Shown: piece by piece, positions 1 through 64,000 of the stretch
Numbering within the stretch: the first letter of the stretch is position 1
How the letters are laid out: every line of letters begins with the position of its first letter
Assembly (NCBI GenBank): GCA_963728205.1
Contig: CAVSIV010000001.1
Coordinates: 1,184,001-1,248,000 of the forward strand
Origin: an uncultured Chloroflexia bacterium
GTDB taxonomy: Bacteria > Chloroflexota > Dehalococcoidia > UBA2979
Direction of reading: 5' to 3'
DNA: 64,000 nucleotides
Notes under the pieces: generated by a model
The model's database searches: none
What the model was told of the DNA's origin: nothing
Seen by the model: only the letters and a program-made list of their open reading frames with translations
Position numbers and translations under genes: made by a program

Positions 1-1
1 T

Positions 2-427
2 CCGCGCGCCGAGGCCGCGGGCCTCTACACGGCGACGGTCCGCGTCACGGTCGACGGCGCGTTGCCGCACGCAGACGTCGGCGTCGGCATCGTCGCCGAG
101 CCGACGCCGGAGGCGCACGCGACGGCCTACAAGGCGGCCGTCACCGATGCCCTCAAGCGGGCGTTCCGCCACTTTGGTCCCCAGTTCGGTGGGGACCTGG
201 CACGGGGCGCCGAAGGCACGCCGGCGGCAGACGACCCGCCCGACGAGCTGCGCCGCCGCGTGCTCGACATCGCGGCGCGCGCCGGCTCCGACGAGGCGCG
301 CACGCGCGAGTGGATCTCGCAGCACTACGGCTGCCCGCTCGAGGAACTCGACGGGCGGCCGCTCGCACACGCCGTGGCCGCGCTCTCCCGCGGCCTCGAG
401 CGCCGCAACGGCCACCACGCGGCCTGA
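2..427 (+). CDS. Rad52/Rad22 (Sak-like) single-strand annealing protein, 5'-partial
   Basis: Frame is open from the window edge; motif AYKAAVTDALKRAFRHFG matches the Rad52_Rad22 KxAxTDAxKRA..FG signature. Confidence 0.75.
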   Translation, partial: PRAEAAGLYTATVRVTVDGALPHADVGVGIVAEPTPEAHATAYKAAVTDALKRAFRHFGPQFGGDLARGAEGTPAADDPPDELRRRVLDIAARAGSDEARTREWISQHYGCPLEELDGRPLAHAVAALSRGLERRNGHHAA

Positions 428-646
428 ATGTTCGACACCGAGCACACGCGGAGGCGGGTCATCACCACGCGCTCCGCTCGCTACCGGGTGGCGTGGATCC
501 CGCTCGCCCGCTCGCCCCTGCCCGGCTTCCGCGCCTGCGCCGTCCAGGCGGTGCCCGTCGAGGAGCCGCCCACGCGCGCCGTCCGGCTCGTCCTCTTCGA
601 GCGGCTCACGCCGCCCGACGAGGGCGACCGGCCCGGCGCCGCATGA
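428..646 (+). CDS. hypothetical protein
   Basis: ATG directly follows the upstream stop; GC3-rich codon usage. Confidence 0.5.
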   Translation: MFDTEHTRRRVITTRSARYRVAWIPLARSPLPGFRACAVQAVPVEEPPTRAVRLVLFERLTPPDEGDRPGAA

Positions 647-680
647 CGACCCACCGCCCACATCGAAAAGGAGTACCGAC

Positions 681-1082
681 ATGCCAGAGTTCGTTCGGCG
701 CGCCCGGCGCCGCACTGAGATCAGCTACACGCGGGAGTTCCGCTACCGCGACAGCGAGTACGCGGGCTTCGGCTTCCCCTGCGACGCGGCGGGCAACGTC
801 GACCGCGACGCGCTGCCCGCGCCTGCTCGCTCGAACCTCGACCGCTGCCTCGCGGGCGAGCTGGACGTCGTCGACCTCGGCGTGCGCCGCGACGAGCACC
901 GCTGGACCGAGCCCGCCGTGCTCCGCTGCGACTGCGGGGCCGACGTCGTGCTCGGCCACTTCACGAACGCCTGCCCGGTCTGCCCGCGCGACTACGACTC
1001 CGCCGGCTCCCTCCTCGCGCCAGGCGACCAGTGGGGCGAGGAGACCGGCGAGGCCCTCTCCGAGATCCTGCGGACGCCGTGA
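681..1082 (+). CDS. hypothetical protein with Zn-ribbon-like Cys pairs
   Basis: AAAGGAG RBS before ATG 681; CDC...CPVC near the C-terminus. Confidence 0.7.
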   Translation: MPEFVRRARRRTEISYTREFRYRDSEYAGFGFPCDAAGNVDRDALPAPARSNLDRCLAGELDVVDLGVRRDEHRWTEPAVLRCDCGADVVLGHFTNACPVCPRDYDSAGSLLAPGDQWGEETGEALSEILRTP

Positions 1083-2033
1083 CGCCTGAGGCGAAGACGG
1101 TCACGCGCGGAAGCCGCGTGCCTCCCGGCCGGCGTCCGCGCGCGAATGCGCGCCGTGACGCCTACGCGGCGGTCACCGACCGCATCATCGCCGCGCTCGA
1201 CCGCGGCACCGTCCCGTGGCGCCAGCCCTGGCGCGCACGCGGGCACCGCAACGCGTTCTCCGGTCACGCCTACCGGGGCATCAACCTGCTGATCCTCGGG
1301 CTCACCGCGCTCGAGCGCGGCTTCGACGACCCGCGCTGGCTGACATACCGGCAGGCCGAGGGCCGCGGCGGGCATGTGCGCCGCGGCGAGCGCGGGACGC
1401 AGGTCGTGCTCTGGCGCTGGCTCGAACGCGACGACCCGGACGCGGCCGACGGCGTGCGGCGGTACCCGCTGCTCCGCCTCTTCACCGTCTTCAACGCTGC
1501 TGCCCAGTGCGACGGCTTCGCGCTGCCGCCGATGGACGGCGAGCCGTTCGACCCGATCGAGCGCGCCGAGGCGATCGTCGCCGGCTACGCGGACGGACCG
1601 CGCATCCTGCACGACGCCGACTGCGCCTACTACGCCCCCGTCACCGACGAGGTGCACCTGCCGCCGCGCGGCGCCTTCCGCGACGCCGACAGCGAGTTCG
1701 CCACGCTCGCCTCACGAGCTCGGGCATAGCACGGGGCATCGTTCGCGCCTGCACCGCGAGGGGTTCGAGCGCGACCTCGCACCCTTCGGCTCCCCGAGCT
1801 ATTCGCGCGAGGAGCTCGTCGCCGAGTTCGCCGCCGCCTTCCTCTGCCATGAGGCGGGCGTCGACGCGTCCCGCCTCGAGCAGTCCGCCGCCTACATCGC
1901 GAGCTGGCTACGCGCGCTCCGCGACGACCGGCGCCTCGCCGTCGTCGCGGCCGCGCAGGCACAGCGCGCCGCCGATCACATCCTCGGGCAGCCGTCCGGG
2001 GACCAGCCACCAGCCATCCAGGACGAGAGCTGA
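1079..2033 (+). CDS. ardC: ArdC-like antirestriction protein (DUF1738 ssDNA-binding plus zincin metallopeptidase domain), frameshift near 1710
   Basis: Motifs IIAALDRGTVPWRQPW and YRGINLLIL, then HELGHSTGH and YSREELVAE in the next frame. Confidence 0.85.
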
Positions 2034-2053
2034 CACATCGAGCGCCGGCACGA

Positions 2054-2076
2054 AGCCCCGCGAGCGATCGCGGGGC
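2054..2076 (+). terminator. GC-rich hairpin after ardC
   Basis: GCCCCGCGA-GCGA-TCGCGGGGC inverted repeat about 20 bp after the stop; no U-tract. Confidence 0.35.
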
Positions 2077-2112
2077 GGCCTCGTCATGCCCGATCCACGA
2101 AAGGACCCAGCA

Positions 2113-2445
2113 ATGACCGACCAGATCACGCAGACCGAAACGCGCGTCATCGAGCGCGACATCACCGGTGCCGAGTGCGGCGCCTGCCCGCCGCGGGGGA
2201 GCAAGCACGTCGAGGTCGACGACCTCACGGCGCAGGAGCGCCGCATCGCGAAGCGCCTGCTCCACGGCGACAGCCCGCAGCAGATCGCACTTGCGCTGGC
2301 GATCAGCACGCGCACCGTCTACTGGCACCAGGAGAACGTGTATGTGAAGACGGGCGCGCGCAGCCTCGGCGAGTTCTTCGCCTGGGCCTACCGGCACCGC
2401 GAGTGCTGCGGCTTCGCGGCGCTCTTCGAGCGCTCGCCGCGATGA
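2113..2445 (+). CDS. LuxR-type HTH protein
   Basis: LTAQERRIAKRLLHGDSPQQIALALAISTRTVYWH is a GerE/LuxR HTH pattern; AAGGA RBS. Confidence 0.75.
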   Translation: MTDQITQTETRVIERDITGAECGACPPRGSKHVEVDDLTAQERRIAKRLLHGDSPQQIALALAISTRTVYWHQENVYVKTGARSLGEFFAWAYRHRECCGFAALFERSPR

Positions 2446-2855
2446 CCGACGACCGCGGTCGGTGCGAGGTCTGCCCGACCCTCACTGATCCCTACGCGCT
2501 CCTGCAGGAGCTGCGGCACCACGCGCGGGAGCTCGTCGAGGCACCCACGCCGCAGTCGGTAAGCCGGCTGCGCGTCGCCCTCGACCACTTCGAGCCCGAC
2601 GCCGAGCTGCGGTCGTTCGTGCGCGCCGCGGCGCTCACAATCGTCGCCGGGCAGCAGTGCCACCCCGAGCTCGACGAGCTGCACGGCTACGTCTGCCCGT
2701 GTCGGCTCGGCGGGCCCGCGCACCAGCTCACGGCCGAGGAGATCTCGGATGCGCTGGCCGCGCTCGTCGCGTCGGGCCGCGCGCTCTACGACGGGCGCAA
2801 CCGCTTCCAGCTCGCCCCGCCGCCACACGGCGGGCCGACTGCCGCGGCCGCGTGA
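2442..2855 (+). CDS. hypothetical protein (CxxC and CxC motifs)
   Basis: ATGA overlap with the previous stop; coherent codon usage. Confidence 0.55.
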   Translation: MTDDRGRCEVCPTLTDPYALLQELRHHARELVEAPTPQSVSRLRVALDHFEPDAELRSFVRAAALTIVAGQQCHPELDELHGYVCPCRLGGPAHQLTAEEISDALAALVASGRALYDGRNRFQLAPPPHGGPTAAAA

Positions 2856-2871
2856 TCGCGGACGACGGACG

Positions 2872-3590
2872 ATGGCACGCTTCCGTCACGTGATCCTGCC
2901 GGGCGGGTACGGCCTGCCGGGGCACCTCGCGTACACGCGCTGCGGGCACGTCGTCGCCTACGGGCGACAACCGAACGTCCCGCGCGGCGACCCGCGCTTC
3001 TGCCCGCGCTGCCGCGAGCTCGACGACGAGCCACAGCCGAGGGCGGCGGTCGATGCGGCTAGCCACCTGACCGAGGGTGACGCGGAGCGCCTCCAGCACC
3101 TTATCCGCATCAGCTGCGCCTGCTCGGCGAGCTGCGATCGCACTACGGCTGGCAGCCGTCGCCCGACGAGCGAAGACGGCTGCGCGGCCCGCGCGACATC
3201 TACGCGCTGCTGGCTCCGGAAATGGAACCCCTCGAGCAGGAGCAGTTGCGCGTGCTCCTCCTCAACACGCGTCACGACGTCGTCGACGTCGTCATGCTCT
3301 ACCAGGGCACCGTCAACGGGGCACCCGGTCGCATCGCCGAGGTGTTTCGCGACGCGATTCGGCGGAATGTCCCCGCGATCGCGCTGGTGCACCAGCACCC
3401 GTCCGGCGATGCCGAGCCCAGCGCCGACGACCGTGCCTTCACGCAGGAGGTGGCGCGGGCCGCCGAGCTGCTCGGGATCAGCCTGCTCGACCACGTCGTG
3501 ATTGGAGGCGGCTCCTTCGTGAGCCTCCGCGAGCGCGGCTACCTCGGCAGCGCAGCGCTGACCGCGCGTCCTTCGACCCCGACCAGATGA
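2872..3590 (+). CDS. RadC-like JAB-domain protein, frameshift near 3110
   Basis: EQEQLRVLLLNTRH, ALVHQHPSGDAEPSADD (HxHPSG) and LLDHVVIG; the N-terminal part carries RCGH and CPRC. Confidence 0.85.
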
Positions 3591-3603
3591 AAGGAGAGTA
3601 TCG

Positions 3604-3870
3604 ATGACTGCTCGAAACGGTGACCGCAGCCAACGTCGAGGTGCACCGTGGACCGACGCGGAGGACGACCGGCTCCTGCGCATCGCCGACCTGCCCCCGC
3701 GACAGGTCGCGGAGCACATGCAGCGCAGCTGGCATGCGTGTCGCAGGCGGCTCGCCTACCTGCGCGCCAACGGCGCCCCACTAGCGGGGAACGCTCCCGC
3801 TCGCGGCGGGCCCGCGTCGATCGCGCACGCGGCAGGCGGCGGCGCGTCGACCCGCCAAGACCGTCCGTAG
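3604..3870 (+). CDS. small Myb/SANT-like HTH protein
   Basis: AAGGAGAG RBS; WTDAEDDRLL...VAEHMQRSWHACRRR resembles a single Myb repeat. Confidence 0.6.
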   Translation: MTARNGDRSQRRGAPWTDAEDDRLLRIADLPPRQVAEHMQRSWHACRRRLAYLRANGAPLAGNAPARGGPASIAHAAGGGASTRQDRP

Positions 3871-4152
3871 ACGCACCTGACGGGACTCGAAGCGGAACGG
3901 ACGTCCGCTCGAGTCCCGGCAGCGCGATCTGTCGCAAGAAGGAAGATCGTGCAAGTCGCAGGGCCGGCATTCGGCGCGGCGGTCGATGCGCACGCGGCCG
4001 AATCGCGAGCTCTGGTTCGTCGCTGTCCGGCAACCGCGACTCCGTGGGCGACAGTGGGGCAGCACCGCGCCGGCGCCCGCAAGTGTGACCGCGAGATACC
4101 GGTGTGCTAGCAGATTGTACCTAGCGTACGCTGAGTACGCAGGGAGGCCCTG

Positions 4153-4455
4153 ATGAGTGAACACGTGTCGGCCCGAGATGCCCGGAGCCGTTTCGCGGAA
4201 CTCACGGACCGCGTGAAGTACACGGGCGATCCGGTGATCATCGACAAGCAGGGACGCCCGTTCGTCGCCCTGATCCGCGCCGAGGACCTCGCAGTCCTCG
4301 AGCGCGCGCTCGTCGCGGAGCGGCAGGCGGCGTTCAGCCGCCTCGCCGCCGCGGCCAGCGAGCACGCGCCGGCGGCGCCCTCCGAGGAGGAGATCACCGA
4401 GGCCGTCCGCGTGACGCGCGAGGCGCTGCACCGCGAGCGCTATGGCGCTGCCTAG
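4153..4455 (+). CDS. Phd/YefM family antitoxin
   Basis: VSARDARSRFAELTDRVKYTGDPVIIDKQGRPFVALI; GGAGG RBS. Confidence 0.85.
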   Translation: MSEHVSARDARSRFAELTDRVKYTGDPVIIDKQGRPFVALIRAEDLAVLERALVAERQAAFSRLAAAASEHAPAAPSEEEITEAVRVTREALHRERYGAA

Positions 4456-4933
4456 GCTGCGGGTCGCGCTCGACGCCAACGTCCTGATCGCCGGTACCGT
4501 CTGGCCCCGCTGGCCGCACGAAGTGCTGCGGGCGGCGCTCGGACGCCATTTCGACCTCGTGCTCCCGGAGCAGGTGGTCGAGGAGGCACGCCGGCACCTC
4601 ACCGCGCAGCAACAGGCGGCACTCTCCTATCTGCTCGACCACACGCCGCACGAGCGGTTGCCCATACCACCGCGGGCCGAGGTGCTCGCGGCGCGGGATC
4701 TCGTGCGGCACGACCCCGACGTGCCGATCGCGCTCGCCCTGCTCACCGCGGGCATCGACATCTTCGTGACGAACGACCGCGACTTCACCGACGCGGACGC
4801 CGTCGCCGGACGCTTCAGCCGCCAGGTGCGCGTGATGCTCCCGGCGGTGTTCCTCCGCGACGTGCTCGGCTGGAGCTCCGAGGCGCTCGAGGCGATCCGG
4901 TCACGCACGTGGGACGACCTTCGCGACCGGTAG
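4442..4933 (+). CDS. PIN-domain (VapC-like) toxin
   Basis: VALDANVLI, DPDVPI and FVTNDRDF supply the acidic PIN residues; overlaps the antitoxin. Confidence 0.85.
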   Translation: MALPRLRVALDANVLIAGTVWPRWPHEVLRAALGRHFDLVLPEQVVEEARRHLTAQQQAALSYLLDHTPHERLPIPPRAEVLAARDLVRHDPDVPIALALLTAGIDIFVTNDRDFTDADAVAGRFSRQVRVMLPAVFLRDVLGWSSEALEAIRSRTWDDLRDR

Positions 4934-4962
4934 CGCCGTCTGACCGCTGCCGCGATCACGCC

Positions 4963-4988
4963 AGAGCCGCCCAGTCAGGGCGGCTCTG
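4963..4988 (+). terminator. hairpin after the TA operon
   Basis: CAGAGCCGCCC-AGTCA-GGGCGGCTCTG perfect 11-bp stem. Confidence 0.45.
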
Positions 4989-5020
4989 CGCATTCCCGTG
5001 CACATCCGAAGGAGAGACCG

Positions 5021-5252
5021 ATGGACCTCTACTGCCCGATCTGCGGTGAACCGTGGGCGCTCGACGCGCTGCACGATGTTCCCGACGCCGGCTTCGACGT
5101 GGCGCGCCGCCGCTTTCGCACCGAGGGCTGCGCGCTTCTCGGCTCGCCCCACAACCGCCCGATCGACGGCGCGACCGCCGCGAAGTCGGCGCTGCTCCCA
5201 CGAACTGCTCGGCGACGACCTCGACGACATCGCCAGCCTCATGGCCGAATGA
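5021..5252 (+). CDS. small hypothetical protein (MDLYCPICGEPW...), frameshift near 5200
   Basis: AAGGAGAG RBS; CxxC N-terminus; continues as ELLGDDLDDIASLMAE in another frame. Confidence 0.55.
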
Positions 5253-5355
5253 GCATGGCGACCTCGCACATCCGCTGCGCGGGATTCGCGGCGGCCGTCG
5301 ACGCATATGCCGCGGACGAGCGCGAGCTGTGGTTCGTCTCGCTGCTCGGCAACGT
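5249..5355 (+). pseudogene. 5' fragment of a mobile-element gene cut by the lower-GC insert
   Basis: ATGA-coupled start MSMATSHIRCAG...ELWFVSLLGN, then an abrupt shift to more AT-rich sequence. Confidence 0.45.
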
Positions 5356-5507
5356 TGGCTTCGAATCAAGAATCCCTTGCCTTTCTCAAGACTCGGGGCA
5401 CGAGTCACAGGCACGAGTCACGTACTTGACGGCATACGTTAGACTGCCGGCAGCCGGTAGGCCGAATCGATGCTCGAGTCAAGTGACCGACTTCCGCGAG
5501 TCAACGG

Positions 5508-6188
5508 ATGACTACCGTGCCTGTCCCCGTAATTCTCTGTGACTCCGATCCATATTCAAGATCGCAACTTCACGACATCTTCTCAGATGCGTCACACTTC
5601 GAGTTGGTCTGTGAGGTCGCGGATCCGATGGCGATACCTCCTACCGACGTGCCCTCTGTGGTCGTTATTGATCCCGCGGTCCGCAACCGGTTCGTTCCGC
5701 AAGTGCTCGAATGCGCGCACGAGCGTGCGCCAGCCGCCCAGTTGGTCGCTTATACAAGCGACTTCTCTCCGGAGTTCCTCGAGACCGCCCTCGAGGTCCG
5801 TCTCCGCGCGTACTTCCTCAAGGGGCCGGTACACGAGACCCTGCTCCCGTCCTGCGTGGAGCTCATCGGTTCTTCCGATCTCATCATCGTCGACGGATCC
5901 TTTCGCGACTGGTTCGAATCCGAACCCTGGAGACTCCGCTTTGAAGCAGCGCCTCCGTCGTCGAGAGCGCTGTCGGTACAAGAAGAAGTCATCCTGCGAT
6001 TGCTCGCAGACGGGCTCTTCGACAGTGATATCGCGCGGCAACTGTCCGTCAAGGAGACCACGGTCCGGACGCACATCAGTCGCATCGAGGAGAAGCTCGA
6101 GGCGCGCCACAGGGCGCATGCCATCGCGATTGCGATTCGGCGTGGTCTGATCGATCCGATGGCATTGGCTGCTTCTGCCGTCTTGTAG
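5508..6188 (+). CDS. NarL/LuxR family response regulator (REC plus HTH)
   Basis: VILCDSD, VVVID, YTS and YFLK receiver motifs; LSVQEEVILRLLADG...TVRTHISRIEEKL HTH. Confidence 0.85.
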   Translation: MTTVPVPVILCDSDPYSRSQLHDIFSDASHFELVCEVADPMAIPPTDVPSVVVIDPAVRNRFVPQVLECAHERAPAAQLVAYTSDFSPEFLETALEVRLRAYFLKGPVHETLLPSCVELIGSSDLIIVDGSFRDWFESEPWRLRFEAAPPSSRALSVQEEVILRLLADGLFDSDIARQLSVKETTVRTHISRIEEKLEARHRAHAIAIAIRRGLIDPMALAASAVL

Positions 6189-6549
6189 CGGGATGTCGAC
6201 GCTGCTTGTGGCCAGACGGGCCTTGCCTTGCGATCGCCTTCCGTGCAGTCTTTGGCCCGAACCGCCCACACTGCCCTCAATCGAGGGAAGACGGGAAGAG
6301 GGAAGGGACGAGGATGACGCCAGAGAATGACCAGGCGTCTCGCCGCTACGTCTAACCGGAGACTCTTATAGCTAAATCCCGCGAGTGGATGCAGAGTTCG
6401 CGGTTTGCTTCCGCGATGGCGCGGAGGGCGATTCATGCCTGTAGCGTCGTCATCCTCATGCGTCGTGCGGGTGTTGAGCATCCATGATGCGGCTTCCGGA
6501 CGCGACTAACTGCGCTACTGGCCATGATAGCTTGGGAGACGAGAACAAG

Positions 6550-6966
6550 ATGGACACTCAGACGCGCACCGACGTCGATGGACAGTCGCTCTCTCGGCGA
6601 CGCCTCCTTGGAAAGTCCTTGGCAGCCGGGATAGCAGGGGTTGCGGCACTCGCGTTGCCTACCCAGTTCCGCGTCATCGACCGTGCGGAGGCGTCAAGCT
6701 GTACCTCTTGTGGTCCCGGGACGTTGTACTACGGCGATGCAACGTTCTGCGGATGCAGCAGCGGAGACACATGCGACCATGACCCGCTGGGCTGCTGCTC
6801 TGGCAGCCAGCAAGAAACTGGCGGTATCGTCTGCGCATGGACCTACTGTGAGTCGTGCTGGCCGGGTACCTGTTGCCATCCCGTCTACTCATTCGTGGCG
6901 TGCTGCTGCTGGGGTGCTTGTTACCCATGCGACGGCAGACAGATTTCCGCGACCCAGTATTGCTGA
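6550..6966 (+). CDS. Tat-exported cysteine-rich peptide precursor (48-aa leader, 90-aa core with 18 Cys)
   Basis: SRRRLLG twin-arginine motif, hydrophobic stretch, AEA cleavage site; Cys counted directly from the translation. Confidence 0.8.
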   Translation: MDTQTRTDVDGQSLSRRRLLGKSLAAGIAGVAALALPTQFRVIDRAEASSCTSCGPGTLYYGDATFCGCSSGDTCDHDPLGCCSGSQQETGGIVCAWTYCESCWPGTCCHPVYSFVACCCWGACYPCDGRQISATQYC

Positions 6967-7008
6967 CGATCCCTCAAACAACACGTACACGCGAACAGGA
7001 TCTCAGAG

Positions 7009-7548
7009 ATGCCTCAATACGCAGCCATCACTGTAAGCAGCATCGAAGACGCGCGGGCGCTTGCGTCCTTCCCGGTCGCCATGCCTAGCTTCGTCCCGGC
7101 TGGATACGAACTGCGCTCCATCAGGCAACTGTGGCCACCCCATATCAGCGACGCCGCGCGTCAGAAAAAAGTGCATGCCGACTTCGTCGATTCGATCCAC
7201 GTCAACGCTGCGGGAGACCAGATTCTGATCACACAAGGATTCTTCGCGCGTCTGATTGGCACCGTTATGGAAGGACTCGCGCCGGCCGACAGCTCTGGCA
7301 CGCTACGCATCGGGCAGCGCGATGCGGTGTGGCTCACGGCACAGCCAATGACTCCTCCGGTACACGATGGTGCGGGCCGACGCGTCATTCCCGACTGGAA
7401 GAAGAATGCCATGACTTGCGTGGGCTGGCTCGCGGGTACGGTGCCGCCGCCCGAAGGCGGCAGAACTCCGAGCTCCAGGTACTACGCCATCGAGGCTACA
7501 GCGCTGTCGCTCGATGAAGTCATCAAGGTCGCAGAGTCCGTGTCTTAG
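7009..7548 (+). CDS. DUF4367-like protein
   Basis: SIEDARALASFPVAMPSFVPAGY at the N-terminus and LSLDEVIKVAES at the C-terminus are typical of DUF4367. Confidence 0.55.
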   Translation: MPQYAAITVSSIEDARALASFPVAMPSFVPAGYELRSIRQLWPPHISDAARQKKVHADFVDSIHVNAAGDQILITQGFFARLIGTVMEGLAPADSSGTLRIGQRDAVWLTAQPMTPPVHDGAGRRVIPDWKKNAMTCVGWLAGTVPPPEGGRTPSSRYYAIEATALSLDEVIKVAESVS

Positions 7549-7565
7549 GTGGTGGTGCACTGGCC

Positions 7566-8144
7566 ATGATGCTTGATCAAGGACTAGGCGATGCGTTAGT
7601 GACCATCGCGCGTCTGTCACTTGCTTCCATCTTCTTGATGGCGGGTTGGACGAAAGCCGCAGAAGGCGAAAACTTTGTCGCGACAGTGGAAAAGTACGGG
7701 ATTCTTCCTCGTCGAGTGGTCCGTCCATTCTCCATATCGCTCCCTTGGGTCGAGTTGATCGCGAGCGCGCTGCTGTTTTCCGGATTTGAGATCCAAGTGG
7801 CGTGCGCTGTCACGGTCGCCTTGCTCGCCGCCTTCGTCTTCGCTTCGCTTACCGCGATGTCGAGAGGAGTCGCTCTGGATTGCAGCTGCTTCGGGCTGTT
7901 ATATCGCGAGCGGATCGGGTCTGCCACCGTGGCCCGCGACGCTGTCTTGCTGTGCTTGTCTGTCGCCGTCTTTGCTCTCGATGGAGGAAGGTTCTCGCTC
8001 GCAGCGTTGCTCTCGGGTACCGAAAGCGCGGCAGTAGGTGTGGCAGTCGCCGTTGCAACAGCGGCCTCATTCGCTTTGAGCGCCACGCTGGCTTCCAAAG
8101 CGACGGGCTCTGACCTTGCGGGTCAACCCGGGCTCGCGCGCTGA
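7566..8144 (+). CDS. mauE: MauE/DoxX family membrane protein
   Basis: RLSLASIFLMAGWTK, LPWVEL and DCSCFG...ARDAVLL (CxCFG hallmark of MauE); several TM helices. Confidence 0.85.
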   Translation: MMLDQGLGDALVTIARLSLASIFLMAGWTKAAEGENFVATVEKYGILPRRVVRPFSISLPWVELIASALLFSGFEIQVACAVTVALLAAFVFASLTAMSRGVALDCSCFGLLYRERIGSATVARDAVLLCLSVAVFALDGGRFSLAALLSGTESAAVGVAVAVATAASFALSATLASKATGSDLAGQPGLAR

Positions 8145-8599
8145 TGTCGGGTTCAGCTCACCGACGAGCGACCCGTTGCCACCACCTCGGGACGCGTGCG
8201 ATGCCGTCGACTGCGGCGACGTGGGTCACGCGGAGCAAGACGCGGTTCTGGAGCGAGGCGGGCGGCACCAAGCAGGGTACCTCCAGCGAGCTGCGGACGC
8301 GCGTGATGAGGCGTCGGAGACGGCCGTCCCGCAAAACTCCATTGCGGCCGAGAAAGGGGGGTCCGGGGTTGGTGGGGGGGAGGGCTCGTCTCCGTGCAGT
8401 TCCGCGACGGTTCCGAGGCTGCGAAACCCGAGCGAGATCTAGACCTACCGAGATTGGTGGACATGAATCAGGTCTCCTCGCCAGGTGATCCCATCGTTGG
8501 CACCCGAGGCGGTTGATCTTCATGGCGCGGGGCCGTCCACTGCGTAGGGCACGGGCGACGAGTGGCGTGCTCGGCTGCACCAGGGGCGGACGGACGCAG

Positions 8600-9814
8600 A
8601 TGGACGACCGGCGTGCGAATCACGGGCCTTGCCCGCTGGCCGTGACCGGCAGGATTGCTGGCGTGCTCGCGGTCGCGCTGATCCTCGCCGCATGCAGCGG
8701 CTCGCCGCTCGGCGGCGGCTCAGGGAGCGCGACGCCGTACGCGCTGCCGCCGGATGCGACGCCCTATCACGGACCGACCCGCCCTGTTACCGGACTCGAC
8801 GCGACGCCCGGCCCGACGCACGTTGACCAAACCCGCGCGCTCGGGCCCCCGCCGCCATCGCAACTCCCGGCATGGGACGGCACGTCGGTCATCCTCTACA
8901 ACCTCAAGACCGGCGAGCGGATCGACCTGGGGCCCGGGCGGATCACCGTGGGGTCGTTCGCCGGCGGAGCGGGCCGGTTCGCGTGGCTCGTGGGGCCGTC
9001 GAGCACCGTTCCGATGGGTCAGTCCCCCGCGTGGGGCACGGCGCGCGTAATCGACCTCGCGACGCGGCAGCAGCGCGACTACGGCCGTGCGACGAACGTC
9101 GGGTTCGGTGAGCCGGGCCAACTCTTTGTCGCGAGCGCGCACGGGTTCGTGCGCATCGACCTCGCGACCGGCGCGACCGCGACGCCGACATTCGCGACGT
9201 TCCCGCCCTCCATGCACTACCCGGGCTACATCATCGAGCCCTTGCACCCGGCCGCGACGCCGCCGACCGGCGGCAACGCCGGTTACCTGATCGTGCCTGA
9301 CGATGGTTCACCCGCCCTGACCGCGCAGGCAGCGATGCTCTTCGCGGTCCCGGGAGGGCGCGCAGTGCTGGCACTCGTTCGCGAGAGCGGCAGCGTGTAC
9401 GGCCTCTTCCGAGTCGATGTGCCGAGCGCGCGCGCCACCCCCGTCGCGTGGGCCGACTTCGACGGCTACGACTACCCGCTCGGCCTTGCGTCCGACGAGA
9501 TCGCGATCGGCGACCGGCTCTGCCACGACGACGGCCGTATCTTCGTCTACCACTTCGACAGCGAACGACTGGACGCACTGCGCACGAACCTGCCGCCCGT
9601 CACGATCAACGGAAACGGGTTCGGCGTCGACGGCGGCGCCGACGTCGCGCGCGCCCGGATAAATCCGACGTCGCTCGACTATTCGACGGTGCTGCCCACG
9701 CCCGGCGTATGGTCGCCGGACGGGACGTGGGCTGCCGTCGGTCCGACGGTCTACACGCGGACGACGCCGAGTCCGTGCGGGACTCCGAAAGAGACGCCGA
9801 CGCCCGAGCGGTAG
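8600..9814 (+). CDS. lipoprotein, probable beta-propeller
   Basis: Lipobox LILAAC; Pro/Thr-rich linker; repeated xIDLxTG blades and WSPDG. Confidence 0.7.
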   Translation: MDDRRANHGPCPLAVTGRIAGVLAVALILAACSGSPLGGGSGSATPYALPPDATPYHGPTRPVTGLDATPGPTHVDQTRALGPPPPSQLPAWDGTSVILYNLKTGERIDLGPGRITVGSFAGGAGRFAWLVGPSSTVPMGQSPAWGTARVIDLATRQQRDYGRATNVGFGEPGQLFVASAHGFVRIDLATGATATPTFATFPPSMHYPGYIIEPLHPAATPPTGGNAGYLIVPDDGSPALTAQAAMLFAVPGGRAVLALVRESGSVYGLFRVDVPSARATPVAWADFDGYDYPLGLASDEIAIGDRLCHDDGRIFVYHFDSERLDALRTNLPPVTINGNGFGVDGGADVARARINPTSLDYSTVLPTPGVWSPDGTWAAVGPTVYTRTTPSPCGTPKETPTPER

Positions 9815-10139
9815 GGGGGCAACGCGCGTCTGACCCCCGTGGCGGCGAAGATGCTGGGGTGCCGGCGTATCCAGGACTCTCGATCAACGGTGTGCGGGCA
9901 TGGCGCACGGTCGAGGCGCTGGAGTGGCGACGGCGACATGCGCATCCCCTTGAGCGCCGTCAGACCCGTCGAAGCAGCGCGCGTAGCGAGTAGTTACTTG
10001 GTCGTTCGTGCAGCCCAGACAGCGTCCCGAACTTCGGAGTCTCGACCGAACGCAGGTCCGTCCAGGTCGTCCACTCCGCGCCGCCGGTGTCGCCCATGAA
10101 TTGAAACCTGGCGAATCCTCCACTGCGGCGGGATTCCTG

Positions 10140-10200
10140 GACCGTCATGACGCAGACATGACCCTCGCATGACCGTCATGACCCTGCGGTGACCCTCGTC
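10140..10200. repeat. array of (CA)TGAC motifs
   Basis: TGAC at 10148, 10159, 10170, 10179 and 10190; GACCGTCATGAC occurs twice. Confidence 0.6.
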
Positions 10201-10211
10201 TGAGCTTGCAA

Positions 10212-10580
10212 TTAAACCTTCGGGCTGGTTCGGGCGAGCTCCTGCAAGCTCAGTTCGAGCGCTTTGGCGGCGATCTCGCGCATCTGCTGGATCAAGCGAC
10301 GCATCTCACGATCGTTGGCGATCCACTCTTGATAGAGCTGTGCCTGCTGCGCGGTGAGGCGGCGCGAGGCGGTCTTGCCGTGGAGCTTGGTCGACCACTG
10401 GTAGTACGGCCCGTGGAGGCGTGAGGGGTCGGTGCGGCAGTGGCAGCCGGGGGTGCTGCAGTGGGTGTAGCGACGAACGACGCTGCCCGACGAGATGAAC
10501 CCGATGGTCGCGAGCTGCGCGGCGAGCTGCGCGTACCGCCGCTCGTACGCGGCCAGCCGCGCGGCGCGTCGCTCCGCCAT
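10212..10580 (-). CDS. DUF6788-like IS-associated protein
   Basis: GSVVRRYTHCSTPGCHCR...HGPYYQWS...GKT motif; the stop codon lies inside the left TIR. Confidence 0.75.
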   Translation of the reverse strand: MAERRAARLAAYERRYAQLAAQLATIGFISSGSVVRRYTHCSTPGCHCRTDPSRLHGPYYQWSTKLHGKTASRRLTAQQAQLYQEWIANDREMRRLIQQMREIAAKALELSLQELARTSPKV

Positions 10581-10686
10581 CGCGCTTCCTCTCCCGCGCG
10601 CGCATGGTACCGCCAGGCGCAATCAGTATGTAGACTGATCGTCACAGCGCGCGGGGAGACGCAGCGGCAGGGGTCGGGAGACCCCC

Positions 10687-11932
10687 ATGGACGAAGCACC
10701 GGCTGGCAGCCCGGATGCGCAGACGCTGGTCCGGTTCCGCCGTGGGCTGCACGGGTGCCTGGCGCGCTGGGACGACGCGCTGTTCGAGCTGGGCGACGCA
10801 CTGCTGGGCGCGCCGGGTTCGGTGAGCTCGGTACCGGCGCTCAGCCTCGAGCCCGAGTTCCGCCGCTCACACGGCAGCCTCTACAAGGCCCTCGCCCGCG
10901 GACAGATCGACGGGGACGCGCCGCGCCGGCTGTGCTCGTCGCGCACCGGCCCGCGCGCTGGCCGCTGGTGTTCGCCGTCGACGCCTCGACCTGGGCGCGC
11001 TGCGACGCGGAGTGCAGCCCGGAACGCGGCTTCTACTACTCCGCGTCGCGCCACTCGACGCGACCACCATGACCGCGCAGCAGGTGCAGCGCCTGGTCGC
11101 GCTGCTGCCCGCCGACGGCCCCGCTCCGCTGTTCGTCTTCGACGCCGGCTGCGATCCGATCGCGCTCAGTGTCGGGCTCGCCGACTGCCACGCCGCGGTG
11201 CTGGTCCGCATCCGCTCGGACCGCGTGTTCTACCCCGATCCCGCCCCCTCCGCCGGGGCCGTCGGTCGTCCGCGCCGTCACGGACCGCGCTGCGCGCTCG
11301 CCGCTCCGGACGCCCTGCCCACGGCGGATGCCCGTCTCACCGTCGACCACCCGCGCTACGGCACGGTCCGGGTGACGGCCTGGCACGGCCTGCACCCCAA
11401 GCTCCACCGCCGCGGCCGCTGGGCCGGCGAGGGCCTCCCGCCGATCGTGCGCGGCACGGTGCTGCGGGTCGAGGTCGACCATCTGCCGAAGCCGACCGCC
11501 CGCGCCAAGAAGACCCTCTGGCTGTGGTGGTCCGGTGCGGGCGCACCCGATCTCGACACCTGCTGGCGCGCCTACCTGCGCCGCTTCGACATCGAGCACA
11601 CGTTCCGCTTCATCAAGTCCACGCCGGGCTGGACCACCCCCGCGCTCTGCCATCCGCAACAGGCCGACCGCTGGAGCTGGCTGATCGCCGCCGTCTATAC
11701 GCAGTTGCGGCTCGCTCGCGGCCTCATCGCCGACCTCCGGCTGCCATGGGAGCGCCCCCGCGACCCCACCAAGCTCACCCCCGCCAGGGTGCGCCGGGGT
11801 TTCCGTCGACTGGCCGCTCTCCTCGGCACGCCGGCCAGTGCACCGAAACCCAGCCGGGCCGGCCCCGGACGCCCCAAAGGCACCCGCAGACCGCCTCGAA
11901 CCCGCTATCCGGCAGTCAAGAAAGCCGCCTGA
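10687..11932 (+). pseudogene. DDE transposase (NF041680/IS701-like), frameshifted and internally deleted
   Basis: DALFELGDALL, FRRSHGSLYKAL, FAVDASTW, VFDAG and YLRRFDIEHTFRF; frame breaks near 10930 and 11056. Confidence 0.8.
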
Positions 11933-12447
11933 GCGCCGCCACGAGGTTCAATCGCAAGCTCAGAACCGGATCGTCAGTCGGAATGGGGCACCGACCGTTT
12001 CGCACGAGCGCGTCGTCATGCCGATGTTCACGTGCCTGGAACGCCCCGCCCACGAGCCGGGCCGGATAGGGACGAGACGGGACCAGACGGGACGGGGCGG
12101 CACGAGCAGGTACAGCGTCGGCGACTCTATGCGGCGTGGGAGTCACTTGGCCACGCGATACCTCGCGCATCCCAATCGTGGTCGACTCGGTGCGGAAGCA
12201 CGAGCCGTCGGCTTGGAGTTACCAGAGATGGGGCCTCCCCCGTCTCCACCAGCCCACTACAAACGGGGCGCCAACGGGCGCTCCGTTTCGTTTGTCCACC
12301 ACGGACATGCACAACTCTTCGCTCAGCACCCGACCGGGCGAGCGTCGATGCCGCTCCTTGGGTCGACGACTCTCCCCCAGGCCTGCGCGCACCGAACCAT
12401 GAGCACGGCGGCGCACAAACCGTCGTCGCGGTGCCCGGGCGAGCCCT

Positions 12448-12801
12448 TCAGACGGGGCATCCCATGTCCGCGCCGGCGTCCGGATCGACCGCCAGACCGA
12501 TGGCGGGGCCGCGGCCGAGCCGCAGCGTCGCTGGAACGCTGCGGTCGGCGAGCGTGAGCACGTAACGGCCGGGCTGTGGCAGCAGCGAGTGCTCGGGCGC
12601 GAAGTCGATCGTCGGGGGCGCACCGGGCACGGTCGGACAGAGGAGGCGGCCGACGGCGATCAGGCTGCCACGCCCGTCGCCGACCAGCACCCGCGTCCCA
12701 TCCAGCGACGACCCGGCCGCCTGCGCGGCTGGAGCCGCGGTGCCGGCTCCGATCGGAGCGTCGACCGCTTCCCGGATCTGAGCGTCGCGTGTGGCGGACA
12801 T
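12448..12801 (-). CDS. hypothetical protein
   Basis: GAGGAGG RBS before ATG; lies downstream of the cupin gene. Confidence 0.5.
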   Translation of the reverse strand: MSATRDAQIREAVDAPIGAGTAAPAAQAAGSSLDGTRVLVGDGRGSLIAVGRLLCPTVPGAPPTIDFAPEHSLLPQPGRYVLTLADRSVPATLRLGRGPAIGLAVDPDAGADMGCPV

Positions 12802-12916
12802 CACTTCCTCCTCAGCGGTGGAAGCGCCGGCGTGGTTCGCCCGGGTCGCTCCCACCGGTCATGTGTTCTCGTGTTCGCGTGCGCCCTTGCCGACGCAGCG
12901 ACGCGCGCCGGATCGG

Positions 12917-13318
12917 TCAGCCGGACGCCGCCCCGGCATGAGGGTCGCCGGCGACCGTGACCAGGAACGCGCAGTCTTCCTGCGCGGTCAGCGCGTGCGC
13001 CACGCCGGTGTCGAGCACGACCATGCCGCCCCGGCCGAGGCTGACGGATCCCGCATCGCTCGTGAGCGCCATGCGTCCCGCGAGCACCTGGACCGACGCG
13101 GGGGCGTCCACATGGTGCTCCTGGACCACGGTCCCCTCGCGCAGACCGACCACCGTCACGCGCAGCGGGCCCTCCTTCACGAGCGTCTTCGCGATGCGCC
13201 CGCCCAGTGCCCCGCGCGCCTGCTCGAGGAGGTCGGCGACCTCCGCGTCCAGCTCGAACTCCAGCTGTCGGGCTGCGAGCGTGTGGGTTCGCGCGTATGT
13301 CGACTCGTGTGCTGTCAT
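12917..13318 (-). CDS. cupin domain protein
   Basis: AKTLVKEGPLRVT, EHHVDAPASVQVLAG and GVAHAL; GGAGGAG RBS. Confidence 0.8.
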   Translation of the reverse strand: MTAHESTYARTHTLAARQLEFELDAEVADLLEQARGALGGRIAKTLVKEGPLRVTVVGLREGTVVQEHHVDAPASVQVLAGRMALTSDAGSVSLGRGGMVVLDTGVAHALTAQEDCAFLVTVAGDPHAGAASG

Positions 13319-13404
13319 GATGTCTCCTCCTCGTCGGCCGCTCCCGACGGCGTTCGCTCGTCGCCGGTCGATCCGACCGTATGGCGCGGATGCCGGTTCA
13401 TCGC

Positions 13405-13461
13405 CCGGCGAACGTCCCGGCTCGCGGCTCGTCGGTCTCGAGAGTTCGGGACCTTCGGTCT
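13405..13461. promoter_or_regulatory. two DosR/DevR-like boxes in a divergent promoter
   Basis: CCGGCGAACGTCCC (13405) and GGGACCTTCGGTCT (13448) resemble GGGAC-N4-GTCCC. Confidence 0.5.
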
Positions 13462-13547
13462 CGGGGAAGCGTGGGGACGCCCCGCGTCCTGGCGTCGGAG
13501 GGGTCGCTAGACTGGGGATTCCGAATCTCCGCGACGAAGGGGCATCC

Positions 13548-13997
13548 ATGACGCGCCCTACGAGCGTGTTGCTCGTCGACGACCAGCCGGTGGCGCGCAT
13601 CGGCCTGCGGGCCGTGCTCGAGGGTGGCGGGCGCTTCTCCGTCGTCGGCGAAGCGGACTCCGTGAGCCGGGCCGCCATGCGCGCCGTCGAGGTCCAGCCC
13701 GAACTCGTCATCGTGGCGCTCCGGCTCCCGGACGGCAGCGGCGTTGACGCCATCCGCGCCGTCCAGTCCGCGGTGCCGGGTGCGCGGTGCGTCCTGTTCT
13801 CACCGGAGCAGGACGACGAGGCTGTGATGGAGGCGTTCGCCGTCGGCGCCTCGGGATTCCTGCTCAAGACCCTCGAACCCGACCTCATCGTCGAGTGGCT
13901 CGAGGTCGTCGCCGCGGGCGGCTTCGCGCTCGGCCCGGTGATGACCGAGCGCCTGCTCGTGCGCTACCGCGACGCGAAGACGTGGACCGGGTCGTGA
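13548..13997 (+). CDS. stand-alone NarL/DosR-type receiver domain lacking the phospho-Asp
   Basis: VLLVDDQP, LVIVALRLPDGSG (Ala at the usual Asp position) and GFLLK; no HTH before the stop. Confidence 0.8.
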   Translation: MTRPTSVLLVDDQPVARIGLRAVLEGGGRFSVVGEADSVSRAAMRAVEVQPELVIVALRLPDGSGVDAIRAVQSAVPGARCVLFSPEQDDEAVMEAFAVGASGFLLKTLEPDLIVEWLEVVAAGGFALGPVMTERLLVRYRDAKTWTGS

Positions 13998-14014
13998 CGG
14001 ACGGGGGGCACGCG

Positions 14015-14557
14015 ATGCCACCCGACGACCGGCGAGCTGCGGGCGCGCCCGGCGACGACGCGGACATGAGCGCCGCTCTTGCGGCCGAGGACCCGACCGC
14101 GCTGCTGCGTGCGGAACATCGACGCCTGCGCGCCGACCTGCGGTCTCTCCGCGACCTCGTCCAGTCGGACGCGGCGGGCGCGGATGTTCGCGCGCGGGAG
14201 GCGCTCGCCGCGCTGCGCGAGCGGGTGTCGCGGCATGCCCGGATCGAGGAGGAGGTCTACCTGCCGGGCATCGAGGCGCTGCTCGGCGACGACGCGGCGG
14301 CGACCGCGGAGGAGGCGAAGGGCGAGCACGACGGGATCACCATCCGTGCGAGCCAGCTCGCGGAGGCGCTGGCAGGTAGCGGGGAGCGCGAGCTCGCGCT
14401 CCGCCATTTCGAGCGGTCGCTCACGATCCACTTCGACAACGAGGAAGAGCAGTTCCTCGACGTCGCGGACCGGCGGCTGACTCCCGGGCGCCAGCGCGAC
14501 CTGTTCCGCCGCATGCGCGCGTGGCAGGCTCGCGAGGAGGGCGCGCACTCCCCCTGA
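14015..14557 (+). CDS. hemerythrin/HHE domain protein
   Basis: LRAEHRRL, HARIEEEVYLP, EHDGI and HFDNEEEQF. Confidence 0.8.
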   Translation: MPPDDRRAAGAPGDDADMSAALAAEDPTALLRAEHRRLRADLRSLRDLVQSDAAGADVRAREALAALRERVSRHARIEEEVYLPGIEALLGDDAAATAEEAKGEHDGITIRASQLAEALAGSGERELALRHFERSLTIHFDNEEEQFLDVADRRLTPGRQRDLFRRMRAWQAREEGAHSP

Positions 14558-14595
14558 CCGGCGCGACGCGCGCCGGCCGGCCTCCCGTCGGTACG

Positions 14596-15990
14596 TCAGC
14601 CGACGGGCGCCTCGACGGCGCGCGCCCCGCCCGCCTCCCCGCCGCAGAGCGGCCACGCGACGACGGCGAAGCACGCGAGCGCCGCGAGCCCGAGGACGCC
14701 CGAGAGCGCGAGCGTTGCGGTCGCGCCGGCGGCGATCACGCCCCCGGCGAGGCGGAGCACGACCGATGCGTTGAGCAGCGCGAACGCGGCGTCCATCGCG
14801 CGCGGCATCGGGAGCGGCCGCCCTTCGAACAGCGGCAGCACGCGCGCGGCGAAGCCAAAGATCGTCATCGTCACGAAGCCCATCGCGAACGTGTGCAGTC
14901 CGGGCAACGCCCGCAGCGGCCGGGCCGCGCCGGCGAGGTCTTCGACGGCGGCGACGACCAGCAGCACCGCCGCGACGACCAGCCACCCGTACGCCGCGCG
15001 GAGGAACCAGGCGAAACGCGCGTACGTGGCCGGGGCAGCGTCCGCGCCCGGCGGCGCTTCGGGGGGCGCCCCACCACGCGTCGCCGGCGGTCGCGCCGGA
15101 TCGAACACGCGCAGCGCGACGGCGAACGCGACGGCGCCGGCGGCCCACAGCAGCGTCCCCCCGGCCGCGACGCCCGCCGGGGCGGCCGCCGCCGCGGCTA
15201 CGGTTGTCCACGCGACGCCCGCGTTCACCGCCACGAACGCGACGCGCTCCACCCGCGCCCGCCGCGCCTGCAGTCGCAGGAAGCCCGCCGACGCTCGCAG
15301 CGAGACGCCGAAGAGGAAGTCGCCGAGGAAACCGAATGTCCCCGCGGACACGACCGCCGCGTCGAGGGACGGCGACGCCACCGCGCTGCCGTCGCGCGCC
15401 ATCCGCGCGGTGAGTGCGAGATGGAGCGCCGCCGCCACGACCGCCCACGCGAGCCCCGCCCAGGCCCAGCGCTCGAACGGCACGGCCGAGGGCGTGCCTC
15501 GCCGCAGGGGGCCGGCGAGCGCCGCGGCCAGCACCGCGACGCCTGCGAGCAGTGCCGGCCCGGACGCCGCGATTGCCCCGGCGCCGAGCCACGCGGCGTC
15601 TCCGCCGGCGACCGCGAACTGTCCGCCGGCGCGCAGCGCGATCGCCATGAGGATCAGCGCCAGGCCGGCCCGCTGCGGCCACGGGAACGCGATGCGTGCG
15701 TTGCCGCGAAACCGCGGCACGACGTGGCTCGCGATGCCGAAGACGAAGAGCCCCGCCCACCCGAACACCTGCGCGACGCCGTGAGGCTGCACCGCCCCCG
15801 CCCACGGGATCGCGTCGCTGCCGGCAGCCTGCTCGCCGAGCATGGCGGCGCCGAGCGTGAAGCCCAGCGTCAGCCCCACGACCAGCGCCGCGCGGACGAA
15901 CGGGCGGTAGAGGCGCTGCCGCGCCCAGGGCGTCGGCGCGTAGCGCGCGGGTCGGGCCCGTGCCGTCCCCTGTCGTCCCGCCTCCGGCAT
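14596..15990 (-). CDS. NnrS-like membrane protein
   Basis: Many TM helices; HGVAQVFGWAGLFVFG...VPRF and LHTFAMGFVTMTIFG...LPLF repeats. Confidence 0.7.
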   Translation of the reverse strand: MPEAGRQGTARARPARYAPTPWARQRLYRPFVRAALVVGLTLGFTLGAAMLGEQAAGSDAIPWAGAVQPHGVAQVFGWAGLFVFGIASHVVPRFRGNARIAFPWPQRAGLALILMAIALRAGGQFAVAGGDAAWLGAGAIAASGPALLAGVAVLAAALAGPLRRGTPSAVPFERWAWAGLAWAVVAAALHLALTARMARDGSAVASPSLDAAVVSAGTFGFLGDFLFGVSLRASAGFLRLQARRARVERVAFVAVNAGVAWTTVAAAAAAPAGVAAGGTLLWAAGAVAFAVALRVFDPARPPATRGGAPPEAPPGADAAPATYARFAWFLRAAYGWLVVAAVLLVVAAVEDLAGAARPLRALPGLHTFAMGFVTMTIFGFAARVLPLFEGRPLPMPRAMDAAFALLNASVVLRLAGGVIAAGATATLALSGVLGLAALACFAVVAWPLCGGEAGGARAVEAPVG

Positions 15991-17021
15991 CACCGCGCAG
16001 ACGGCTCCGCGTCCGCGTCCGTACCCGTGCCCGTGTCCGCATCGACGTCGACGTCGATGCTCGAGCCGAGCGCGCGGAGCACGGCCTCGGCCTCCGCCAC
16101 GATCCCCTCGACGATGCGCGCCGCCGGCCGGACCTCGTGCACGAGGCCGACAATCTGGCCGGCGTACGCGGGTGTCGGGTCGCGGTCGTCGCCGGGGCCG
16201 GGCTCGCCGATCGCGCCTGCGCGCCCGCGCCGGAGTGCGTCCTCGCGGCCGTGCCAGCGCTCGTTGAAGGGCGTGCGCACGGTGCGTCCCTGCACGCCGT
16301 CGGGCCACGCCATGTCGATCGCGATGTCGTGCACCGCCGTCCAGACGGTGTCGTCGGCGCCCGCGGCCAGGAGCCGCTCGCGGTGCAGCGGCCATGGTTG
16401 CCGCACCTCCTCGGCCGCGAGCAGCGCGGTGCCGAGCACCGCGCCCTGGGCGCCGAGCGCCAGCGCCGCCGCGAGCCCCCGCCCGGTGGCGATGCCGCCC
16501 GCGGCGAGCACGGGCGTCTGCCCGGCGATCGCGACGACCTGCGGGACGAACGCGAGCGTTCCGATCTGCCCGGTGTGGCCGCCCGCCTCGCCGCCCTGCG
16601 CGATCAGCACGTCGACGCCGGCGGCCAGCGCTCGCTCGGCGTCGCGCATCGTCTGGGCCTGGTGCATCACCGTGACGCCGGCGTCGTGCAGCCGCGCGAC
16701 GTACGGCGACGGGTCGGTGAACGAGAGCGTGACGACGGGGACGCCGGCCTCCACGCAGACGTCGAGCGCGGACGGCGGGTCCGGCAGCGCGTGCGCGATG
16801 AAGTTCACCGCGAAGGGCGCGGACGTGAGCGACCGGCAGAGCGCGAGGTGCGCACGGAGCCGGTCGACGCTGCCCCGCCCGGTCGCGCCGCCGATGCTCC
16901 CGAGGCCGCCGGCCTCGCTCACGGCGGCGGCGAGCTCCGGGCCCGCCGACCCGGCCATGCCGGCGCCGACGATCGGCACGCGGATGCCGAGCCGATCGCA
17001 GAGCGGCGTGTGGAGGGTCAC
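15990..17021 (-). CDS. nitronate monooxygenase family flavoprotein
   Basis: LGIRVPIVGAGM, QGGEAGGH, PVLAAGGIATGRG and GTALLAAEE. Confidence 0.9.
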   Translation of the reverse strand: MTLHTPLCDRLGIRVPIVGAGMAGSAGPELAAAVSEAGGLGSIGGATGRGSVDRLRAHLALCRSLTSAPFAVNFIAHALPDPPSALDVCVEAGVPVVTLSFTDPSPYVARLHDAGVTVMHQAQTMRDAERALAAGVDVLIAQGGEAGGHTGQIGTLAFVPQVVAIAGQTPVLAAGGIATGRGLAAALALGAQGAVLGTALLAAEEVRQPWPLHRERLLAAGADDTVWTAVHDIAIDMAWPDGVQGRTVRTPFNERWHGREDALRRGRAGAIGEPGPGDDRDPTPAYAGQIVGLVHEVRPAARIVEGIVAEAEAVLRALGSSIDVDVDADTGTGTDADAEPSAR

Positions 17022-17442
17022 GGTGCCGCCGCCCGGGACCGCGGCCGGCGCGGCGGCGCCGGCGCGATCCCGCGCAGGTAGACCGGGGCGCGCAGCTGCG
17101 CATCGAGCGGCCCGCTCTTCGCGGGCGCGGCTCCGAGCGCGCGGCTGACGTCGAGGATCGCGGGGCGCCGCGCCTCGGTGCGGCTGGAGCGCGCCGGGTC
17201 CCCGAACCATCGCTCGCCGGCTTCGAGCACCGCCCGGATCGGGTTGGACGCTGCGTTCTTGCCCGGGGGGCGCATGTGGGGCACTGGCTTCCTCCGCACC
17301 CTCGGCTGCTCCTCGCAACCGGAGCGTACGACCGCCGACGGCGGGCGCCCACTCCTCGGCGCACCCGGCCCGCGTGGTCTCATGGGACCTCTCGACGCTG
17401 GTGCCTGCGGAGGGAGGGCAGCGCCGTCGCGCTAACTTCCGC

Positions 17443-17574
17443 GCTGCCGCTGCCGCTGCCGCTGCCGCTGCCGCTGCCGCTGCCGCTGCCGCTGCCGCTG
17501 CCGCTGCCGCTGCCGCTGCCGCTGCCGCTGCCGCTGCCGCTGCCGCTGCCGCTGCCGCTGCCGCTGCCGCTGCC
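17443..17574. repeat. perfect hexanucleotide tandem repeat (GCTGCC)22
   Basis: Counted directly: 132 bp with no mismatches, in a divergent intergenic region. Confidence 0.95.
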
Positions 17575-17592
17575 CTTCGTCGGGGGGCGATC

Positions 17593-17606
17593 GGGCCGAA
17601 GGTCCC
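17593..17606. promoter_or_regulatory. DosR/DevR-like box
   Basis: GGGCCGAAGGTCCC, about 45 bp upstream of the GAF kinase start. Confidence 0.55.
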
Positions 17607-17652
17607 TGCCTGCCCCGGACCGCGGCTGGGAGGCTGACGCGAGGAGTTGCCT

Positions 17653-18811
17653 GTGCCTGCACCCCGCGCCCCCCGGCCCGCCGCCCGCCGCACGCGCGAG
17701 CTCGAGTTGCTCTACTCGCTCAGCTCGACCGCGCTGGCCCACACCGACCTCGACGACATCCTGCGCGATGCGCTGCGGCTCGTCGTTGCCGGTGCGGGCG
17801 CCGACGCCGGCGAGATCTGGGTCCACGACGCGGACGACGGCGCCGTGCGTCTGCGTGCGCTGCACGCCATGGACGATTCGTTCCTCGAGCGCGAGCGGTT
17901 CGCCGTCGGCGAGGGCCTTCCCGGTCTCGCCGTGCAGCAGTGCGTGAGCCTCCGCACCGACCTTCGCACCGACGGGCGCTTCGTGAGGCGCTCCGTCGTC
18001 GACGCCGGCTTCACGACGTTCCACGTCGTGCCGATGCGCGCCGGCGGGGCGGTGGAAGGTGCGCTGTGCCTCGCGTACCGCGTGCCCGCGCGGCGTCGCC
18101 CGTCGCACGAGCGTCTGCTGACGCGCGTGGCGAACGAGCTGGCCCTCGTGCTCACCAACCATCGACTGCAGCAAGAGCGCTTCGCGGCGCTGCAGCGGCT
18201 CGAGGGGCTGGGCATCCGCGACGCGGTGTCGCGGGAGCTCCAGGATCACGTCATGCAGGTCCTCTTCTCGGTCGGCCTCGCGCTCCGGCGGGTCGGCGGC
18301 GCCGGGCCCTCCGACACGTACGTGCTCGAGAAGGCCGCCTCCGACCTCGGCGCCGTGATCCGCGACATGCGCGGGCTGCTGCTGGACCTCGAGCGCGAGC
18401 CGACGACCTTCGGCTCGGCGCACAGCCTGCAGGGCCGCATCGCGGCGCTCCTGGCCGTCGGAGGGGCGGGCCCGTCGTGGAACCTCGAGTTCGACATCGG
18501 GGACGTCCGCATCGACCCTCGGTCCGAGGTCGAGCTGTACCTCGTCGCGCGCGAGCTCATCGCGAACGTGCACGCCCATGCGAACGCCGAGCGCGGGATG
18601 GTCGCCTTCGCACGCCGAGGCGACGTCATCGAGATCGAGGTCACGCGACGACGGGATGGGGTTCGACGTGGAACGTGCGCGCGCCGGCGCGGTCGGCCTC
18701 GCCGATGTCGAGGAGCGTGTCGCGCGGCTCGGCGGTGCGGTGGCGATCGACTCCCGTCACGGGCAGGGGACCGTTGTGCGGGTCTGCGTGCCCTCGTTGC
18801 CGCCGGTCTAG
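17653..18811 (+). CDS. GAF plus HisKA_3 (DosS/DevS-like) sensor kinase, H-box His replaced by Gln; frameshift near 18645
   Basis: GAGGAG RBS; GEGLPG GAF motif; SRELQDHVMQVLF; ELIANVHAHA; DDGMGFD and GQGT in the next frame. Confidence 0.8.
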
Positions 18812-18852
18812 ACGCGGCTGCGCAAGCCCCACACAGCGCAAGGAGCCGCTCG

Positions 18853-19320
18853 TTACGGCCCGACTGCCGCCGACGGCCCGGCCGCCGGCGGCGCCGGCTC
18901 TCGACCGCCGAGTGCTCGATAAATCTCCGCCTCGGCGGCGAGATGCGACCCCACCAGCGTATGCAGGCCGTAGGCGATGCGGCGCACGTCGCGCATGTGC
19001 GACGGCAACTCCCGGCGCGTACGGATTGCCCGGCGGAACCCCGCCAGGTCCTCGGCTAGCCCCTCAATCACGCGGTGCTCGCGCGCGAGGGACAGTGCCG
19101 TCGTGGTGCCGCCACCAGCCCCGGCGATGCCCGGGTAGAGGCGGTCCTCCTCGGCCGCCGCGTGCGTCAGCAGGCGCGCATGCAGAAAGTCGATCGCGTC
19201 GTCGAGCAGCGGCAGCCAGACGTCGAGCGACCGATCGGCCGCGTCGCCGAGGGCGCGCAACTGCTCCAGGCCGGCGAGCAGGTCGCGATGCTCGTCATCG
19301 AGGCGAGCGAGGGTGGGCAT
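18853..19320 (-). CDS. hemerythrin/HHE domain protein
   Basis: EHRDL, HAAAEEDRLYP, REHRVI and HLAAEAEIY. Confidence 0.8.
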   Translation of the reverse strand: MPTLARLDDEHRDLLAGLEQLRALGDAADRSLDVWLPLLDDAIDFLHARLLTHAAAEEDRLYPGIAGAGGGTTTALSLAREHRVIEGLAEDLAGFRRAIRTRRELPSHMRDVRRIAYGLHTLVGSHLAAEAEIYRALGGREPAPPAAGPSAAVGP

Positions 19321-19410
19321 GTTCACGGGGCGCCTCCATCCGCCGGCCGGCGCGGCAACCTCGGCCGCGCACCGGAGCAGCCATCGTCCAGCGTGGGCGT
19401 GGGCGGTGCT

Positions 19411-19424
19411 GTGACTTCGGTCAC
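19411..19424. promoter_or_regulatory. palindromic NarL/DosR-type operator candidate
   Basis: GTGAC-TTCG-GTCAC upstream of the hemerythrin gene. Confidence 0.45.
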
Positions 19425-19543
19425 GCCCTCACCGGGTCCGGGCGTGGAGTGCGCACAGCGCTCCGGCGGGTTCGGGCTCGCGCCGCCGGGCGTACGCCGC
19501 AGGGTGCGCGTGCCTGCTGGCAGAGAGGTCGAGAGCGTACCGC

Positions 19544-19894
19544 TCAGCGCCGCTCCTCGAGGAACTGCTTCAGCACGACGGCGTCGTTGTGGACGGTGTC
19601 CTTCGCGCCGTACACGAGCGTGACCCTTCCCCGCTGCGCCTCCTCGGCGATGCGCCGCACGGCGTCGTCGTGCGCTCTCAGCTCGGCGCGGTAGCGCTCC
19701 TGGAACTCGCTCCACTTCGCCGCGTCGTGTCCGAACCACTTGCGCAGCTCGGTGGACGGCGCGATGTCCTTCAGCCAGAGATCGACGCGCGCGGCCTCTT
19801 TCGACAGGCCACGCGGCCACAGTCGATCGACGAGGACGCGCGTGCCGTCGCCGCGCGCAGGTGGCTCGTACACGCGTCTCAGGCGTATCTCCAT
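19544..19894 (-). CDS. DUF488 (YeaO-like) protein
   Basis: RVYEPP..DGTRVLVDRLWPRGLSK...APSTELRKWFGH. Confidence 0.9.
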   Translation of the reverse strand: MEIRLRRVYEPPARGDGTRVLVDRLWPRGLSKEAARVDLWLKDIAPSTELRKWFGHDAAKWSEFQERYRAELRAHDDAVRRIAEEAQRGRVTLVYGAKDTVHNDAVVLKQFLEERR

Positions 19895-20001
19895 GTGCCC
19901 GCTCCCACCAGCAGGATAGCCGCGGCGACCAGCTCGACCGTCAGACGGTTCGCCGCGGTCGACCGAGCGCCCGGAAGCCCGCCTACGACTCGAGGCATCG
20001 C

Positions 20002-20015
20002 GGGGCGAAGGTCCC
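20002..20015. promoter_or_regulatory. DosR/DevR-like box
   Basis: GGGGCGAAGGTCCC between the divergent DUF488 and NuoF-like genes. Confidence 0.5.
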
Positions 20016-20150
20016 GGCCCCCGCCCGTTCTCATGGGGACGTGACGTGACGTTCGACCGCGGTGTGGGCCCTGGCTCGCGCCGTAGCGTGGGCGTCGACG
20101 TCCGAGCGCGCCACCGCGGCGCCTCCGCGTGCCCCCGAAGGAGCGACCAG

Positions 20151-21491
20151 ATGCTGATCGACGACCGTTCTCCCGTGACCTCCCTCAGCGAGTACCTCGA
20201 TCGCGGAGGCGGGAACGCATATATCCGCGCCCGCTCCATGCCGCCGGACGCGGTGATCGAGGAGCTCCGCGTGGCCGGGTTGAGGGGCCGCGGGGGTGCC
20301 GGCTTCCCGACCGCGATCAAGTGGCGGAGCATCCGCGACTCCGTCTGCGAGCGGAAGTTCGTCTGCTGTAACGCGGCTGAGGGCGAGCCCGGCACGTTCA
20401 AGGACCGCTTCCTGCTGCGGCACAACCCGTACCTCGTGCTCGAGGGCCTCGCGATCGCCGCGCAGGTGCTGGGCGCCGAGGCGGCGTACATGGCCACCAA
20501 GCAGTCGTTCACGCGCGAGCTCGAGGGCCTCGAGCGCGCGTACGCCGAGATGAAGGACGCGACGCCGATGATGGAGCGCGTCGAGATCGTGCGCGGGCCG
20601 GACGAGTACCTGTTCGGCGAGGAGAAGGCGTTGCTCGAGGTGGTGGAAGGCGGTTTGCCGCTTCCACGGGTCTTCCCGCCGTACATGCACGGCCTGTTCA
20701 CCGGGACGTACGGCGGTCCGGACGACCGCCACAACAACCCGACCGTCGTCAACAACGCCGAGACGCTCGCGCACGTCACGAACATCCTCGGTCGCGGGGT
20801 CCAGTGGTTCCGCGCGACCGGCACGGAGGCGACGCCCGGAACGACGATCTTCACCGTCTCCGGGGACGTGCGCCGGCCGACCGTGGTCGAGCTCCCGATG
20901 GGGACGTCGCTGCGGACGCTGATCGAGGAGCACGCCGGCGGCCCGGTCGGCCCGCCGATCAAGGCCGTGTTCCCGGGTGTCGCCGCGCCCGTGATCACGC
21001 CGGACATGCTCGACACGCCGCTCGACTTCGACGCGCTGCGCGCGGCCGGCTCCGGGCTGGGCTCCGGCGGGTTCGTGGTCTTCGACGAGAGCGCCTGCAT
21101 GGTGCGCGCGGCCTACCTCTTCTCGCACTTCCTCCACGTCGAGTCGTGCAACCAGTGCGCGCCGTGCAAGCTCGGATCGAGCGAGATCAGCAAGCGGCTG
21201 CGCGCGCTCCTCGCCGGCTCCGCGCACCGGCACGACTTCGAGGAGATCCATCAGATCGCGGGGTGGGTGACCGGCGGGCACCGCTGCGGGCTCGCCGTGT
21301 CGGAGCAGGTAGTGATGTCGAGCATCGTCGAGCGCCTGCCCGAGGACTTCGAGGCGCACCTCGAGCACCGGTGCACGCTCCGGCACGACCTCATCCTGCC
21401 GAAGCTGCTCGACTACGAGCCGGGTCGCGGGTTCACGTACGACGCAAACTATGCGCACAAGAAGACGGACTGGACCTACGCGCCGGCCTGA
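20151..21491 (+). CDS. stand-alone NuoF/HoxF-like flavo-iron-sulfur protein
   Basis: GLRGRGGAGFPT, NAAEGEPGTFKDR, YLFGEEKALL and ESCNQCAPC...RC. Confidence 0.9.
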   Translation: MLIDDRSPVTSLSEYLDRGGGNAYIRARSMPPDAVIEELRVAGLRGRGGAGFPTAIKWRSIRDSVCERKFVCCNAAEGEPGTFKDRFLLRHNPYLVLEGLAIAAQVLGAEAAYMATKQSFTRELEGLERAYAEMKDATPMMERVEIVRGPDEYLFGEEKALLEVVEGGLPLPRVFPPYMHGLFTGTYGGPDDRHNNPTVVNNAETLAHVTNILGRGVQWFRATGTEATPGTTIFTVSGDVRRPTVVELPMGTSLRTLIEEHAGGPVGPPIKAVFPGVAAPVITPDMLDTPLDFDALRAAGSGLGSGGFVVFDESACMVRAAYLFSHFLHVESCNQCAPCKLGSSEISKRLRALLAGSAHRHDFEEIHQIAGWVTGGHRCGLAVSEQVVMSSIVERLPEDFEAHLEHRCTLRHDLILPKLLDYEPGRGFTYDANYAHKKTDWTYAPA

Positions 21492-21602
21492 CGGCCGCGA
21501 CCGGCGCCGCCGCCCCCGCGCGCCCGCCGCCACCGCAGCCGCGATCGACCACGGGAACTGGCCACTTCCGGAGTCGGCGACAGGCCCGAAGGATGCAGGC
21601 AG

Positions 21603-22287
21603 GTGATCGTGAACGTCAGCGAGCTGCTCGTCCGGTGCCTCGAGAACGAAGGCGTGCGCTACGTCTTCGGGGTGCCGGGCGAGGAGAACCTCGACTTCAT
21701 GGATGCGCTCTCGCGGAGCGAGCAGATCCGCTTCGTGCTCGCCCGCGACGAACGCGGCGCCGCCTTCATGGCGAACGTATACGGCCGGCTCGCCGGCGCC
21801 CCCGGCGTCTGCCTCGCCACGCTGGGCCCCGGCGCGACGAACCTCGTCACCGGGCTCGCCGACGCGACGCTCGACGGCGCGCCGGTGGTGGCGATCACCG
21901 GTCAGGTCGAGCTCCCCGCGCTCCACAAGGAGTCGCATCAGCTCCTCGACGTGCCGGCGCTGATGCGGCCGGTGACGAAATGGGGCGCCCGCATCGAGTT
22001 GCCCGAGACGGTGCCGGAAATCGTCCGCACCGCGTTCCGCCGTGCGCGTCTCGAGAAGCCCGGTGCCACGCACATCGAGCTGCCGGAAGACGTCGCGGCG
22101 CTCGCGGCAGACGGCGAGCCCCTGCCCGTGCGGCGCACCACGTACCCGGCCGTGCGCCCGGACACGGTCGCGCGCGCCGTCGCCGTGCTGCGCGACGCGC
22201 GGCACCCCGTCGTCCTGTGCGGCAACGGCGTGATCCGACGGCGCGCCGCGGATGCACTGCGCGCCTTCGCGCAGCATGTCGGCGTCC
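21603..22287 (+). pseudogene. acetolactate synthase large-subunit-like TPP enzyme, 3'-truncated at the junction
   Basis: VFGVPGEEN, TLGPGATNLVTG and AITGQ; similarity stops at AQHVGV. Confidence 0.85.
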
Positions 22288-22913
22288 TCGGTCGGCACCA
22301 TCCGGTCGAGGAACTCGACGATCGTGACATCGACCCCGAAGTTCTTCATGACGTAGGCGAACTGACGCCGATCCGCCCGAGCCGGCGATGATGATCGAGC
22401 CGGGGAGGGTGTCGTCGAAGAATATGCTCCTCGTAGGTCACGACGTTCTGGCTGACCTGGACCCCCGGCACCATCCGGTCACCGAGCCCCGTGGCGATGA
22501 TGAGGTTGTCGAAGCTGATCGACCGTAACCCACCGTCGGTGACGCGACCTCCATCGTCGTCGGCGAGGTGAGCGTCCCCAGCCGTCGATCTCCTCGATCG
22601 AGTTCTTCTTCATGAGGTAGTGCACGCCCCGGACGATGTTCTCGGACACCTTGCGCGAGCGCGCGTGGGTGGGCCCGAAGGCCATCGTCGCGTCGCCCTC
22701 GATGCCGTAGAGGTCCTTCTCGTGCGCGAGCGTATGTGCGAGCTCGGCGTTGCGCAGGAGTGCCTTGGACGGGATGCACCCGACGTTGAGACACACCCCG
22801 CCCCAGTACTTCGCCTCGACGACCGCGGCCTTGAGGCCGAGCTGCGAGGCGCGGATCGCGGAGACATAGCCACCGGGACCGGCACCGAGAACGACAACAT
22901 CGAAGTCAGCCAT
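22278..22913 (-). pseudogene. lpdA: dihydrolipoamide dehydrogenase, 5' half only, several frameshifts
   Basis: [26 protein letters not shown] and VTIVEFLDRMVPTEDAD, then cut off. Confidence 0.85.
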
Positions 22914-23092
22914 GCGGCCAACCATAGTCGCGGCAGTCGTGACGGCTGACCCGCGCCCGCGGGCCGGAAGCGAGGTCGGGCGGCATACCCGCCGGGTCCG
23001 GTCGGTCCGTCCGTCGCCGGACGGGGATCGGCAGCCGGAGCGACCCGGAACACCGGGAGGGCGGTGCCGCCCGGCGCGAGGAGCCGGCGGAC

Positions 23093-23512
23093 TCAGAGCG
23101 AGGGGAACCAGATGGCGATCTCGCGGGCGGCGGACTCGGGGCCGTCGGAGCCGTGCACGATGTTCTGCTGCACCGTGGTCCCCCAGTCCCGGCCGAGGTC
23201 GCCGCGGATCGTGCCGGCCGCGGCCGACGTGGGGTCGGTGGCCCGCGCAAGGGCCCGGAAGCCCTCGATGCACCGGTCGCCCTCGATGACGACGGCTGCC
23301 ACGGGGCCGGAGGCCATGAAGTCGAGAAGCGGCTCGTAGAACGGCTTGCCCTCGTGCTCGGCGTAGTGCCGGGCCAGAAGGTCGCGGGTCGGGGTGAGGA
23401 CCTGCAGGGCGAGCAGGCGGTATCCCTTGGCCTCGACCCGGCGCAGCACCTCGCCGGTGAGACCCCGGGCGAAACCGTCGGGCTTGACGAGGACGAGGCT
23501 GCGTTCGGTCAC
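23093..23512 (-). CDS. ndk: nucleoside diphosphate kinase
   Basis: [15 protein letters not shown] and NIVHGSD. Confidence 0.95.
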
Positions 23513-24000
23513 GCCGGCCAGCCTACCCAGAGTGCCGGACCGTCCTCGGGGGCCGACCCGGCGGCGTCGCGGGCGGCGACGAGGCGCTCGGCCCGGTACC
23601 CCTGGGCCATGAGAAGGAGCCACAGCCCGGTGAAGATGACCCCGACCCCGATCATCGCGGGAAGCAGGAGGGCGCCGAGCCAGGTGAGCACCTGGACGAC
23701 CCAGCCGACGGTGACGCCGTAGGGACGGCGCATCAGCCCGGCGGCGACGACGGAGAGCACGGCAAGGCCGGAGCCGAGCCAGAGGAGCGTCGACGGGCTG
23801 GTCCCGCCGTTCGCGTCGGCGAGTCCCCGGGCCAGGGTGGCCCCGAGGAAGATGGCCACCCCCTGGCCGACGAGGACGACGGCGAGCAGCCGCCAGGTGA
23901 ACGGCCCGAGGATGCCGTAGAGCGGAAACCGGCGCATGACGCCCAAGGGTATGCCGCCCCGACGGTCCGGATCGGTGCCGCTGCCGTCGTCAGTCGTCAT
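23509..24000 (-). CDS. DUF4233-like membrane protein
   Basis: Four TM helices; occupies the usual actinobacterial position between folC and ndk. Confidence 0.75.
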
Positions 24001-25388
24001 CCAGGCCGAGCAGCATCCGGACCTCGGCGGCGGTGACGACCGACCCGGTGGCGAGGACCCCACCGCTGACCCCGCCCTCGTCGGCGAGGCCGGCGGCGCG
24101 GTCGAGCGCGTCGGGCAGGTCGTCGACGACGGTGACCCGGTGCTCCCCGAAGATGTCCACGGCGATCTCGCCGAGCGCGGCGGGCGCATGGCCCGGGGCG
24201 AGGTCGTTCCGGGTCACGACGACCTCGTCGAGGACCGGCTCGAGGACCTCGAGCATGCGGCCGCGTCCTTGTCGGCGAGGATGGCGAGGACGCCGACGAG
24301 CCGGGCGAAGGTGAAGGAGTCGTCGCAGGGCGGCCCGCAGGGCCCGAGCCCCGGCCGGGTTGTGTGCGGCGTCGACGAGGACGGTCGGGCTGCGACGGAC
24401 GATCTCGAGCCGTCCCGGCGAGGTGGCCGTCGGCGAGGCCGGCACGAAGGACCTCGAGGTCGAGCGGCTGCTCGCCACCCCCGAGGAACGCCTCGACCGC
24501 CGCGACGGCGATGGCGGCGTTGCTGCGCCTGGTGCGCGCCGTGGAGCGGGAGGAACAGGTCGGCGTAGTCCGCCGGCCAGCCCGCGCACGGAGACCAGCT
24601 GGCCGCCGACCGCGACATCGCGGGCGAGGACGCCGAAGTCGATCCCCTCGACGGCGATCCGGGCCCGACCTCCTCGGCGCGGGCCGAGGAGGATCTCGGC
24701 GACGTCGCGGCTCCTGGACGCCGACGACGGCGATCGCGTCGGCCTTGATGATGCCGGCCTTCTCGGTGGCGATCTCGCCTCGAGTGCGTCGCCGAGGAAG
24801 TGGGTGTGGTCGATGGCGACCGGGGTGATGACCGAGACCGCGGCGTCGATGACGTTCGTCGCGTCCCACCGGCCGCCCATGCCCGACCTCGACGACGGCG
24901 ACGTCGACCGGGGCATCGGCGAACGCGGCATACGCGACGGCGACGAGCACCTCGAAGTAGGTCATCCGTGGACCGCCCTGAGCCACCGATGCGGCGTCGA
25001 CCAGTCTCGATGAACGGGATGACCTCGGCGTAGGCCGCGAGGAAGCGTTCCTCGTCGAGCCGGCTCCCCGGACAGGGCGATCCGCTCCCGCATGGAGTGC
25101 AGGTGGGGTGAGGTGAACCGCCCGGTGCGCAGGCCCATCTCGCGCAGGATCGCGTCGATGATCCGGGTCGTCGAGGTCTTGCCGTTCGTGCCGGTGAGAT
25201 GGATGGCGGGGAAGGTGCGCTGGGGTTCGCCGAGCAGGTCCATGACCGCCGCGATCCGGTCGAGGCGACGGCTGGAGGTCGTGCTCCGGCGCGCGAGCGA
25301 GGATCGCCTCCTCGGTCAGGCGCATCCTCCTGGTGAGGTCGAGGCGGCGTTCGGCCTCGCGTCGGGCAGCGTCGGGAGCGGGAGTCAC
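23990..25388 (-). CDS. folC: folylpolyglutamate synthase/dihydrofolate synthase (multiple frameshifts, likely sequencing errors)
   Basis: [39 protein letters not shown] and TGSV. Confidence 0.9.
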
Positions 25389-25483
25389 AGGGTCAATCCT
25401 GCATCAGGTCGGCGGGTTCCCCGGACGCACAGGTATGCCGCGACCCGCCCGCCCGAGGAGGTGAGGGTGGCGGGACGAGCACC

Positions 25484-28400
25484 TCAGGCCGTGGCCACCC
25501 GGATCCGCACCGGCAGCCGCTCCTCGCCGACCTCGGCCACCGACACGCCATCGCCGGAGGGGAGGTCGTCGAGGTTGACCAGGATGCCGAGATGCGTGGC
25601 CAGGGTCTCCCCCATGACGAGATCGCGGTGTGTGTGCACCGCGCGCTGCATGAGCTCGGCGCCGGCCACGGTGAGCGAGATCCGGTCGGTCACCTCCAGG
25701 CCGGCCTCCCGCCGCGCCTGCTGGACGCCGCGGACGAGGTCCCGCGCCACCCCTTCCAGGGCCAGCTCCGCGGTGACCTCGGTGTCGAGGACGACGAACC
25801 CGCCCCCGGGCAGCATCGCCGTCGCGTGGCTACCCGCAGCGGAGGGGTCGACGACCGTCTCGAGGGTGTACTCACCCGCGACGAGGGCGATCCCCCCCGG
25901 GAGGACCGACCCGTCATCGCCGATCGACCAGTCACCGGTCTTGCTGCCCCTGATGGCGACCTGGACCTCCTTGCCGAGCCGCGGCCCGGCGGCCCGGGCG
26001 TTGACGGTGAGCCGCTGGGTGATGCCGAAGTCGGACTCGTGCGCCGACGCGACGTCGAGCACCCGGACCGAGCGGACGTTGACCTCGTCGGCGACGATCC
26101 CGGCATACGCCTCGAAGGCGGCCGCACCGGAGGTCACCACCGTCAGCTCGCGTAGCGGCAGACGCACCCGCAGCCCCACGCCCTTGCGCAGCGAGGAGGC
26201 CACCGAGCACACCGAACGCACCTGGTCCATCGCCGCGACGAGGCCGTCGTCGGTCGGTAGCAGCGAGGCGTCCGGCCAGTCGGCGAGGTGGACCGACCGG
26301 TCGCCGGTCAGCCCACGCCAGATCTCCTCCGAGACGAGGGGCAGCAGGGGCGCGGTGACCCGGGTCAGCACCTCGAGGGTCGTGTACAGCGTGTCGAACG
26401 CCGCCCGCGTCGACCCGGTGGACGAGCCCCCCGAGGTGTCCCAGAACCGCTCCCGCGACCGTCGGATGTACCAGTTCGTCAGGACGTCGACGAAGGAGCG
26501 CACCGACTCCGACGCCCCCGGGATGTCATAGACGTCCAGCTGCCCGGTGACGGTGGCGACGAGGTCGTGGAGCTTGGCGAGCAGGTAGCGGTCGAGGGGG
26601 TCGCCCGAGTCCACCGACCAGCGGGCCTCATAGCCCGCTGACCCGTCGACCGAGAGTGCGTTGGCGTAGAGCGAGAAGAAGGACCAGCTGTTCCACAGCG
26701 GGATGATGACCTGACGGACGCCCTCGCGGATGCCCTCCTCGGTGACGATGAGGTTGCCGCCGCGCAGGATCGGTGAGGACATGAGGAACCAGCGCATCGC
26801 GTCGGCGCCGTCGCGGTTGAACACCTCGGTGACATCGGGGTAGTTGCGCAGCGACTTGCTCATCTTCTGCCCGTCGTTGCCGAGGACGATCCCGTGCGAG
26901 ACGCAGGACCGGAAGGCCGGCCGGTCGAACAGGGCCGTCGCGAGGATGTGCAGCGTGTAGAACCACCCCCGGGTCTGCCCGATGTACTCGACGATGAAGT
27001 CGCCCGGGAAGTGGTGCTCGAACCAGTCGGCGTTCTCGAACGGGTAGTGGACCTGGGCGAAGCTCATCGACCCCGAGTCGAACCACACGTCGAGGACGTC
27101 CTCGACCCGGCGCATCGTCGAGTTCCCTGTCGGGTCGTCGGGGTTCGGCCGGGTCAGCCGGTCGATGAACGGCCGGTGGAGGTCCGGCTCTCCCGCGTCG
27201 TTGACCGGCAGACGCCCGAAGTCCCGCTCCAGCTCCGCGAAGGACCCGTAGACGTCGATCCGCGGGTATGCCGGGTCGTCCGACCGCCAGACCGGGATCG
27301 GGCTGCCCCAGAACCGGTTCCGGGAGATCGACCAGTCGCGGGCGTTCTCGACCCACTTGCCGAACTGGCCGTCCTTGACGTGCTCGGGCACCCAGGTGAT
27401 CTCCTGGTTGAGCTCGCCCATCCGGTCCTTGATGGCCGTCACCTCGACGAACCAGCTCGACACCGCCATGTACATGAGCGGCTCGCGGCAGCGCCAGCAG
27501 TGCGGGTAGGAGTGCTCGTAGGTCTCCTTGCGGAGCAACACGGTGCCCTGGGTCGTCGAGCCGACCTCGGCCTCGCCGTGGAACCCGTCGACATAGGTGC
27601 GGTTCTTGAGGTGCTCGACGACGAGCGGGTTGGCGTCGAAGACATGCAGCCCCTCGTAGTCGGCGATGGGATACGGTGAACCGCCCGTCGGCGGCGACCG
27701 GGACGACCGGCGCGATGCCGTACTGGTCGGTCAGCAGCTTGTCGTCCTCACCGAACGCCGGAGCGATGTGGACCAGCCCCGAGCCGTCCTCGGTCGTCAC
27801 GTAGTCCGCGGGCAGGACGACGTGGCTGTTCGGGTGGCCGAGGTAGTAGGAGAACGGCGGCGTGTAGCGCCGGCCGACGAGATCCGAGCCCTTCATCCGG
27901 GCGACCACCCTGGCCGACAGCTCGTCATCGGTGAGCGAGGCGTCACCGAACAGCTCCGCGGCATACGTCCGCAACCGGGCCTCGGCGAGGATGTAGCGCT
28001 CGGGACGTCCCGCGTAGTCCGACTCGACGACGACGTAGTCGATGTCCGGGCCGACGGCCGTCGCGAGGTTGCTCGGCAGCGTCCACGGCGTCGTCGTCCA
28101 CACCAGGGCCAGCTCGCCGGACTCGAGCCGGCAGCCGACGGTGACCGCCGTGTCCTTGCGGATCCGGTAGGACTCCTCGTCCATCCGCAGCTCGTGCGTG
28201 GACAGCGGGGTCTGGTCGTTCCAGCAGTAGGGCAGCACCCGGAAGCCCTCATAGACCAGCCCCTTGTCGTAGAGCTGCTTGAAGGCCCACAGGACGCTCT
28301 CCATGAAGCTCGGGTTGAGCGTCTTGTAGTCGTTGTCGAAGTCGACCCACCGCGCCTGGCGGGTGACGTAGGACCGCCACTCGTCGGTGTACGTCATGAC

Positions 28401-28823
28401 CGACTCGCGGCACTTGGCGTTGAAGGTCTCGATCCCCAGCTCGAGGATCTCCTCCTTGGTCTTGATCCCGAGCTGGCTCATCGCCTCGAGCTCGGCCGGC
28501 AGGCCGTGGGTGTCCCACCCGAAACGCCGGTCGACCCGGTGCCCGCGCATCGTCTCGTAGCGGGGGACGATGTCCTTGACGTAGCCGGTGAGCAGGTGGC
28601 CGTAGTGCGGCAGGCCGTTGGCGAACGGCGGGCCGTCGTAGAAGACGAACTCGTTGCTGCCGTGCTCGCCCGCGGGCCGGTTCTCGACCGAGGCCCGGAA
28701 CGTGTCGTCGGCCGCCCAGTAGGCGAGCACCGCCTCCTCGATCTGCGGGAACCGCGGGCTGGAGGGGACGCCGAAGGCCGCGCCGGTGTGCTGGGCGGTC
28801 GTGGAGACCTTGGGGTAGGGCAT
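25484..28823 (-). CDS. ileS: isoleucyl-tRNA synthetase (frameshift near 27670)
   Basis: [38 protein letters not shown] and KMSKS. Confidence 0.95.
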
Positions 28824-28844
28824 CGGGGTACTCCTGCGGCGAGT

Positions 28845-29075
28845 CGGTCTTCTCGGGCCTGCCACGAGGACGACATCGCCGCCGGGGTATGCCGGTCGGC
28901 GGCACCGCGGTACCACCTCGCTTGCCGCACGTCGCCGCCTCGGGGGCCACGGCATACGACCGCTCGTTCGCGGGCTGTGACGGGCCCACCCGTCCGGGTC
29001 TAGTGAGCGGCTCCCGTCCGCCGGGTGCACGCCGTTCTTCCGGAGGCTCGCCGCTGATGACGGCTCGAACGCCTT
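28845..29075 (-). ncRNA. actinobacterial ileS T-box riboswitch
   Basis: Minus strand reads CATCAGCGGCGAGCCTCCGGAAGAACGG (ATC specifier)...GGCCCGTCACAGCC...AAGCGAGGTGGTACCGCG upstream of ileS. Confidence 0.85.
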
Positions 29076-29164
29076 TCGGCGCAGGAGTCTACCGGCCCGC
29101 GCCGACCGGTCCGACCGGGTCTCGGGCCGGGAGTAGAGTTGCCGGCAGCCGCCTCCGAGGCGGC

Positions 29165-29260
29165 ACCACACGCGCGAGCGAGGGGAAGCCGGTCCAAGTC
29201 CGGCGCTGACCCGCAACCGTAGGCCATCGCGAGGTGGCGAGCCGGAATGCCTCGGGAGCG
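29165..29260 (+). ncRNA. cobalamin riboswitch
   Basis: GGGGAAGCCGGTCCAAGTCCGGCGCTGACCCGCAACCGT...GAGCCGGAA core, upstream of an ECF operon. Confidence 0.85.
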
Positions 29261-29360
29261 CGAGCGGCTCCATCACACCGTCGAGGACTGCGGGACGGAG
29301 CCCGGCTCGCTGGGGTCCAGCGGTCGGGACGAACGTCACGAACCGCTCGGAAAGGGACCC

Positions 29361-30850
29361 ATGTCCACCGCTTCTGCCCGCATCGGCGCCGCCGTCTGCC
29401 GGCGTCCTGCTGGCCGCTCTCGCCCTCGCCCAGGCGGCGAGTGCCGACACCGCGTCCACCCCGACCGGGACGCCGACCACGTCGCCCACCCCGAGCCTGA
29501 CCCCGTCCTCCTCGCCCTCGCCCGCGGGCACGGCGACCCCGACGACCAGCGCGACGACCACACCCAGCACGACGACAACCAGCGCGGCCCCCACGCCATC
29601 GGGCCTGACGACCTCGTCGACACCGACGGGCTCGCCCACGCCGGCCGGAGGCGTCCGCCTCTCGGCACCGGCCCTGAGCGGCTCGACCCCTCAGCGGGCG
29701 GAGGACGCCGCAGCCTTCATCGCAGCGACCCTCGCCGCCGGGGGCGACCACTACGTCTACCCCGGCACGACCTACGTCGACGGCGGCAACACGATCGACG
29801 CGATCCTCGCGCTCGACGGCGCCGGGGTCGGCCAGCGCGAGGCGACCGCAGCGACGGATACCTCGCTGCCCACCTCGGCGAGCTACATCGGCACGGGCGG
29901 CGAGAGGTATGCCGGCGCGACCGCCAAAGCGCTCCTCGCCTTCGTCGCCCAGGGGCGGGACCCGCACGACGTCGGCGGAACGGATCTCGTCAGCACCCTC
30001 GAGGGGCTCGAGACGGTCAGCGGTCGCTTCTCCGACGTCGTCCGGGTACGGGGACTACTCGAACACGATCGGGCAGTCGCTGGCGCTCATCGCTCTGACG
30101 CGGGCGGGCGGCACGGTGTCCAGCCGGGCCGTGACCTTCCTCCTCGCGCAGCAGTGCCCGGACGGCGGGTTCCGGGCGACCCGCTGCGCAGGTCTGCGTG
30201 AGCGATCCCGACGCGACGGCGTTCGCCGTCCAGGCGCTTCTCGCCGTCGGGACGGCGAACCCAGCCACGTCGTGCGCGGCGGCCTCGGGCCTGGACTTCC
30301 TCGTCGGGCCCGGCAGGGGGCGGACGGCGGCATCGCGAGCGCGCAGAGCGCGGAGAACGCCAACACGACCGGCGTGGCGGCCCAGGCGTTCGCCGCCGGC
30401 GGTCGGGCCGCCGCGCTCTCCTCGGCCCAGAGCTTCATCGCCGGACTCCAGTACGACTGCTCCTACCAGGCCGCCCTGCGCGGGGGGATCGCGTTCACCG
30501 CGGCCGACCGGACCGGGACCGGCGCCACCGCCCCCGCCGACCGTGACCTGCGGGCGACCCCGCAGGCCGCGCTCGGTCTGGCCGCCGGGACCCTCGCCTG
30601 GGTGTCCGGGACCGATAACCCCCCAGGGACCACCGCGATGGTCTGCCCGGTCCGGCACGACGAGCCGCCTCGACCTCCCCCGATGCGACGACCCGGCCGA
30701 CCACGGCACTCGAGCCGTCGCCCCGGTTCGCTCGCCTACACCGGTGCTCCGGTGCTCGGACAGGTCCTCCTCGGCCTCGGCCTGCTCGGCACGGGTGGCG
30801 CTCTTCTCGTCACCGGGTCGCTGGTGCGCCGCCGCGGAGCGCACGCATGA
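29361..30850 (+). CDS. secreted prenyltransferase-like (alpha/alpha barrel) surface protein with LAYTG sortase-like anchor; frameshifted
   Basis: Signal-like N-terminus, Thr/Pro/Ser linker, [37 protein letters not shown], then LAYTG plus TM plus RRR. Confidence 0.65.
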
Positions 30851-31644
30851 GCCGCCGCGGCGGTGCCGTGGCGCGGCCTGCTGGCCGGGTCGCTGCTCGC
30901 GGCCGCCCTGCCGGTGCTCGGTCCGACGGCTCCCGCCTCGGCCGCGGCCTGCACCGGGTCGACCGGGGTGACCGTCGTCGTCGACTCGTCGCATCGGAGT
31001 GCGCGCCCGGCGACCCGTCCAGCGGCCTCGACGCCCTCCACGCGACCGGCCACCGACGACGATGGTGGCCACCGCCCCCGGCGTTCCTGTGCCAGATCGA
31101 CGGGAAGCCGGCCTCCGACCCGTGCGTGCGCATCCCCCCAGCCAACGCCTACTGGAGCTTCTGGACGGCCAGGCGCGGCGGTCGGCTGGGTCTACACCGA
31201 CCTCGCCGTGACCGAGCCGACCTGGGCCCCCGGACCGTCGTCGGGTTCGCGTTCGGTGCGGGCGGCCCGCCGGCCGCCATCGCCCCGCCGGCCGCCGCGC
31301 CGACACCCAAGCCGAGCCCTCCAGGCGAGCACGCCGGCCGGCACGTCCCAGCGTGACGGCGACCCATCCGGCGACGAGCGACGCCCGGGCCGACCACGCG
31401 GCCGTCGAGCCCCGCCGCGGTGTCGAGCGCCGCCTCGTCGGCGACCCCGGCGACCGAGTCGGCGACGACGGTCGGCGCGAGCCCCACGGCCTCGAGCACC
31501 ACAGCCCCGCTCGACCGCACCCTGGCGGCGTCGGGCATCTCCCCGGTCGGCTCGTCCGGGCTGCTCCCGGTCGGCATCGGCATCGCGCTCCTCGCGGCGC
31601 TCGGCGCCGGGACGGCATACGCCATCCGCCGGCGCCGGGCCTGA
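30847..31644 (+). CDS. second surface protein of the B12 ECF operon (DUF4430/SCO2322-like); frameshifted
   Basis: ACTGSTGVTVVVD, FLCQIDGKPASDPC..PPANAYWSFW; C-terminal TM plus RRRR. Confidence 0.6.
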
Positions 31645-31656
31645 CGGAGCGCCGCG

Positions 31657-32826
31657 ATGCCCACCCTCCCCCGACACCTCCACCCCGGTGCGTGGTGGCT
31701 GTGGGCGCTCGGGATGGCGGTGGCGGGGGGCGCGACGCACCAACCCGCTCCTGCTGGGCCTCGTCCTCGCCGTCGCTCGGTCTCGTCGTCGCAAGCCGCC
31801 GCGGGGACTCCCCCTGGGCCCGGGCGTTCCGGCTCTACCTCCTGCTCGGGGCGGCGATCGTCGTCGTCTGCGTGTCGTCCTGCTACGTCCTCGTCGGGCT
31901 CAAGCTCGGCGAGCATCTCCTCGTCCGGCTGCCCGAGCCCGACCCTGCCGTCCTGGGCGGCCGGGATCACCCTCGTTCGGCCCCGTCTACCTCGAGGGAC
32001 TGCTCGGCGCCGCGCTCGAGGGCCTGCGGCTGGCGACGGTCATCGCCGCGCGTCGGCGCCGCGAACGCCCTGGCCAACCCCAAGCGACTGCTCCGCGCGA
32101 TGCCCGGCGCGCTCGCCGAGATCGGCACCGCGCGTCGTCGTGTCGGTGACCGTCGCGCCCCAGCTCGCCGAGAGCGTCCAGCGGGTGCTGCGTGCCCGCA
32201 GCGCTGCGCGGCCAGGCCGGCCGCGGGCTGCGGGCCGTTCGCCAGGTCGCGCTCCCCGTCCTCCAGGACACCCTCGACCGCTCGCTCCTGCTCGCCGCGT
32301 CGATGGACGCCCGCGGGCTACGGCCGCCGGGCCACCCGGCTCCCCGGCCGCCCACGCGCTGGCCTCGACGCCTCGCCCTCGGCGGCCTGCTCGGCGCGGC
32401 GGTCGGGATCTACGGGGTGCTCGACGCGAGGGCCCCGGCCCTGCTCGGGCTGCCGCTGCTCGCCGGCGGCCTCATCGCCGCCGTGGTCGGGCGCCTGGCA
32501 GGGCGGCCGCGCGGTCGTGCGGAGCACCTACCGCCCCGACCCCTGGGCGGCACCCGGAGTGGCTCACCGCCGCGTGCGGCATCGCTCGCGGCCGGCGCGG
32601 TGCTCGTCGTCCGCGCACCTCGACCCCGCCGCGATGGCGATGCCGCTCGCAGCCGCTCGCGCTGCCGGTCCTGCCCTGGCTGCCGGTCGCGGGGCTCCTC
32701 CTCGCCGCCCTTCCCGCGGTCGCTGACCCCGGCCGCCGACCTCGGCCCGCGCCTCGCGGGCCGCCGGGGGACCCGCCGGAGCCCGGCTGCCCGCCGGTAC
32801 CGAGCGGCAGGTGGGCCATGCGCTGA
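31657..32826 (+). CDS. ECF transporter T component (CbiQ-like); frameshifted
   Basis: LHPGAWWLWALG, ANALANPKRLL and LDRSLLLAASMDARG. Confidence 0.8.
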   Translation: MPTLPRHLHPGAWWLWALGMAVAGGATHQPAPAGPRPRRRSVSSSQAAAGTPPGPGRSGSTSCSGRRSSSSACRPATSSSGSSSASISSSGCPSPTLPSWAAGITLVRPRLPRGTARRRARGPAAGDGHRRASAPRTPWPTPSDCSARCPARSPRSAPRVVVSVTVAPQLAESVQRVLRARSAARPGRPRAAGRSPGRAPRPPGHPRPLAPARRVDGRPRATAAGPPGSPAAHALASTPRPRRPARRGGRDLRGARREGPGPARAAAARRRPHRRRGRAPGRAAARSCGAPTAPTPGRHPEWLTAACGIARGRRGARRPRTSTPPRWRCRSQPLALPVLPWLPVAGLLLAALPAVADPGRRPRPAPRGPPGDPPEPGCPPVPSGRWAMR

Positions 32827-34513
32827 CCCCGCCGTCGTCATCGAGGGCGCGACCGTGACGTATGCCGGGTCCGCCCGCCCGGCGCTGCGCGACGTCGACC
32901 TCGAGGTCGACGAGGGCGAGCTCGCGCTCGTCGTCGGTCGGACCGGCTCGGGTAAGTCGACCCTGCTCGGGCTGCGTCAACGGCGCGGTGCCGCACTTCA
33001 CCGGCGGCCGGCTCGCACGGACGGGTCCGCGGTCCTCGGCCGGGACACCGCGACCCACCGCCCCCGGGACCTGGCCGGCGCTCGTCGGCGTCGTCGGCCA
33101 GGACCCACTCGCCGGGTTCGTCACCGACACCGTCGAGGAGGAGCTCGCCTACGGCATGGAGCAGCTGGCCTGCCGCCGGCGACGTCATGCGCAAGCGGGT
33201 CGAGGAGACCCTCGACCTGCTCGGCATCGCCGAGCTGCGGGACGCCCCGCTGCGGGAGCTGTCCGGCGGCCAGCAGCAGCGCGTGGCCATCGGCTCGGTG
33301 CTGACCGCCCACCCGCAGGTCCTCGTCCTCGACGAGCCGACCTCCGCCCTCGACCCGACCGGGGCCGAGGAGGTCCTCGCGGCCGTCACCCGGCTCGTCC
33401 ACGACCTCGGCGTGACCGTCGTCGTCGCCGAGCACCGCATCGAGCGGGTCATCCAGTACGCCGACCTCGTCGTCCACGTCGGTCCCGACGGCGTCGTGCC
33501 GGCGGTGCGCCCGCCGACATGATGGCGACCTCGACCGTCGCGCCGCCGGTCGTCGAGCTCGGCCGGTGGGCGGGCTGGTCGCCGCTCCCGCTGTCGGTGC
33601 GGGATGCCCGCCGGGCCGCCCACGCCCTGCGCCGGCGAGCCGCCACGGCCGCGGGCCGGGCCCGGCCCCACCGACCCGTCGTCGCCGGTCCGGGCCTCCG
33701 CCGGCAGGTCGGTGCGCCACGCCTGGGGCGACACGTGGGCCGTCTCGGCCCGGCGATCGTCGTCGCGCTGAGACGCCGCGGTCGCCGGCGTCGACCTGAG
33801 CTGGCCCGGCGAGATCACCGCCCTCATGGGCCGCAACGGCTCCGGCAAGTCGTCGCTGCTGTGGGCGCTCCAGGGATCCGGACGCCGACAGGCCGGGAGG
33901 TCCGGGTCGACCGACGCAGCGGCTCAGGCCCGGTCGACCCCCGCGACATCGCCCCCGCCGGAGCGACGTCGCCGCCGTCGGCCTCGTGCCGCAGACCCCG
34001 GGCGACCTGCTCTACCTCGAGTCGGTCGCCCACGAGTGCGCCCAGGCCGACCACGAGAGCGGCGCCGCGCCCGGCACCTGCGCGGGACTCCTCGACGGCC
34101 ATCGCCCCCGGCATACCCGACGGGTCGCACCCCGCCGACCTGTCCGAGGGCCAGCGACTCGCCCTCGTCCTCGCGGTCCAGCTCACCGCCGACCCGCCGG
34201 TCGTCCTCCTCGACGAGCCGACCCGCGGCCTCGACTACGACGCCAAGCGCGCGCTGGCGGCCGTGCTGCGCGAGCTGGCCAGCCAGGGCCGGAGCGTCTC
34301 GCCTCGACCCACGACGTCGAGTTCGTCGCCGGACGGTGGCCGACCGGGTCGTCGTCCTGGCCGGCGGCGAGGTCGTCGCCGACGGACCCGACCGCTGACG
34401 TCGTGCGATCCTCGCCCGCCTTCGCACCCCAGGTCGCCAAGATCACCGCGCCCGAGCCCTGGCTGACCGTCGCCGACGTCGTCGCCGCGCTCCCGGGCGG
34501 GGTGCCGCGATGA
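32818..34513 (+). CDS. ECF transporter tandem ATPase; frameshifted
   Basis: GRTGSGKST, LSGGQQQR, LDEPTS; second half GRNGSGKSS, LSEGQR, LDEPTRGLD. Confidence 0.85.
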
Positions 34514-35412
34514 CGACCGCCACGCGGCCCGTGGGACCGGCCGCCGACCCGCCGCGATCTGCTCCGACCCCGGTCGGCGCTGGCGGTCGCGCTCGTCTCG
34601 GTCGCCGGCGTGGCCGCGTTCGGCTGGCCGCTGCTCGTCGCCACCCGGCTCGGCGCTGGCCCAGGGCGGCCACGGCTCCGCTGGTCTTCGCCTCTGCTCC
34701 CCCTTCTGCTCGCCATCGTCCTCGTCGAGGTCTCCGACGGCGGGCTCGACGTCAAGGCCGTCGCCCTGCTCGGGGTGCTCTCGGCCGTCGGTGCCGCCCT
34801 GCGTCCGCTCGGGGCCGGCACCGCGGGCCTGGAGACCGTCTTCTTCCTCCTCGTCCTCGCCGGCCGGGTGTTCGGCGCCGGCTTCGGGTTCGTCCTCGGG
34901 GCGACCACCCTGTTCGGCTCGGCCCTGCTCACCGGCGGCGTCGGGCCGTGGCTGCCCTACCAGATGCTCGGGGCCGCCTGGGTCGGGCTGGGTGCGGGCC
35001 TGCTTCCGCGAGCCCGGGGCAGGCGGAGATCGCGCTGCTCGCGGGCTACGGGGTGGTCGCCGGGCTCGGCTACGGCGTCGCCCTCGACTTCGCCTTCTGG
35101 CCGTTCACGACGGGGGCGGGGACGCAGCTGTCCTTCGTGCCCGGAGGTCCGGCGGCGGCGAACCTGCACCGGTTCGTCGTGTATGCCGCCAGCACCTCGC
35201 TCGGCTGGGACATCGGCCGGGCGGTCACGAACGCCGTTCTCATCGTCCTCACCGGCCGCGCCGTTCTCGGAACGCTGCGCCGTGCCGCCCGCCGGGCAGC
35301 CTTCGCCGGGACCGAGCAGTCGGACACGGGCCTGTGCCAAGATCAGCACCACGGCAGCCTGGCCCGGCCGGGGACCCGTCGGCGCCGAGCCGCGACACGG
35401 GAGCGAGCATGA
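34510..35412 (+). CDS. ECF transporter S component; frameshifted
   Basis: ALLGVLSA, GRVFGAGFGF, GGVGPWLPYQM and SLGWDIGRA. Confidence 0.8.
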   Translation: MTTATRPVGPAADPPRSAPTPVGAGGRARLGRRRGRVRLAAARRHPARRWPRAATAPLVFASAPPSARHRPRRGLRRRARRQGRRPARGALGRRCRPASARGRHRGPGDRLLPPRPRRPGVRRRLRVRPRGDHPVRLGPAHRRRRAVAALPDARGRLGRAGCGPASASPGQAEIALLAGYGVVAGLGYGVALDFAFWPFTTGAGTQLSFVPGGPAAANLHRFVVYAASTSLGWDIGRAVTNAVLIVLTGRAVLGTLRRAARRAAFAGTEQSDTGLCQDQHHGSLARPGTRRRRAATRERA

Positions 35413-35948
35413 GCACCACCGACCTGGACCGCCGCGAGGGGTGGCTGAGCCGCGAGGAGCTCGAGGCGGCCCGGGGGCAGCTGCCCATCCTCTATGTCGA
35501 CGCCGTCCCCGTCCGCGTCGGCGCCGACGGAGCGATCACCGCCGTGGGGCTGCTGCTGCGGGTGACCGGCCACGGGACGATCCACCGCGAGCTCGTCTCC
35601 GGCCGGGTCATGTACCACGAACGGGTCCGGGACGCCCTGCTGCGGCACCTCGAGAAGGACCTCGGCCCGGTCGCCCTCCCCCAGATCCCCCCGACGCCGC
35701 AGCCGTTCACCGTGGCCGAGTACTTCCCCACCCCGGGGATCACCCCGTTCCACGACCCGCGCCAGCATGCGGTGTCCCTCGCCTTCATCGTCCCGGTGGC
35801 CGGCGACTGTGCGCCCCAGCAGGACGCCCTTGAGTTCACCTGGTTCGCGCCGACCGACGCGCTGGACCCCGTGCTGCTCGCCGAGATGACCGGCGGCCAC
35901 GGGGTACTGCTCCGCCAGGCCCTGGCCCACGCCGGCGTCGCCATCTAG
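35409..35948 (+). CDS. DUF4916/NUDIX-like protein
   Basis: LPILYVDAVPVR, SGRVMYHE, PFTVAEYFP and DPRQHAVSL. Confidence 0.8.
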   Translation: MSTTDLDRREGWLSREELEAARGQLPILYVDAVPVRVGADGAITAVGLLLRVTGHGTIHRELVSGRVMYHERVRDALLRHLEKDLGPVALPQIPPTPQPFTVAEYFPTPGITPFHDPRQHAVSLAFIVPVAGDCAPQQDALEFTWFAPTDALDPVLLAEMTGGHGVLLRQALAHAGVAI

Positions 35949-35973
35949 ACCAGCCCGAGGAAGGGGCACCACG

Positions 35974-36873
35974 GTGGCCACACCCGAGGACCTCGCCGTC
36001 CCCGTCGTCGGAGGGACCCTGGCGGTCTGCCGATGGCCCGGCTCGCCCGACGCCCCCACCGTCCTTGCCGCGCACGGCATCACCGCCAACGGGATGTCCT
36101 TCGCCAAGGTCGCCGAGGCGCTCGATGGGCGGGTCACCCTCCTCGCCCCCGACCTGCGCGGCCGGGCCAGGAGCGCGGGGCTGCCCGGGCCCTACGGTCT
36201 CGCCGCCCATGCCGACGACCTCGTCGCCGTTCTCGACCACCTCGGCCTCGACCGAGCCGTCGTTGCCGGGCACTCGATGGGCGGGTTCGTCGCGGCGGTC
36301 GCCGCCGTCCGGCACCCTGAGCGAGTCGCCGGGGTGCTGCTCATCGACGGCGGCGTGGCTCTGCGGGTGCCCGAAGGGGCCGACATCGACGCGATCCTTG
36401 AGGCCGTCATCGGCCCCGCGATGACGAGGTTGTCGATGACCTTCGAGAGCAGACAGGCCTACCTCGGGTTCTTCCGGGGACATCCCGCGCTCGCCGAGCA
36501 CTGGTCGTCCGCCGTGGAGGACTACGTCCTGCGGGACGTCACCGGCGAACCCCCGGCGCTGCGGTCCTCGTGCGCGATCGACGCCATCCGCCGGGACGCT
36601 ACGGACACCCTTCTCGACGAGGACACGGTGACCGCGGTGCACCGGATGTCCTGTCCGGCGACCCTCGTCTGGGCCGGCCACGGCCTCCTCAACGAGCCGC
36701 AGGGCCTCTACGACGACGCCCTGCTCGATGGGGTCGGGCTGGACCGGCAGCGCGTCACCGTCGACTCACTCCCCGACCTCAACCACTACACGATCGTCCT
36801 CGCCGACGAGGGCGCCTCGGCGATCGCGCGCCACATCGAGCGGCTCGTCGACCCCACCCTCATCCGCGGCTGA
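35974..36873 (+). CDS. alpha/beta hydrolase
   Basis: HGITAN, APDLRGR, GHSMGG nucleophile elbow and NHYTI. Confidence 0.9.
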   Translation: MATPEDLAVPVVGGTLAVCRWPGSPDAPTVLAAHGITANGMSFAKVAEALDGRVTLLAPDLRGRARSAGLPGPYGLAAHADDLVAVLDHLGLDRAVVAGHSMGGFVAAVAAVRHPERVAGVLLIDGGVALRVPEGADIDAILEAVIGPAMTRLSMTFESRQAYLGFFRGHPALAEHWSSAVEDYVLRDVTGEPPALRSSCAIDAIRRDATDTLLDEDTVTAVHRMSCPATLVWAGHGLLNEPQGLYDDALLDGVGLDRQRVTVDSLPDLNHYTIVLADEGASAIARHIERLVDPTLIRG

Positions 36874-36895
36874 CCGCTGGGCGCGTTGCGAGAGC

Positions 36896-37649
36896 TCAGC
36901 CGGTGAACTCGTCCCGGGTGCGCGGGCGGTCGTGGTCCTCGCGCGCCCGCGCCTCCTCCGGCGTCGGCGCGGTGCCGCCCAGCCGGGCCGGGAGGAACCC
37001 GAGGTCCTCCCCGGCCAGCGGCGGGTAGGCCGCCTGCTGGGCGTGGAGCTGGTCGACCATCCGCTGCCGGAGCACTTCGGTGACCTCGTCGAGGTCGTCC
37101 CCCCGCTGCGATCTCGATCGGGGACCCGACGGTGATGTGGATGGGGATGCGGATGCGGCCCAGCTGCTTGGGGTGGTCCTTCGTCCACACCCGCTGCGAC
37201 CCCCAGATCGTCGTCGGCAGGATGGGCACGGACGCGAGCTTGGCCATCCGGACCGTTCCGGACTTGAACTCCTTGAGCTCGAAGGACCGCGAGATCGTCG
37301 CCTCGGGGAACACCCCGACGATCTCGCCCGCCCGCAGCGCGTCGACGGCCGCCCGGAACGACGCGGCCCCGGCTTGCCGGTCGACCGGGATGTGCTTCAT
37401 CCCGCGCATGAGCGGACCGGCATACCGGTGGCCGAAGATGCTCTCCTTGGCCATGAACCGCACGTACCGGCGCGAGCGACGAGCCACGAGGCCGGCGTAG
37501 GTGAAGTCCATGTACCCCGTGTGGTTGATGGCCATGACGGCGCCACCGGTCCGGGGGACGTTCTCCTCGCCGAGCATGGTGAACTGCAGCCCCTCGGCGA
37601 AGAAGAGCATCCTGGCGACCCCGATGACCGGTCGGTAGACGGGCTCCAT
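36896..37649 (-). CDS. lysophospholipid acyltransferase (PlsC-like); frameshift near 37105
   Basis: NHTGYMD (HX4D), FMAKES and VFPEATIS. Confidence 0.85.
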
Positions 37650-37747
37650 GGAGCCAAACCCTACGCTGCCCGTAGGTTGGCTTGACGAGCGCCCCCGGGG
37701 TGAAACCGATGCTCGGTCGTCCCCGCAGATCTGCGAGGATTCTCCGC

Positions 37748-40387
37748 ATGACCGAACACCTCGCTCCATCCCGCGCTGCCTCCATCCCGGACCGGCCGTC
37801 CCTCGACGGCCTGGAGGAGAAGTGGGGCGCGGTATGGAGCGAGCAGGCGACCTACGCCTTCGACCGCGACGCGGCCCTGGCCGGCCCGCGGGAGGCCGTG
37901 TTCTCGATCGACACCCCGCCGCCGACGGCCAGCGGGTCGCTCCACATGGGGCACGTCTTCTCCTACACGCACACGGACTGCATGGCCCGGTACAAGCGGA
38001 TGGCGGGGTTCAACGTCTTCTACCCCATCGGCTGGGACGACAACGGCCTGCCCACCGAGAAGCGGGTCCAGAACTTCTACGGAGTCCGCGGCGACGCGAC
38101 GCTGCACTACGACCCTGCGTTCGTGCCGCCGCACCAGGGCGACGCGACGAGCCTCAAGGCCGCCGACCAGCTGCCGATCAGCCGCCAGAACTTCATCGAG
38201 CTGTGCGACGAGCTCACCGTCAAGGACGAGGAGGCCTTCGAGTCCCTCTTCCGGCGGATGGGCTTCAGCCTGGACTGGTCGATCTCGTACCGGACGATCG
38301 ACGACCACTCCCGGGCCACCTCGCAGCAGGCGTTCCTGCGCAACCTCGCCCGCGGCGAGGCGTACCAGGCCGAGGCTCCGGGACTGTGGGACGTGACTTT
38401 CCAGACCGCCGTGGCCCAGGCCGAGCTCGAGGCCCGCGACTACCCCGGCCACTACCACCGGGTCGCCTTCCACGGTGCCGACGGCAGCCGGTCCACATCG
38501 AGACGACCCGCCCCGAGCTCATCCCGAGCTGCGTGGCCCTCATCGCCCACCCGGACGACGAGCGCTACCAGCCGCTCTTCGGGACGACGGTGTCGACGCC
38601 GCTGTTCGGCGTCGAGGTGCCCGTCGTCGCCCACCCGGCGGCCGAGATGGACAAGGGCGCGGGCATCGCCATGTGCTGCACCTTCGGGGACCTCACCGAC
38701 GTCCTGTGGTGGCGCGAGCTGCAGCTGCCCGACCCGGTCGGTCATCACCCGCGCCGGACGCCTGCAGCAGGAGGTGCCGGGTGGCTGGCCGGACGGCCGG
38801 CGAGGGCCTGTATGCCGCGGAGCTGGCCGGGAAGACCCCGTTCACGCGCCCGCGAGGCGGTCGTCGCGGCCCTGCGCGAGAGCGGCGACCTCGACGGCGA
38901 GCCGACGCCGACCCAGCGCAAGGCGAACTTCTACGAGCGGGGCGAGCAAGCCCCTCGAGATCGTCACCTCGCGGCAGTGGTACATCCGCAACGGCGGGCG
39001 CGAGGTCGACCTCAACGCCACGCTCGTCGGCCGGGGCGAGGAGATCGACTTCCACCCACCGTTCATGCGGTCCCGCTACGCCAACTGGGTCGCGCGGCCT
39101 CAACGGTGACTGGCTCGTCTCGCGGCAGCGCTTCTTCGGGGTCGCGATCCCCGTGTGGTACCCGCTCGACGCCGACGGTGAGCCGGACTACGACCACCCG
39201 ATCGTCCCCGCCGAGTCGGACCTCCCCGTCGACCCCGTCGCCGAGGCGCCGCACGGCTACGACGAGTCCCAGCGCGGCGCCCCGGCGGCTTCATCGGCGA
39301 CCCTGACGTCCTCGACACGTGGGCGACGTCGTCGCTCAGCCCGCAGATCGCCTCCGGCTGGCGCTCGGGGGCCGACGCCCAGCCCGACCCGGTCTTCGCC
39401 AAGGTCTTCCCGATGGACATGCGCCCGCAGGCGCACGACATCATCCGGACCTGGCTCTTCGCGACGGTGGTGCGCGCCTTCTTGGAGCACGGCGCCGCAC
39501 CGTGGACGAACGCGGCGATCAGCGGCTGGATCCTCGACCCCGACCGCAAGAAGATGAGCAAGTCCAAGGGCAACGTCGTCACCCCCGAGGACGTCGTCAA
39601 GGAGCACAGCGCCGACGCGGTGCGCTACTGGGCGGCGAGCGGTCGGCTGGGGACGGACGCGGCATACGACATCGGGCAGATGAAGGTGGGCCGGCGGCTG
39701 GCCATCAAGATCCTCAACGCGAGCAAGTTCGCCCTGTCCTTCGGTGCGGTCGACGGCGACCTCGCCGCAGCGGTGACCGAACCGCTCGACAGGTCGCTGC
39801 TCGCCGGGCTCGCCGACGTCGTCGACCAGGCGACCGAGGGGTTCGAGGCGTGGGACTACACCCGCAGCCTCGAGGTGACCGAGACCTACTTCTGGACGTT
39901 CTGCGACGACTACCTCGAGCTCGTCAAGGACCGGGCCTATGGCGCCCGCGGCGAGGCCGAGGCTGCCAGCGCCCGGGCCACCCTGCGCATCGCCCTCGGC
40001 GTCCTGCTGCGCCTCCTGGCACCGTTCCTCCCCTACGTCACCGAGGAGGTCTGGTCGTGGTGGCACGACGGCTCGGTCCACCGGACGACATGGCCGACCC
40101 GCACCGAGCTCGACGCCGGCCGCGACGGCGACCCGGAGCTGCTCGTCGCGGTCGGTGAGGCCCTGGCGTCGATCCGCAAGGCGAAGTCCGAGGCCAAGCT
40201 CGGGATGCGCGCCGAGGTGGCCCGGATCACCGTCATGGGTCCGATGCGAGCGCTCGACGATGTCCGCGCCGCCGAGGCCGACCTGCGGGCCGCGGGCCGG
40301 ATCATCGGCCCGGTGACGTACACCGAGGCCGACGCCATCGGCTCGGATGACGTCGAGCTCATCCCGGTCGCCAAGCCGAGCGCCTGA
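37748..40387 (+). CDS. valS: valyl-tRNA synthetase (several frameshifts)
   Basis: [44 protein letters not shown] and KMSKS. Confidence 0.95.
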
Positions 40388-40443
40388 CGGACCGCCGGGT
40401 CCGATGGTGACCTGACACTCGATGCCAGGGGCCGGCCGGCCGA

Positions 40444-41145
40444 CTAGGTCGGTGCGGACGCGCGGGAGGGGCGGGCGATGACCCGTGCCCACGCCGACAG
40501 GGCCCCGTGTCGGACCGGCTCGAGGCCGACGGGCTGGACGATCAACCAGGGCGCGTCCCAACCGCCGAGGTGCAGTCGGCGCTCGACGAGGGCGTTCCGG
40601 CGCAGGTGCGTGACAACGCCGTCGGCAGGGTCGTAGACGCAGAGTGTGCGCTCCCCCTCACCCGGCAGCACGAGCGTGACATGGCGCGGGAGGCGGGAGT
40701 CGCCGACGTAGAGCAGCGCCGGGCTGCCCTCCGCGACGACGAGGCTGAGCCGATCGTAGGCAGCGCCCAGGGCTTCGACGTCACCGGGCCGGGCCACGGC
40801 GATCTCGTAGCGGGTGCCGCCTCTGGACGCTCCTCGCTCGAGCTCGCGCTTGGCACCCCACGGCGCGGTGCCGAGCCGCCGTGGCCACGGGAGGTTGAGG
40901 TGGCCACCCGATGTCAGGACACCGTTGGTGCGGCGCAGCACGAGATGCTCGTATGCGGCGAACCGCTCCTCCGCGGTCGACGCGGTCGGGGCCCCCGGAG
41001 GGTGCGGGCGTCCGGTCACCATCCACGACGCGAAGACCGGGTCGGCAGTCATCCGGGCCACGGTGAGGCAGGCGGCACCGCAGCTGGTCGGGGTGCGCTG
41101 GATCGGGCCCGTGTCACCGACCCGGAGCCGGTAGGGGGTCAGCAC
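40444..41145 (-). CDS. hypothetical protein, papain/C39-like peptidase fold candidate
   Basis: Q..PTSCGAACL, PRHVTLV and VYDPA give a Cys-His-Asp arrangement. Confidence 0.55.
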   Translation of the reverse strand: MLTPYRLRVGDTGPIQRTPTSCGAACLTVARMTADPVFASWMVTGRPHPPGAPTASTAEERFAAYEHLVLRRTNGVLTSGGHLNLPWPRRLGTAPWGAKRELERGASRGGTRYEIAVARPGDVEALGAAYDRLSLVVAEGSPALLYVGDSRLPRHVTLVLPGEGERTLCVYDPADGVVTHLRRNALVERRLHLGGWDAPWLIVQPVGLEPVRHGALSAWARVIARPSRASAPT

Positions 41146-41228
41146 CGTCTCATCGTGTCACGCGCTGGACCCCGGACCGCAGGCATCCTCGCCACCGATG
41201 ACCATCGCATCGGAACCGAGCCCCAGCG

Positions 41229-42509
41229 CTATGCGGAGCGCTTGCGGGCGGAGCGCTTGCGGCCCTCGTCGTCGCGTCGCACGATCGTCGGCAGGACGTT
41301 CTTGAGGACGACGTCCTCGGTGATGACGACCTTGGTGATCTCGTCGTCGCTGGGGACGTCGAACATGACCGGGAGGAGCACCTCCTCCATGATCGCCCGC
41401 AACCCGCGGGCTCCGGTGCCACGCGCCATCGCCTGCTCGGCGACGGCGACGATGGCCTCCCGATCGAACTCGAGCTCGACGCCGTCGATGGCGAACATCT
41501 TCTGGTACTGCTTGACCAGGGCGTTGCGCGGCTCGGTGAGGATCGTCACGAGGGCGTCGGTGTCGAGGGGGCTGACCGTCGTGATGACCGGAAGCCGTCC
41601 GATGAACTCGGGGATGAGCCCGAACTTCATCAGGTCCTCGGGCATGGCGTCGTGGATCGACTCGGCCAGGTCCTTGGGCGTGTGCAGCTCGGAACCGAAG
41701 CCGAGGCCCTTCTTGCCGTTGCGGGACTCGACGAGCTTCTCGAGTCCGGCGAACGCACCGCCGACGATGAACAGGACGTTCGTCGTGTCGATCTGGATGA
41801 ACTCCTGGTGGGGGTGCTTGCGGCCGCCCTGTGGAGGGACCGAGGCCGTCGTCCCCTCGAGGATCTTCAGCAGGGCCTGCTGGACACCCTCGCCGGAGAC
41901 GTCACGGGTGATCGAGGGGTTCTCCGACTTCCGGGCGATCTTGTCGACCTCGTCGATGTAGATGATCCCGGTCTCGGCCTTCTTGACGTCGTAGTCGGCG
42001 GCCTGGATGAGCTTGAGGAGGATGTTCTCGACGTCCTCACCGACATAGCCGGCCTCGGTCAGCGCCGTCGCGTCGGCGATGGCGAAGGGGACGTTGAGCA
42101 TCTTGGCCAGCGTCTGCGCGAGATAGGTCTTGCCACAGCCGGTCGGGCCGATGAGCAGGATGTTCGACTTGGCGATCTCGACGTGGTCGGGGTCCTTCTT
42201 CGCGCCGCCCTCCCCGGCCTGGATCCGCTTGTAGTGGTTGTAGACGGCGACCGACAACGCCTTCTTTGCGACGTCCTGACCGATGACGTACTGCTCGAGG
42301 AAGTCGAAGATCTCACGGGGCTTGGGCAGCTCGTCGAGACCCAGCTCACCGGACTCGGACAGCTCCTCCTCGATGATCTCGTTGCACAGGTCGATGCACT
42401 CGTCGCAGATGTAGACCCCGGGCCCGGCGATGAGCTTCTTGACCTGCTTCTGGGACTTGCCGCAGAACGAGCACTTGAGCAGGTCGCTGCTCTCACCCAT
42501 GCGTGCCAC
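41229..42509 (-). CDS. clpX: ATP-dependent Clp protease ATP-binding subunit
   Basis: CSFCGKSQ zinc finger, GPTGCGKT and [14 protein letters not shown]. Confidence 0.97.
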
Positions 42510-42550
42510 GTGCCCGTCCTTCCATCGGTCGAGAGGGGACAACGACCCCG

Positions 42551-42577
42551 ACGGTACCCGGCGCAGGTGGGTACCGT
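42551..42577. promoter_or_regulatory. inverted repeat upstream of clpX
   Basis: ACGGTACCC-N9-GGGTACCGT. Confidence 0.35.
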
Positions 42578-42800
42578 TGCCATTGAACGCCTCGGGTCAC
42601 GGGCGAGTCGCGCTTGTCCGCTGAGAGCGCAATGGGCCGATCCCCCCTGATCGGCGGCCGACCTCGGAGCAGGGCCGGACGACCCGTGTGGCAGCCATCG
42701 GCTCCTCAGGGCACGCGCTAGGATTCGCCCTGCCACGGCATAGGAAGTCGACCCCTTCGGAGAGCCGTGAAAGGCTCTGTCGAACCCGGAGGTCAGCCAG

Positions 42801-43940
42801 GTGTGCCGCGACGCCGAATCCCAGGGGGAGCCCGCGAGACCGTGGACGGTCTCCATCGTCTCGGGAAGCTTCGGTGCCGGCCATGACGCCGCCGCCCGGG
42901 AGATTCGCGCCTGTCTGGCCGAGCACGGCATCCGGGCGGACATCCATGACATCGTCGACCTCCTTCCGCCAGGGCTGGGCCGGGCCCTCAAGGCCGTCTA
43001 CCTCCGGCAGCTGCGATCCGTCCCGGCCTCGTGGGGATGGCTGCTCCGCCGACTGGACGGGACCGGTGAGGGCGGACCCTCCCGCCTGACCCGGCTCATC
43101 GCGACCGTGACCGCAGCGGCGAGCCGCCGCATCATCGACGACGTGGCGCGGGGCGCGGACGCCATCGTCTCGACCCACCCCCTGGCCAGCCAGTCCCTCG
43201 GGCAGCTGCGGCTCCGCGGCCTGGTGACCCAACCCGTCTTCACCTACCTCACCGACCTGTCGGTGCACCGGCTCTGGGTCCACAACGGCGTGAGCGCCCA
43301 TCTGGCCCTGCATGACGTGGCGGCGGTGGACGCGAGGGACCACGGGGCCCGGATCGTCCACGTCGTGCGCCCCGCCGTGGCCAGGAGCCTGCGGGAGGTC
43401 GCCCCGATCCATGCCGGGCGGGCCATGCTGCGCGTGCGGTTCGGCCTTCCCGCGACGGGCCGCCTCTGCCTCATCACCGGCGGGTCGGAGGGGGTGGGCG
43501 AGCTGGCCGAGACGGCGGCCGACGTCGCCGCGTGCTCCGACCTGCACCCGGTCGTCCTGTGCGGCCACAACGACCATCTGCGCCGACGCCTCGAGCACCG
43601 CGCCGACGTGACGGCGTTGGGATGGGTCTGCGACATGCCCTCCCTCTTCGCCGCGGTCGACGTCGTCGTCCAGAACGCCGGTGGGAGCACGTCGCTCGAG
43701 GCACTCGCGGCAGGGCTGCCCGTTGTCAGCTACCGGTGCATCCCCGGGCACGGCGAGACGAATGCCGCCGCTCTCGACCGAGCCGGACTGGCGCCCTGGG
43801 TGCGCCGACCGGCCGACCTCTGCGAGGCGCTCCGGACGGTCACCGACGGGCAGACCCCGACGATGCAGGACGCGACGCGCCTGCTCCGCGCCTCCAGATG
43901 CGTCGGTGCCACGGTCAGCGCCCTGGTGGAGGCCGGGTGA
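42801..43940 (+). CDS. MGDG synthase/UgtP-like glycosyltransferase
   Basis: SGSFGAGHD, VSTHP, YLTD, GGSEG, NAGG.TSLEA and PGHGETN. Confidence 0.85.
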   Translation: MCRDAESQGEPARPWTVSIVSGSFGAGHDAAAREIRACLAEHGIRADIHDIVDLLPPGLGRALKAVYLRQLRSVPASWGWLLRRLDGTGEGGPSRLTRLIATVTAAASRRIIDDVARGADAIVSTHPLASQSLGQLRLRGLVTQPVFTYLTDLSVHRLWVHNGVSAHLALHDVAAVDARDHGARIVHVVRPAVARSLREVAPIHAGRAMLRVRFGLPATGRLCLITGGSEGVGELAETAADVAACSDLHPVVLCGHNDHLRRRLEHRADVTALGWVCDMPSLFAAVDVVVQNAGGSTSLEALAAGLPVVSYRCIPGHGETNAAALDRAGLAPWVRRPADLCEALRTVTDGQTPTMQDATRLLRASRCVGATVSALVEAG

Positions 43941-44683
43941 GCCGGATGCACCGGGGGCCGGTCACACGGCGGGCAGGTCGGGCGGCGGCCGGGACGGCGG
44001 CCGGCCTCGTGGCGGTCCACCTCGGACCGGCCCTGACCTCGCTCGCCCCGCGTCGCCGAGCGGCATTCCTTCCGTCCCTCTGTGGCCTGAGCCGGACCGG
44101 ACACCTGGCCCTCACCTTCGACGACGGGCCCGACCCCCGCGGAACTCCGGCGATCCTCGATGCGCTCGACGTGCATAGCGTCTCGGCGACCTTCTTCGTC
44201 CTCGGCGCGTTCGTCGCTCACCATCGGGACATCGTGGCCGAGACGGCCCGGCGGGGGCACGAGGTCGCCGTCCACGGATGGGACCACGGCAGCACGGTCG
44301 GCAAGGCACCGCGCGTCCTCCGGGACGAGCTGGTCCGGACCGCGCAGGTCGTGGCCGAGGTGACCGGCCAGGCACCGCGGTGGTACCGGCCGCCGTACGG
44401 GGTCGAGACCGCATCCTCGCGTCGGGCGGCCCACGCGGCCGGGTTACGGACCGTGCTGTGGACGACGTGGGGTGTCGACTGGTCACGCCGGGCGACACCG
44501 GCCTCGGTCGTTGCGCGGATCCGCCGCGATGCCCACCCCGGCGGGACGGTCCTCCTCCACGACAGCGACCGCACCTCGGCACCGGGGTCGTGGCGGGTCA
44601 CCCGGGCGGCGACCGTGGAGCTGCTCGACGGGTGGTCACGGGACGGCATACCCGTCGGCCCGCTCCGCGACCACGGCCTCTGA
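43937..44683 (+). CDS. polysaccharide deacetylase (CE4)
   Basis: ALTFDDGP, HEVAVHGWDH, YRPPYG and VLLHD. Confidence 0.9.
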   Translation: MSRMHRGPVTRRAGRAAAGTAAGLVAVHLGPALTSLAPRRRAAFLPSLCGLSRTGHLALTFDDGPDPRGTPAILDALDVHSVSATFFVLGAFVAHHRDIVAETARRGHEVAVHGWDHGSTVGKAPRVLRDELVRTAQVVAEVTGQAPRWYRPPYGVETASSRRAAHAAGLRTVLWTTWGVDWSRRATPASVVARIRRDAHPGGTVLLHDSDRTSAPGSWRVTRAATVELLDGWSRDGIPVGPLRDHGL

Positions 44684-44702
44684 CGAGGCCGACGCCCGCG
44701 GC

Positions 44703-45026
44703 TCAGCCGGCGAAGTGGGCCGAGTGCGAGTCGACGACCTCGACGGTGTAGCCGTCGGACATCGCCTCGATGAGCACCGCCGCGTGCTGCGCCGACAGCG
44801 CCTCGGACAGGCGGACCCCCAGTCGACCGTCCGGCGCCGCGACGAAGCGCAGCCCGTCCGGCGGCAGGTCGATCCCGGCGAACGAGGCGATGCTCCGGGC
44901 CCGGTCGCGCAGGTGGGCGACGACCACGCCGGAACACATCCCGTCCTCGGGCAGGCCGAGCGCGTCCCCGAGGTTGGTCGCCGCGGCGAAGACGTCGCTC
45001 GACGCGAACCGGTCCACCGGGCTCAC
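44703..45026 (-). CDS. hypothetical protein
   Basis: GTG overlaps the clpP stop; GAGGAG RBS. Confidence 0.5.
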   Translation of the reverse strand: MSPVDRFASSDVFAAATNLGDALGLPEDGMCSGVVVAHLRDRARSIASFAGIDLPPDGLRFVAAPDGRLGVRLSEALSAQHAAVLIEAMSDGYTVEVVDSHSAHFAG

Positions 45027-45673
45027 TCCTCCTCGGAGGCCTTGCGCGAGGCGAGCACCTCGTCGATGAGGCCGTACTCCTTGGCCTCGGCGGCCGAGAG
45101 GATCTTGTCGCGCTCGATGTCCCTGCGGACGTCTTCGACCGACCGACCGGTGTGCTTGGCGATCGTGGTCTCGAGCCACCCGCGCATCCGGATGATCTCG
45201 TTGGCCGCGATCTCGAGGTCGGAGGCCATGCCGCCGGCCCCCTCCATGGCGGGCTGGTGGATGAGCATGCGCGAGTTGGGCAGGGCGAACCGCTTCCCCT
45301 TGGCGCCGGCGCCGAGGAGGACGGCCGCGGCCGACGCGGCCTGGCCGATGACGAAGGTCTGCACGTCGGGGCGGATGTACTGCATCGTGTCGTAGATCGC
45401 CGTCATCGCGGTGAACGAGCCGCCCGGGCTGTTGATGTACATGAGGATGTCGCGGTCGGGATCCTGGGACTCGAGCACGATGAGCTGGGCGATGACGTCG
45501 TCGGCTGAGGCGTCGTCCACCTGGACCCCGAGGAAGATGATCCGGTCCTCGAAGAGCTTGGTGTAGGGGTCCTGGCGCTTCATCCCGTAGGACGTCCGCT
45601 CCTCGAACTGGGGCAGGATGTAGCGGCTCGACGGGGTCGGCAGGTGCAGGCGGCCGGTGAGGTCTGCGTTCAT
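45023..45673 (-). CDS. clpP: Clp protease proteolytic subunit (second gene of the pair)
   Basis: [24 protein letters not shown] and LIHQP. Confidence 0.95.
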   Translation of the reverse strand: MNADLTGRLHLPTPSSRYILPQFEERTSYGMKRQDPYTKLFEDRIIFLGVQVDDASADDVIAQLIVLESQDPDRDILMYINSPGGSFTAMTAIYDTMQYIRPDVQTFVIGQAASAAAVLLGAGAKGKRFALPNSRMLIHQPAMEGAGGMASDLEIAANEIIRMRGWLETTIAKHTGRSVEDVRRDIERDKILSAAEAKEYGLIDEVLASRKASEEE

Positions 45674-45710
45674 CGGGCTGGGGTTCCTTCTGGGGTCGTC
45701 GGGTCGCTCG

Positions 45711-46337
45711 TCAGTTCGAGGTCAGGGGGTTCTTGGCACGCGGACCGGCCTGCGTGGACGTCGTGATGACGTGGTCGACGAAGCCGTACTCCTTGGCCTC
45801 CGCGGCGGTGAACCAGCGGTCGCGGTCGGAGTCCTTCTCGATCTGCTCGAGGCTCTGGCCGGTGTGCTCGGCGATGAGCTGGGCCATCTGCTTCTTGATG
45901 TGGAGCAGCTGCTCGGCCTGGATCTTGATGTCGCTGGCGGTGCCCCCGATGCCACCCGACGGCTGATGCATCATCACCCGCGCGTGCGGGGTGGCGTAGC
46001 GCTTGCCGGGGGTGCCGGCGGACAGGAGGAACTGACCCATCGACGCGGCCATGCCCATCGCGACGGTGGCGACGTCGTTGGGCACCCACTGCATCGTGTC
46101 GAAGATGGCCATCCCCGCCGTGACCGACCCACCAGGGCTGTTGATGTAGAGCCAGATGTCGGACTCGGGGTCCTCCGCGGCGAGGAGCAGCATCTGCGCA
46201 CAGATCGCGTTGGCGTTGTCGTCGCGGACGTCCGAGCCGAGGAAGATGATCCGCTCCTTGAGGAGCCGGTTGTAGATGTGGTCGTCGAGGCCGAACTGCG
46301 GGTTCTCCCCCGCCGCGGTGATCTCGGTGCTGCTCAC
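45711..46337 (-). CDS. clpP: Clp protease proteolytic subunit (first gene of the pair)
   Basis: [29 protein letters not shown] and MHQP. Confidence 0.95.
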
Positions 46338-46469
46338 GCTGTCTCGCTCCTTCGATGGCATCGGTGCCGCCGGCCGGTCCGTCGGCGCGGCATCGGGTGG
46401 AGCCGACGCCGTCCGCTGTCAGTGACCCTAACGCGGGGGGTTCCCCGGAAACTCCCCGGCCCCGGGCCT

Positions 46470-46486
46470 GTTCGCCGTGAGCACAA
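46470..46486. promoter_or_regulatory. ClgR-like operator upstream of the clpP operon
   Basis: GTTCGC-CGTGA-GCA is a near match to GTTCGC-N5-GCG; a TAGGGT -10-like box lies on the minus strand near 46426. Confidence 0.5.
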
Positions 46487-46505
46487 CGCGGCCCCGCCGG
46501 GTGGG

Positions 46506-47736
46506 TCACCCCTGAGCAGCCACCCGGCCACCGGCCTCCCGCACCGCGGGGAGAACGAGCTGGACGAGCACGGCCATCGTGCCCACGGCGAGCAGGGCGT
46601 GCAGGACGCCGACGCGGTCGCCGAGGAAGCCGAGGATCGGCGGGCCGGCGATGAAGGCGAAGTAGCCGATCGTCGCGACGACCGACATCCGCGCCGGGGC
46701 GCGGACGGGGTCGTCCGCCGAGGCGCTCATCCCGACCGGGAAGCCGAGGGCGACCCCGAGCCCCCACAGCACGGTGCCGGCATACGCGACCGCGACCGGG
46801 CCGTAGATCACGAGGAGCGAGCCGACGATGGCCATGCCGAAGCAGCCCGCGGAGCACGGGGACCCGCCCGTAGCGGTCGAGCACGGTGGTGCCGACGAGC
46901 CGACCGAGCGTCATCGAGGACAGGAACGCCGCGAAGGCGAGGACCCCGGCCCAGGCCGGGAGCCGGTGGCCATCGACGAAGGCCACCGCCATCCAGTCGT
47001 TGGCGGTCCCTTCGGTGAATGCCGCGACGAGGGTGACGACACCGATGAGAAGCGTGCGTGGCTCGAGCCACGCCGACCGATGACGTCGTGCTTGGCCGGC
47101 CGATGCCGCCGCGGTACTCGCGGCGCCGTCGTCCCCCTCGACGGACCGCGGGAGGAAGAGCCGCAGCGACCACCACCCGCCGACGACGACGAGCGCGGCG
47201 ATGGCGAGAAGATGGACGAGGATGGCGACCCGCGCCCACGACATCACCGATCCGATGAGCGCGCTGACCACCGTTCCGGCGCTGAAGGCGGCGTGGAACC
47301 GCGGCATGACACTCCGGCCGAGGAGGCGCTCGACGGACGCGGCCTCGAGGTTCATCGCCACGTCCCAGACGCTGACCCCGATACCGAGGAGAAGCAGCCC
47401 GGCTGCGACGACGAGGCGTGAGTGCCAGAGGTCGATGCCGAGGCTGAGGGTGAGCGACCCGGTCGCCGCGACGATCATCCCGCCGAGAATGGTCCGCACC
47501 ACGCCGAACCGGTGGGCGATGCGACCGGCCGACGGAAGGGCGAGCAGCGACCCCAGGGCCGCGGCGAAGAGCGTGCCGCCGAGCTCGCCCGGGGTGAGAT
47601 GGAGCTGTGCTTTGGCGTCAGCGATCCGCGACGCCCAGGCGGCGAACTCGATGCCCGCGAGCGCGAAGACCGCGAAGACCCCGTTGCGTGCGGCGAGGAC
47701 CGCGGCGCGAGACGGAGCGAGCACCGACATGGGCAT
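46506..47736 (-). CDS. MFS transporter (frameshift near 46845)
   Basis: WASRI, DVAMN, FHAAFSAG, EGTANDW, GRLVG and GPPILG. Confidence 0.85.
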
Positions 47737-47838
47737 ATTCGATCACCCTGCGCACGTCTAGGAGGGGTTGTCTCGTCGCCCGCCGCGGGGCGGACGCCTC
47801 GACGAGGGTCCACGGCGCGCCGAGGCGCGCCGGGGGGG

Positions 47839-49197
47839 TCAGGCCGAGGTGTCGCCCTCGGGCTCGCCCTCCGCGTCGACGGCGACCTGGTCCTCGGCGG
47901 CCTCCGCATCAGCATCTGCGGCGTCGGTGGACGAGGTGACTGCCTCGCTCAGGTCGATCCGCTCACCGGCGGTGTCGGTGACGACGGCCGTGTCGAGAAC
48001 GGCCGCGAGCGCCTTGCGCCGGGCCACCTCGGCGACCATGGACGGGACCTGCCCCTGCTCGTCGATGAGCTGGGCGAACTGGTTCGGGTCCATGCCGTAC
48101 TGCTGGGCGCTCATGACGAGGTACTCGATGAGCTCGGTCTGCTCGACCGAGACCTCGAACTTCTCGACGAGGGCATCGAGGAGGAACTGGGCGCGCAGCG
48201 CCTGCCGGGTGTTCTCGTCGACCTCGGCCCGGTGCTCGTCGTCCTCGAGGCGGTCCTCGCCCTCGAGGTGGCTGTGCACCTCGGCCTCGACGATCCCGTC
48301 GGGCACCGGGATCTCGGTGGTCGCGAGGAGGTGCTCGAGCACCTTGTCCCGGGCCTGGAGGGCCTGCCCACGCTTCTTGGCCTCGGCCACCTGACGGGCA
48401 ACGTCGGCCCGCAGCTCGGGGAGGGTGTCGAACTCCGACGCGAGCTGGGCGAAGTCGTCGTCGAGAGCGGGGAGCTCACGGACCTTGACCGAGCCGACGG
48501 TCACGGTGCAGTCGGCGTTCGTGCCCTCGTGGTCACCACCGGCGAGCGGGGCGACGAACTCCTTGGTCTCGCCGGCGCTCATCCCGACGAGGGCGTCGTC
48601 CATCCCCTCGAGCATGGTCCCGGAGCCGACCTCGTAGGAGACGCCGGAGACGGAGTCGATCTCGTCGCCGTCGATCGCCGCCGAGAGGTCGATGGAGACG
48701 AAGTCGCCGGTCTCGACGGGACGCTCGACTCCGGTCAGGGTCCCGAACCGCTCGCGCAGGTCGGTGAGCCGCTCGTCGATGTCCTCGTCCGTCGCCTCGA
48801 CGGCGTCGACCGTCACGGCGATGCCAGCGGTCTCGGGGAGGGTGATCTCGGGTCGGACGTCGGTCTCGACGGTGAACTCGAGCTCCTGGCCGTCCTCGAG
48901 CGGAACGGCCGTGACGTCGACCTCGGGGTTGCCGATGGCCCGGATGCCCTCGGTGTCGACGGCCTGGCCGAAGAATCGCGGCAGGGCGGCGTTGACGGCC
49001 TCCTGGACGACAGCCCCGCGACCGACGCGCTGGTCGATGATGCGGGTCGGCACGTGGCCCCGGCGGAAGCCCGGGACCTGGATCTGCCCCCCGATCGTCG
49101 TGTACGCCGCGTCGAGGTCGGCCTTGAGCTCGTCGAACGGCACCTCGACATGGAGCTTGACCCGGGTCGGGCTGAGGGTCTCGACGGCACTCTTCAC
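47839..49197 (-). CDS. tig: trigger factor
   Basis: KSAVETLSPTRVKL and VPGFRRGHVP. Confidence 0.95.
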   Translation of the reverse strand: MKSAVETLSPTRVKLHVEVPFDELKADLDAAYTTIGGQIQVPGFRRGHVPTRIIDQRVGRGAVVQEAVNAALPRFFGQAVDTEGIRAIGNPEVDVTAVPLEDGQELEFTVETDVRPEITLPETAGIAVTVDAVEATDEDIDERLTDLRERFGTLTGVERPVETGDFVSIDLSAAIDGDEIDSVSGVSYEVGSGTMLEGMDDALVGMSAGETKEFVAPLAGGDHEGTNADCTVTVGSVKVRELPALDDDFAQLASEFDTLPELRADVARQVAEAKKRGQALQARDKVLEHLLATTEIPVPDGIVEAEVHSHLEGEDRLEDDEHRAEVDENTRQALRAQFLLDALVEKFEVSVEQTELIEYLVMSAQQYGMDPNQFAQLIDEQGQVPSMVAEVARRKALAAVLDTAVVTDTAGERIDLSEAVTSSTDAADADAEAAEDQVAVDAEGEPEGDTSA

Positions 49198-49381
49198 TTC
49201 AGGCACTCCGAACTGGCGGTTGGGGTCGGTCTGGGGTTCGGTCCGGCCACCGCGACCCGGGCCGGCCGGTGACGAGGGTCCCGGCGCGGCCGGCATACCG
49301 GACCTGGGCAGGCACCGGCGCGCTGGCGTGCGACGCGGGAACCATGCTAGCGGGCGGGCCGCCCGAGGCCGAATCCCTCGT

Positions 49382-49849
49382 CTACCTCGCCGTCGGAGCC
49401 CAGCCGCCGTCCAGCCGGGCGGGCGGGTGGGTGCGCCGAGAACGGGCCCGCCCCCATGCACCCACGATGAGGAGGACGACCGCGGCGAGCGGCCAGATGC
49501 CGACGAAGCCGAGGTCGATCCAGCGGGTCACCTCGTTGATCCGACCCTCTCCGGGCCGGGCCGGGTCGACGAAGACCGTCGTCGGGACGGCAGTGGTGTC
49601 GGTGACACTCTGCTGGGGGTTGACGATCGTGTACTGGATGCCGTCCACCGAGTAGTAGACGAGACCGCGCACCGATGAGCCCTGGATCTGCCGTCCGGTG
49701 AGGAAGACCGTGTCCACGGGCGACTGGAGCTCGAGCAGCAGGGCGAGGACTCCGACGACGAGAAGGACCAGAGCACCGATGCCGACCGGTCGAGAGACCA
49801 TGCCTCGGACGACCATGCCTCGGACGATACGACGCGCCGCTGGGAGCAC
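49382..49849 (-). CDS. hypothetical two-TM membrane protein
   Basis: N- and C-terminal hydrophobic helices around a YSVDGIQYT beta region; start uncertain. Confidence 0.5.
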   Translation of the reverse strand: MLPAARRIVRGMVVRGMVSRPVGIGALVLLVVGVLALLLELQSPVDTVFLTGRQIQGSSVRGLVYYSVDGIQYTIVNPQQSVTDTTAVPTTVFVDPARPGEGRINEVTRWIDLGFVGIWPLAAVVLLIVGAWGRARSRRTHPPARLDGGWAPTAR

Positions 49850-49899
49850 CGCGGTGGCGTCGGTCGCCGGTCGAGGTCGGGGGACGGGCCGGCGGTACG

Positions 49900-50451
49900 G
49901 TGTCCGGTATGCCGTCCCCCGAGCGTCCGACCGGCACCGTGACCCCGCTGCAGTCCTTCCGGGTCACCATCGGGTCGGTCATGTCCGGGCTCGTCATCAT
50001 GGCCGTGGTGTTCACCGCCGTCCTCGGCACGGCGGTGCCGCCGCTGTGGTGGCTGGTCGTCCCCCTCGTGCTGGGCGTCCTGGCCGAGAGCGCCATCACG
50101 ACGGCCGGCTATCGGGTGGTGCCGATCCCGCCCGGCGCCGCACCCGAGGAGGCCGCCGGTCCGGCCAGGATCCGCTTCCAGCGAAGCGCCGTGGTCCGGA
50201 TGGCCATCGGTGAGTCCGTCGCGATCGTCTCGATCGTCCTGTCCTTCCTCAGCCGGCCGCAGAGTGTCCTCACCTACCTCGTCGGGACGGTGGTCTCACT
50301 GGTCCTCCTGGGGCGGCACGTCTGGCCCAGCGCGGGGATGATCGACCGGACCGAGCGAGCCCTCGACGCGTCGGGCGGTCGATCGCATCTCGCCGACGTG
50401 CTCGCCGGTCGCGAGCCTGGGTCGAGCGCCCCGGGCTACGCGCAGCTCTAG
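49900..50451 (+). CDS. hypothetical membrane protein
   Basis: Four hydrophobic helices; coherent codon usage. Confidence 0.6.
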   Translation: MSGMPSPERPTGTVTPLQSFRVTIGSVMSGLVIMAVVFTAVLGTAVPPLWWLVVPLVLGVLAESAITTAGYRVVPIPPGAAPEEAAGPARIRFQRSAVVRMAIGESVAIVSIVLSFLSRPQSVLTYLVGTVVSLVLLGRHVWPSAGMIDRTERALDASGGRSHLADVLAGREPGSSAPGYAQL

Positions 50452-50469
50452 CCCGTCGCCGGCCGAGGG

Positions 50470-50725
50470 TCAGGCCGACTGCTCTGGGTCGAGGCGCTCG
50501 AGGATCCACGAACGGACGAGCGTCGAGGCCGGCAGGCCGGCGGCTCGTCGGCGACCTGCTGGACCCGGGCGTACTCCTCCGAGCTGGAGCCGAACCGGGT
50601 CACGCGCGGGAGCGGTCACGGTTCGGCCTGGTGAACCGAGCGCCCTCCGGATAGGGGTGGTCCTTAGTCTGCTCGGACTCCCGACGGAGCCGGTCGGCCA
50701 GCTCAGGGTCGATCGTCTTGGCCAT
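50470..50725 (-). CDS. CopG/RHH-like antitoxin (frameshifted)
   Basis: MAKTIDPEL...SEEYARVQQVA..GLPASTLVRSWILERL; GAAGGGAG RBS. Confidence 0.6.
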
Positions 50726-51032
50726 CGTCACTCCCTTCTGTGTAATCGGGAAGGTCGTGCCCCGAGGCCGGCCAGGCGTTGAGGCCATGGAGGTCGCCGT
50801 CGAGGTCGCGGTAGGCGGTGACGACGAGAACCCGTCCGGCGCTCGTCGACTCTCCGATGAAACGTGAAGCCCCGATCCGGGACTTGGCATCTGGCTCGAA
50901 CGCCACCAGGTCCGGGTCCGACAGCACCTCCTCGGTCCACTCGGGTTGGATGTTGATTCCGCCGGGGCAGCGGTCTGCTCTGCTTCGGATGTAGGTCGAG
51001 GAGACTTCATCCCAGTAGATCGGACCTGGCAT
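50703..51032 (-). CDS. BrnT-like toxin
   Basis: IYWDE...EEVLSDP...RFIGES...VLVV...NAWPA, upstream of and overlapping the antitoxin. Confidence 0.55.
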   Translation of the reverse strand: MPGPIYWDEVSSTYIRSRADRCPGGINIQPEWTEEVLSDPDLVAFEPDAKSRIGASRFIGESTSAGRVLVVTAYRDLDGDLHGLNAWPASGHDLPDYTEGSDDGQDDRP

Positions 51033-51172
51033 GGCTCACCGAATTACGCCGTAGTACGTCCAGGAGGTTGGACGCGTGCGCCGTAGCTCCGGAGTCCGTT
51101 ACCGCACGGATCGCGGCATGGTCGGACGCCAGCCCCGACAACGGTCGGGTGGAAGATCGGATGCGGTCGCGC

Positions 51173-51517
51173 TCAGCCGGGCGCCGGGCGCTCGGCGTCG
51201 ACCGGGAGGCCCGCGATGCCGGTTGCGGTCACCAGGCGCAGTCGCTGGACGTCGACGCTCGTGACGTAGTCGTCAACGCGGTCGAGGAAGTACCGGGTCG
51301 TGGTCTGCGACTCGTGCTCGGCCAGGGCATCTTCGCTCGTGTAGAGCTCGTAGAAGATGCGGACGTCGGGCTCACCAGCGAGCGCGTGCACCGCGTAGGC
51401 CAACGTGCGGGGCTCGTGGGCGGCGATCCCCGCCACCGTGTCGCGCATCAACGCGTCGAACGCCTCGGCTCGCCCGGGCCTGAGCGCGAATCGGACCACC
51501 AAGCCGAACTGGGACAT
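51173..51517 (-). CDS. ABM/quinol monooxygenase family protein
   Basis: VRFALRPG, EPRTLAY and FYELY...AEH; GAGGAG RBS. Confidence 0.85.
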   Translation of the reverse strand: MSQFGLVVRFALRPGRAEAFDALMRDTVAGIAAHEPRTLAYAVHALAGEPDVRIFYELYTSEDALAEHESQTTTRYFLDRVDDYVTSVDVQRLRLVTATGIAGLPVDAERPAPG

Positions 51518-52451
51518 CTGCTCCTCCTCGGTACGAGCAGACCCTCCCACGTCGGGGACTCCGGCACGGTGAGAATGGAGGCCGCCGCGCCGTCCAGGTC
51601 GGCACCCCGCGAGGCCGAACATCCCCGGCGAGGACCGAGGTCGGCAGTCGCGCGGCGCCGCCCCTCAGGTTCGGCACGCCGAAGCGCACCTACGTTCAGC
51701 CGTCCAAGGCAACTCCCGCCTAGCGCCGGGTCAACCCTGCGCGAGTGGAGATCAGCGCTGAGAACACCCGCGCGATCCGCGGCATAAGAGGACGCTAGCG
51801 CCGACAGCGGCATGACCGTGCAACGGTATGCCGCCATGCCGGACAGCGGCATTTGGGACGTTCGGTGCGTCCGCAACCGATGCCCGATCTACCGTCCGGG
51901 GCGGGGCCTCGGTCCTATCGTGGTTCCGGACTCGACTCCCAGCAACGCGGCGCCAGCGGTTCGGCGCCGCGAGAGGTCGATGACGAGCCGAGGGCCCGGA
52001 GGTGGGGACGGCCGGCTGGAACACTCGGGTCGTGGACACGAGCGAGTGCCAAGACTGCGGCCACAGCCTCTCGGCTCACGGACCTGTCGCGTGCGCGGTC
52101 TGCTCGGCGGAGGAAAGTCGCGGAGAGCGAGCCATCGGCCACGTCTGTGGACTGACCCCCATCGATCCGACCCGTCCAAGTGATGAGCCGCGACGAGCAG
52201 ACGGTTGCCATGTTCCTGTCCTTGCAGCGGCAATGGGGCCTGAATCTCGTGGTCATGGTTGCCTGTGCCGCCGTGTCGGGCTGCTCTACCTCTTCGATCC
52301 CGACCTCTCGTCCACCTGGTCTCGCGCAGCAGCGATCATCGTCCTTGTTGCTGGTCTTCTCGTCCTCACTGTGGCGACCGCTCGCTCACTCATCGAGCAG
52401 GGTGCAACATCAGTAGTGACACACCTCAACACTCGATTAGGGGTGAGTGTG

Positions 52452-53129
52452 ATGAAGGTGCCCACCAAAGGACGGGCGTTGCTGAGCAGCGTGGTCGTCG
52501 TGCTGGCTGTGGCCACGGGGTGCTCGGCCGAGCCTGGAGTTTCCGATGACTACCAACGCCTCGAGCAGCAATATTTCGAAGCGCAGGAGGAGGTCGCAGG
52601 GCTCGAGCAGGCGCTCGCCGCTTCGGCGGGCGTCGAGTTCACCGCCCTGCCCAAGAACGTCGTCAAGGTCTACGGCGAGTACGCAGGATGTCTACCGAGG
52701 GTGCATGGGGAGGAGTCCCCAGACGGGATCAAGGTCTACAGCGGCGGGTTCTCGTGCCCGGGTGTGAGGTACTCGGATCCACGCCTCAACGGTGATGTGG
52801 AGTTGACGCTGATCGGGGCGCGCTATGTCGACTACCTGCCGAACTCGAACATCCCCGAGACCGCGCGCTTCGAGTTCACCGCCGTGCTGACCACCAATGA
52901 CGGTGAGCGGTGGAGTGGCGATGGATTCGGTGTCGACCTGTACGACGGCGAAGGAAAGATCCACACCGTGTACTACAACGAGCTCGCGGGCAAGGGCAAG
53001 TATGACGGGTTGGTCTATCGCGAGTGGGCGATGCAGCAGCCCAGGGTGTACGACGGCACCGCGACAACGCTCTACGACGGGTATTTCGCCTCGGGGTGGA
53101 TCGAGCAGATCCCGTCGACAGGTTCCTGA
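52452..53129 (+). CDS. lipoprotein, hypothetical
   Basis: Lipobox VATGC followed by a short coiled coil; lower GC. Confidence 0.65.
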   Translation: MKVPTKGRALLSSVVVVLAVATGCSAEPGVSDDYQRLEQQYFEAQEEVAGLEQALAASAGVEFTALPKNVVKVYGEYAGCLPRVHGEESPDGIKVYSGGFSCPGVRYSDPRLNGDVELTLIGARYVDYLPNSNIPETARFEFTAVLTTNDGERWSGDGFGVDLYDGEGKIHTVYYNELAGKGKYDGLVYREWAMQQPRVYDGTATTLYDGYFASGWIEQIPSTGS

Positions 53130-53239
53130 CCCCAGATCCGGGTGGCGCGTGGATAGCAGGGCCGGTGATGTCACCGTCGGCGACCCCGGGGCAAGGTCCG
53201 GTTCGGAGTGCGGGCTGCCGGTGGAGGTGGGGTCTGGTG

Positions 53240-53431
53240 GTGGTCGCGCTTCCCACCCCTGAGGATCTGGCCGAGATCCTGGCCTGTTCCCCGCAGGTGG
53301 TGGACACGGCCGCGGGGCCGATGGAGTATGCCGAGGCAGGGGAGGGCTCACCGTTGCTGTTCACCCACGGCGACATGAGCGCGCACATCGATTTGGCTTC
53401 GGCCTGCGGTCTGGGTGCAGCAAAGGCCTGA
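53240..53431 (+). pseudogene. alpha/beta hydrolase N-terminal fragment
   Basis: VDTAAGPMEYAEAGEGSPLLFTHG, then an early stop. Confidence 0.45.
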
Positions 53432-53715
53432 GCGTGGTCGATGTGAGGACAGTGCAGCCGCGGCATCCGTGGGAGCTCGCCTTACCCTCGTATCGACTCA
53501 TCTCCGGAGCGCTGGCGCTTGGAAGGCCTCTGGGTGTGCGGTCTGTTCTCGAACGTCGAGGTGGTGACGACGAGGAGACTGTCGTGGCTCGCTACAACGA
53601 TCTGATGGCGGTCATTCAGGGAGTCCTCCTGGGTCACGGACGATGTCCTAGCCCGCCTGCGCACGCTGGAAGCCGAAGATCCAGCGGCGGGCCGCCGCTG
53701 TGGGAGTCGGTGGTG

Positions 53716-54056
53716 ATGAGTAGCGGGGCCGCTGACGATGAACGGGTGATCGAGGCCTCACGCCGAGTTTGGGAAACCCTCGGACCGAACGCCTACGCAG
53801 TGCAGTTCAAGGCTCGCCCGCAGACCTGGCGAGGGTTTGTCGAGGGCCGCGGTTGGCTGGTGCTTGGCATGGCTGGCCTCGTGGTGATCGCGATCTTGGC
53901 GGATGAGGTCAACCAGCGATGGGGCTGGTACTGGCTCTTGGTGTTCCCTTGTTCATCGCGTGGCCGGCGCTGCTCTACATCGCCTTCAGGCGCAGGTATC
54001 GCGATCTTGAAGCGCGGGGTGGCAAGGAGCTTCCGCACCTGAACCCCCTGACTCAT
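53716..54056 (+). CDS. small membrane protein (frameshifted), hypothetical
   Basis: Two hydrophobic helices split across frames near 53945. Confidence 0.35.
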
Positions 54057-54072
54057 CGCGGCATGGTCGGAC

Positions 54073-54168
54073 GAGGCGCACCGCCTGTCGGTGCTTGTGG
54101 CGGCCGCTGACCGCGCGAGTGACGACATGGAGTTCGTCGAGGCCGTCTCCGACGACTGGCCCGAATGA
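54073..54168 (+). pseudogene. C-terminal remnant of a DUF3018/MazE-like antitoxin
   Basis: EAHRLSVLVAAADRASDDMEFVEAVSDDWPE*, ATGA-coupled to the toxin, with no N-terminus. Confidence 0.55.
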
Positions 54169-54491
54169 GACGCGGCGACATCATCACCGTGGCCGATGGC
54201 GTCTATGCGAACAAGCCTCGGCCGGCGTTGATCGTCCAGGACGACCGGTTCGACGCGAGCGCGTCGCTGACCGTGTGCCCCTTCACGAGCACGGAGACCG
54301 ACGCGCCGCTGCTGCGGGTGCCGGTCACCGCTGACGAAGGGAACGGCTTGGACCAGGACGGCTTCTTGATGGTCGACAAGATCACCACGGTGCGCAGGGG
54401 CAATGCCCACGCAGTGATCGGGAGGCTGGAGGCCGCGACGTTGGTCGAGTTCGAGAGGCGCCTCCTCGTCTTCCTCGGCTTCGGCGACTGA
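54165..54491 (+). CDS. PemK/MazF family toxin
   Basis: MRRGDI...KPRPALIVQ...VCPFTS...LMVDKITTV. Confidence 0.9.
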   Translation: MRRGDIITVADGVYANKPRPALIVQDDRFDASASLTVCPFTSTETDAPLLRVPVTADEGNGLDQDGFLMVDKITTVRRGNAHAVIGRLEAATLVEFERRLLVFLGFGD

Positions 54492-54550
54492 ACGCACCGC
54501 TCCGCGGCATGGTCGGACGCTAGCGCCGACAGCGGCAAATCAGGAGCGAG

Positions 54551-54800
54551 TCAGGCGCTGGCTTCCCCATCCGTCGTAGTCGCGGCCTGGCCACTGCTGG
54601 GCGACGCCTTCGACGAACACCCGAGCATCGCGTACCGCTTCTGGGCTCGTAACCGCGCCGTGCCGCTCAGCGACGACGACCCACTCGGGTCCACCTGTCG
54701 CAAGAACTCTGCAACGTCCTGCAGGTCCCACCCCGCAGCCTCCACGACCTCAGCTGCTCCGCGCGCGCCCGCCTCGTCGGCGAAGGACAGGTAGTGCGCG
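54551..54800 (-). pseudogene. RraB-like domain fragment
   Basis: HYLSFADEAGA...WVVVA...DYDGWG, split across frames. Confidence 0.45.
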
Positions 54801-55007
54801 CGGCGCGGATCGACCGGCACGCCACCGATGATCGGTCCCGGGTCCTCGCCGACCGCCTCGACGCCCTCGTCCGCGAGCTGAGCCGAGGCATGGAGCAGCG
54901 GCTGGCACCGAACCCCTATCGCTGACAGATCGCACGCGACGGGCTCAGGCGGTGGGTGGCGGAGAGGCATCAGGGGTCCGGCAGGCCTCTGACCTGCGGT
55001 GCTGCGA

Positions 55008-55081
55008 TGGAGCGGGTGACGGGAATCGAACCCGCATGGCCAGCTTGGAAGGCTGGGGCTCTGCCATTGAGCTACACCCGC
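55008..55081 (-). tRNA. tRNA-Gly(TCC)
   Basis: GCGGGTGTAGCTCAATGG...CCAGC-CTTCCAA-GCTGG...GGTTCGATTCCCGTCACCCGCTCCA cloverleaf. Confidence 0.97.
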
Positions 55082-55201
55082 GTGCTCCCCTCCACCGGCG
55101 ACCGTCGTCGGCGGGCCGAGAGCAGGCGCTAGCCTAGTGGCCGCTGTCGCGGGACCCGAAATCCTCCCCGCACCGGGCGTATGCCGGGTGTCCGGGCGCC
55201 G

Positions 55202-55278
55202 CGGGGTATGGCGCAGTTTGGTAGCGCGTCCGCTTTGGGAGCGGAAGGCCGCCGGTTCAAATCCGGCTACCCCGACCA
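55202..55278 (+). tRNA. tRNA-Pro(TGG)
   Basis: CGGGGTATGGCGCAGTTTGG...TCCGC-TTTGGGA-GCGGA...GGTTCAAATCC...CCCCGACCA. Confidence 0.97.
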
Positions 55279-55320
55279 TCCCTGCCCACCCGCGCCCGCG
55301 CCCTCCGCGCGGAGGAACGC

Positions 55321-55985
55321 TTACGGACGCAGGACGGCCCGCAGATCGGTGATCGCCCGCCCGGCCGCGATGCCCTTGGCCTCGAAGCCGTCGACCGGCC
55401 GCCAGCCGGGACGCTCCCCTCGTGGACCTCCCACCGCTGGTGCGCAGCCAGCGCGTGCCGGACGTGCGCGGCATACGGCGCATGGTCGGTGGCGACGAGC
55501 AGCCGGCCGCCCGGTTCGAGACGGGAGGCGAGCAGGTCGAGGGTGTGCTGCTGGATGAAGCGTCGCTTGGCGTGCCGCTTCTTCGGCCACGGGTCGGGGA
55601 AGAACAGGTGGACGGCCGCCAGGGACGCCGCCGGCAGCCGCTCCCGGAGCAGCGGCAGCGCGTCGTCGGGCTCCACCCACAGGTTCGCCACGCGGGCGGC
55701 CTCGGCGGCCGCGAGCATCCGGGCCACCCCGGGGACGTGGACCTCGACGGCGAGCAGATCGACGTGAGGGTGGGCGGCGGCATACGCGATGGCGGCCGCC
55801 CCATGCCCGGACCCGATCTCGAGGACGACGGGGGCCACCCGGCCGAACGCCTGTTCTGGGTGCAGCACCCCGGCCGGGATCCGGCGAGCGGGCAACAGGG
55901 TCGCGATCCGCTCCTCGGTCAGCGCAGAGGTGCGCCAGCGCGGGGTGAAGGTGCGCACGCCGGCGTGGGTGGCGAGGTCGGACAT
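55321..55985 (-). CDS. trmB: tRNA (guanine-N7)-methyltransferase (frameshift near the 3' end)
   Basis: LEIGSGHG, AVEVH, FFPDPWPKKRH.KRR and ATD. Confidence 0.9.
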
Positions 55986-56198
55986 GACCGACCAGGGTAC
56001 GCAGCGTTCTGCCCCGCCCCAAGCCCACGTTCGTCCACCGGCGCCGTCGACGCCCTGAGCCCCGGGTCCGTCCCCAGCCGGGGCCGGGGAGATCGCTCGT
56101 CAGCCCGGACCATGTCCCTGGCGAGGACGAAGGGTCCCTGATCCGGCGGGACAGGGGTGCTGGCCGCAGGCTGGTGGGTGACCGGGCGAGGCGAGGGG

Positions 56199-57304
56199 TC
56201 AGAGCCGCTGGATGGTGAAGGCCGCGCGGTCGTCCATCCGACCCGAGCGGGCCGAACGGCACACGGCCTCGGCCATCCCCGCCCCACCGCTCACCATGAC
56301 CTGGCTCGCCACGCCGAGCATCCGGTCGATGCCGATGTCGAGGTCGTACTCCCGCGACTCGACGACCCCGTCGGTGTAGAAGAGCAGCGCGTCGCCCGGC
56401 TGGAGCCGTCCGGACGCCCGAGGGAAGAACACCCGGTCCATCACCCCGAGCAGCGGCCCTTGGGTGCCGACCATCTCCCACGTCGCCGTGCCGGCGTGGT
56501 AGTGCCCCGGCGCCGGGTGTCCGGCGAGCCCGATGCTGTAGGACCCGGTGTCGAGGTCGATGTCGAGGTGGGCAGCCGTGGCGAAACCCTCACCCCATCG
56601 CTGACGGATGAGGAACGAGTTCGCGGCGCTGAGGAACGAGAAGGCCCCGACCGAGCCGAGGATGCCGCTCAGGGCCCCGGAGAGGAGCAACGAGCGAGCA
56701 CCGGCCCCCCGGCCCTTGCCGCTGACGTCGACGACCGCGACCTCGAGCCGCTTCTTGTCCGGGCTGAGCGAGGTGACCATGAAGTCGCCCGAGAAGGCAT
56801 CCCCGTTGGCCGACTGCAGCGCGGCCTCCGCCAGCCAGCCCTCCGGCAGCTCGGGCAGCGTGCCGTTGCGCTGGATCCGGTCCCGCAGGTCCACGAGCAG
56901 GTTGTCCCCGGTGAACCCCTGGGTGCCGAGCCTCGCGCGTGACCGGCCGATGAGATACATGAAGACCATCACCGTGCCGAGGGCGAGCGGCGAGAGGAAG
57001 AAGGGGTCGCTCGTGGACGGGAACAGCAGGGACCTGACGACGACGACTCCGGCGATCGGGGTGCAGAGGACGAGCAGCCGAGGCACGGTGAGGACAACCC
57101 GGCGAGGACGATGATCGGCGCGAAGGCGGCCACCGGGATCTGCGCGGGGAAGGCGAGGACGAAGAGCGAGACGAACGCCGTCGCTGCCAGCAGGAGGATG
57201 AACTGGACGAGGTCGGACTCGCGCAGCATCGAGTTCGTGCCCAGCCACCGGCGCACTTGAGTGCGCCGACGCCGGCGCACCACGACGCTGACGTTGGTCT
57301 CCAC
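56199..57304 (-). CDS. membrane-anchored PP2C/SpoIIE phosphatase (frameshift near 57095)
   Basis: SGDF, VDVSGKG, AGHP, YTDGVVE and DDRA. Confidence 0.85.
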
Positions 57305-57463
57305 TGCCCCACCCTTGACAGTCCGGTTGTTCCTGCCCAGCGTAGGGCCTGACCCGAGGGGCCGATGCCGAGACGGGGAAACCGGCAGGGCCCGGCCACT
57401 CACCAGCACAAACGCCTGTCGCGACCGTTCGGTTCCGCCCGGCATGGGGGCCGGACCGGTGCG

Positions 57464-57931
57464 CTACGGCACCTCCGGGGCGACCCCCTCGGCCTCGTAG
57501 CGGCTGACCATGTCGATCCTCCGTTGGTGTCGACCGTCCCCGCTGAAGGGGGTCGAGAGGAAGACCGAGGCGATCGAGCGCCCCTCCTCGAGGGTGTTCA
57601 TCCGGCCCCCGATCGAGAGGACCTGGGCATCGTTGTGCTCACGGGCCAGCCGGGCCAACTCGTCGTTGTAGCACAGGGCCGCCCGGATCCCCCTGACCTT
57701 GTTGGCGGCCATCTGCTCACCGTTACCCGAGCCACCGAGGACAATGCCGAACGAGCCCGGGTCCGCGGCGACCGCTCGGGCTGCGGCGAGGACGAAAACC
57801 GGGTAGTCGTCCTGCGGGTCCAGCTCGTGCGGTCCGTGGTTGACGACCTCGTGCCCCTGCTCCTCCAGGTAGCCGACGAGGTCGACGAGCATCTCGTATG
57901 CCGCATGGTCGCCGCCGATGTGTACGCGCAC
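57464..57931 (-). CDS. rpiB: ribose-5-phosphate isomerase B
   Basis: GGDHAA, GGSGNGEQ.AANKV.GIR and AREHNDA. Confidence 0.95.
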   Translation of the reverse strand: MRVHIGGDHAAYEMLVDLVGYLEEQGHEVVNHGPHELDPQDDYPVFVLAAARAVAADPGSFGIVLGGSGNGEQMAANKVRGIRAALCYNDELARLAREHNDAQVLSIGGRMNTLEEGRSIASVFLSTPFSGDGRHQRRIDMVSRYEAEGVAPEVP

Positions 57932-57946
57932 GGGTGCGTCCTTCCG

Positions 57947-58567
57947 TCAGTCGAACTGGGGCCCCACGACACGGGACCGCTTGAGCTCGTAGAACCCCTT
58001 GGTTCCGGCGACGAGCACGCACCCGTCCCACAGCCGTCCCGCCGCCTCACCGCGTGGGGCGGGCGTGACGACGGGCCCGAAGAACGCCGTCCCGTCCACG
58101 GCGATCGTCGGCGTTCCGACGTCGTCGCCCACGAGGTCGATCGCTCGCTGATGGCTGGCGCGCAGGGCCGCATCGTGGGCGTCGGTCGTCGCGGCCGCCG
58201 CCAACTCGGCCGGCAGTGCGACCTCGGCGAGTGACTCGGCGATGACCGCGTCGAGGTCCGTGCGCCCGTCGGGATGGATCCGGGTGCCGAGCGCGTCGTA
58301 GAGCGGCTTGGCCACCTCCGGTCCGTGCGCCTCGATCGCCGCGATGACGACGCGGACCGGCCCCCAGGCCCGGTCGAGGAAGGCACGGTAGTCCGGGTTC
58401 AGGTCCCGCCCCTCGTTGAGCACGGCCAGGCTCATGACCGACCACGTGACGTGCACGGGACGGACCTGCTCGACCTCGGTCATCCAGCGCGACGCCATCC
58501 ACGCCCAGGGGCACAGCGGGTCGAACCAGAACTCGGCCTCGTGGACGTCGGCGGAGGTGGACGGCAT
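57947..58567 (-). CDS. DsbA-like mycothiol-dependent reductase (Rv2466c-like)
   Basis: [21 protein letters not shown] and FYELKR. Confidence 0.9.
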
Positions 58568-58738
58568 ACGGACCATCCTGCCACCGCCTCCCGTGCCCCC
58601 ACGCCGTGGTCCGCCACATGCGAGGATGGGCGGGACCCCGGGTCGGGCCTGCCGCCCGGGTCAGCCCCCTGCCACGAGCGGGACCCGCTGCACGACGGCG
58701 ACCCGCGCCCCAGCCGACCTGCCAGCAAGGAGACCCCC

Positions 58739-61288
<2,550 letters not shown>

Positions 61289-61316
61289 GTAGCCACCGAC
61301 CCGACCCAAGGACGGC

Positions 61317-62255
61317 ATGCGCATCCTCATCGAGACCCTGACCACGACCCCGATGGCCCTGCTCAGCACGACCTCCTGGGCGGCGGTCGGCGACTGGCTG
61401 CTCACCGACGGGCTGCGGATCCTCGCAACCGTCGTCATCGCCTTCATCGTCCGCTGGCTGCTCCACCGGTTCGTCTCCCGGATGGTCACGATGATGACCG
61501 CGAGGTCGGCCCGACGCGACGACGAGCTCAACCGAGCGGGCCGCATGCTCGCCGGGATGTCGGAGACGACCCATGAGCGCTACATCCAACGGATGACGAC
61601 GCTCGGCTCGCTGCTTCGCTCGATCACCACCTTCGTCGTCTTCGGGATCACGGCGCTCACCGTGATGGCCCTCCTCGGCATCCCGCTCGCCCCGCTGCTC
61701 GCCTCGGCCGGGGTCGGCGGGGTGGCCCTCGGCTTCGGGGCGCAGAGCCTCGTCAAGGACTTCCTGTCCGGCATCTTCATGATCATCGAGGACCAGTACG
61801 GCGTCGGCGATGTCATCGACACCGGCCAGGCGAGCGGCGTCGTCCAAGAGGTCTCGCTGCGTATCACCCGGCTCCGCGACATCAACGGCGTGACGTGGTA
61901 CATCCGCAACGGCGAGATCGCCCGGATCGGCAACATGACCAAGGGCAGCTCCAACGCCGTCGTCGACATCCCCGTCGCCTACAACGAGGACCTCGACAAG
62001 GTCCTGGGGGTCATCACCCAGGTGACGGTCGACTTCGCCAAGGACCCCGACTGGGCCGACAAGCTCATCGAGGCACCCAGCGTCCTCGGGGTCGAGAAGA
62101 TGGTCGGCGCGATGATGACGATCCGGGTGCTCGCCCCGTGTGCCCCGGGGCAGAACTGGGCGATCCAGCGAGAGCTGCGCCAGCGGGCGAAGATCGCCCT
62201 CGATGCGGCCGGGGTGAAGGCCCCGCCCGTCTTCCCCGGGAGCGGTCAGCCGTGA
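61317..62255 (+). CDS. MscS family mechanosensitive channel
   Basis: [23 protein letters not shown] and IRNGEI. Confidence 0.9.
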
Positions 62256-62656
62256 GCCTCTACGACGCAGTGGGTGGGGCGCCGACCTTCGCCGCCCTCG
62301 TCCGCGGGTTCTACGCCGGCGTTCGCGCCGACCCCGAGCTGCGCGCGCTCTATCCCGAGGAGGACCTCGGCCCGGCGGAGCGCCGGCTGCGGATGTTCCT
62401 CGAGCAGTACTTCGGTGGGCCTGCGGCATACTCCGCCGAGCGCGGCCACCCCCGGCTGCGGATGCGCCATGCTCCCTTCCCCGTCTCCGAGGACATGCGG
62501 GACCGGTGGCTGCGCCACATGCTCGGCTCGCTCGACGCGCTCGGCCTCCCGGCGGAGCAGGACCACGCGATGCGCGACTACTTCGAGCGCGCCGCGCACA
62601 TGATGGTCAACACGTGGACCTCCCCGCCGGGGGGTTTGGCCGCGCCCCAGCCATAG
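62252..62656 (+). CDS. glbO: group II truncated hemoglobin
   Basis: [28 protein letters not shown]. Confidence 0.9.
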
Positions 62657-62670
62657 GGAAGGCTGTTCCG

Positions 62671-64000
62671 GTGACTCTCAGCACCCCGGACACGCCTCCA
62701 GCCCCGGTCGACGAGCCGATCCACCGGGCCGAGCCCGACGACGCACCCTGGTGGCGGCATGCCGTCATCTACCAGGTCTACCCGCGCAGCTGGGCCGACA
62801 GCGACGGCGACGGGGTGGGCGACCTGCCGGGGATCACCGCCCGACTGCCCTACCTCCGCGATCTCGGCGTCGACGCGATCTGGCTCAGCCCCTTCTACGT
62901 CTCACCGATGAACGACGCCGGCTACGACGTCGCCGACTACCGGGCTGTCGACCCGCTCTTCGGTCGGCTCGCCGACGCCGACACCCTCGTCGCCACGGCG
63001 CACGACCTCGGCCTGCGGGTTCTCGTCGACCTCGTGCCGAACCACTCGAGCAGCGAGCATCCGTGGTTCCGGGCCGCGCTCGCCGCCGCACCGGGCAGTC
63101 CGGAGCGGGCCCGCTACATCTTCCGCGACGGGCGCGGCGAGCACGGCGAGCTCCCGCCGAACAACTGGCCGTCGGTCTTCGGCGGGCGGGGCTGGAGCCG
63201 GGTCACCGAGGCCGACGGCTCCCCCGGCCAGTGGTACCTGCACATCTTCGACACGACCCAGCCGGACTACGACTGGACCAACCCCGAGGTCCGTGCGGAG
63301 TTCCTCTCGATCATCGGGTTCTGGGTCGAGCGGGGTGTCGACGGCTTCCGGGTCGACGTCGCCCACGGCCTGGTCAAGGAGGACGGGCTGCCGGACTGGG
63401 TCGGTGGTCCGATCGGCCAGGGCGCGATCCATGCCGACGAGGGTGAGGAGGGCGAGGAGCCCGCGCGGCTGCACGACGCGGACCCGGCCACCCATCCGCC
63501 GATGTGGAACCAGCCCGGCGTCCATGAGATCTACCGGGCCTGGCGCGAGCTGCTCGACTCCTTCGGCGAGCCCGAGCGGATCCTGTGCGCCGAGGCGTGG
63601 GTGCGGCCCGCGGCCCGGCTCGCCGAGTACGTCCGACCCGACGAGATGCACCAGGCGTTCAACTTCCCGTTCCTCGACACCCACTGGTACGCCGACCGCC
63701 TCCACCGGGTCATCGAGGAGTCGTATGCCGCGACCGACGCTGTGGGTGCTCCGACGACCTGGGTGCTGTCCAACCACGACGTCGTCCGGCACGTCTCCCG
63801 GCTCGGCCTCGACCAGGCGCTGCCGCGCCCCAACGGCATCCGGGCGGACGACCCGCAGCCCGACCTCGAGCTCGGGCTGCGCCGTGCCCGCGCCGCGACG
63901 ACCGTCATGCTCGGGCTGCCCGGCGGCGCCTACCTCTACCAGGGAGAGGAGCTCGGGCTGCCCGAAGCGACCGACCTTCCCGACGAGGTCCGTCAGGACC
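62671..64000 (+). CDS. GH13 alpha-glucosidase, 3'-partial
   Basis: WWRHAVIYQVYPRSWAD, DLVPNH, GFRVDVAHG, SNHD and YQGEELG. Confidence 0.92.
   Translation, partial: MTLSTPDTPPAPVDEPIHRAEPDDAPWWRHAVIYQVYPRSWADSDGDGVGDLPGITARLPYLRDLGVDAIWLSPFYVSPMNDAGYDVADYRAVDPLFGRLADADTLVATAHDLGLRVLVDLVPNHSSSEHPWFRAALAAAPGSPERARYIFRDGRGEHGELPPNNWPSVFGGRGWSRVTEADGSPGQWYLHIFDTTQPDYDWTNPEVRAEFLSIIGFWVERGVDGFRVDVAHGLVKEDGLPDWVGGPIGQGAIHADEGEEGEEPARLHDADPATHPPMWNQPGVHEIYRAWRELLDSFGEPERILCAEAWVRPAARLAEYVRPDEMHQAFNFPFLDTHWYADRLHRVIEESYAATDAVGAPTTWVLSNHDVVRHVSRLGLDQALPRPNGIRADDPQPDLELGLRRARAATTVMLGLPGGAYLYQGEELGLPEATDLPDEVRQD

Follow-up and report, generated by a model that had tools for sequence, protein, structure and literature searches.

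The small Cys-rich subunit of methylamine dehydrogenase requires both MauE and MauD (van der Palen 1997, cited in passages of PMC7794033 and of the preprint bioRxiv 10.64898/2026.03.05.709764). According to parts of this preprint, MauE is a generalist DsbB-like enzyme with the CXC-F-G motif of a loop as active site; it can replace DsbB in E. coli and needs its CXC for this. For Streptomyces, an association of mauE with Cys-rich precursors was put forward in 2020 (PMC7794033); three candidate RiPP families of decRiPPter include mauE. Beyond these two sources, our search found no literature on Cys-rich proteins with Tat leaders that are accompanied by MauE.

Here we analyzed a window of 64,000 nucleotides from an uncultured Chloroflexia bacterium (GCA_963728205.1, contig CAVSIV010000001.1, positions 1,184,001 to 1,248,000 of the forward strand), which contains a cassette of four genes with the following features (positions refer to the window):

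5300..8150, no strand assigned: low-GC island with the four-gene cassette; boundaries approximate, placed by the shift in GC and GC3
5508..6188, + strand: response regulator of the NarL/LuxR type (GerE HTH and NarL alignment); orphan, the island having no kinase gene
6550..6966, + strand: precursor of a Cys-rich small protein, 138 aa (ORF call; homologues P0004-P0008; no Pfam family)
6550..6693, + strand: twin-arginine leader, 48 aa, ending in RAEA (TIGR01409; putative cleavage site from alignment)
6694..6963, + strand: mature core, 90 aa, 18 Cys, acidic with 7 D+E and 1 K+R (composition)
6904..6963, + strand: C-terminal family signature CCW-GA-C-Y-PCD-G-R-QISATQY-C (invariant columns in alignment)
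7009..7548, + strand: ORF3, 179 aa, soluble, signal-less, one Cys, predicted partner of the core (hydropathy, homologues, models)
7566..8144, + strand: MauE-family membrane protein, 192 aa (PF07291)
7881..7889, + strand: CSC (CXC) motif within MauE, with F-G as the next residues (read from sequence)

By composition, the cassette is foreign DNA. GC content amounts to 60.4% in 5400-8150, as compared to 72.8% in 1-5300 and 72.7% in 8200-16000, and in 100-nt windows it falls at ~5300 and climbs at ~8100. GC3 of the four cassette genes ranges from 0.65 to 0.70, whereas 0.86-0.91 is observed for neighboring genes, and the host genome (4.1 Mb, 89% complete) has 73% GC versus ~60% in the cassette. The metagenomic relative L054 has 60.3% GC. 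The cassette was probably acquired horizontally. Flanking repeats that would mark an insertion were not found around the island, nor was a tRNA in 1-20000, nor an Rfam family, a sigma-70-like promoter or a terminator-like site in 5000-8700. In a search of sequencing runs, one soil-metagenome DNA run contained 0.14 of the sampled words and no RNA run with such words was listed.

The first gene encodes a GerE HTH (1.8e-13, 50.3 bits) and its product aligned over the full length with NarL (1a04, E 1.7e-8). In the receiver, the phospho-acceptor Asp is aligned (VVVID vs LILLD) and the Lys is kept, while the acidic pair DD reads DS. Pfam Response_reg gave no match at E≤0.1, and the receiver domain is therefore considered divergent in a protein that, judged by these alignments, is a regulator of the NarL/FixJ kind. 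Expression of the cassette might be controlled by this orphan regulator.

The second gene encodes the precursor, with 18 Cys, 3 Trp and a Cys as C-terminal residue. Its leader, SRRRLLGKS...RAEA, scored 17.6 bits on TIGR01409 TAT_signal_seq (cut-off 16.7) and shows the motif expected of a Tat substrate, i.e. SRRRLLGKS, a single hydrophobic segment (residues 19-37) and AEA, and TatC is encoded by the host. The 90 aa following AEA include 18 Cys (20%) with CC and CCC clusters, and few His and Met. No Pfam family matched the precursor, a PDB sequence-profile search gave nothing significant (best E 0.19), and the stand-alone structure model (pLDDT 46.4) was left out of the fold search. A search of plasmids did not find the protein. 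When the entire 4.1-Mb genome was scanned for small Cys-rich ORFs with RR leader, the precursor was the sole match, which together with the existence of real homologues places the observation beyond chance.

These homologues were obtained by exhaustive phmmer search, which yielded four matches at E≤0.001, three of them real (P0004-P0006); the fourth, P0003, is a repeat protein of 523 aa matching residues 6-47 only and was dropped. A profile search added P0007 and P0008, resulting in five homologues and a family of six members. The RR leader is invariant in all six, which also share the C-terminal motif CC(C)W-x2-3-C-x-PCD-x-R...C. Altogether 19 columns are invariant, among them C119, C120, W121, C124, P126, C127, D128, R130 and C138. 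The cores contain 18, 12, 16, 20, 12 and 14 Cys residues, i.e. an even number in each case. A word-based search with the single precursor and a locus search of metagenome contigs based on P0005 produced no match. A degenerate DNA motif, which fits the 2-residue spacing only and would miss members such as P0006 and P0008, gave 23 loci in genome contigs, none of them real, and 36 in metagenome contigs, of which one, L054, was real.

The last gene of the cassette encodes a protein matching PF07291 with 2.3e-23 and 83.3 bits (cut-off 27; residues 10-136). The sequence D-C-S-C-F-G is located at residues 105-110 (CSCFG 106-110) between TM-like segments. By eye, GWTKAAEG and PWVELIAS can be recognized as candidate sites of the conserved Lys on TM1 and Glu on TM2 near the quinone site. 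In a tree, the protein and the L054 MauE form a clade (97/94), from which the host's own MauE is separate; identity of both proteins is 52% in the N-terminal and 41% in the C-terminal part, as compared to 33-38% for the best proteins of 400 phylum genomes. Since the host already encodes a VKOR and DsbA-like pair as well as a MauE-thioredoxin fusion, the island MauE looks dedicated to the cassette. The gene content reported by the first-pass annotation was thus borne out: it had described the response regulator upstream of a Tat-leader precursor at 6550-6966, the 90-aa core with 18 Cys, 3 Trp and a C-terminal Cys, and the downstream MauE with CxCFG.

The order precursor, ORF3 homologue, MauE recurs in L054, the one independent metagenome contig in which this synteny was documented; its mauE has a frame change, and this copy may be broken or mis-assembled. 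Mining of MauE neighborhoods, as proposed in the first-pass annotation, detected an RR-leader Cys-rich gene at 11 of 29 sampled MauE loci of the phylum. Ten of these 11 are ordered MauE, mid gene, Cys-rich gene, and the mid gene is MauD-like where scanned: it encodes a membrane-anchored thioredoxin fold, with AhpC-TSA above cut-off in 5/7 cases and MauD TIGR02661 as best NCBIfam match, below cut-off, in 3/4. The corresponding Cys-rich ORFs of L076, L079, L070, L072 and L089 were the top five matches of the A2 profile outside the family (E 0.006-0.12), and the ORF3 profile found no match in these triads. Both arrangements pair MauE with a small Cys-rich secreted product without a mau cluster, but the cassette has ORF3 instead of the MauD-like mid gene and the reverse gene order. 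The decRiPPter families likewise combine MauE with such a product in genomes lacking a mau cluster; however, the Streptomyces precursors have 57-66 aa and short leaders without twin arginine, according to the portion of PMC7794033 that describes them. Taken together, the gene arrangement is common in the phylum and little studied, and the cassette constitutes a rare and new branch of it, the novelty being that signal-less ORF3 occupies the place of MauD. The first-pass designation as a new system is too strong in view of the proposal in PMC7794033 for Streptomyces in 2020, the generalist MauE of the preprint and the frequent triads of the phylum. What stood of its proposal, a pathway for a secreted peptide reusing MauE outside amine oxidation, is the genetic tie: synteny in L054 and the failure to find MauA, MauB and MauG support a linkage between a Cys-rich protein with Tat leader and a MauE of its own in a context other than methylamine oxidation.

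ORF3 possesses neither a signal peptide nor a TM-like segment (maximum 19-residue hydropathy 1.28). Two homologues, P0002 (49% identity) and L054:716-1258:- (48%), share 60 invariant columns with it. The gene had no match in genome contigs by locus search, and it was not detected in 40 relatives, in plasmids or, by profile, in 400 phylum genomes. It had been labeled DUF4367-like, and 9 of 30 ESM Atlas feature hits fall in sets in which 20-25% of members carry DUF4367, but the family model does not support this label: PF14285 matched neither ORF3 nor P0002 nor the L054 homologue at E≤10, and nothing in the host genome. Having a single Cys and lacking both a TM segment and a thioredoxin-type match, ORF3 is no MauD/TlpA-like thioredoxin either. 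A PDB sequence-profile search remained without significant match (best E 0.38), as did Foldseek against the PDB at E≤0.001. In a structural comparison that bears on the LolA-like fold of DUF4367, the best neighbors of ORF3 were the C-terminal domains of MucB (6jau_A; Z 8.8, 96 aligned, rmsd 3.9) and of RseB (2v42_A; Z 8.4, 94 aligned, rmsd 2.6).

Structure prediction for ORF3 (pLDDT 85.2, pTM 0.80) was extended to its complex with the Cys-rich protein. Three runs scored 0.02, 0.91 and 0.89 (median 0.89), while the best of three controls reached 0.63; the mark applied is attained by 58/80 solved complexes versus 2/110 mismatched pairs. The runs share at least 15% of contacts, and with a pLDDT of 33-59 the fold of the partner is uncertain. 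The modeled interface involves core residues 51-137 and spares the leader, and the region of invariant R130 contacts residues 55-57 of ORF3 within the invariant KV.ADFV stretch. The models support that ORF3 binds the Cys-rich core and, by this predicted binding, that it is more than a bystander.

We give an even chance to the following model: the horizontally acquired cassette encodes a small, disulfide-knotted protein that is exported via Tat and oxidized by MauE, with ORF3 as escort or co-exported partner. It builds on what is observed, namely gene content, foreign composition, the precursor family with its motif, synteny and even Cys counts. ORF3, placed where related cassettes have the MauD-like thioredoxin, would bind the core in the cytoplasm and either keep the reduced core competent for Tat or leave together with it as a hitchhiking subunit. 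The small protein would presumably take the Tat route and then be locked in its disulfide-knotted fold, the cassette's MauE, as a DsbB-like quinone-linked thiol oxidase with outward CXC site, introducing up to nine S-S bonds into the 90-aa core. As a working guess, the mature product is a stable, acidic and aromatic-rich extracellular mini-protein that forms a heterodimer with ORF3. The run of 0.02, the control of 0.63, the uncertain partner fold and the presence of immunity proteins such as Tsi3 among the nearest folds of ORF3 were counted against this model.

The DsbB-DsbA and VKOR-DsbA systems likewise rely on a thiol oxidase in the membrane whose Cys pair faces outward, but they are housekeeping systems with many substrates, whereas the cassette MauE travels with one candidate substrate. 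DsbB-like enzymes usually act through a thioredoxin-fold partner. Such a partner is absent from the cassette and ORF3 has a single Cys, which counts against oxidation by MauE. In Tat hitchhiker complexes, e.g. the small and large subunits of [NiFe] hydrogenase, the RR leader is present on one subunit and a signal-less partner is bound prior to export. The cassette resembles them in that only one protein has the RR leader and its partner is signal-less; here, however, co-export is putative, there is no evident cofactor, and the RR leader belongs to a mini-protein rich in disulfides. If true, the model would provide compact, portable parts (leader, escort, oxidase) for producing small proteins with many disulfide bonds in Gram-positive hosts. 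It would also serve to test whether a MauE-type oxidase can do without a thioredoxin-fold intermediary, and would exemplify how Tat copes with a protein that needs post-export disulfides for its final fold. It also points to a larger, barely described class, as RR-leader Cys-rich proteins are often encoded beside MauE and a MauD-like gene in the phylum. A more far-reaching view, which we regard as doubtful, is that Actinomycetota possess a wide, unstudied class of disulfide-knotted mini-proteins, exported by Tat and oxidized by MauE, of which MauA may simply be the most familiar. The cassette would then represent a new branch in which ORF3 takes the place of the MauD relay, clasping the reduced core in the cytoplasm and leaving with it by means of the core's Tat leader, so that MauE oxidizes its substrate directly on a protein scaffold. 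The CCW...PCD.R patch, invariant and located at the interface, might host further chemistry, e.g. a Cys-Trp cross-link.

ORF3 may also be read as the cognate immunity or neutralizing protein of a secreted bacteriocin-like toxin that is matured by MauE, being bound prior to export. The complex model is compatible with this toxin-immunity pair, and so is a cassette that is mobile and rare and has a variable core. The structural neighbors of ORF3 also point in this direction, since three immunity proteins are among them: Tsi3 (4luq_C; Z 7.8, 98 aligned, rmsd 3.1), TplEi (Z 5.9) and Smlt3025 (Z 3.9). However, these values are middling, a best Z of 7-8 being typical of models without clear match. 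With 1 K+R versus 7 D+E, the core differs from the majority of membrane-active peptides; an immunity protein located in the cytoplasm is unexpected for an extracellular toxin depending on disulfides, and the cassette lacks export, lysis and receptor genes. We consider a toxin-immunity pair unlikely.

Even less probable appears a metal or cofactor protein, in which the Cys clusters would bind Cu, Zn or an Fe-S-type center loaded in the cytoplasm with ORF3 as loading chaperone. Cytoplasmic loading would explain Tat export, since Tat substrates are often cofactor proteins; the CC and CCC clusters and a weak match of MauE to the HvfX family for maturation of Cu-binding RiPPs (E 0.05) fit as well. 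Tat normally transports folded or cofactor-bearing proteins, a cargo that also agrees with a metal-loaded core. Against this reading, the Cys number is even in 6/6 members despite its range from 12 to 20, as expected of paired disulfides and unneeded for metal sites; moreover, the cassette includes a dedicated thiol oxidase, and His and Met are scarce in the core.

In the mauE-mauD-mauA module, too, a small Cys-rich subunit with Tat-type leader is encoded next to mauE, but the cassette is devoid of a MauD-like gene and has the order precursor, ORF3, MauE. This shared architecture, together with the invariant Trp, Asp and Arg beside Cys, would suit a divergent MauA-like quinoprotein subunit, with the invariant CCW...PCD.R region giving rise to a TTQ- or CTQ-type cofactor derived from Trp. 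In the ESM Atlas, 16 of 30 feature hits fell in one set; among members of the listed cluster, 13% carry PF02975, which is a lead only. An hhalign comparison with 12 actinobacterial PF02975 proteins gave a probability of 74% that covers just the leader and the first ~20 core residues. The first-pass view that the core is not recognizably MauA has held up, and a MauA-like subunit is very improbable: when compared with the Me-amine-dh_L HMM (PF02975), as had been recommended, 0/6 members matched at E≤10, nor did the host genome; the PDB profile search with the precursor returned no MADH chain at E≤10, and W121 is the sole invariant Trp, while TTQ is formed from two. Searches of the genome, which is 89% complete, found neither MauG (PF03150) nor MauB (PF06433), the latter search being weak and positive in 0/14 control genomes. 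As had been noted before, none of the four cassette proteins was assigned a MauD-like, radical SAM or DUF692 domain; the host genome yielded weak MauD matches only, all outside the cassette. A beta-propeller lipoprotein (8513-9814), previously put forward as a possible MauB-like partner, was rejected: with a host-like GC3 (0.86) and two paralogues at other sites of the genome, it does not belong to the island.

Finally, decaying or silent passenger DNA, whose genes are intact by chance and yield no functional product in the host, would be in line with the foreign island, the lack of a detected sigma-70-like promoter or terminator and the absence of the precursor ORF, with either start, from a 15-billion protein collection, but is very improbable given four open frames, 19 invariant columns in six precursors and 60 in three ORF3 proteins of 48-49% identity, and a plausible ribosome-binding site, GGGAGA, ~10 nt upstream of the precursor ATG.

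The low-GC stretch of the window contains four genes, all on the forward strand.

5508–6188, forward strand: NarL-type regulator, 226 aa (GerE HTH match, E = 1.8e-13)
6550–6966, forward strand: Cys-rich precursor, 138 aa (leader match to twin-arginine model TIGR01409, 17.6 bits, cut-off 16.7)
7009–7548, forward strand: ORF3, 179 aa, without Pfam or NCBIfam family
7566–8144, forward strand: MauE, 192 aa (PF07291, 83.3 bits, cut-off 27)

Over its full length, the regulator can be aligned to NarL (1a04; E = 1.7e-8), retaining the phospho-acceptor Asp and the Lys, and its acidic pair is DS rather than DD. An alternative start of the precursor, an ATG at 6484, would yield 160 aa, but the 138-aa form was preferred because GGGAGA lies ~10 nt 5' of 6550. 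The core that cleavage at the inferred AEA site would leave comprises 90 aa with 18 Cys (20%), one of them the C-terminal residue, three Trp, seven D or E and a single K or R. Residue count and leader match thus bear out the first-pass annotation, which had described an 18-Cys core of this length behind a twin-arginine leader, and the family matches confirm its placement of MauE 3' of ORF3 and of a regulator 5' of the precursor. Searches extended to E ≤ 10 assigned neither the Cys-rich protein nor ORF3 to a Pfam or NCBIfam family. The label "DUF4367-like" previously given to ORF3 was not supported by the family model, as PF14285 gave no match at E ≤ 10 and the genome search was also blank, though ORF3 may still share the fold.

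The four-gene cassette is a foreign unit, which is real, rare and horizontally moved. The GC content of 5400–8150 is 60.4%, that of the flanks 72.8% and 72.7%, and GC3 is 0.65–0.70 in the four cassette genes as compared to 0.86–0.91 in the adjoining RadC, Phd, PIN and lipoprotein genes. ORF3 was not found in 40 relatives searched nor, with a profile, in 400 genomes of the phylum. The surroundings look mobile:

3222–3590: RadC (family match)
4153–4933: Phd antitoxin and PIN toxin pair (family matches)
10212–10622, reverse strand: DUF6788 (family match)
10687–12069 and 11012–11932: long ORFs without assigned family

Neither a tRNA gene nor a flanking repeat was found as a mark of insertion around the cassette. 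The lipoprotein-like gene at 8513–9814 (LAAC lipobox read by eye, no Pfam family), earlier proposed as a partner of the cassette, was ruled out as an island member, since its GC3 is host-like (0.86) and contig C6 of this genome carries two paralogues (46% and 42% identical).

Precursor, ORF3 and MauE travel together, their synteny being seen in one other contig. A DNA scan for the C-terminal signature of the precursor returned 59 loci, one of them genuine (L054, a 1448-nt metagenome contig), in which the end of the precursor homologue P0007 is followed by an ORF3 homologue (48% identity) and MauE. This MauE shares 52% identity with the window MauE in its N-terminal and 41% in its C-terminal part, while the closest MauE among the 400 phylum genomes reaches only 33–38%. 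In a tree whose rows include one taken from G264, an unpublished genome, both form one clade (support 97/94) apart from the host's own MauE. The GC content of L054 (60.3%) matches the island. Its MauE reading frame (L054:98-687, reverse strand) shifts near residue 103, just 5' of the CXC motif, which points to a broken copy or else to misassembly of this short contig. A second ORF3 homologue (P0002, 49% identity) stems from a 1392-nt contig. That the cassette is silent passenger DNA is an improbable rival explanation.

The Cys-rich protein is real and its family tiny. When the entire genome (4.1 Mb) was scanned for small Cys-rich ORFs with RR leader, the window precursor was the sole result, and an exhaustive phmmer search of 1.84 billion representatives gave four matches at E ≤ 0.001. 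Three of these (P0004–P0006) are full-length relatives of 130–144 aa; the fourth, P0003, a 523-aa repeat protein matching leader residues 6–47 only, was dropped. Profile search added P0007 and P0008. In a collection of ~15 billion proteins, every homologue forms a singleton cluster; the window ORF (6484–6966) is missing from that collection with either start, probably having been overlooked by gene callers; ORF3 of the same window, unlike the precursor, is present. All six members share the RR leader and the C-terminal signature CC(C)W-x2-3-C-x-PCD-x-R-x5-6-Y/x-C, and their alignment has 19 invariant columns, with a variable core middle. Core Cys counts are even in all six (18, 12, 16, 20, 12 and 14), as paired disulfides would predict; the rival and less likely possibility of a metal-loaded protein would not require even counts. 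Modelled alone, the precursor gave a poor structure (pLDDT 46.4).

ORF3 lacks a signal peptide and TM segments and has one Cys, which is invariant; the alignment of the three sequences (48–49% identity) contains 60 invariant columns. Its model, a confident one (pLDDT 85.2, pTM 0.80), shows helices packing against an extended antiparallel sheet. The structural matches are middling, the best being MucB (6jau_A; Z 8.8, 96 aligned residues, rmsd 3.9), RseB (2v42_A; Z 8.4, 94 aligned, rmsd 2.6) and Tsi3 (4luq_C; Z 7.8), followed at Z 5–7 by BT_1490, LpqN, TiME, Apa, the PknH ectodomain and Mog1/PsbP. With Foldseek, where these proteins again ranked high, no match reached E ≤ 0.001. Judging from entry titles, we take many of these neighbours to be periplasmic, secreted or extracellular, and several to bind partners. 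Complex models of ORF3 with the precursor scored 0.02, 0.91 and 0.89 (median 0.89; best of three controls 0.63); of the reference cases, 58 of 80 solved complexes attain that mark, as do 2 of 110 mismatched pairs. Between the runs, at least 15% of contacts agree, and the fold of the precursor in the complex is uncertain because of its pLDDT of 33–59. The predicted interface on the precursor involves core residues 51–137, not the leader, and the lowest-error contacts include precursor residues 129–131, in the invariant D128-x-R130 region, with ORF3 residues 55–57, inside the invariant stretch K54-V55-x-A57-D58-F59-V60. The model supports, but does not show, binding of the Cys-rich core by ORF3.

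In the proposed mechanism, the precursor would be made in the cytoplasm, where ORF3 may clasp the reduced core; either both proteins or, following hand-over, the core by itself would exit via Tat, and MauE, reoxidised by quinone, would introduce the disulfides. The host encodes TatC, a VKOR and DsbA-like pair and a MauE of its own, a MauE-thioredoxin fusion in a 515-aa open frame (G000:C1:581153-582613; L001, L094, L095) with two weak MauD-like thioredoxin-fold stretches. Because the host has these oxidation systems, the island MauE looks dedicated to its neighbour. Many MauE matches of the phylum also lie in ~480–560-aa open frames and may be similar fusions. A rival, less likely reading of the predicted ORF3-core pair is a toxin-immunity pair.

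A further and improbable rival, a MauA-like quinoprotein, was addressed by family models. MauA (PF02975), MauB (PF06433) and MauG (PF03150) were not found in the genome (89% complete), PF02975 matched none of the six family members at E ≤ 10, and a PDB profile search with the family retrieved no MADH chain. This agrees with the first-pass view that the core is not recognisably MauA; judged from sequence, the cassette is not a methylamine dehydrogenase. PF02975 exceeded its cut-off in five of the 400 phylum genomes, all of one genus (G208, G275, G339, G347, G355), which carry 1–5 (mostly 3–5) PF02975-positive genes each with RR leader and 15–20 Cys, mostly in tandem arrays (G208:C2:479977-491852; L107–L111; L116–L125). 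In G208, a 744-aa MauE fusion has five of them within ~12 kb. Here MauA-like domains have multiplied, with no methylamine dehydrogenase context evident. Profile-profile comparison of the Cys-rich family with 12 PF02975 proteins of that genus gave 74% probability over 59 columns, which are confined to the leader plus the N-terminal ~20 residues of the core; the hint from the Atlas, where 13% of the listed cluster's members carry PF02975, is therefore only a lead.

The pairing of MauE with Cys-rich substrates had been suspected before, and in this phylum it proved common. A preprint describes two MauE proteins that replace DsbB in E. coli, dependent on the CXC motif, and MauA in only ~10% of MauE-bearing species (bioRxiv 10.64898/2026.03.05.709764). 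Among the Streptomyces candidate families listed by decRiPPter, three include mauE, in one case along with mauD; the precursors of these three have 57–66 aa and at least 8 Cys (PMC7794033). MauE matched in 58 of 400 other phylum genomes. Within ~1500 nt either side of the match, ten of the best 29 loci show MauE, a 191–236-aa gene and an RR-leader Cys-rich gene (109–162 aa) on one strand, the order of mauE-mauD-mauA (L067, L070, L071, L072, L076, L079, L081, L086, L089, L092). The scan flagged 12 loci, but the L088 match and one of two in L072 were dropped as MauE's own frame; L084 was picked out by eye only. Seven middle genes were scanned: five matched AhpC-TSA over cut-off, in keeping with a MauD-like thioredoxin fold, one had only weak thioredoxin-fold matches and one no match; MauD TIGR02661 was the best NCBIfam match in three of four tested (58–79 bits, under the cut-off of 188.6). 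Seven of the Cys-rich products were scanned as well, none yielding a Pfam family. At L087, two tandem RR-leader Cys-rich genes precede a 527-aa MauE fusion; both (L087:2402-3124, reverse strand) encode 100 aa with 12 Cys and match Conotoxin_I2 weakly, under cut-off (E = 0.0006 and 0.007). In contrast to the triads, where profile search did not find ORF3, the window cassette has the reversed order precursor, ORF3, MauE and lacks a thioredoxin-fold gene, ORF3 taking that position; the novelty lies in ORF3 occupying the place of MauD.

Follow-up and report, generated by a model that had tools for sequence, protein, structure and literature searches.

The octamer CGGCATAC is truly hyperabundant in genomes of the Dermatophilaceae (Intrasporangiaceae-type), and its hyperabundance is not a property of the host genome of the window, the 64-kb stretch of DNA analysed here. 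The word is present in the window because the right 41.7 kb are a Dermatophilaceae segment joined to a genome without it. Our preferred reading, to which we give a probability of about 45%, is that CGGCATAC may act like an uptake sequence, marking DNA as the cell's own for a DNA-binding factor that is inherited and can switch specificity.

The window holds 33 exact copies of CGGCATAC or its complement, 18 on the plus strand and 15 on the minus strand. One hundred dinucleotide-preserving shuffles gave a mean of 1.12 (sd 1.05, maximum 4) and never reached 33, an excess of about 30-fold (33 against 1.1 expected) that bears out the over-representation reported in the initial annotation. Its hand count of 30 copies in the right part (17 plus 13) was correct for the plus strand but missed two copies on the minus strand: 32 of the 33 (17 plus, 15 minus) lie right of about 22,275, between 22981 and 63730. 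It was also right that the left, host part has a single copy, which exact counting places at 5430..5437 (+) and which is at chance level, and that GGCATAC always extends to the full 8-mer (33 of 33 in the window). A comparison of the sequences flanking the window copies revealed no longer common repeat. Codon usage was one of the checks named beforehand, and the enrichment persists under it: the 23 ORFs right of 22,400 that were shuffled over synonymous codons (22,329 bp) contain 15 copies, against 1.47 ± 1.17 in the shuffles (maximum 5 in 200).

The copies are dispersed over genes and the DNA between them. The first on the right, 22981..22988 (+), lies upstream of an lpd-like gene and 24926..24933 (+) at the 5' end of a folC-like ORF, while 23949..23956 (-), 25433..25440 (-), 44644..44651 (+), 51826..51833 (-) and 53326..53333 (-) are without an assigned ORF. 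Within ileS, 26101..26108 (+) reads G TAT GCC G (Tyr-Ala), 27266..27273 (-) reads CG GCA TAC (Ala-Tyr), and 27959..27966 (+) stands in the Tyr-Ala frame of the N-terminal part. On the 5' side of ileS, two copies 63 nt apart form a GTATGCCG...CGGCATAC pair (28887..28957; 28887 on the minus strand, 28950 on the plus strand), whose self-complementarity covers only 41% of the interval, so that it is not among the clean hairpins described below. A very GC-rich stretch without a Pfam match carries 29907..29914 (-), 31613..31620 (+), 32860..32867 (-) and 34109..34116 (+). Further on, 35181..35188 (-) is found upstream of a DUF4916 domain, 37418..37425 (+) in the Ala-Tyr frame of a small ORF, 38810..38817 (-) in the broken N-terminal part of valS, and 39660..39667 (+) in the Ala-Tyr frame of the same gene. 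The ORF adjoining clpP1 has 46778..46785 (+) in its Tyr-Ala frame; 49291..49298 (+) precedes the start of tig, and 49907..49914 (-) reads GT ATG CCG in the ORF 49702-50448. Another copy, 55179..55186 (-), separates tRNA-Gly from tRNA-Pro, and trmB has 55469..55476 (+) and 55778..55785 (+), both in the Tyr-Ala frame. Towards the end of the window follow 57896..57903 (-), 58562..58569 (+) on the 5' side of pepN, 60211..60218 (-) and 60726..60733 (+) within pepN in the Tyr-Ala and Ala-Tyr frames, respectively, 62424..62431 (+) between mscS and an alpha-amylase domain, and 63723..63730 (-) in the Tyr-Ala frame of the alpha-amylase-family gene.

Pfam matches and synteny delimit the Dermatophilaceae-like segment to 22276..64000 and onwards to the end of contig C1. 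Its genes include an lpd fragment, a folC-like gene, ileS, valS, clpX, clpP2, clpP1, tig, trmB, pepN, mscS and an alpha-amylase-family gene. The segment's core genes have divergent second copies elsewhere in the window's assembly (31-58% amino acid identity), window positions 44,001-64,000 align collinearly with three genomes of the Dermatophilaceae (66-81% nucleotide identity), and Tig shows 84% identity to L009. The junction at about 22,275 falls where two truncated genes meet head-on (21492..22913): a thiamine-pyrophosphate-enzyme ORF on the left (21492-22388, plus strand), and on the right, from 22913 on the minus strand, a frameshifted dihydrolipoamide-dehydrogenase-like gene, named lpd from a manual reading of its translation rather than by a tool. 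Positions 22,275-22,400 are 90-91% identical to the genomes G041, G042 and G045, and the 20 kb left of 22,275 showed no synteny with these three. Because of this second set of core genes, the collinearity with Dermatophilaceae and the start at two truncated genes, contig C1 is most likely chimeric, a misassembly in which a Dermatophilaceae piece was joined to an unrelated genome. The initial annotation had proposed a signal of "this actinobacterial lineage"; the signal is real, dispersed, unskewed and hyperabundant, but it does not belong to the host genome, since the segment is foreign and 40 relatives of the host that were checked showed no enrichment of CGGCATAC. The local nature of the enrichment had been overlooked: the whole 4.125-Mb assembly has 135 copies, 53 of which fall within the 76 kb from C1:1,206,401 to the contig end, and outside the segment there is about one copy per 50 kb.

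The family itself carries the word on a large scale. Of 151 genomes, 80 are rich (at least 0.2 copies per kb) and 59 poor (below 0.05 per kb), with a maximum of 5,422 copies in 3.6 Mb. The word occurs once every 0.7-3 kb, equally on either strand and in genic as well as intergenic DNA. Whole isolate genomes contain 2,652 (Knoellia locipacati), 1,376 (Pedococcus KACC 23699) and 2,614 copies (Phycicoccus elongatus Lp2), whereas the motif-poor Phycicoccus HDW14 and Oryzobacter terrae have 25 each. Occurrence in assemblies of relatives, a second check named beforehand, is thus provided by isolates and by 80 of 151 independent assemblies. In G041 the word exceeds its reversed form about 23-fold, and a codon-aware null predicts 13.2 copies in 237 ORFs where 179 are observed. 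Our literature search found no paper that describes the word.

Strand balance is nearly exact, with 85,502 forward and 85,571 reverse copies in the 80 rich genomes. We looked for strand skew in 20 evenly spaced 20-kb pieces of G041 (117 plus, 133 minus) and in the window (17 plus, 15 minus right of the junction) and found none; 19 of the 20 pieces have copies on both strands, and the twentieth contains a single copy. The absence of skew claimed at the outset is therefore upheld, as is the occurrence both in genes and between them: 179 of the 250 G041 copies (72%) lie in called ORFs, which make up 73% of the DNA. Among these 179, 121 are read in one of two frames, those whose wobble sites fall on word positions 2, 5 and 8. 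The word prevails over codon preference where Tyr and Ala are neighbours in either order, forcing the rare codons TAT and GCA, as had been suspected: Tyr-Ala is encoded TAT GCC in 214 of 604 cases at motif-rich loci, compared with 1 of 102 at motif-free ones, and Ala-Tyr is encoded GCA TAC in 144 of 608 against 0 of 127. A slight effect on the peptide is seen in the tyrosine content (1.67% versus 1.42%).

The word also comes in variants. At least four clade-bound forms share the core GCAT, among them CGGCATTC, CGGCATCC and CGCATAC. G057 has 3,142 copies of CGGCATTC alongside 1,025 of CGGCATAC; CGGCATCC reaches 4,571, 4,390 and 3,293 in G193-G195, against 315-396 for a control word; and CGCATAC counts 962-3,253 in G197-G200, against 48 in G041. 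In some genomes an older and a newer variant coexist, and some clades have lost the word. In a 62-row tree, built with FastTree from five proteins of a single locus, the variants are clade-bound: they require 11 changes, where shuffles require 26.1. No variant occurs in the outgroups, and all 13 in-family motif-free rows share one clade with CGGCATCC and mixed genomes.

Such a pattern, to which inverted pairs inside long stem-loops and a near-absence from a conjugative island (both detailed below) also belong, would need a DNA-binding factor that is inherited, acts in trans on a specific sequence and occasionally changes its specificity, and a process that steadily favours DNA with the word. 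The most likely process might be preferential uptake of DNA of the own kind in natural transformation followed by recombination, that is, a molecular drive as for DUS and USS, and an uptake function is plausible. Parts of the competence machinery are indeed present, which we count in favour: comEC occurs in 148 and a T2SSE-type ATPase in 149 of the 151 genomes, and comEA (SLBB+HHH_3) adjoins comEC in the four genomes examined. Tested as trackers of the word, comEC, comEA and the pilus ATPase proved equally present in motif-free genomes; comEC and the pilus ATPases are universal and therefore unable to discriminate. That no gene tracks the word counts against uptake, as does its length of 8-9 specified bases, shorter than DUS or USS. 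Among the papers searched, none reports an experiment on uptake or transformation in this family. Copies with one mismatch are very rare; for example, the three position-1 variants total 13, compared with 724 perfect copies in the same 990 kb. In USS genomes such one-off copies are numerous, so that the rarity seen here agrees with direct selection, or with a very strict reader, no less than with drive.

A second explanation, which we regard as unlikely but deserving attention, is a HIP1-like word that is either retained by selection for a chromosome-level role, for instance as the binding site of a protein organising the nucleoid or its domains, or built up by sequence-specific bias in repair, without DNA uptake. 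As far as HIP1 (GCGATCGC) and the alternate HIPs are described in the available parts of PMC5861425 and PMC4390886, the two words resemble each other: both are hyperabundant octamers (HIP1 being 15- to 300-fold over-represented; PMC5861425, in part), patchy within their group and replaced by variants in some lineages. The sharpness of CGGCATAC, its independence of any competence gene, and sites common to up to 21 genomes would also fit. HIP1, however, is palindromic and linked to cognate methylases (PMC4390886, in part), whereas CGGCATAC is asymmetric and tracked by no methylase or Vsr family. Between the 80 rich and 59 poor genomes we found no association with Vsr (28 versus 19), PF00145 (34 versus 29), PF02384 (31 versus 32) or PF01555 (25 versus 20); 26 of the 80 rich genomes have no member of any of the three methylase families, and the complete rich genome G042 is without PF00145 and PF01555. 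The repair or methylation role considered in the initial annotation thus gains no support. Moreover, 23 of the 34 sites that lie in conserved genes occur in a single genome each, and our search yielded no candidate binding protein.

Improbable in our view is an orientation-independent self-marker for nuclease, recombination or defence systems, such as an attenuator of the Chi kind or a tag protecting the cell's own DNA. A dense, genome-wide, lineage-specific word with variants would suit this role, and so would its absence from foreign DNA generally and its near-absence from an ICE-like island: a 20-kb piece of G041 encoding a TraG/TrwB coupling protein and an M23+SLT+NlpC hydrolase has 1 copy against an average of about 13. 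Chi and KOPS/AIMS are likewise over-represented 8-mers, read by a DNA-processing machine, but such signals are strand-skewed and co-oriented with replication, unlike CGGCATAC, and restriction-type targets are normally avoided rather than enriched.

Very improbable is an origin as remnants of REP-like mobile hairpins with the 8-mer as their arm. As in REP/BIME elements, some copies make GC-rich hairpins of 25-48 nt between genes. Within 70 nt we count 60 GTATGCCG...CGGCATAC pairs, 51 of them near-perfect hairpins, mostly of 34-35 nt with the word at both arms, a number inflated by the repeated counting of orthologous positions in related genomes; the opposite arm order gives 16 pairs and 3 hairpins. 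Uptake offers no explanation for this preference (51 versus 3). Most copies, however, are single and genic in defined codon frames (72% in G041), the 449 kb of G041 have only 4 pairs with inner stems unrelated to each other, and similar inner stems across loci belong to orthologous places in related genomes.

An artefact can be practically dismissed. It is true that the segment has the quality of a draft, since lpd, valS, trmB and other genes show frameshifts and in-frame stops and contigs of run X1 differ from it by many 1-nt indels, and that the word lies within a common sequencing adapter. Yet thousands of copies in three isolate genomes exclude the base-calling error raised at first, codon usage fails as shown above, and the proposed C-to-T scar of GTACGCCG founders on numbers that are too small (5 CGGCGTAC left in the segment, about 10 expected, against 53 motif copies) and on motif-free relatives differing at 2-5 positions at orthologous sites. 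Adapter carry-over was ruled out because four adapter letters continue the word in only 9 of 845 copies on one flank and in 0 of 845 on the opposite flank.

The density and dispersal that had been likened to DUS, USS and HIP1 are indeed alike. With the USS of Pasteurellaceae, CGGCATAC shares a similar density, subtypes within the family, particular reading frames, and measurable codon and slight peptide effects; it differs in that no AT-rich flanking segments were seen, position -1 alone disfavouring T (2%). From the DUS of Neisseriaceae it departs in having 8-9 rather than 10-12 specified bases, very few one-mismatch copies, and a Gram-positive actinobacterial host, for which we know of no type IV pilin ComP receptor. 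Yet the two have in common that they are short and not palindromic, occur about once per kb in either orientation with no replichore skew, are genic and intergenic, have inverted pairs in terminator-like hairpins and clade-bound dialects that differ at single positions, and are scarce in conjugative islands (for DUS, according to the available part of PMC7371117). A density of about one word per kb parallels the uptake sequences that let Neisseria and Haemophilus identify DNA of their own kind.

A pattern search returned 33 exact copies of the word CGGCATAC or its complement GTATGCCG in the window, whereas 100 dinucleotide-preserving shuffles averaged 1.12 copies and never exceeded 4. The host part to the left holds a single copy, at 5430, and the other 32 lie between 22981 and 63730 (17 on the plus and 15 on the minus strand). 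The enrichment described in the initial annotation stands, while its hand count of 30 copies does not, two minus-strand copies having been overlooked. Its remark that GGCATAC always sits inside the full 8-mer holds for all 33 occurrences in the window, and alignment of the flanks around the copies revealed no longer common repeat. When synonymous codons were permuted within each of the 23 ORFs to the right of 22,400, the 15 copies observed stood against 1.47 ± 1.17 (largest value 5 in 200 permutations); the enrichment survives this codon-aware null and is therefore not a codon effect. The assembly that contains the window, G000, comprises 4,125,032 bp in six contigs and 135 copies, of which 53 fall in the stretch of contig C1 from 1,206,401 to the contig end (75,971 bp). 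The 82 copies in the remaining 4.05 Mb are near chance, so that what had been proposed as a genome-wide signal is, in this assembly, a local enrichment. In 40 relatives of G000 the counts are similar to those of a reversed control word.

In Dermatophilaceae, CGGCATAC is a genuine, genome-wide word. Loci around tig from public genomes (80 loci, 1,386,478 bp) contain 562 copies with a sharp split between genomes: Knoellia (eight records), Phycicoccus elongatus Lp2, Pedococcus and many MAGs show 10–35 copies per ~21 kb locus, and the tig loci of Phycicoccus sp. HDW14, P. jejuensis, P. flavus, Oryzobacter and Nostocoides sp. Soil756 show none, as do those of the outgroups Streptomyces, Kineosporia and Arthrobacter. 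Whole-genome counts, with the reversed word as control, amount to 2,652 in Knoellia locipacati (control 116), 2,614 in P. elongatus Lp2 (80) and 1,376 in Pedococcus sp. KACC 23699 (97), and to 25 each in Phycicoccus HDW14 (12) and Oryzobacter terrae (6). Over 151 genomes of the family the density is bimodal, with 80 rich genomes at 0.2 copies per kb or more, 59 poor or motif-free ones below 0.05 and 12 between; the highest count is 5,422 copies in 3.6 Mb.

The absence of strand skew, first seen in the window, is confirmed by 85,502 forward and 85,571 reverse copies in the 80 rich genomes. Twenty evenly spaced 20-kb samples of the K. locipacati chromosome gave 117 plus-strand and 133 minus-strand copies, with both strands present in 19 of the 20 and a single copy in the last; given these equal strands there is no replichore polarity. 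Called ORFs make up 73% of this DNA and hold 179 of the 250 copies, 121 of them in the two frames in which word positions 2, 5 and 8 fall at wobble, namely xCG GCA TAC (Ala-Tyr) and G TAT GCC G (Tyr-Ala). That genic copies often run through the rare codons GCA and TAT proved correct, and codon preference is overridden in rich loci: TAT provides 11.1% of Tyr codons there and 1.0% in motif-free loci, TAT GCC encodes 214 of 604 versus 1 of 102 Tyr-Ala pairs, and GCA TAC 144 of 608 versus 0 of 127 Ala-Tyr pairs. Tyr content is 1.67% and 1.42%, respectively. Within 990 kb of rich loci, 724 perfect copies compare with 13 for the three position-1 variants together and 32 for the three position-8 variants, and the position preceding the word (−1) is A or G in 77% and T in 2%. 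The two K. locipacati samples of lowest GC contain 1 and 6 copies against a mean of ~13. The one-copy sample (L100, G041:C1:2200001-2220000; GC 0.665), the one ICE-like 20-kb region to which word scarcity in mobile DNA refers, has genes for a LysM protein, an M23+SLT+NlpC/P60 hydrolase and a coupling protein of the TraG/TrwB type; the last two give it the look of an integrative conjugative element.

Elsewhere in the family, related words reach densities equal to that of CGGCATAC. CGGCATTC reaches 3,142 copies in one genome (G057; control 27) that also retains 1,025 copies of CGGCATAC. CGGCATCC occurs 4,571, 4,390 and 3,293 times in three genomes (controls 315–396) and 517–662 times in two genomes of other variants, and CGCATAC occurs 962–3,253 times in four genomes (controls 242–393) and 48 times in K. 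locipacati, versus 418 for its reversed control. All four words have the core GCAT in common, and since they are spread across differing contig-naming styles and isolates they are not the product of one method. On a FastTree phylogeny of five concatenated proteins from 62 loci, the outgroups carry none of the words, the basal in-family lineages carry CGCATAC or CGGCATAC, and the CGGCATTC genome branches from within the CGGCATAC genomes. A single clade of 23 rows, with good support, unites all CGGCATCC genomes and all 13 in-family word-free genomes, and includes four in which CGGCATAC and CGGCATCC coexist at intermediate density. The variants are clade-bound, as their labels require 11 changes on the tree versus 26.1 in shuffles. 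A search for a replacement word in the 13 pooled motif-free loci (271 kb) found none, with no ratio above 5.8-fold. Most simply, the word would be an ancient trait of the family whose specificity changed in a few discrete steps, with the prior word decaying slowly and some lineages losing it altogether.

Two further sets of words differ in frequency. In the tig loci (L009-L108), words containing CGTAC, such as CCTCGTAC and CGTACGA, are 3- to 6-fold rarer in CGGCATAC-rich genomes than in motif-free relatives; this scarcity and that of CGCATAC in K. locipacati may be by-products either of the process behind the word or of restriction avoidance. In the segment C1:1206000-1276000, CCGGGTCA is enriched relative to the rest of G000 (29 versus 2.5 expected), and TGGCCA and CTTGGC/CCAAGG are several-fold higher than in the host; similar counts in the tig loci of relatives mark these as ordinary lineage differences in word usage.

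What could maintain such a word? The pattern would call for a heritable, sequence-specific DNA-binding factor. We rank first an uptake-type self-recognition signal, at a probability of roughly 0.45, in which some process would favour DNA carrying the word. A fuller version, which we put forward tentatively and with slightly less confidence, would make this a third, independently evolved uptake-sequence system and the first in Gram-positives: its signal would be the 8-9 nt word VCGGCATAC, its receptor would belong to the Flp/Tad-ComEA-ComEC route, and it would have undergone at least three specificity switches (CGGCATTC, CGGCATCC, CGCATAC) and been lost in some clades. If so, soil and activated-sludge Dermatophilaceae, including Tetrasphaera-type phosphate accumulators, would be naturally transformable with a preference for DNA of their own kind. 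Micrococcus luteus, which belongs to the same order as Dermatophilaceae, is naturally transformable through Flp/Tad pili. PMC6370729 and PMC12378983 mention these pili in connection with DNA uptake. Literature searches for uptake or transformation data on Dermatophilaceae found none. The uptake reading is not strong, because none of the gene families profiled follows the word, copies with one mismatch are scarce, the word itself has few bases, and its hairpins show an arm-order bias for which uptake does not account.

The first of these points comes from gene families profiled over the same 151 genomes, comparing the 80 rich with the 59 poor ones; among Vsr, three methylase families, comEC and T2SSE, none follows the word. 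Co-distribution with competence genes had been named as a check. comEC is found in 148 and a T2SSE-type pilus ATPase in 149 of the 151 genomes, equally in motif-free ones, and such near-universal genes do not discriminate; the SLBB+HHH_3 architecture of comEA is identical in three rich genomes and one motif-free genome. As a separate observation, comEC is interrupted in motif-free Phycicoccus sp. HDW14 (G043; C1:888001-900000, L132/L136, and C1:850559). Two parts of the profile, positions 87-265 and 29-84, are read in different frames next to the gene of a large serine recombinase, and positions 1-35 map some 44 kb from them, which looks as if an integrated element had split comEC.

A chromosomal or repair role like that of HIP1 comes second and is, in our view, doubtful. 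For HIP1, a model of methylase plus mismatch repair has been proposed in PMC4390886, under which a word would co-occur with cognate methylases or G-mC mismatch repair; the word is not associated with the families profiled. The co-distribution with methyltransferases that had been named as a check was not seen over the 151 genomes: the C5 methylase PF00145 is present in 34/80 rich and 29/59 poor genomes, the N6 methylase PF02384 (strong hits) in 31/80 and 32/59, the N4/N6 methylase PF01555 in 25/80 and 20/59, and the Vsr endonuclease PF03852 in 28/80 and 19/59. None of the three methylase families occurs in 26 of the 80 rich genomes, including one with 4,728 copies (G051), and the complete Pedococcus genome has neither PF00145 nor PF01555. 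The model finds no support in the families profiled, although the draft state of genomes and methylase families beyond these three leave it some room. The related idea of a C-to-T scar at a methylated CGGCGTAC fails on numbers, as 5 such sites are left in the segment where ~10 are expected, versus 53 motif copies. Orthologous sites in motif-free genomes mostly deviate from the word at 2-5 of its positions, and a single-step origin from CGGCGTAC was rejected on these site counts, the orthologous sites and the rarity of one-mismatch copies.

A self mark that a nuclease or defence system would read in either orientation is rather improbable. Equal use of both strands is what the word displays; Chi and KOPS, in contrast, show a strand bias co-oriented with replication.

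Closely spaced copies bring a mobile-hairpin (REP-like) element to mind, and we give this very little weight. Gaps shorter than 50 nt number 77 versus 26 under a Poisson model, a threefold excess, and in the order GTATGCCG...CGGCATAC within 70 nt, 51 of 60 pairs form near-perfect hairpins of 25-48 nt, mostly 34-35 (median dG -32 kcal/mol), many of them at orthologous places of related genomes and hence not independent. The opposite arm order yields 3 hairpins from 16 pairs. A REP-like repeat family is, however, ruled out by K. locipacati, where the four pairs found in 449 kb have unrelated inner stems, and the copies there are not confined to intergenic DNA. Artefact is just as remote: base-calling error, considered in the initial annotation, is ruled out by copies in isolate genomes and in 80 of the 151 assemblies, and genic copies do not look like amino-acid-changing errors, since they sit at Tyr-Ala and Ala-Tyr pairs and use rare but synonymous codons. 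Adapter carry-over was likewise rejected: of 845 copies, 9 continue into adapter sequence for four letters on one side, and none does so on the opposite side.

The position of the word within G000 is a matter of mosaic contigs. The motif-rich segment encodes an lpd fragment, a folC-like ligase, ileS, valS, clpX, clpP2, clpP1, tig, trmB, pepN, mscS and an amylase-family enzyme. G000 has a second, very different tig-clpP-clpX at C1:907-910 kb (31%, 47-50% and 58.5% amino acid identity), a second ileS and valS on C6 (37% and 34%) and a second pepN on C2 (38%). The Tig of the segment shares 84% identity with the protein from an uncultured Actinomycetota MAG (L009) and 69-79% with Knoellia, Phycicoccus, Oryzobacter, Pedococcus and Nostocoides records, and the closest Atlas clusters of the host trigger factor are commonest in Chloroflexota, a lead only. 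Window positions 44,001-64,000 align collinearly with three Dermatophilaceae genomes (66-81% nucleotide identity); 2,401-22,400 lacks synteny of this kind save for its last 125 bases (90-91%). At the junction, ~22,275, a thiamine-pyrophosphate-enzyme ORF, truncated just past the start of its middle domain, meets head-on a truncated minus-strand gene whose translation reads as a probable dihydrolipoamide dehydrogenase. Both truncations, the duplicate universal single-copy genes of another lineage and the contig-end position suggest that a misjoin is far more likely than gene transfer. Contigs of a public sequencing run (X1; 6% of words) cover the right part from 22,278 onward at 90-99% likeness; no listed piece spans the junction, and the piece ending there has just 242 nt and so says nothing either way. 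A second foreign join, from a lower-density relative, is probably present at the end of C6, where 1,820,001-1,840,000 (L138) is collinear with the same three genomes at 69-88% nucleotide identity and 15 copies occur in three 25-kb bins from 1,800,000 (~0.2 per kb). Word density can be used as a marker of foreign DNA: it exposes two Dermatophilaceae segments probably misjoined to G000 contigs, and also marks the conjugative island in Knoellia.

Window 22276-64000 is draft-quality sequence, and its broken genes are not necessarily pseudogenes. ileS is split across two frames, valS has in-frame stops near 39107-39181, lpd is frameshifted, and a single frame change relative to relatives is seen in the neighbour of clpP1, in trmB and in a SpoIIE-type gene; frame changes lie near 46845, 55410 and 57096. 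Over 14 kb, 51 single-base indels separate the X1 contigs from the window, and the differences listed (40 of 365) leave the motif copies untouched. Several other features were seen along the way. Some 6 kb at 29000-35400 have 75-79% GC; every frame there contains long ORFs that overlap one another, and Pfam matches are nearly absent (one weak ECF_trnsprt match below its cut-off). At 29183-29251 (+), the cobalamin riboswitch aptamer scores 28.5 bits, short of its gathering score of 31.5 (E 3e-5 when 801 bases were searched). A T-box in the ileS leader was rejected, with no Rfam T-box match at either threshold. The segment also carries a MazF/PemK-type toxin ORF of a type II toxin-antitoxin pair at 54123-54488 (+), and the host part a repeat of at least 100 letters built from short words at 17442-17574.

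To our knowledge, genome-wide self-recognition words are textbook matter only for two proteobacterial families (DUS and USS), next to the unexplained cyanobacterial HIP1. What appears to be new here is a hyperabundant word in Actinomycetota, asymmetric as DUS and USS are, with four variants and traceable switches and losses. Our search found no literature on the word as biology; it left most subscription journals outside, so this does not mean that nothing is in print, and the bare letters return thousands of primer and adapter matches only. With four variants, genomes in transition and clades that lost the word, the family is a new and culturable setting in which to ask how words of this kind originate and what recognizes them. 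Should the word be an uptake signal, natural transformation would become a possible genetic tool for Dermatophilaceae. According to PMC9123174, they include abundant polyphosphate accumulators of wastewater plants.

How does the word compare with known systems? HIP1 is a palindromic octamer, whereas CGGCATAC is not its own reverse complement. With DUS and USS it shares asymmetry, a genome-wide density of ~1 per kb in rich Dermatophilaceae, equal orientations without replichore skew, frame choice inside genes, inverted pairs in stem-loops between genes, scarcity in acquired mobile DNA (one ICE-like region) and lineage-specific dialects (CGGCATTC, CGGCATCC, CGCATAC). Dialects of the DUS were reportedly described by Frye et al. 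Density, non-polarity, frame choice, hairpin pairs, dialects and mobile-DNA scarcity are established features of DUS and USS, treated in part in PMC3868556 and PMC7371117. On these features the anatomy of the word agrees with that of DUS and USS point for point.

Follow-up and report, generated by a model that had tools for sequence, protein, structure and literature searches.

What assembled the small, unrelated genes of the 4.5-kb island (50452..55007) that adjoins a tRNA-Gly gene in the 64-kb window, the whole 64,000-nt stretch of DNA analysed here? The island is the GC-poor fill (GC 0.61–0.69 versus 0.70–0.755 in the flanks) of a variable slot that runs from a conserved membrane-protein gene, its left neighbour (49900–50451), to the tRNA-Gly(tcc) gene, which lies on the minus strand at 55008..55081 (ARAGORN and Rfam) with its 3′ end facing the island. 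Six true relatives keep the order tig-(membrane gene)-[1.3–5.2 kb]-tRNA-Gly-tRNA-Pro-trmB, and their slots hold none of the island genes or site copies. As an earlier note on this DNA had stated, the island contains no integrase, and the contig that carries it (C1) has zero PF00589 matches. The island works like an integron cassette array, though its sites differ, and its repeats are probably sites at which mobile gene units are joined or recombine.

The earlier note had described a co-oriented repeat at 51112, 51778 and 54503 with a half copy at 54057. This repeat is confirmed: the plus strand carries three complete copies and a half copy within a 3.4-kb span, starting at 51113, 51779, 54504 and 54055. 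With a model based purely on the sequences of 22 copies, the scores are 44.5 bits (E 7e-13) for R1 (51113–51146), 47.1 bits (E 1e-13) for R2 (51779–51812), 53.8 bits (E 9e-16) for R3 (54504–54537) and 17.9 bits (E 1.4e-4) for half site H (54055–54073), and the next best match in the window reaches 9 bits. R3 is an exact 34-mer, the canonical unit plus a trailing GCGGCA. R1 joins a canonical left part to a variant right part (..CCAGCCCCGACA ACGGTC), and R2 has a canonical right part and a replaced left arm (GCGGCATAAGAGGACGC). The 19 nt of H (ATCGCGGCATGGTCGGACG) repeat those at the left end of R1 without a change and are joined to the interior of an antitoxin gene. Across the whole 4.13-Mb genome, a 34-mer search allowing ≤8 mismatches returned R1–R3 only, and exact copies of the left 16-mer are confined to R1, H and R3. 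The repeat is short, partly palindromic and intergenic, as REP, REPIN-RAYT and MITE sequences are, but it is not dispersed and has no stable hairpin. Its copies occur only within the island of the 4.1-Mb genome, 3.5 of them in one span, and number 1–3 in each of five other carrier genomes counted; we therefore rejected a generic REP or MITE.

Two further features lie along the plus strand. An extra 44-nt unit stands between two GCGGCA cores (51806..51855) and contains a strong hairpin at 51807–51833; folded as DNA, 51800–51860 reaches −19.1 kcal/mol (z −3.7; none of 200 shuffles equalled it), and a partial model match falls at 51842–51857. The stretch at 53460..53518 (GCGGCATCCGTGGGAGC .. CTCATCTCCGGAGCG/CTGGCG), assigned to a weak repeat family, D2, at 74% identity, may be a degenerate junction.

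The site consensus is GCGGCATGGTCGGACGCyAGCkCCGACA, then GCGGCA, for a length of 28–34 nt. The 28-nt unit parses as GCGGCA-TGGTCGGACGC-yA-GCkCCGACA, and the second GCGGCA after it, which lay outside the search pattern, is perfect in 15 of the 22 copies aligned, six others being no more than one mismatch away. Read in permuted form, yAGCkCCGACA / GCGGCA / TGGTCGGACGC, the unit presents two arms of ~11 nt, imperfect inversions of each other, on either side of an asymmetric 6-nt core, an 11-6-11 layout such as the core sites of tyrosine recombinases have. Inversion of the arms is only partial, and general junctions retain mainly GCGGCA-N5-GGACGY. No Rfam family matches the sites.

The ABM cassette (51142..51785) is a unit that is found alone in other samples. 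Its antibiotic biosynthesis monooxygenase-like gene (51173..51517, minus strand; Pfam PF03992, E 2.8e-7) has its stop 26 nt from R1. The unit recurs at 98–99% identity in cassette-sized contigs from four unrelated metagenome studies (608, 617, 763 and 689 nt, covering 51164–51769, 51155–51769, 51142–51783 and 51113–51785 with 6–13 differences). These contigs break at the sites, as short contigs at any repeat also do in de Bruijn assembly. In the X3 and X4 contigs, unlike sequence stands just before 51142, and divergence falls exactly at 51141/51142, the second core of R1. Depth of the flanking island DNA is near 0 in the runs that hold the unit. The 90% cluster of the ABM protein has 66 members from >100 contigs, whereas PemK, a 109-aa ORF, a lipoprotein-like ORF and trmB form singleton clusters. 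In the bins that contain sites, depth rises sharply and numerous dissimilar loose ends appear, which shows that the sites occur in many contexts in soil, sediment and peat. The bin 51749–51909, holding R2 and the extra 44-nt unit, reaches a depth of up to 2106 in peat run X6, with loose ends before 51807 and behind 51841–51852.

A unit with a membrane-protein-like ORF, frameshifted here and without a Pfam match, occupies 53513..54051 (plus strand). Independent contigs from X1 and X4 begin their match to the window exactly at 53513 (divergence 53512/53513); they cover 53513–53987 and 53513–54025 at ~95%, with one extra C after 53943. Beside it lies the 5′-truncated remnant of a MazE-like antitoxin gene (54052..54167, plus strand; Pfam PF11455 at a weak E of 0.021, profile positions 31–65 of 65), with no in-frame start codon upstream, and then a pemK/mazF-type toxin gene (54165..54491, plus strand; PF02452, E 3.7e-18). 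R3 starts 12 nt past the pemK stop, the placement already noticed before (11 nt in the earlier numbering). At the other end of the island, the ORF list gives a 109-aa ORF (50703–51032), a downstream 41-aa ORF and a 49-aa fragment, all within 50470..51032 on the minus strand; RHH_3, at E 0.19 in the 41-aa ORF, is the sole Pfam match among them, and a broken toxin–antitoxin (TA) pair is possible. Neither the 225-aa ORF at 52452..53129 (plus strand), with its lipoprotein-like N-terminus (..LAVATGCSAE..), nor the ORF beside the tRNA at 54551..54970 (minus strand), previously called "RraB-like", has a Pfam match. Among the gene labels given earlier, ABM and PemK agree with Pfam and the MazE-like antitoxin does so weakly; searches up to E 5 returned nothing for the second TA pair, the lipoprotein, the hydrolase fragment or the RraB-like fragment.

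The same site occurs in other genomes. An exact-pattern scan found 12 units in nine of them, all Actinomycetota of several orders (Ornithinicoccus, Tessaracoccus, a Pseudonocardiales MAG, a Jatrophihabitans MAG and five other MAGs), and eight credible loci or contigs with the site in metagenomes. Within a 400-genome sample of the host's order, two other genomes gave matches and the controls gave zero. Each carrier genome or contig holds 1–5 co-oriented copies. Tessaracoccus has three in 4.3 kb, all on the plus strand, and one of its inter-site intervals, of 648 nt, contains a single gene. Arrays are short, at most ~6 units. Three loci (L015, L020 and L044) carry 34-mers identical to R3, and 28-nt units stand in tandem in L014 (two), L044 (3.5 and 2.3) and L045 (more), the last with two tandem units identical to that of R3. 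The genes near sites are small accessory ones of a cassette type, and encode GNAT, Glyoxalase_6, MST/DinB, cupin, Imm5-like, PIN/FitA and YoeB proteins. No cassette of this window was found beside a site in the other assembled genomes searched; one genome (G189) has a 79% ABM homologue with only degenerate site remnants.

The island is probably what remains of an array, now decayed, of some six small mobile gene units. These would have been inserted on the 3′ side of tRNA-Gly and joined at the repeat by site-specific recombination, with the enzyme encoded elsewhere. Strand exchange or insertion would take place in or at the GCGGCA core, a crossover point placed from two junctions, and each gene unit would lie between two cores; tandem 28-nt units would therefore be rows of empty sites. 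Half site H, which breaks mid-palindrome and not in the GCGGCA core, would be a scar left when the antitoxin gene was cut in an illegitimate event. The enzyme might be a Xer-type tyrosine recombinase acting in trans. We regard the tyrosine-recombinase and core-crossover details as tentative and rather doubtful.

Candidate enzymes are present in the host genome, G000 (89% complete), which has four PF00589 matches and encodes XerD (340.8 bits, which exceeds the cut-off), a XerC-like protein (289.7 bits, short of its cut-off) and one spare Xer-like recombinase. No IntI was found in it, its three intact PF00589 proteins scoring 57–122 bits on TIGR02249 (cut-off 265). Among six carriers (G000 and G061–G065; PF00589 searched genome-wide or at the locus), a recombinase is linked to the site in one, at locus L038 of G064. 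There, an array of at least five small genes with junctions reading ..CTCATCGGCACGATCG/GCGGCA/.. abuts two Xer-like recombinase genes. YR1, the one of this pair used as a query, has no close orthologue in the other five genomes (≤38% identity), and the spare Xer-like gene of G000 has none in the other carrier genomes (≤32% identity). A linked tyrosine recombinase, for which the earlier note had suggested a search, is seen at L038 alone among the arrays examined, and no HUH enzyme is consistently linked. No circular or excised form was seen in the runs of assembled contigs, none of which holds >12% of the island.

The 22-nt palindrome TGGTCGG..CCGACA could instead be a tiny inverted-repeat element, an IS target or a footprint with a 6-nt GCGGCA duplication, and the island a mosaic produced by IS activity and homologous exchange. 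The GCGGCA direct repeat does flank the palindrome, tandem units exist, and transposases lie near sites: an IS110 ORF starts 36 nt away in L041, and IS21 (L019 and L034), ISL3 and IS110 (L039) and IS256 (L037) are found at others. But the nearby transposases are of five families with no one shared across loci, and the 1–5 copies per genome are clustered, not dispersed. Moreover, a transposon could not be as short as 22 nt, and the shared sequence of the ABM unit begins outside the palindrome, which makes this origin unlikely.

A hairpin-plus-nick site for an HUH enzyme acting on single strands (relaxase, rolling-circle Rep or Y1 transposase), with the units between nick sites copied out and rejoined, comes closest to the hairpin idea of the earlier note. 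Such an enzyme would suit the single orientation shared by all copies in an array and the 5-bp stem GTCGG/CCGAC that precedes AGCGGCA. In L038, the main site also precedes a TrwC relaxase gene by ~350 nt, the gene being transcribed away from it, and TrwC is present in four of six carriers; it is absent from G000 and G065, however, and in G061 and G062 the TrwC gene has no site upstream. The bulged hairpin GTCGG-A..CCGAC is not supported as a working structure: R3 folds at −7.6 kcal/mol (z −0.39), 65 of 200 shuffles doing at least as well, and R1 and R2 do not adopt it and fold otherwise. Its inner pair, C21-K28, has G in just 11 copies of the 22 aligned, and left-arm changes (R2, L021 and L049) are uncompensated, a weak test because the search pattern fixed the right arm. 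We consider an HUH mechanism quite unlikely.

The repeat might also take no part in recombination and be a functional motif that binds a protein or marks the end of a transcript, simply carried along with genes acquired horizontally. It is partly palindromic, and eight of ten Pfam-supported gene ends ≤60 nt from a site are 3′ ends, as would suit a terminator. Yet genes approach the site from both strands, the site has neither a T-run nor a stable stem, and near-identical 34-mers occur across orders by unrelated genes. Tandem units with no gene between them, and sequence common to different contexts that starts and stops at the site, likewise make a passive motif very improbable. That ordinary tRNA-targeting integrative elements built the island and left the repeats as att scars would fit its place at the tRNA-Gly 3′ end and the spread of slot sizes among relatives, but is scarcely credible: repeat and tRNA share nothing, a tRNA is missing from seven of the ten other loci scanned, L034 and L038 have one unrelated tRNA each (tRNA-Ala and tRNA-Arg) 7–8 kb from the site, L024 has a 49-nt tRNA-Gly-like stretch ~550 nt away, the contig has no integrase or remnant of one, and 50000–55300 contains no tRNA-like repeat. 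The tRNA-side motif reported earlier (TGACCTGCG) is at chance level: it occurs twice in the window, where 0.91 occurrences would be expected, and a count of two is reached by 25 of 100 shuffles.

SCC-type composite islands and tycheposons are tRNA-anchored islands built by serial integration. They resemble this island in their stacked units, direct-repeat junctions by a conserved anchor gene and a slot variable among relatives, but here junction and anchor gene are unrelated, the sites of other carriers are not at tRNA genes, and no serine or tyrosine recombinase lies inside.

With the repeats taken as junctions of mobile gene units, integrons and dif modules offer the comparison. R″/R′ and GTTRRRY are box motifs of integron attC sites. 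We took an attC site to span 55–140 nt, with inverted R″-L″/L′-R′ boxes and a hairpin with extrahelical bases, whereas the island sites are 28–34 nt long, have direct GCGGCA repeats, lack inverted R″/R′ boxes and a GTTRRRY box, and form no significant hairpin. CALIN are integron cassette arrays that lack an integrase (Cury et al. 2016, PMC4889954). Like them, the island strings together small accessory and TA genes that are unrelated to one another, has one conserved site at each junction, all in the same orientation and mostly where genes end at their 3′ side, contains units that turn up singly elsewhere, and has no recombinase beside the array. The host, a soil-type actinobacterium in this analysis, belongs to a phylum from which complete integrons are reported to be absent. 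Integron or CALIN membership is not supported: discrete cassettes were found in other contexts, but neither IntI nor attC sites were.

Dif modules and IMEX use the host XerC-XerD, as in Acinetobacter pdif modules and CTX-type elements, and pdif sites alternate in orientation. The 28-nt period parsing as 11-6-11, a putative enzyme in trans (XerD, the XerC-like protein and the spare Xer-like gene of G000 being available) and a cargo of TA and other small genes are all reminiscent of them, but the island sites are direct repeats and the locus is chromosomal. A host dif has a XerC arm, a 6-nt centre and a XerD arm (..TTATGT..); the island site shares the 11-6-11 layout alone, without an ATAA-N6-TTAT motif, and its sequence has only a CGCCGA hexamer in common with Frankia dif, CACGCCGATAATGCACATTATGTCAAGT (PMC3025954). 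Dif-module membership is not supported, given this unlikeness to actinobacterial dif and the separate dif-like sites in carriers. What stands of the gene-capture sites proposed in the earlier note is that they border discrete, horizontally moving units with no recombinase nearby; their membership of integrons or dif modules does not. The dif-like sites lie at other places in two of five site-bearing genomes checked, and read TTCGCCGATAA TCGACA TTATGTCATTA in G064 and ..TCCGATAA GCAACA TTATGTCAG in G065.

The repeat occurs in the island beside tRNA-Gly (50452-55007) as three full copies, R1 (51113-51146), R2 (51779-51812) and R3 (54504-54537), and one half copy, H (54055-54073), all on the + strand, which bears out the earlier note's report of a single orientation. 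A sequence-only model made of 22 copies scores them at 44.5, 47.1, 53.8 and 17.9 bits, respectively, and gives nothing above 9 bits in the rest of the 64-kb window. In its canonical form the repeat, hereafter the site, is a 28-nt unit with a trailing GCGGCA. Across the whole genome, G000 (six contigs, 4.13 Mb, 72.5% GC, 89% complete), the 34-mer is found at up to 8 mismatches only at R1-R3, and exact matches to its left 16-mer are confined to R1, H and R3. The island has a lower GC content than its flanks and is bordered by the 3′ end of tRNA-Gly(tcc). Its gene labels hold for ABM (antibiotic biosynthesis monooxygenase-like) and PemK, both supported by Pfam, and weakly for a MazE-like antitoxin in its C-terminal half only; the remaining labels find no match even at E 5. 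Contigs from two studies have one extra C after 53943 relative to the window, so in the window the membrane-protein-like gene of unit 53513-54051 has a frameshift.

One unit of the island, the 51142-51785 interval between R1 and R2 that carries the ABM gene, is found elsewhere by itself. Public runs each cover at most 12% of the island and do not include the source sample, and the comparison was made with assembled contigs from four runs of four studies (soil, sediment, peat and one unlabelled). Four contigs (608, 617, 763 and 689 nt), each departing from the window by 6-13 changes, represent the R1-R2 interval, and flanking island DNA in the same four runs lies at near-zero depth. Contigs from runs X3 and X4 start to match at 51142, the second core of R1, after unlike sequence up to 51141, and contigs from X1 and X4 first match at precisely 53513, next to a degenerate junction. 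In bins holding the site, depth peaks at values of up to 2106 and loose ends of unlike sequence are numerous, and the site therefore occurs in many contexts within the sampled runs. Because contigs break at any repeat, contig ends alone are weak evidence; the informative part is the contrast in presence between unit and flanks, together with the two divergence points. No circle or deletion joint is seen among these assembled contigs, and two apparent joints (51814 to 54503 and 54527 back to 54504) are tandem units. The ABM protein falls in a 90%-identity cluster of 66 members from more than 100 contigs and four sources; PemK, a 109-aa ORF, a lipoprotein-like ORF and the core gene trmB form singleton clusters. 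Another carrier (G189) encodes a 79% identical ABM homologue accompanied by degenerate CCGAC-GCGG remnants only. Behaviour as a discrete unit is supported for the ABM unit, present alone in four studies. In the other loci compared, tblastn finds no window cassette.

Outside G000, an exact scan (GCGGCAT-N4-GGACGC-N-AGC-N-CCGACA, the trailing GCGGCA not being demanded) returns 12 units in nine genomes, all Actinomycetota: Ornithinicoccus halotolerans, Tessaracoccus massiliensis (three copies in 4.3 kb, in a single orientation), a Pseudonocardiales MAG, a Jatrophihabitans MAG and five uncultured MAGs. A metagenome collection gave 10 loci, of which L046 and L050 were discarded, their match lying within a Mur ligase gene with the trailing core missing. 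With the model, a further two-site locus is recognised in Ornithinicoccus, along with partial sites in locus L038. Of the 22 aligned copies, 15 carry the trailing GCGGCA unchanged and six others with no more than one mismatch, and units are repeated in tandem with a 28-nt period in L014 (two units), L044 (3.5 and 2.3) and, in greater number, L045. The site is rare. Among 400 other genomes sampled from the host order, two match at up to 3 mismatches (controls, 0); in the Tessaracoccus family, 13 of 120 other genomes match at up to 2 mismatches versus 4 control matches, and only loci L087, L083 and L091 exceed 11 bits. PLSDB plasmids (blastn, E up to 10) yield weak matches only, none credible, the best being inside a CDS of a Mycolicibacterium plasmid, and viral contigs yield none. 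An apparent site near a XerC-like gene (L053 2741-2756) is within a coding region and was set aside as chance for that reason. A literature search, taken at the level of its listed records, found no description of the site.

The trigger factor encoded in the window (47839-49461) is actinobacterial, with 63% identity to that of Ornithinicoccus, 74-78% to those of eight genomes of the same order and 26-30% to those of the database-assigned Chloroflexota relatives. The six G000 contigs share a tetranucleotide profile (pairwise r of at least 0.98) and hold one tig gene. Trigger factor, synteny and site carriers together point to G000 belonging with the actinobacterial order of Ornithinicoccus, against its Chloroflexota assignment. 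Among 60 of the database relatives we find three matches to a 20-mer of the site, with unrelated flanks (controls, 5); given their trigger factor identity, these genomes are uninformative on kin. True relatives were taken from the Ornithinicoccus order (trigger factor identity 63-78%), and six of them conserve the order tig, membrane gene, a 1.3-5.2 kb slot, tRNA-Gly, tRNA-Pro, trmB and PP2C. In all six the genes of the island are missing, as are the site and any repeat of cassette type; the island therefore occupies a naturally variable slot. The repeat is island-only in G000 and missing from the slot of its six true relatives, and it recurs in distant Actinomycetota.

Neighbours of the site are small accessory genes, including two GNATs, Imm5-like, MST/DinB, Glyoxalase_6, cupins, TetR, PIN/FitA and YoeB. 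In Tessaracoccus, a 648-nt interval between sites carries an MST/DinB gene alone and the next unit a Glyoxalase_6 gene. Ten gene ends with Pfam support lie no more than 60 nt from a site, and eight of them are 3′ ends, with both strands represented: PemK and a cupin (12 nt each), Imm5-like (15 nt), MST/DinB (21 nt), ABM (26 nt), Glyoxalase_6 (36 nt), luciferase-like (39 nt) and F420H2-reductase-like (57 nt). Transposases near sites belong to five families (IS21 twice, IS110 twice, ISL3, IS256 and a DDE fragment), none common to several loci. An IS110-family ORF (L041 38-1336) starts 36 nt from a site; its Pfam domain begins at residue 66, so that about 200 nt of non-coding end may intervene. 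IS21 istA/istB genes adjoin sites in L019 (2001-4025) and L034 (12151-15050). IS1111 elements target attC, and by likeness to them the site is possibly an IS target. Separately, 49 nt at L024 2582-2630, about 550 nt from a site, are 86% identical to the window's tRNA-Gly, and ARAGORN calls no tRNA there.

In a permuted frame of the 28-nt period, the site can be read as yAGCkCCGACA, GCGGCA and TGGTCGGACGC. A 6-nt asymmetric core would then separate two arms, each of some 11 nt and imperfectly inverted to the other, the layout of a tyrosine-recombinase core site; the usual junction would be two cores sharing one palindrome, and tandem units would be rows of complete sites. Single-core junctions in the L038 array (- strand view) consist of a stop codon, CTCATCGGCACGATCG, GCGGCA and a variable AGAGTGGACGC-like arm, and H likewise reads tga-CTCATC-GCGGCA. 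Exchange would occur at a core, where the divergence points at 51141/51142 and 53512/53513 place it, so that two junctions define the crossover position. The arrays sampled are short. H joins GCGGCATGGTCGGACG to the interior of the antitoxin gene and looks like the product of an illegitimate event. We entertain as a possible, if rather doubtful, reading that Actinomycetota carry a separate gene-capture system, in which cassettes would be inserted and excised at rows of 28-nt sites (11-nt arm, GCGGCA, 11-nt arm) by an Xer-type recombinase in trans, tandem empty sites would act as landing pads and cassettes would be shared across orders. The enzyme might be housekeeping XerC/XerD or a spare Xer-like enzyme, and Actinobacteria from different orders in soil, peat and sediment would draw on the same circulating cassettes, the ABM unit for example.

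The earlier note had favoured an integron-like or dif-module-like system. The island array resembles integron arrays without integrase (CALIN) in function, as a cassette array, and dif modules in layout, but it lacks the traits of sequence and enzyme by which either is defined. According to Cury et al. 2016 (PMC4889954), complete integrons are absent from every Actinobacteria genome in their analysis. Identity with dif is rejected: the published Frankia dif (PMC3025954) and the dif-like sites at other positions in G064, the genome of L038, and in G065 share only CGCCGA with the site. No canonical dif-like motif (ATAA-N6-TTAT, or a Frankia-derived pattern at up to 3 mismatches) is present in the 89%-complete G000 assembly, and the GC skew of contig C1, which holds the island, gives no clear terminus there. 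The bulged hairpin proposed for the repeat is not upheld. The minimum-energy fold of R3 shows it, but at -7.6 kcal/mol (z -0.39), at least equalled by 65 of 200 shuffles; R1 and R2 adopt other folds, and the inner pair is intact in only 11 of 22 aligned copies. Left-arm changes in R2, L021 and L049 come without a partner change, a weak test because the right arm is fixed by the search pattern. The motif TGACCTGCG, noted just past the tRNA 3′ end, occurs at chance frequency. A generic REP or MITE is excluded by the genome-wide confinement of copies to the island in G000 and by the one to three copies per genome in five other carriers. A coding reading of the repeat's - strand (MPLSALASDHAA) is rejected because the tandem units, at 28 nt, break the frame.

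As the earlier note had it, no integrase is present: the island's contig has zero PF00589 matches. Elsewhere in G000 there are four, XerD (340.8 bits), a XerC-like protein (289.7 bits), a spare Xer-like enzyme on contig C6 and one fragment (112-aa frame), and none of these proteins reaches the integron-integrase cut-off in this 89%-complete assembly. The only serine recombinase of G000, one of the large type (C1:1143122-1143568, 616-aa frame), lies outside the window at a distance of about 92 kb from the island; Ornithinicoccus encodes none. Among the arrays examined, a linked tyrosine recombinase or HUH enzyme is found at that of L038 only, where two Xer-like genes abut and a TrwC relaxase lies on the opposite side. 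Beside the 3′ end of the second Xer-like gene, L038 7395-7425 (- strand view) reads ..GACGTCCTCAAT TCGGCA TTATGTGGGTG.., a core-like hexamer with a TTATGT resembling the XerD arm of dif, a combination that could be chance. No shared dedicated recombinase is found: neither YR1 of L038 (the one member of the pair searched) nor the spare, third recombinase of G000 has a close orthologue in the other carriers. TrwC is encoded by four of six carriers, and a reading of the site as its oriT finds no support in Tessaracoccus or Ornithinicoccus, where no site lies at TrwC. Tessaracoccus also has a block of three neighbouring tyrosine recombinase genes (329, 435 and 370 aa) in four identical copies (C14:286077-288440, C15:541266-543629, C15:579912-582275 and C16:704905-707268), none near the site array, which we take to resemble recombinase-in-trio elements.

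If these are true recombination sites, they would mean that genes are captured as cassettes in a phylum for which integron tools detect nothing of the kind, and would give a handle on the spread of small accessory genes (TA pairs, glyoxalases, GNATs and monooxygenases) among distant soil Actinobacteria. At 28-34 nt the sites are short enough for direct searching, and two cultured carriers, Tessaracoccus massiliensis SIT6 and Ornithinicoccus halotolerans EGI 80423, make bench recombination tests feasible.

Between two GCGGCA cores, a 44-nt unit (51806-51855) carries a strong hairpin, GCGGCAT-G-ACCGT-GCA-ACGGT-ATGCCGC; the fold of 51800-51860 has -19.1 kcal/mol (z -3.7). In peat run X6, depth in the bin containing this unit (51749-51909) rises to 2106, with many unlike flanks, and the unit may be a separate abundant repeat family.
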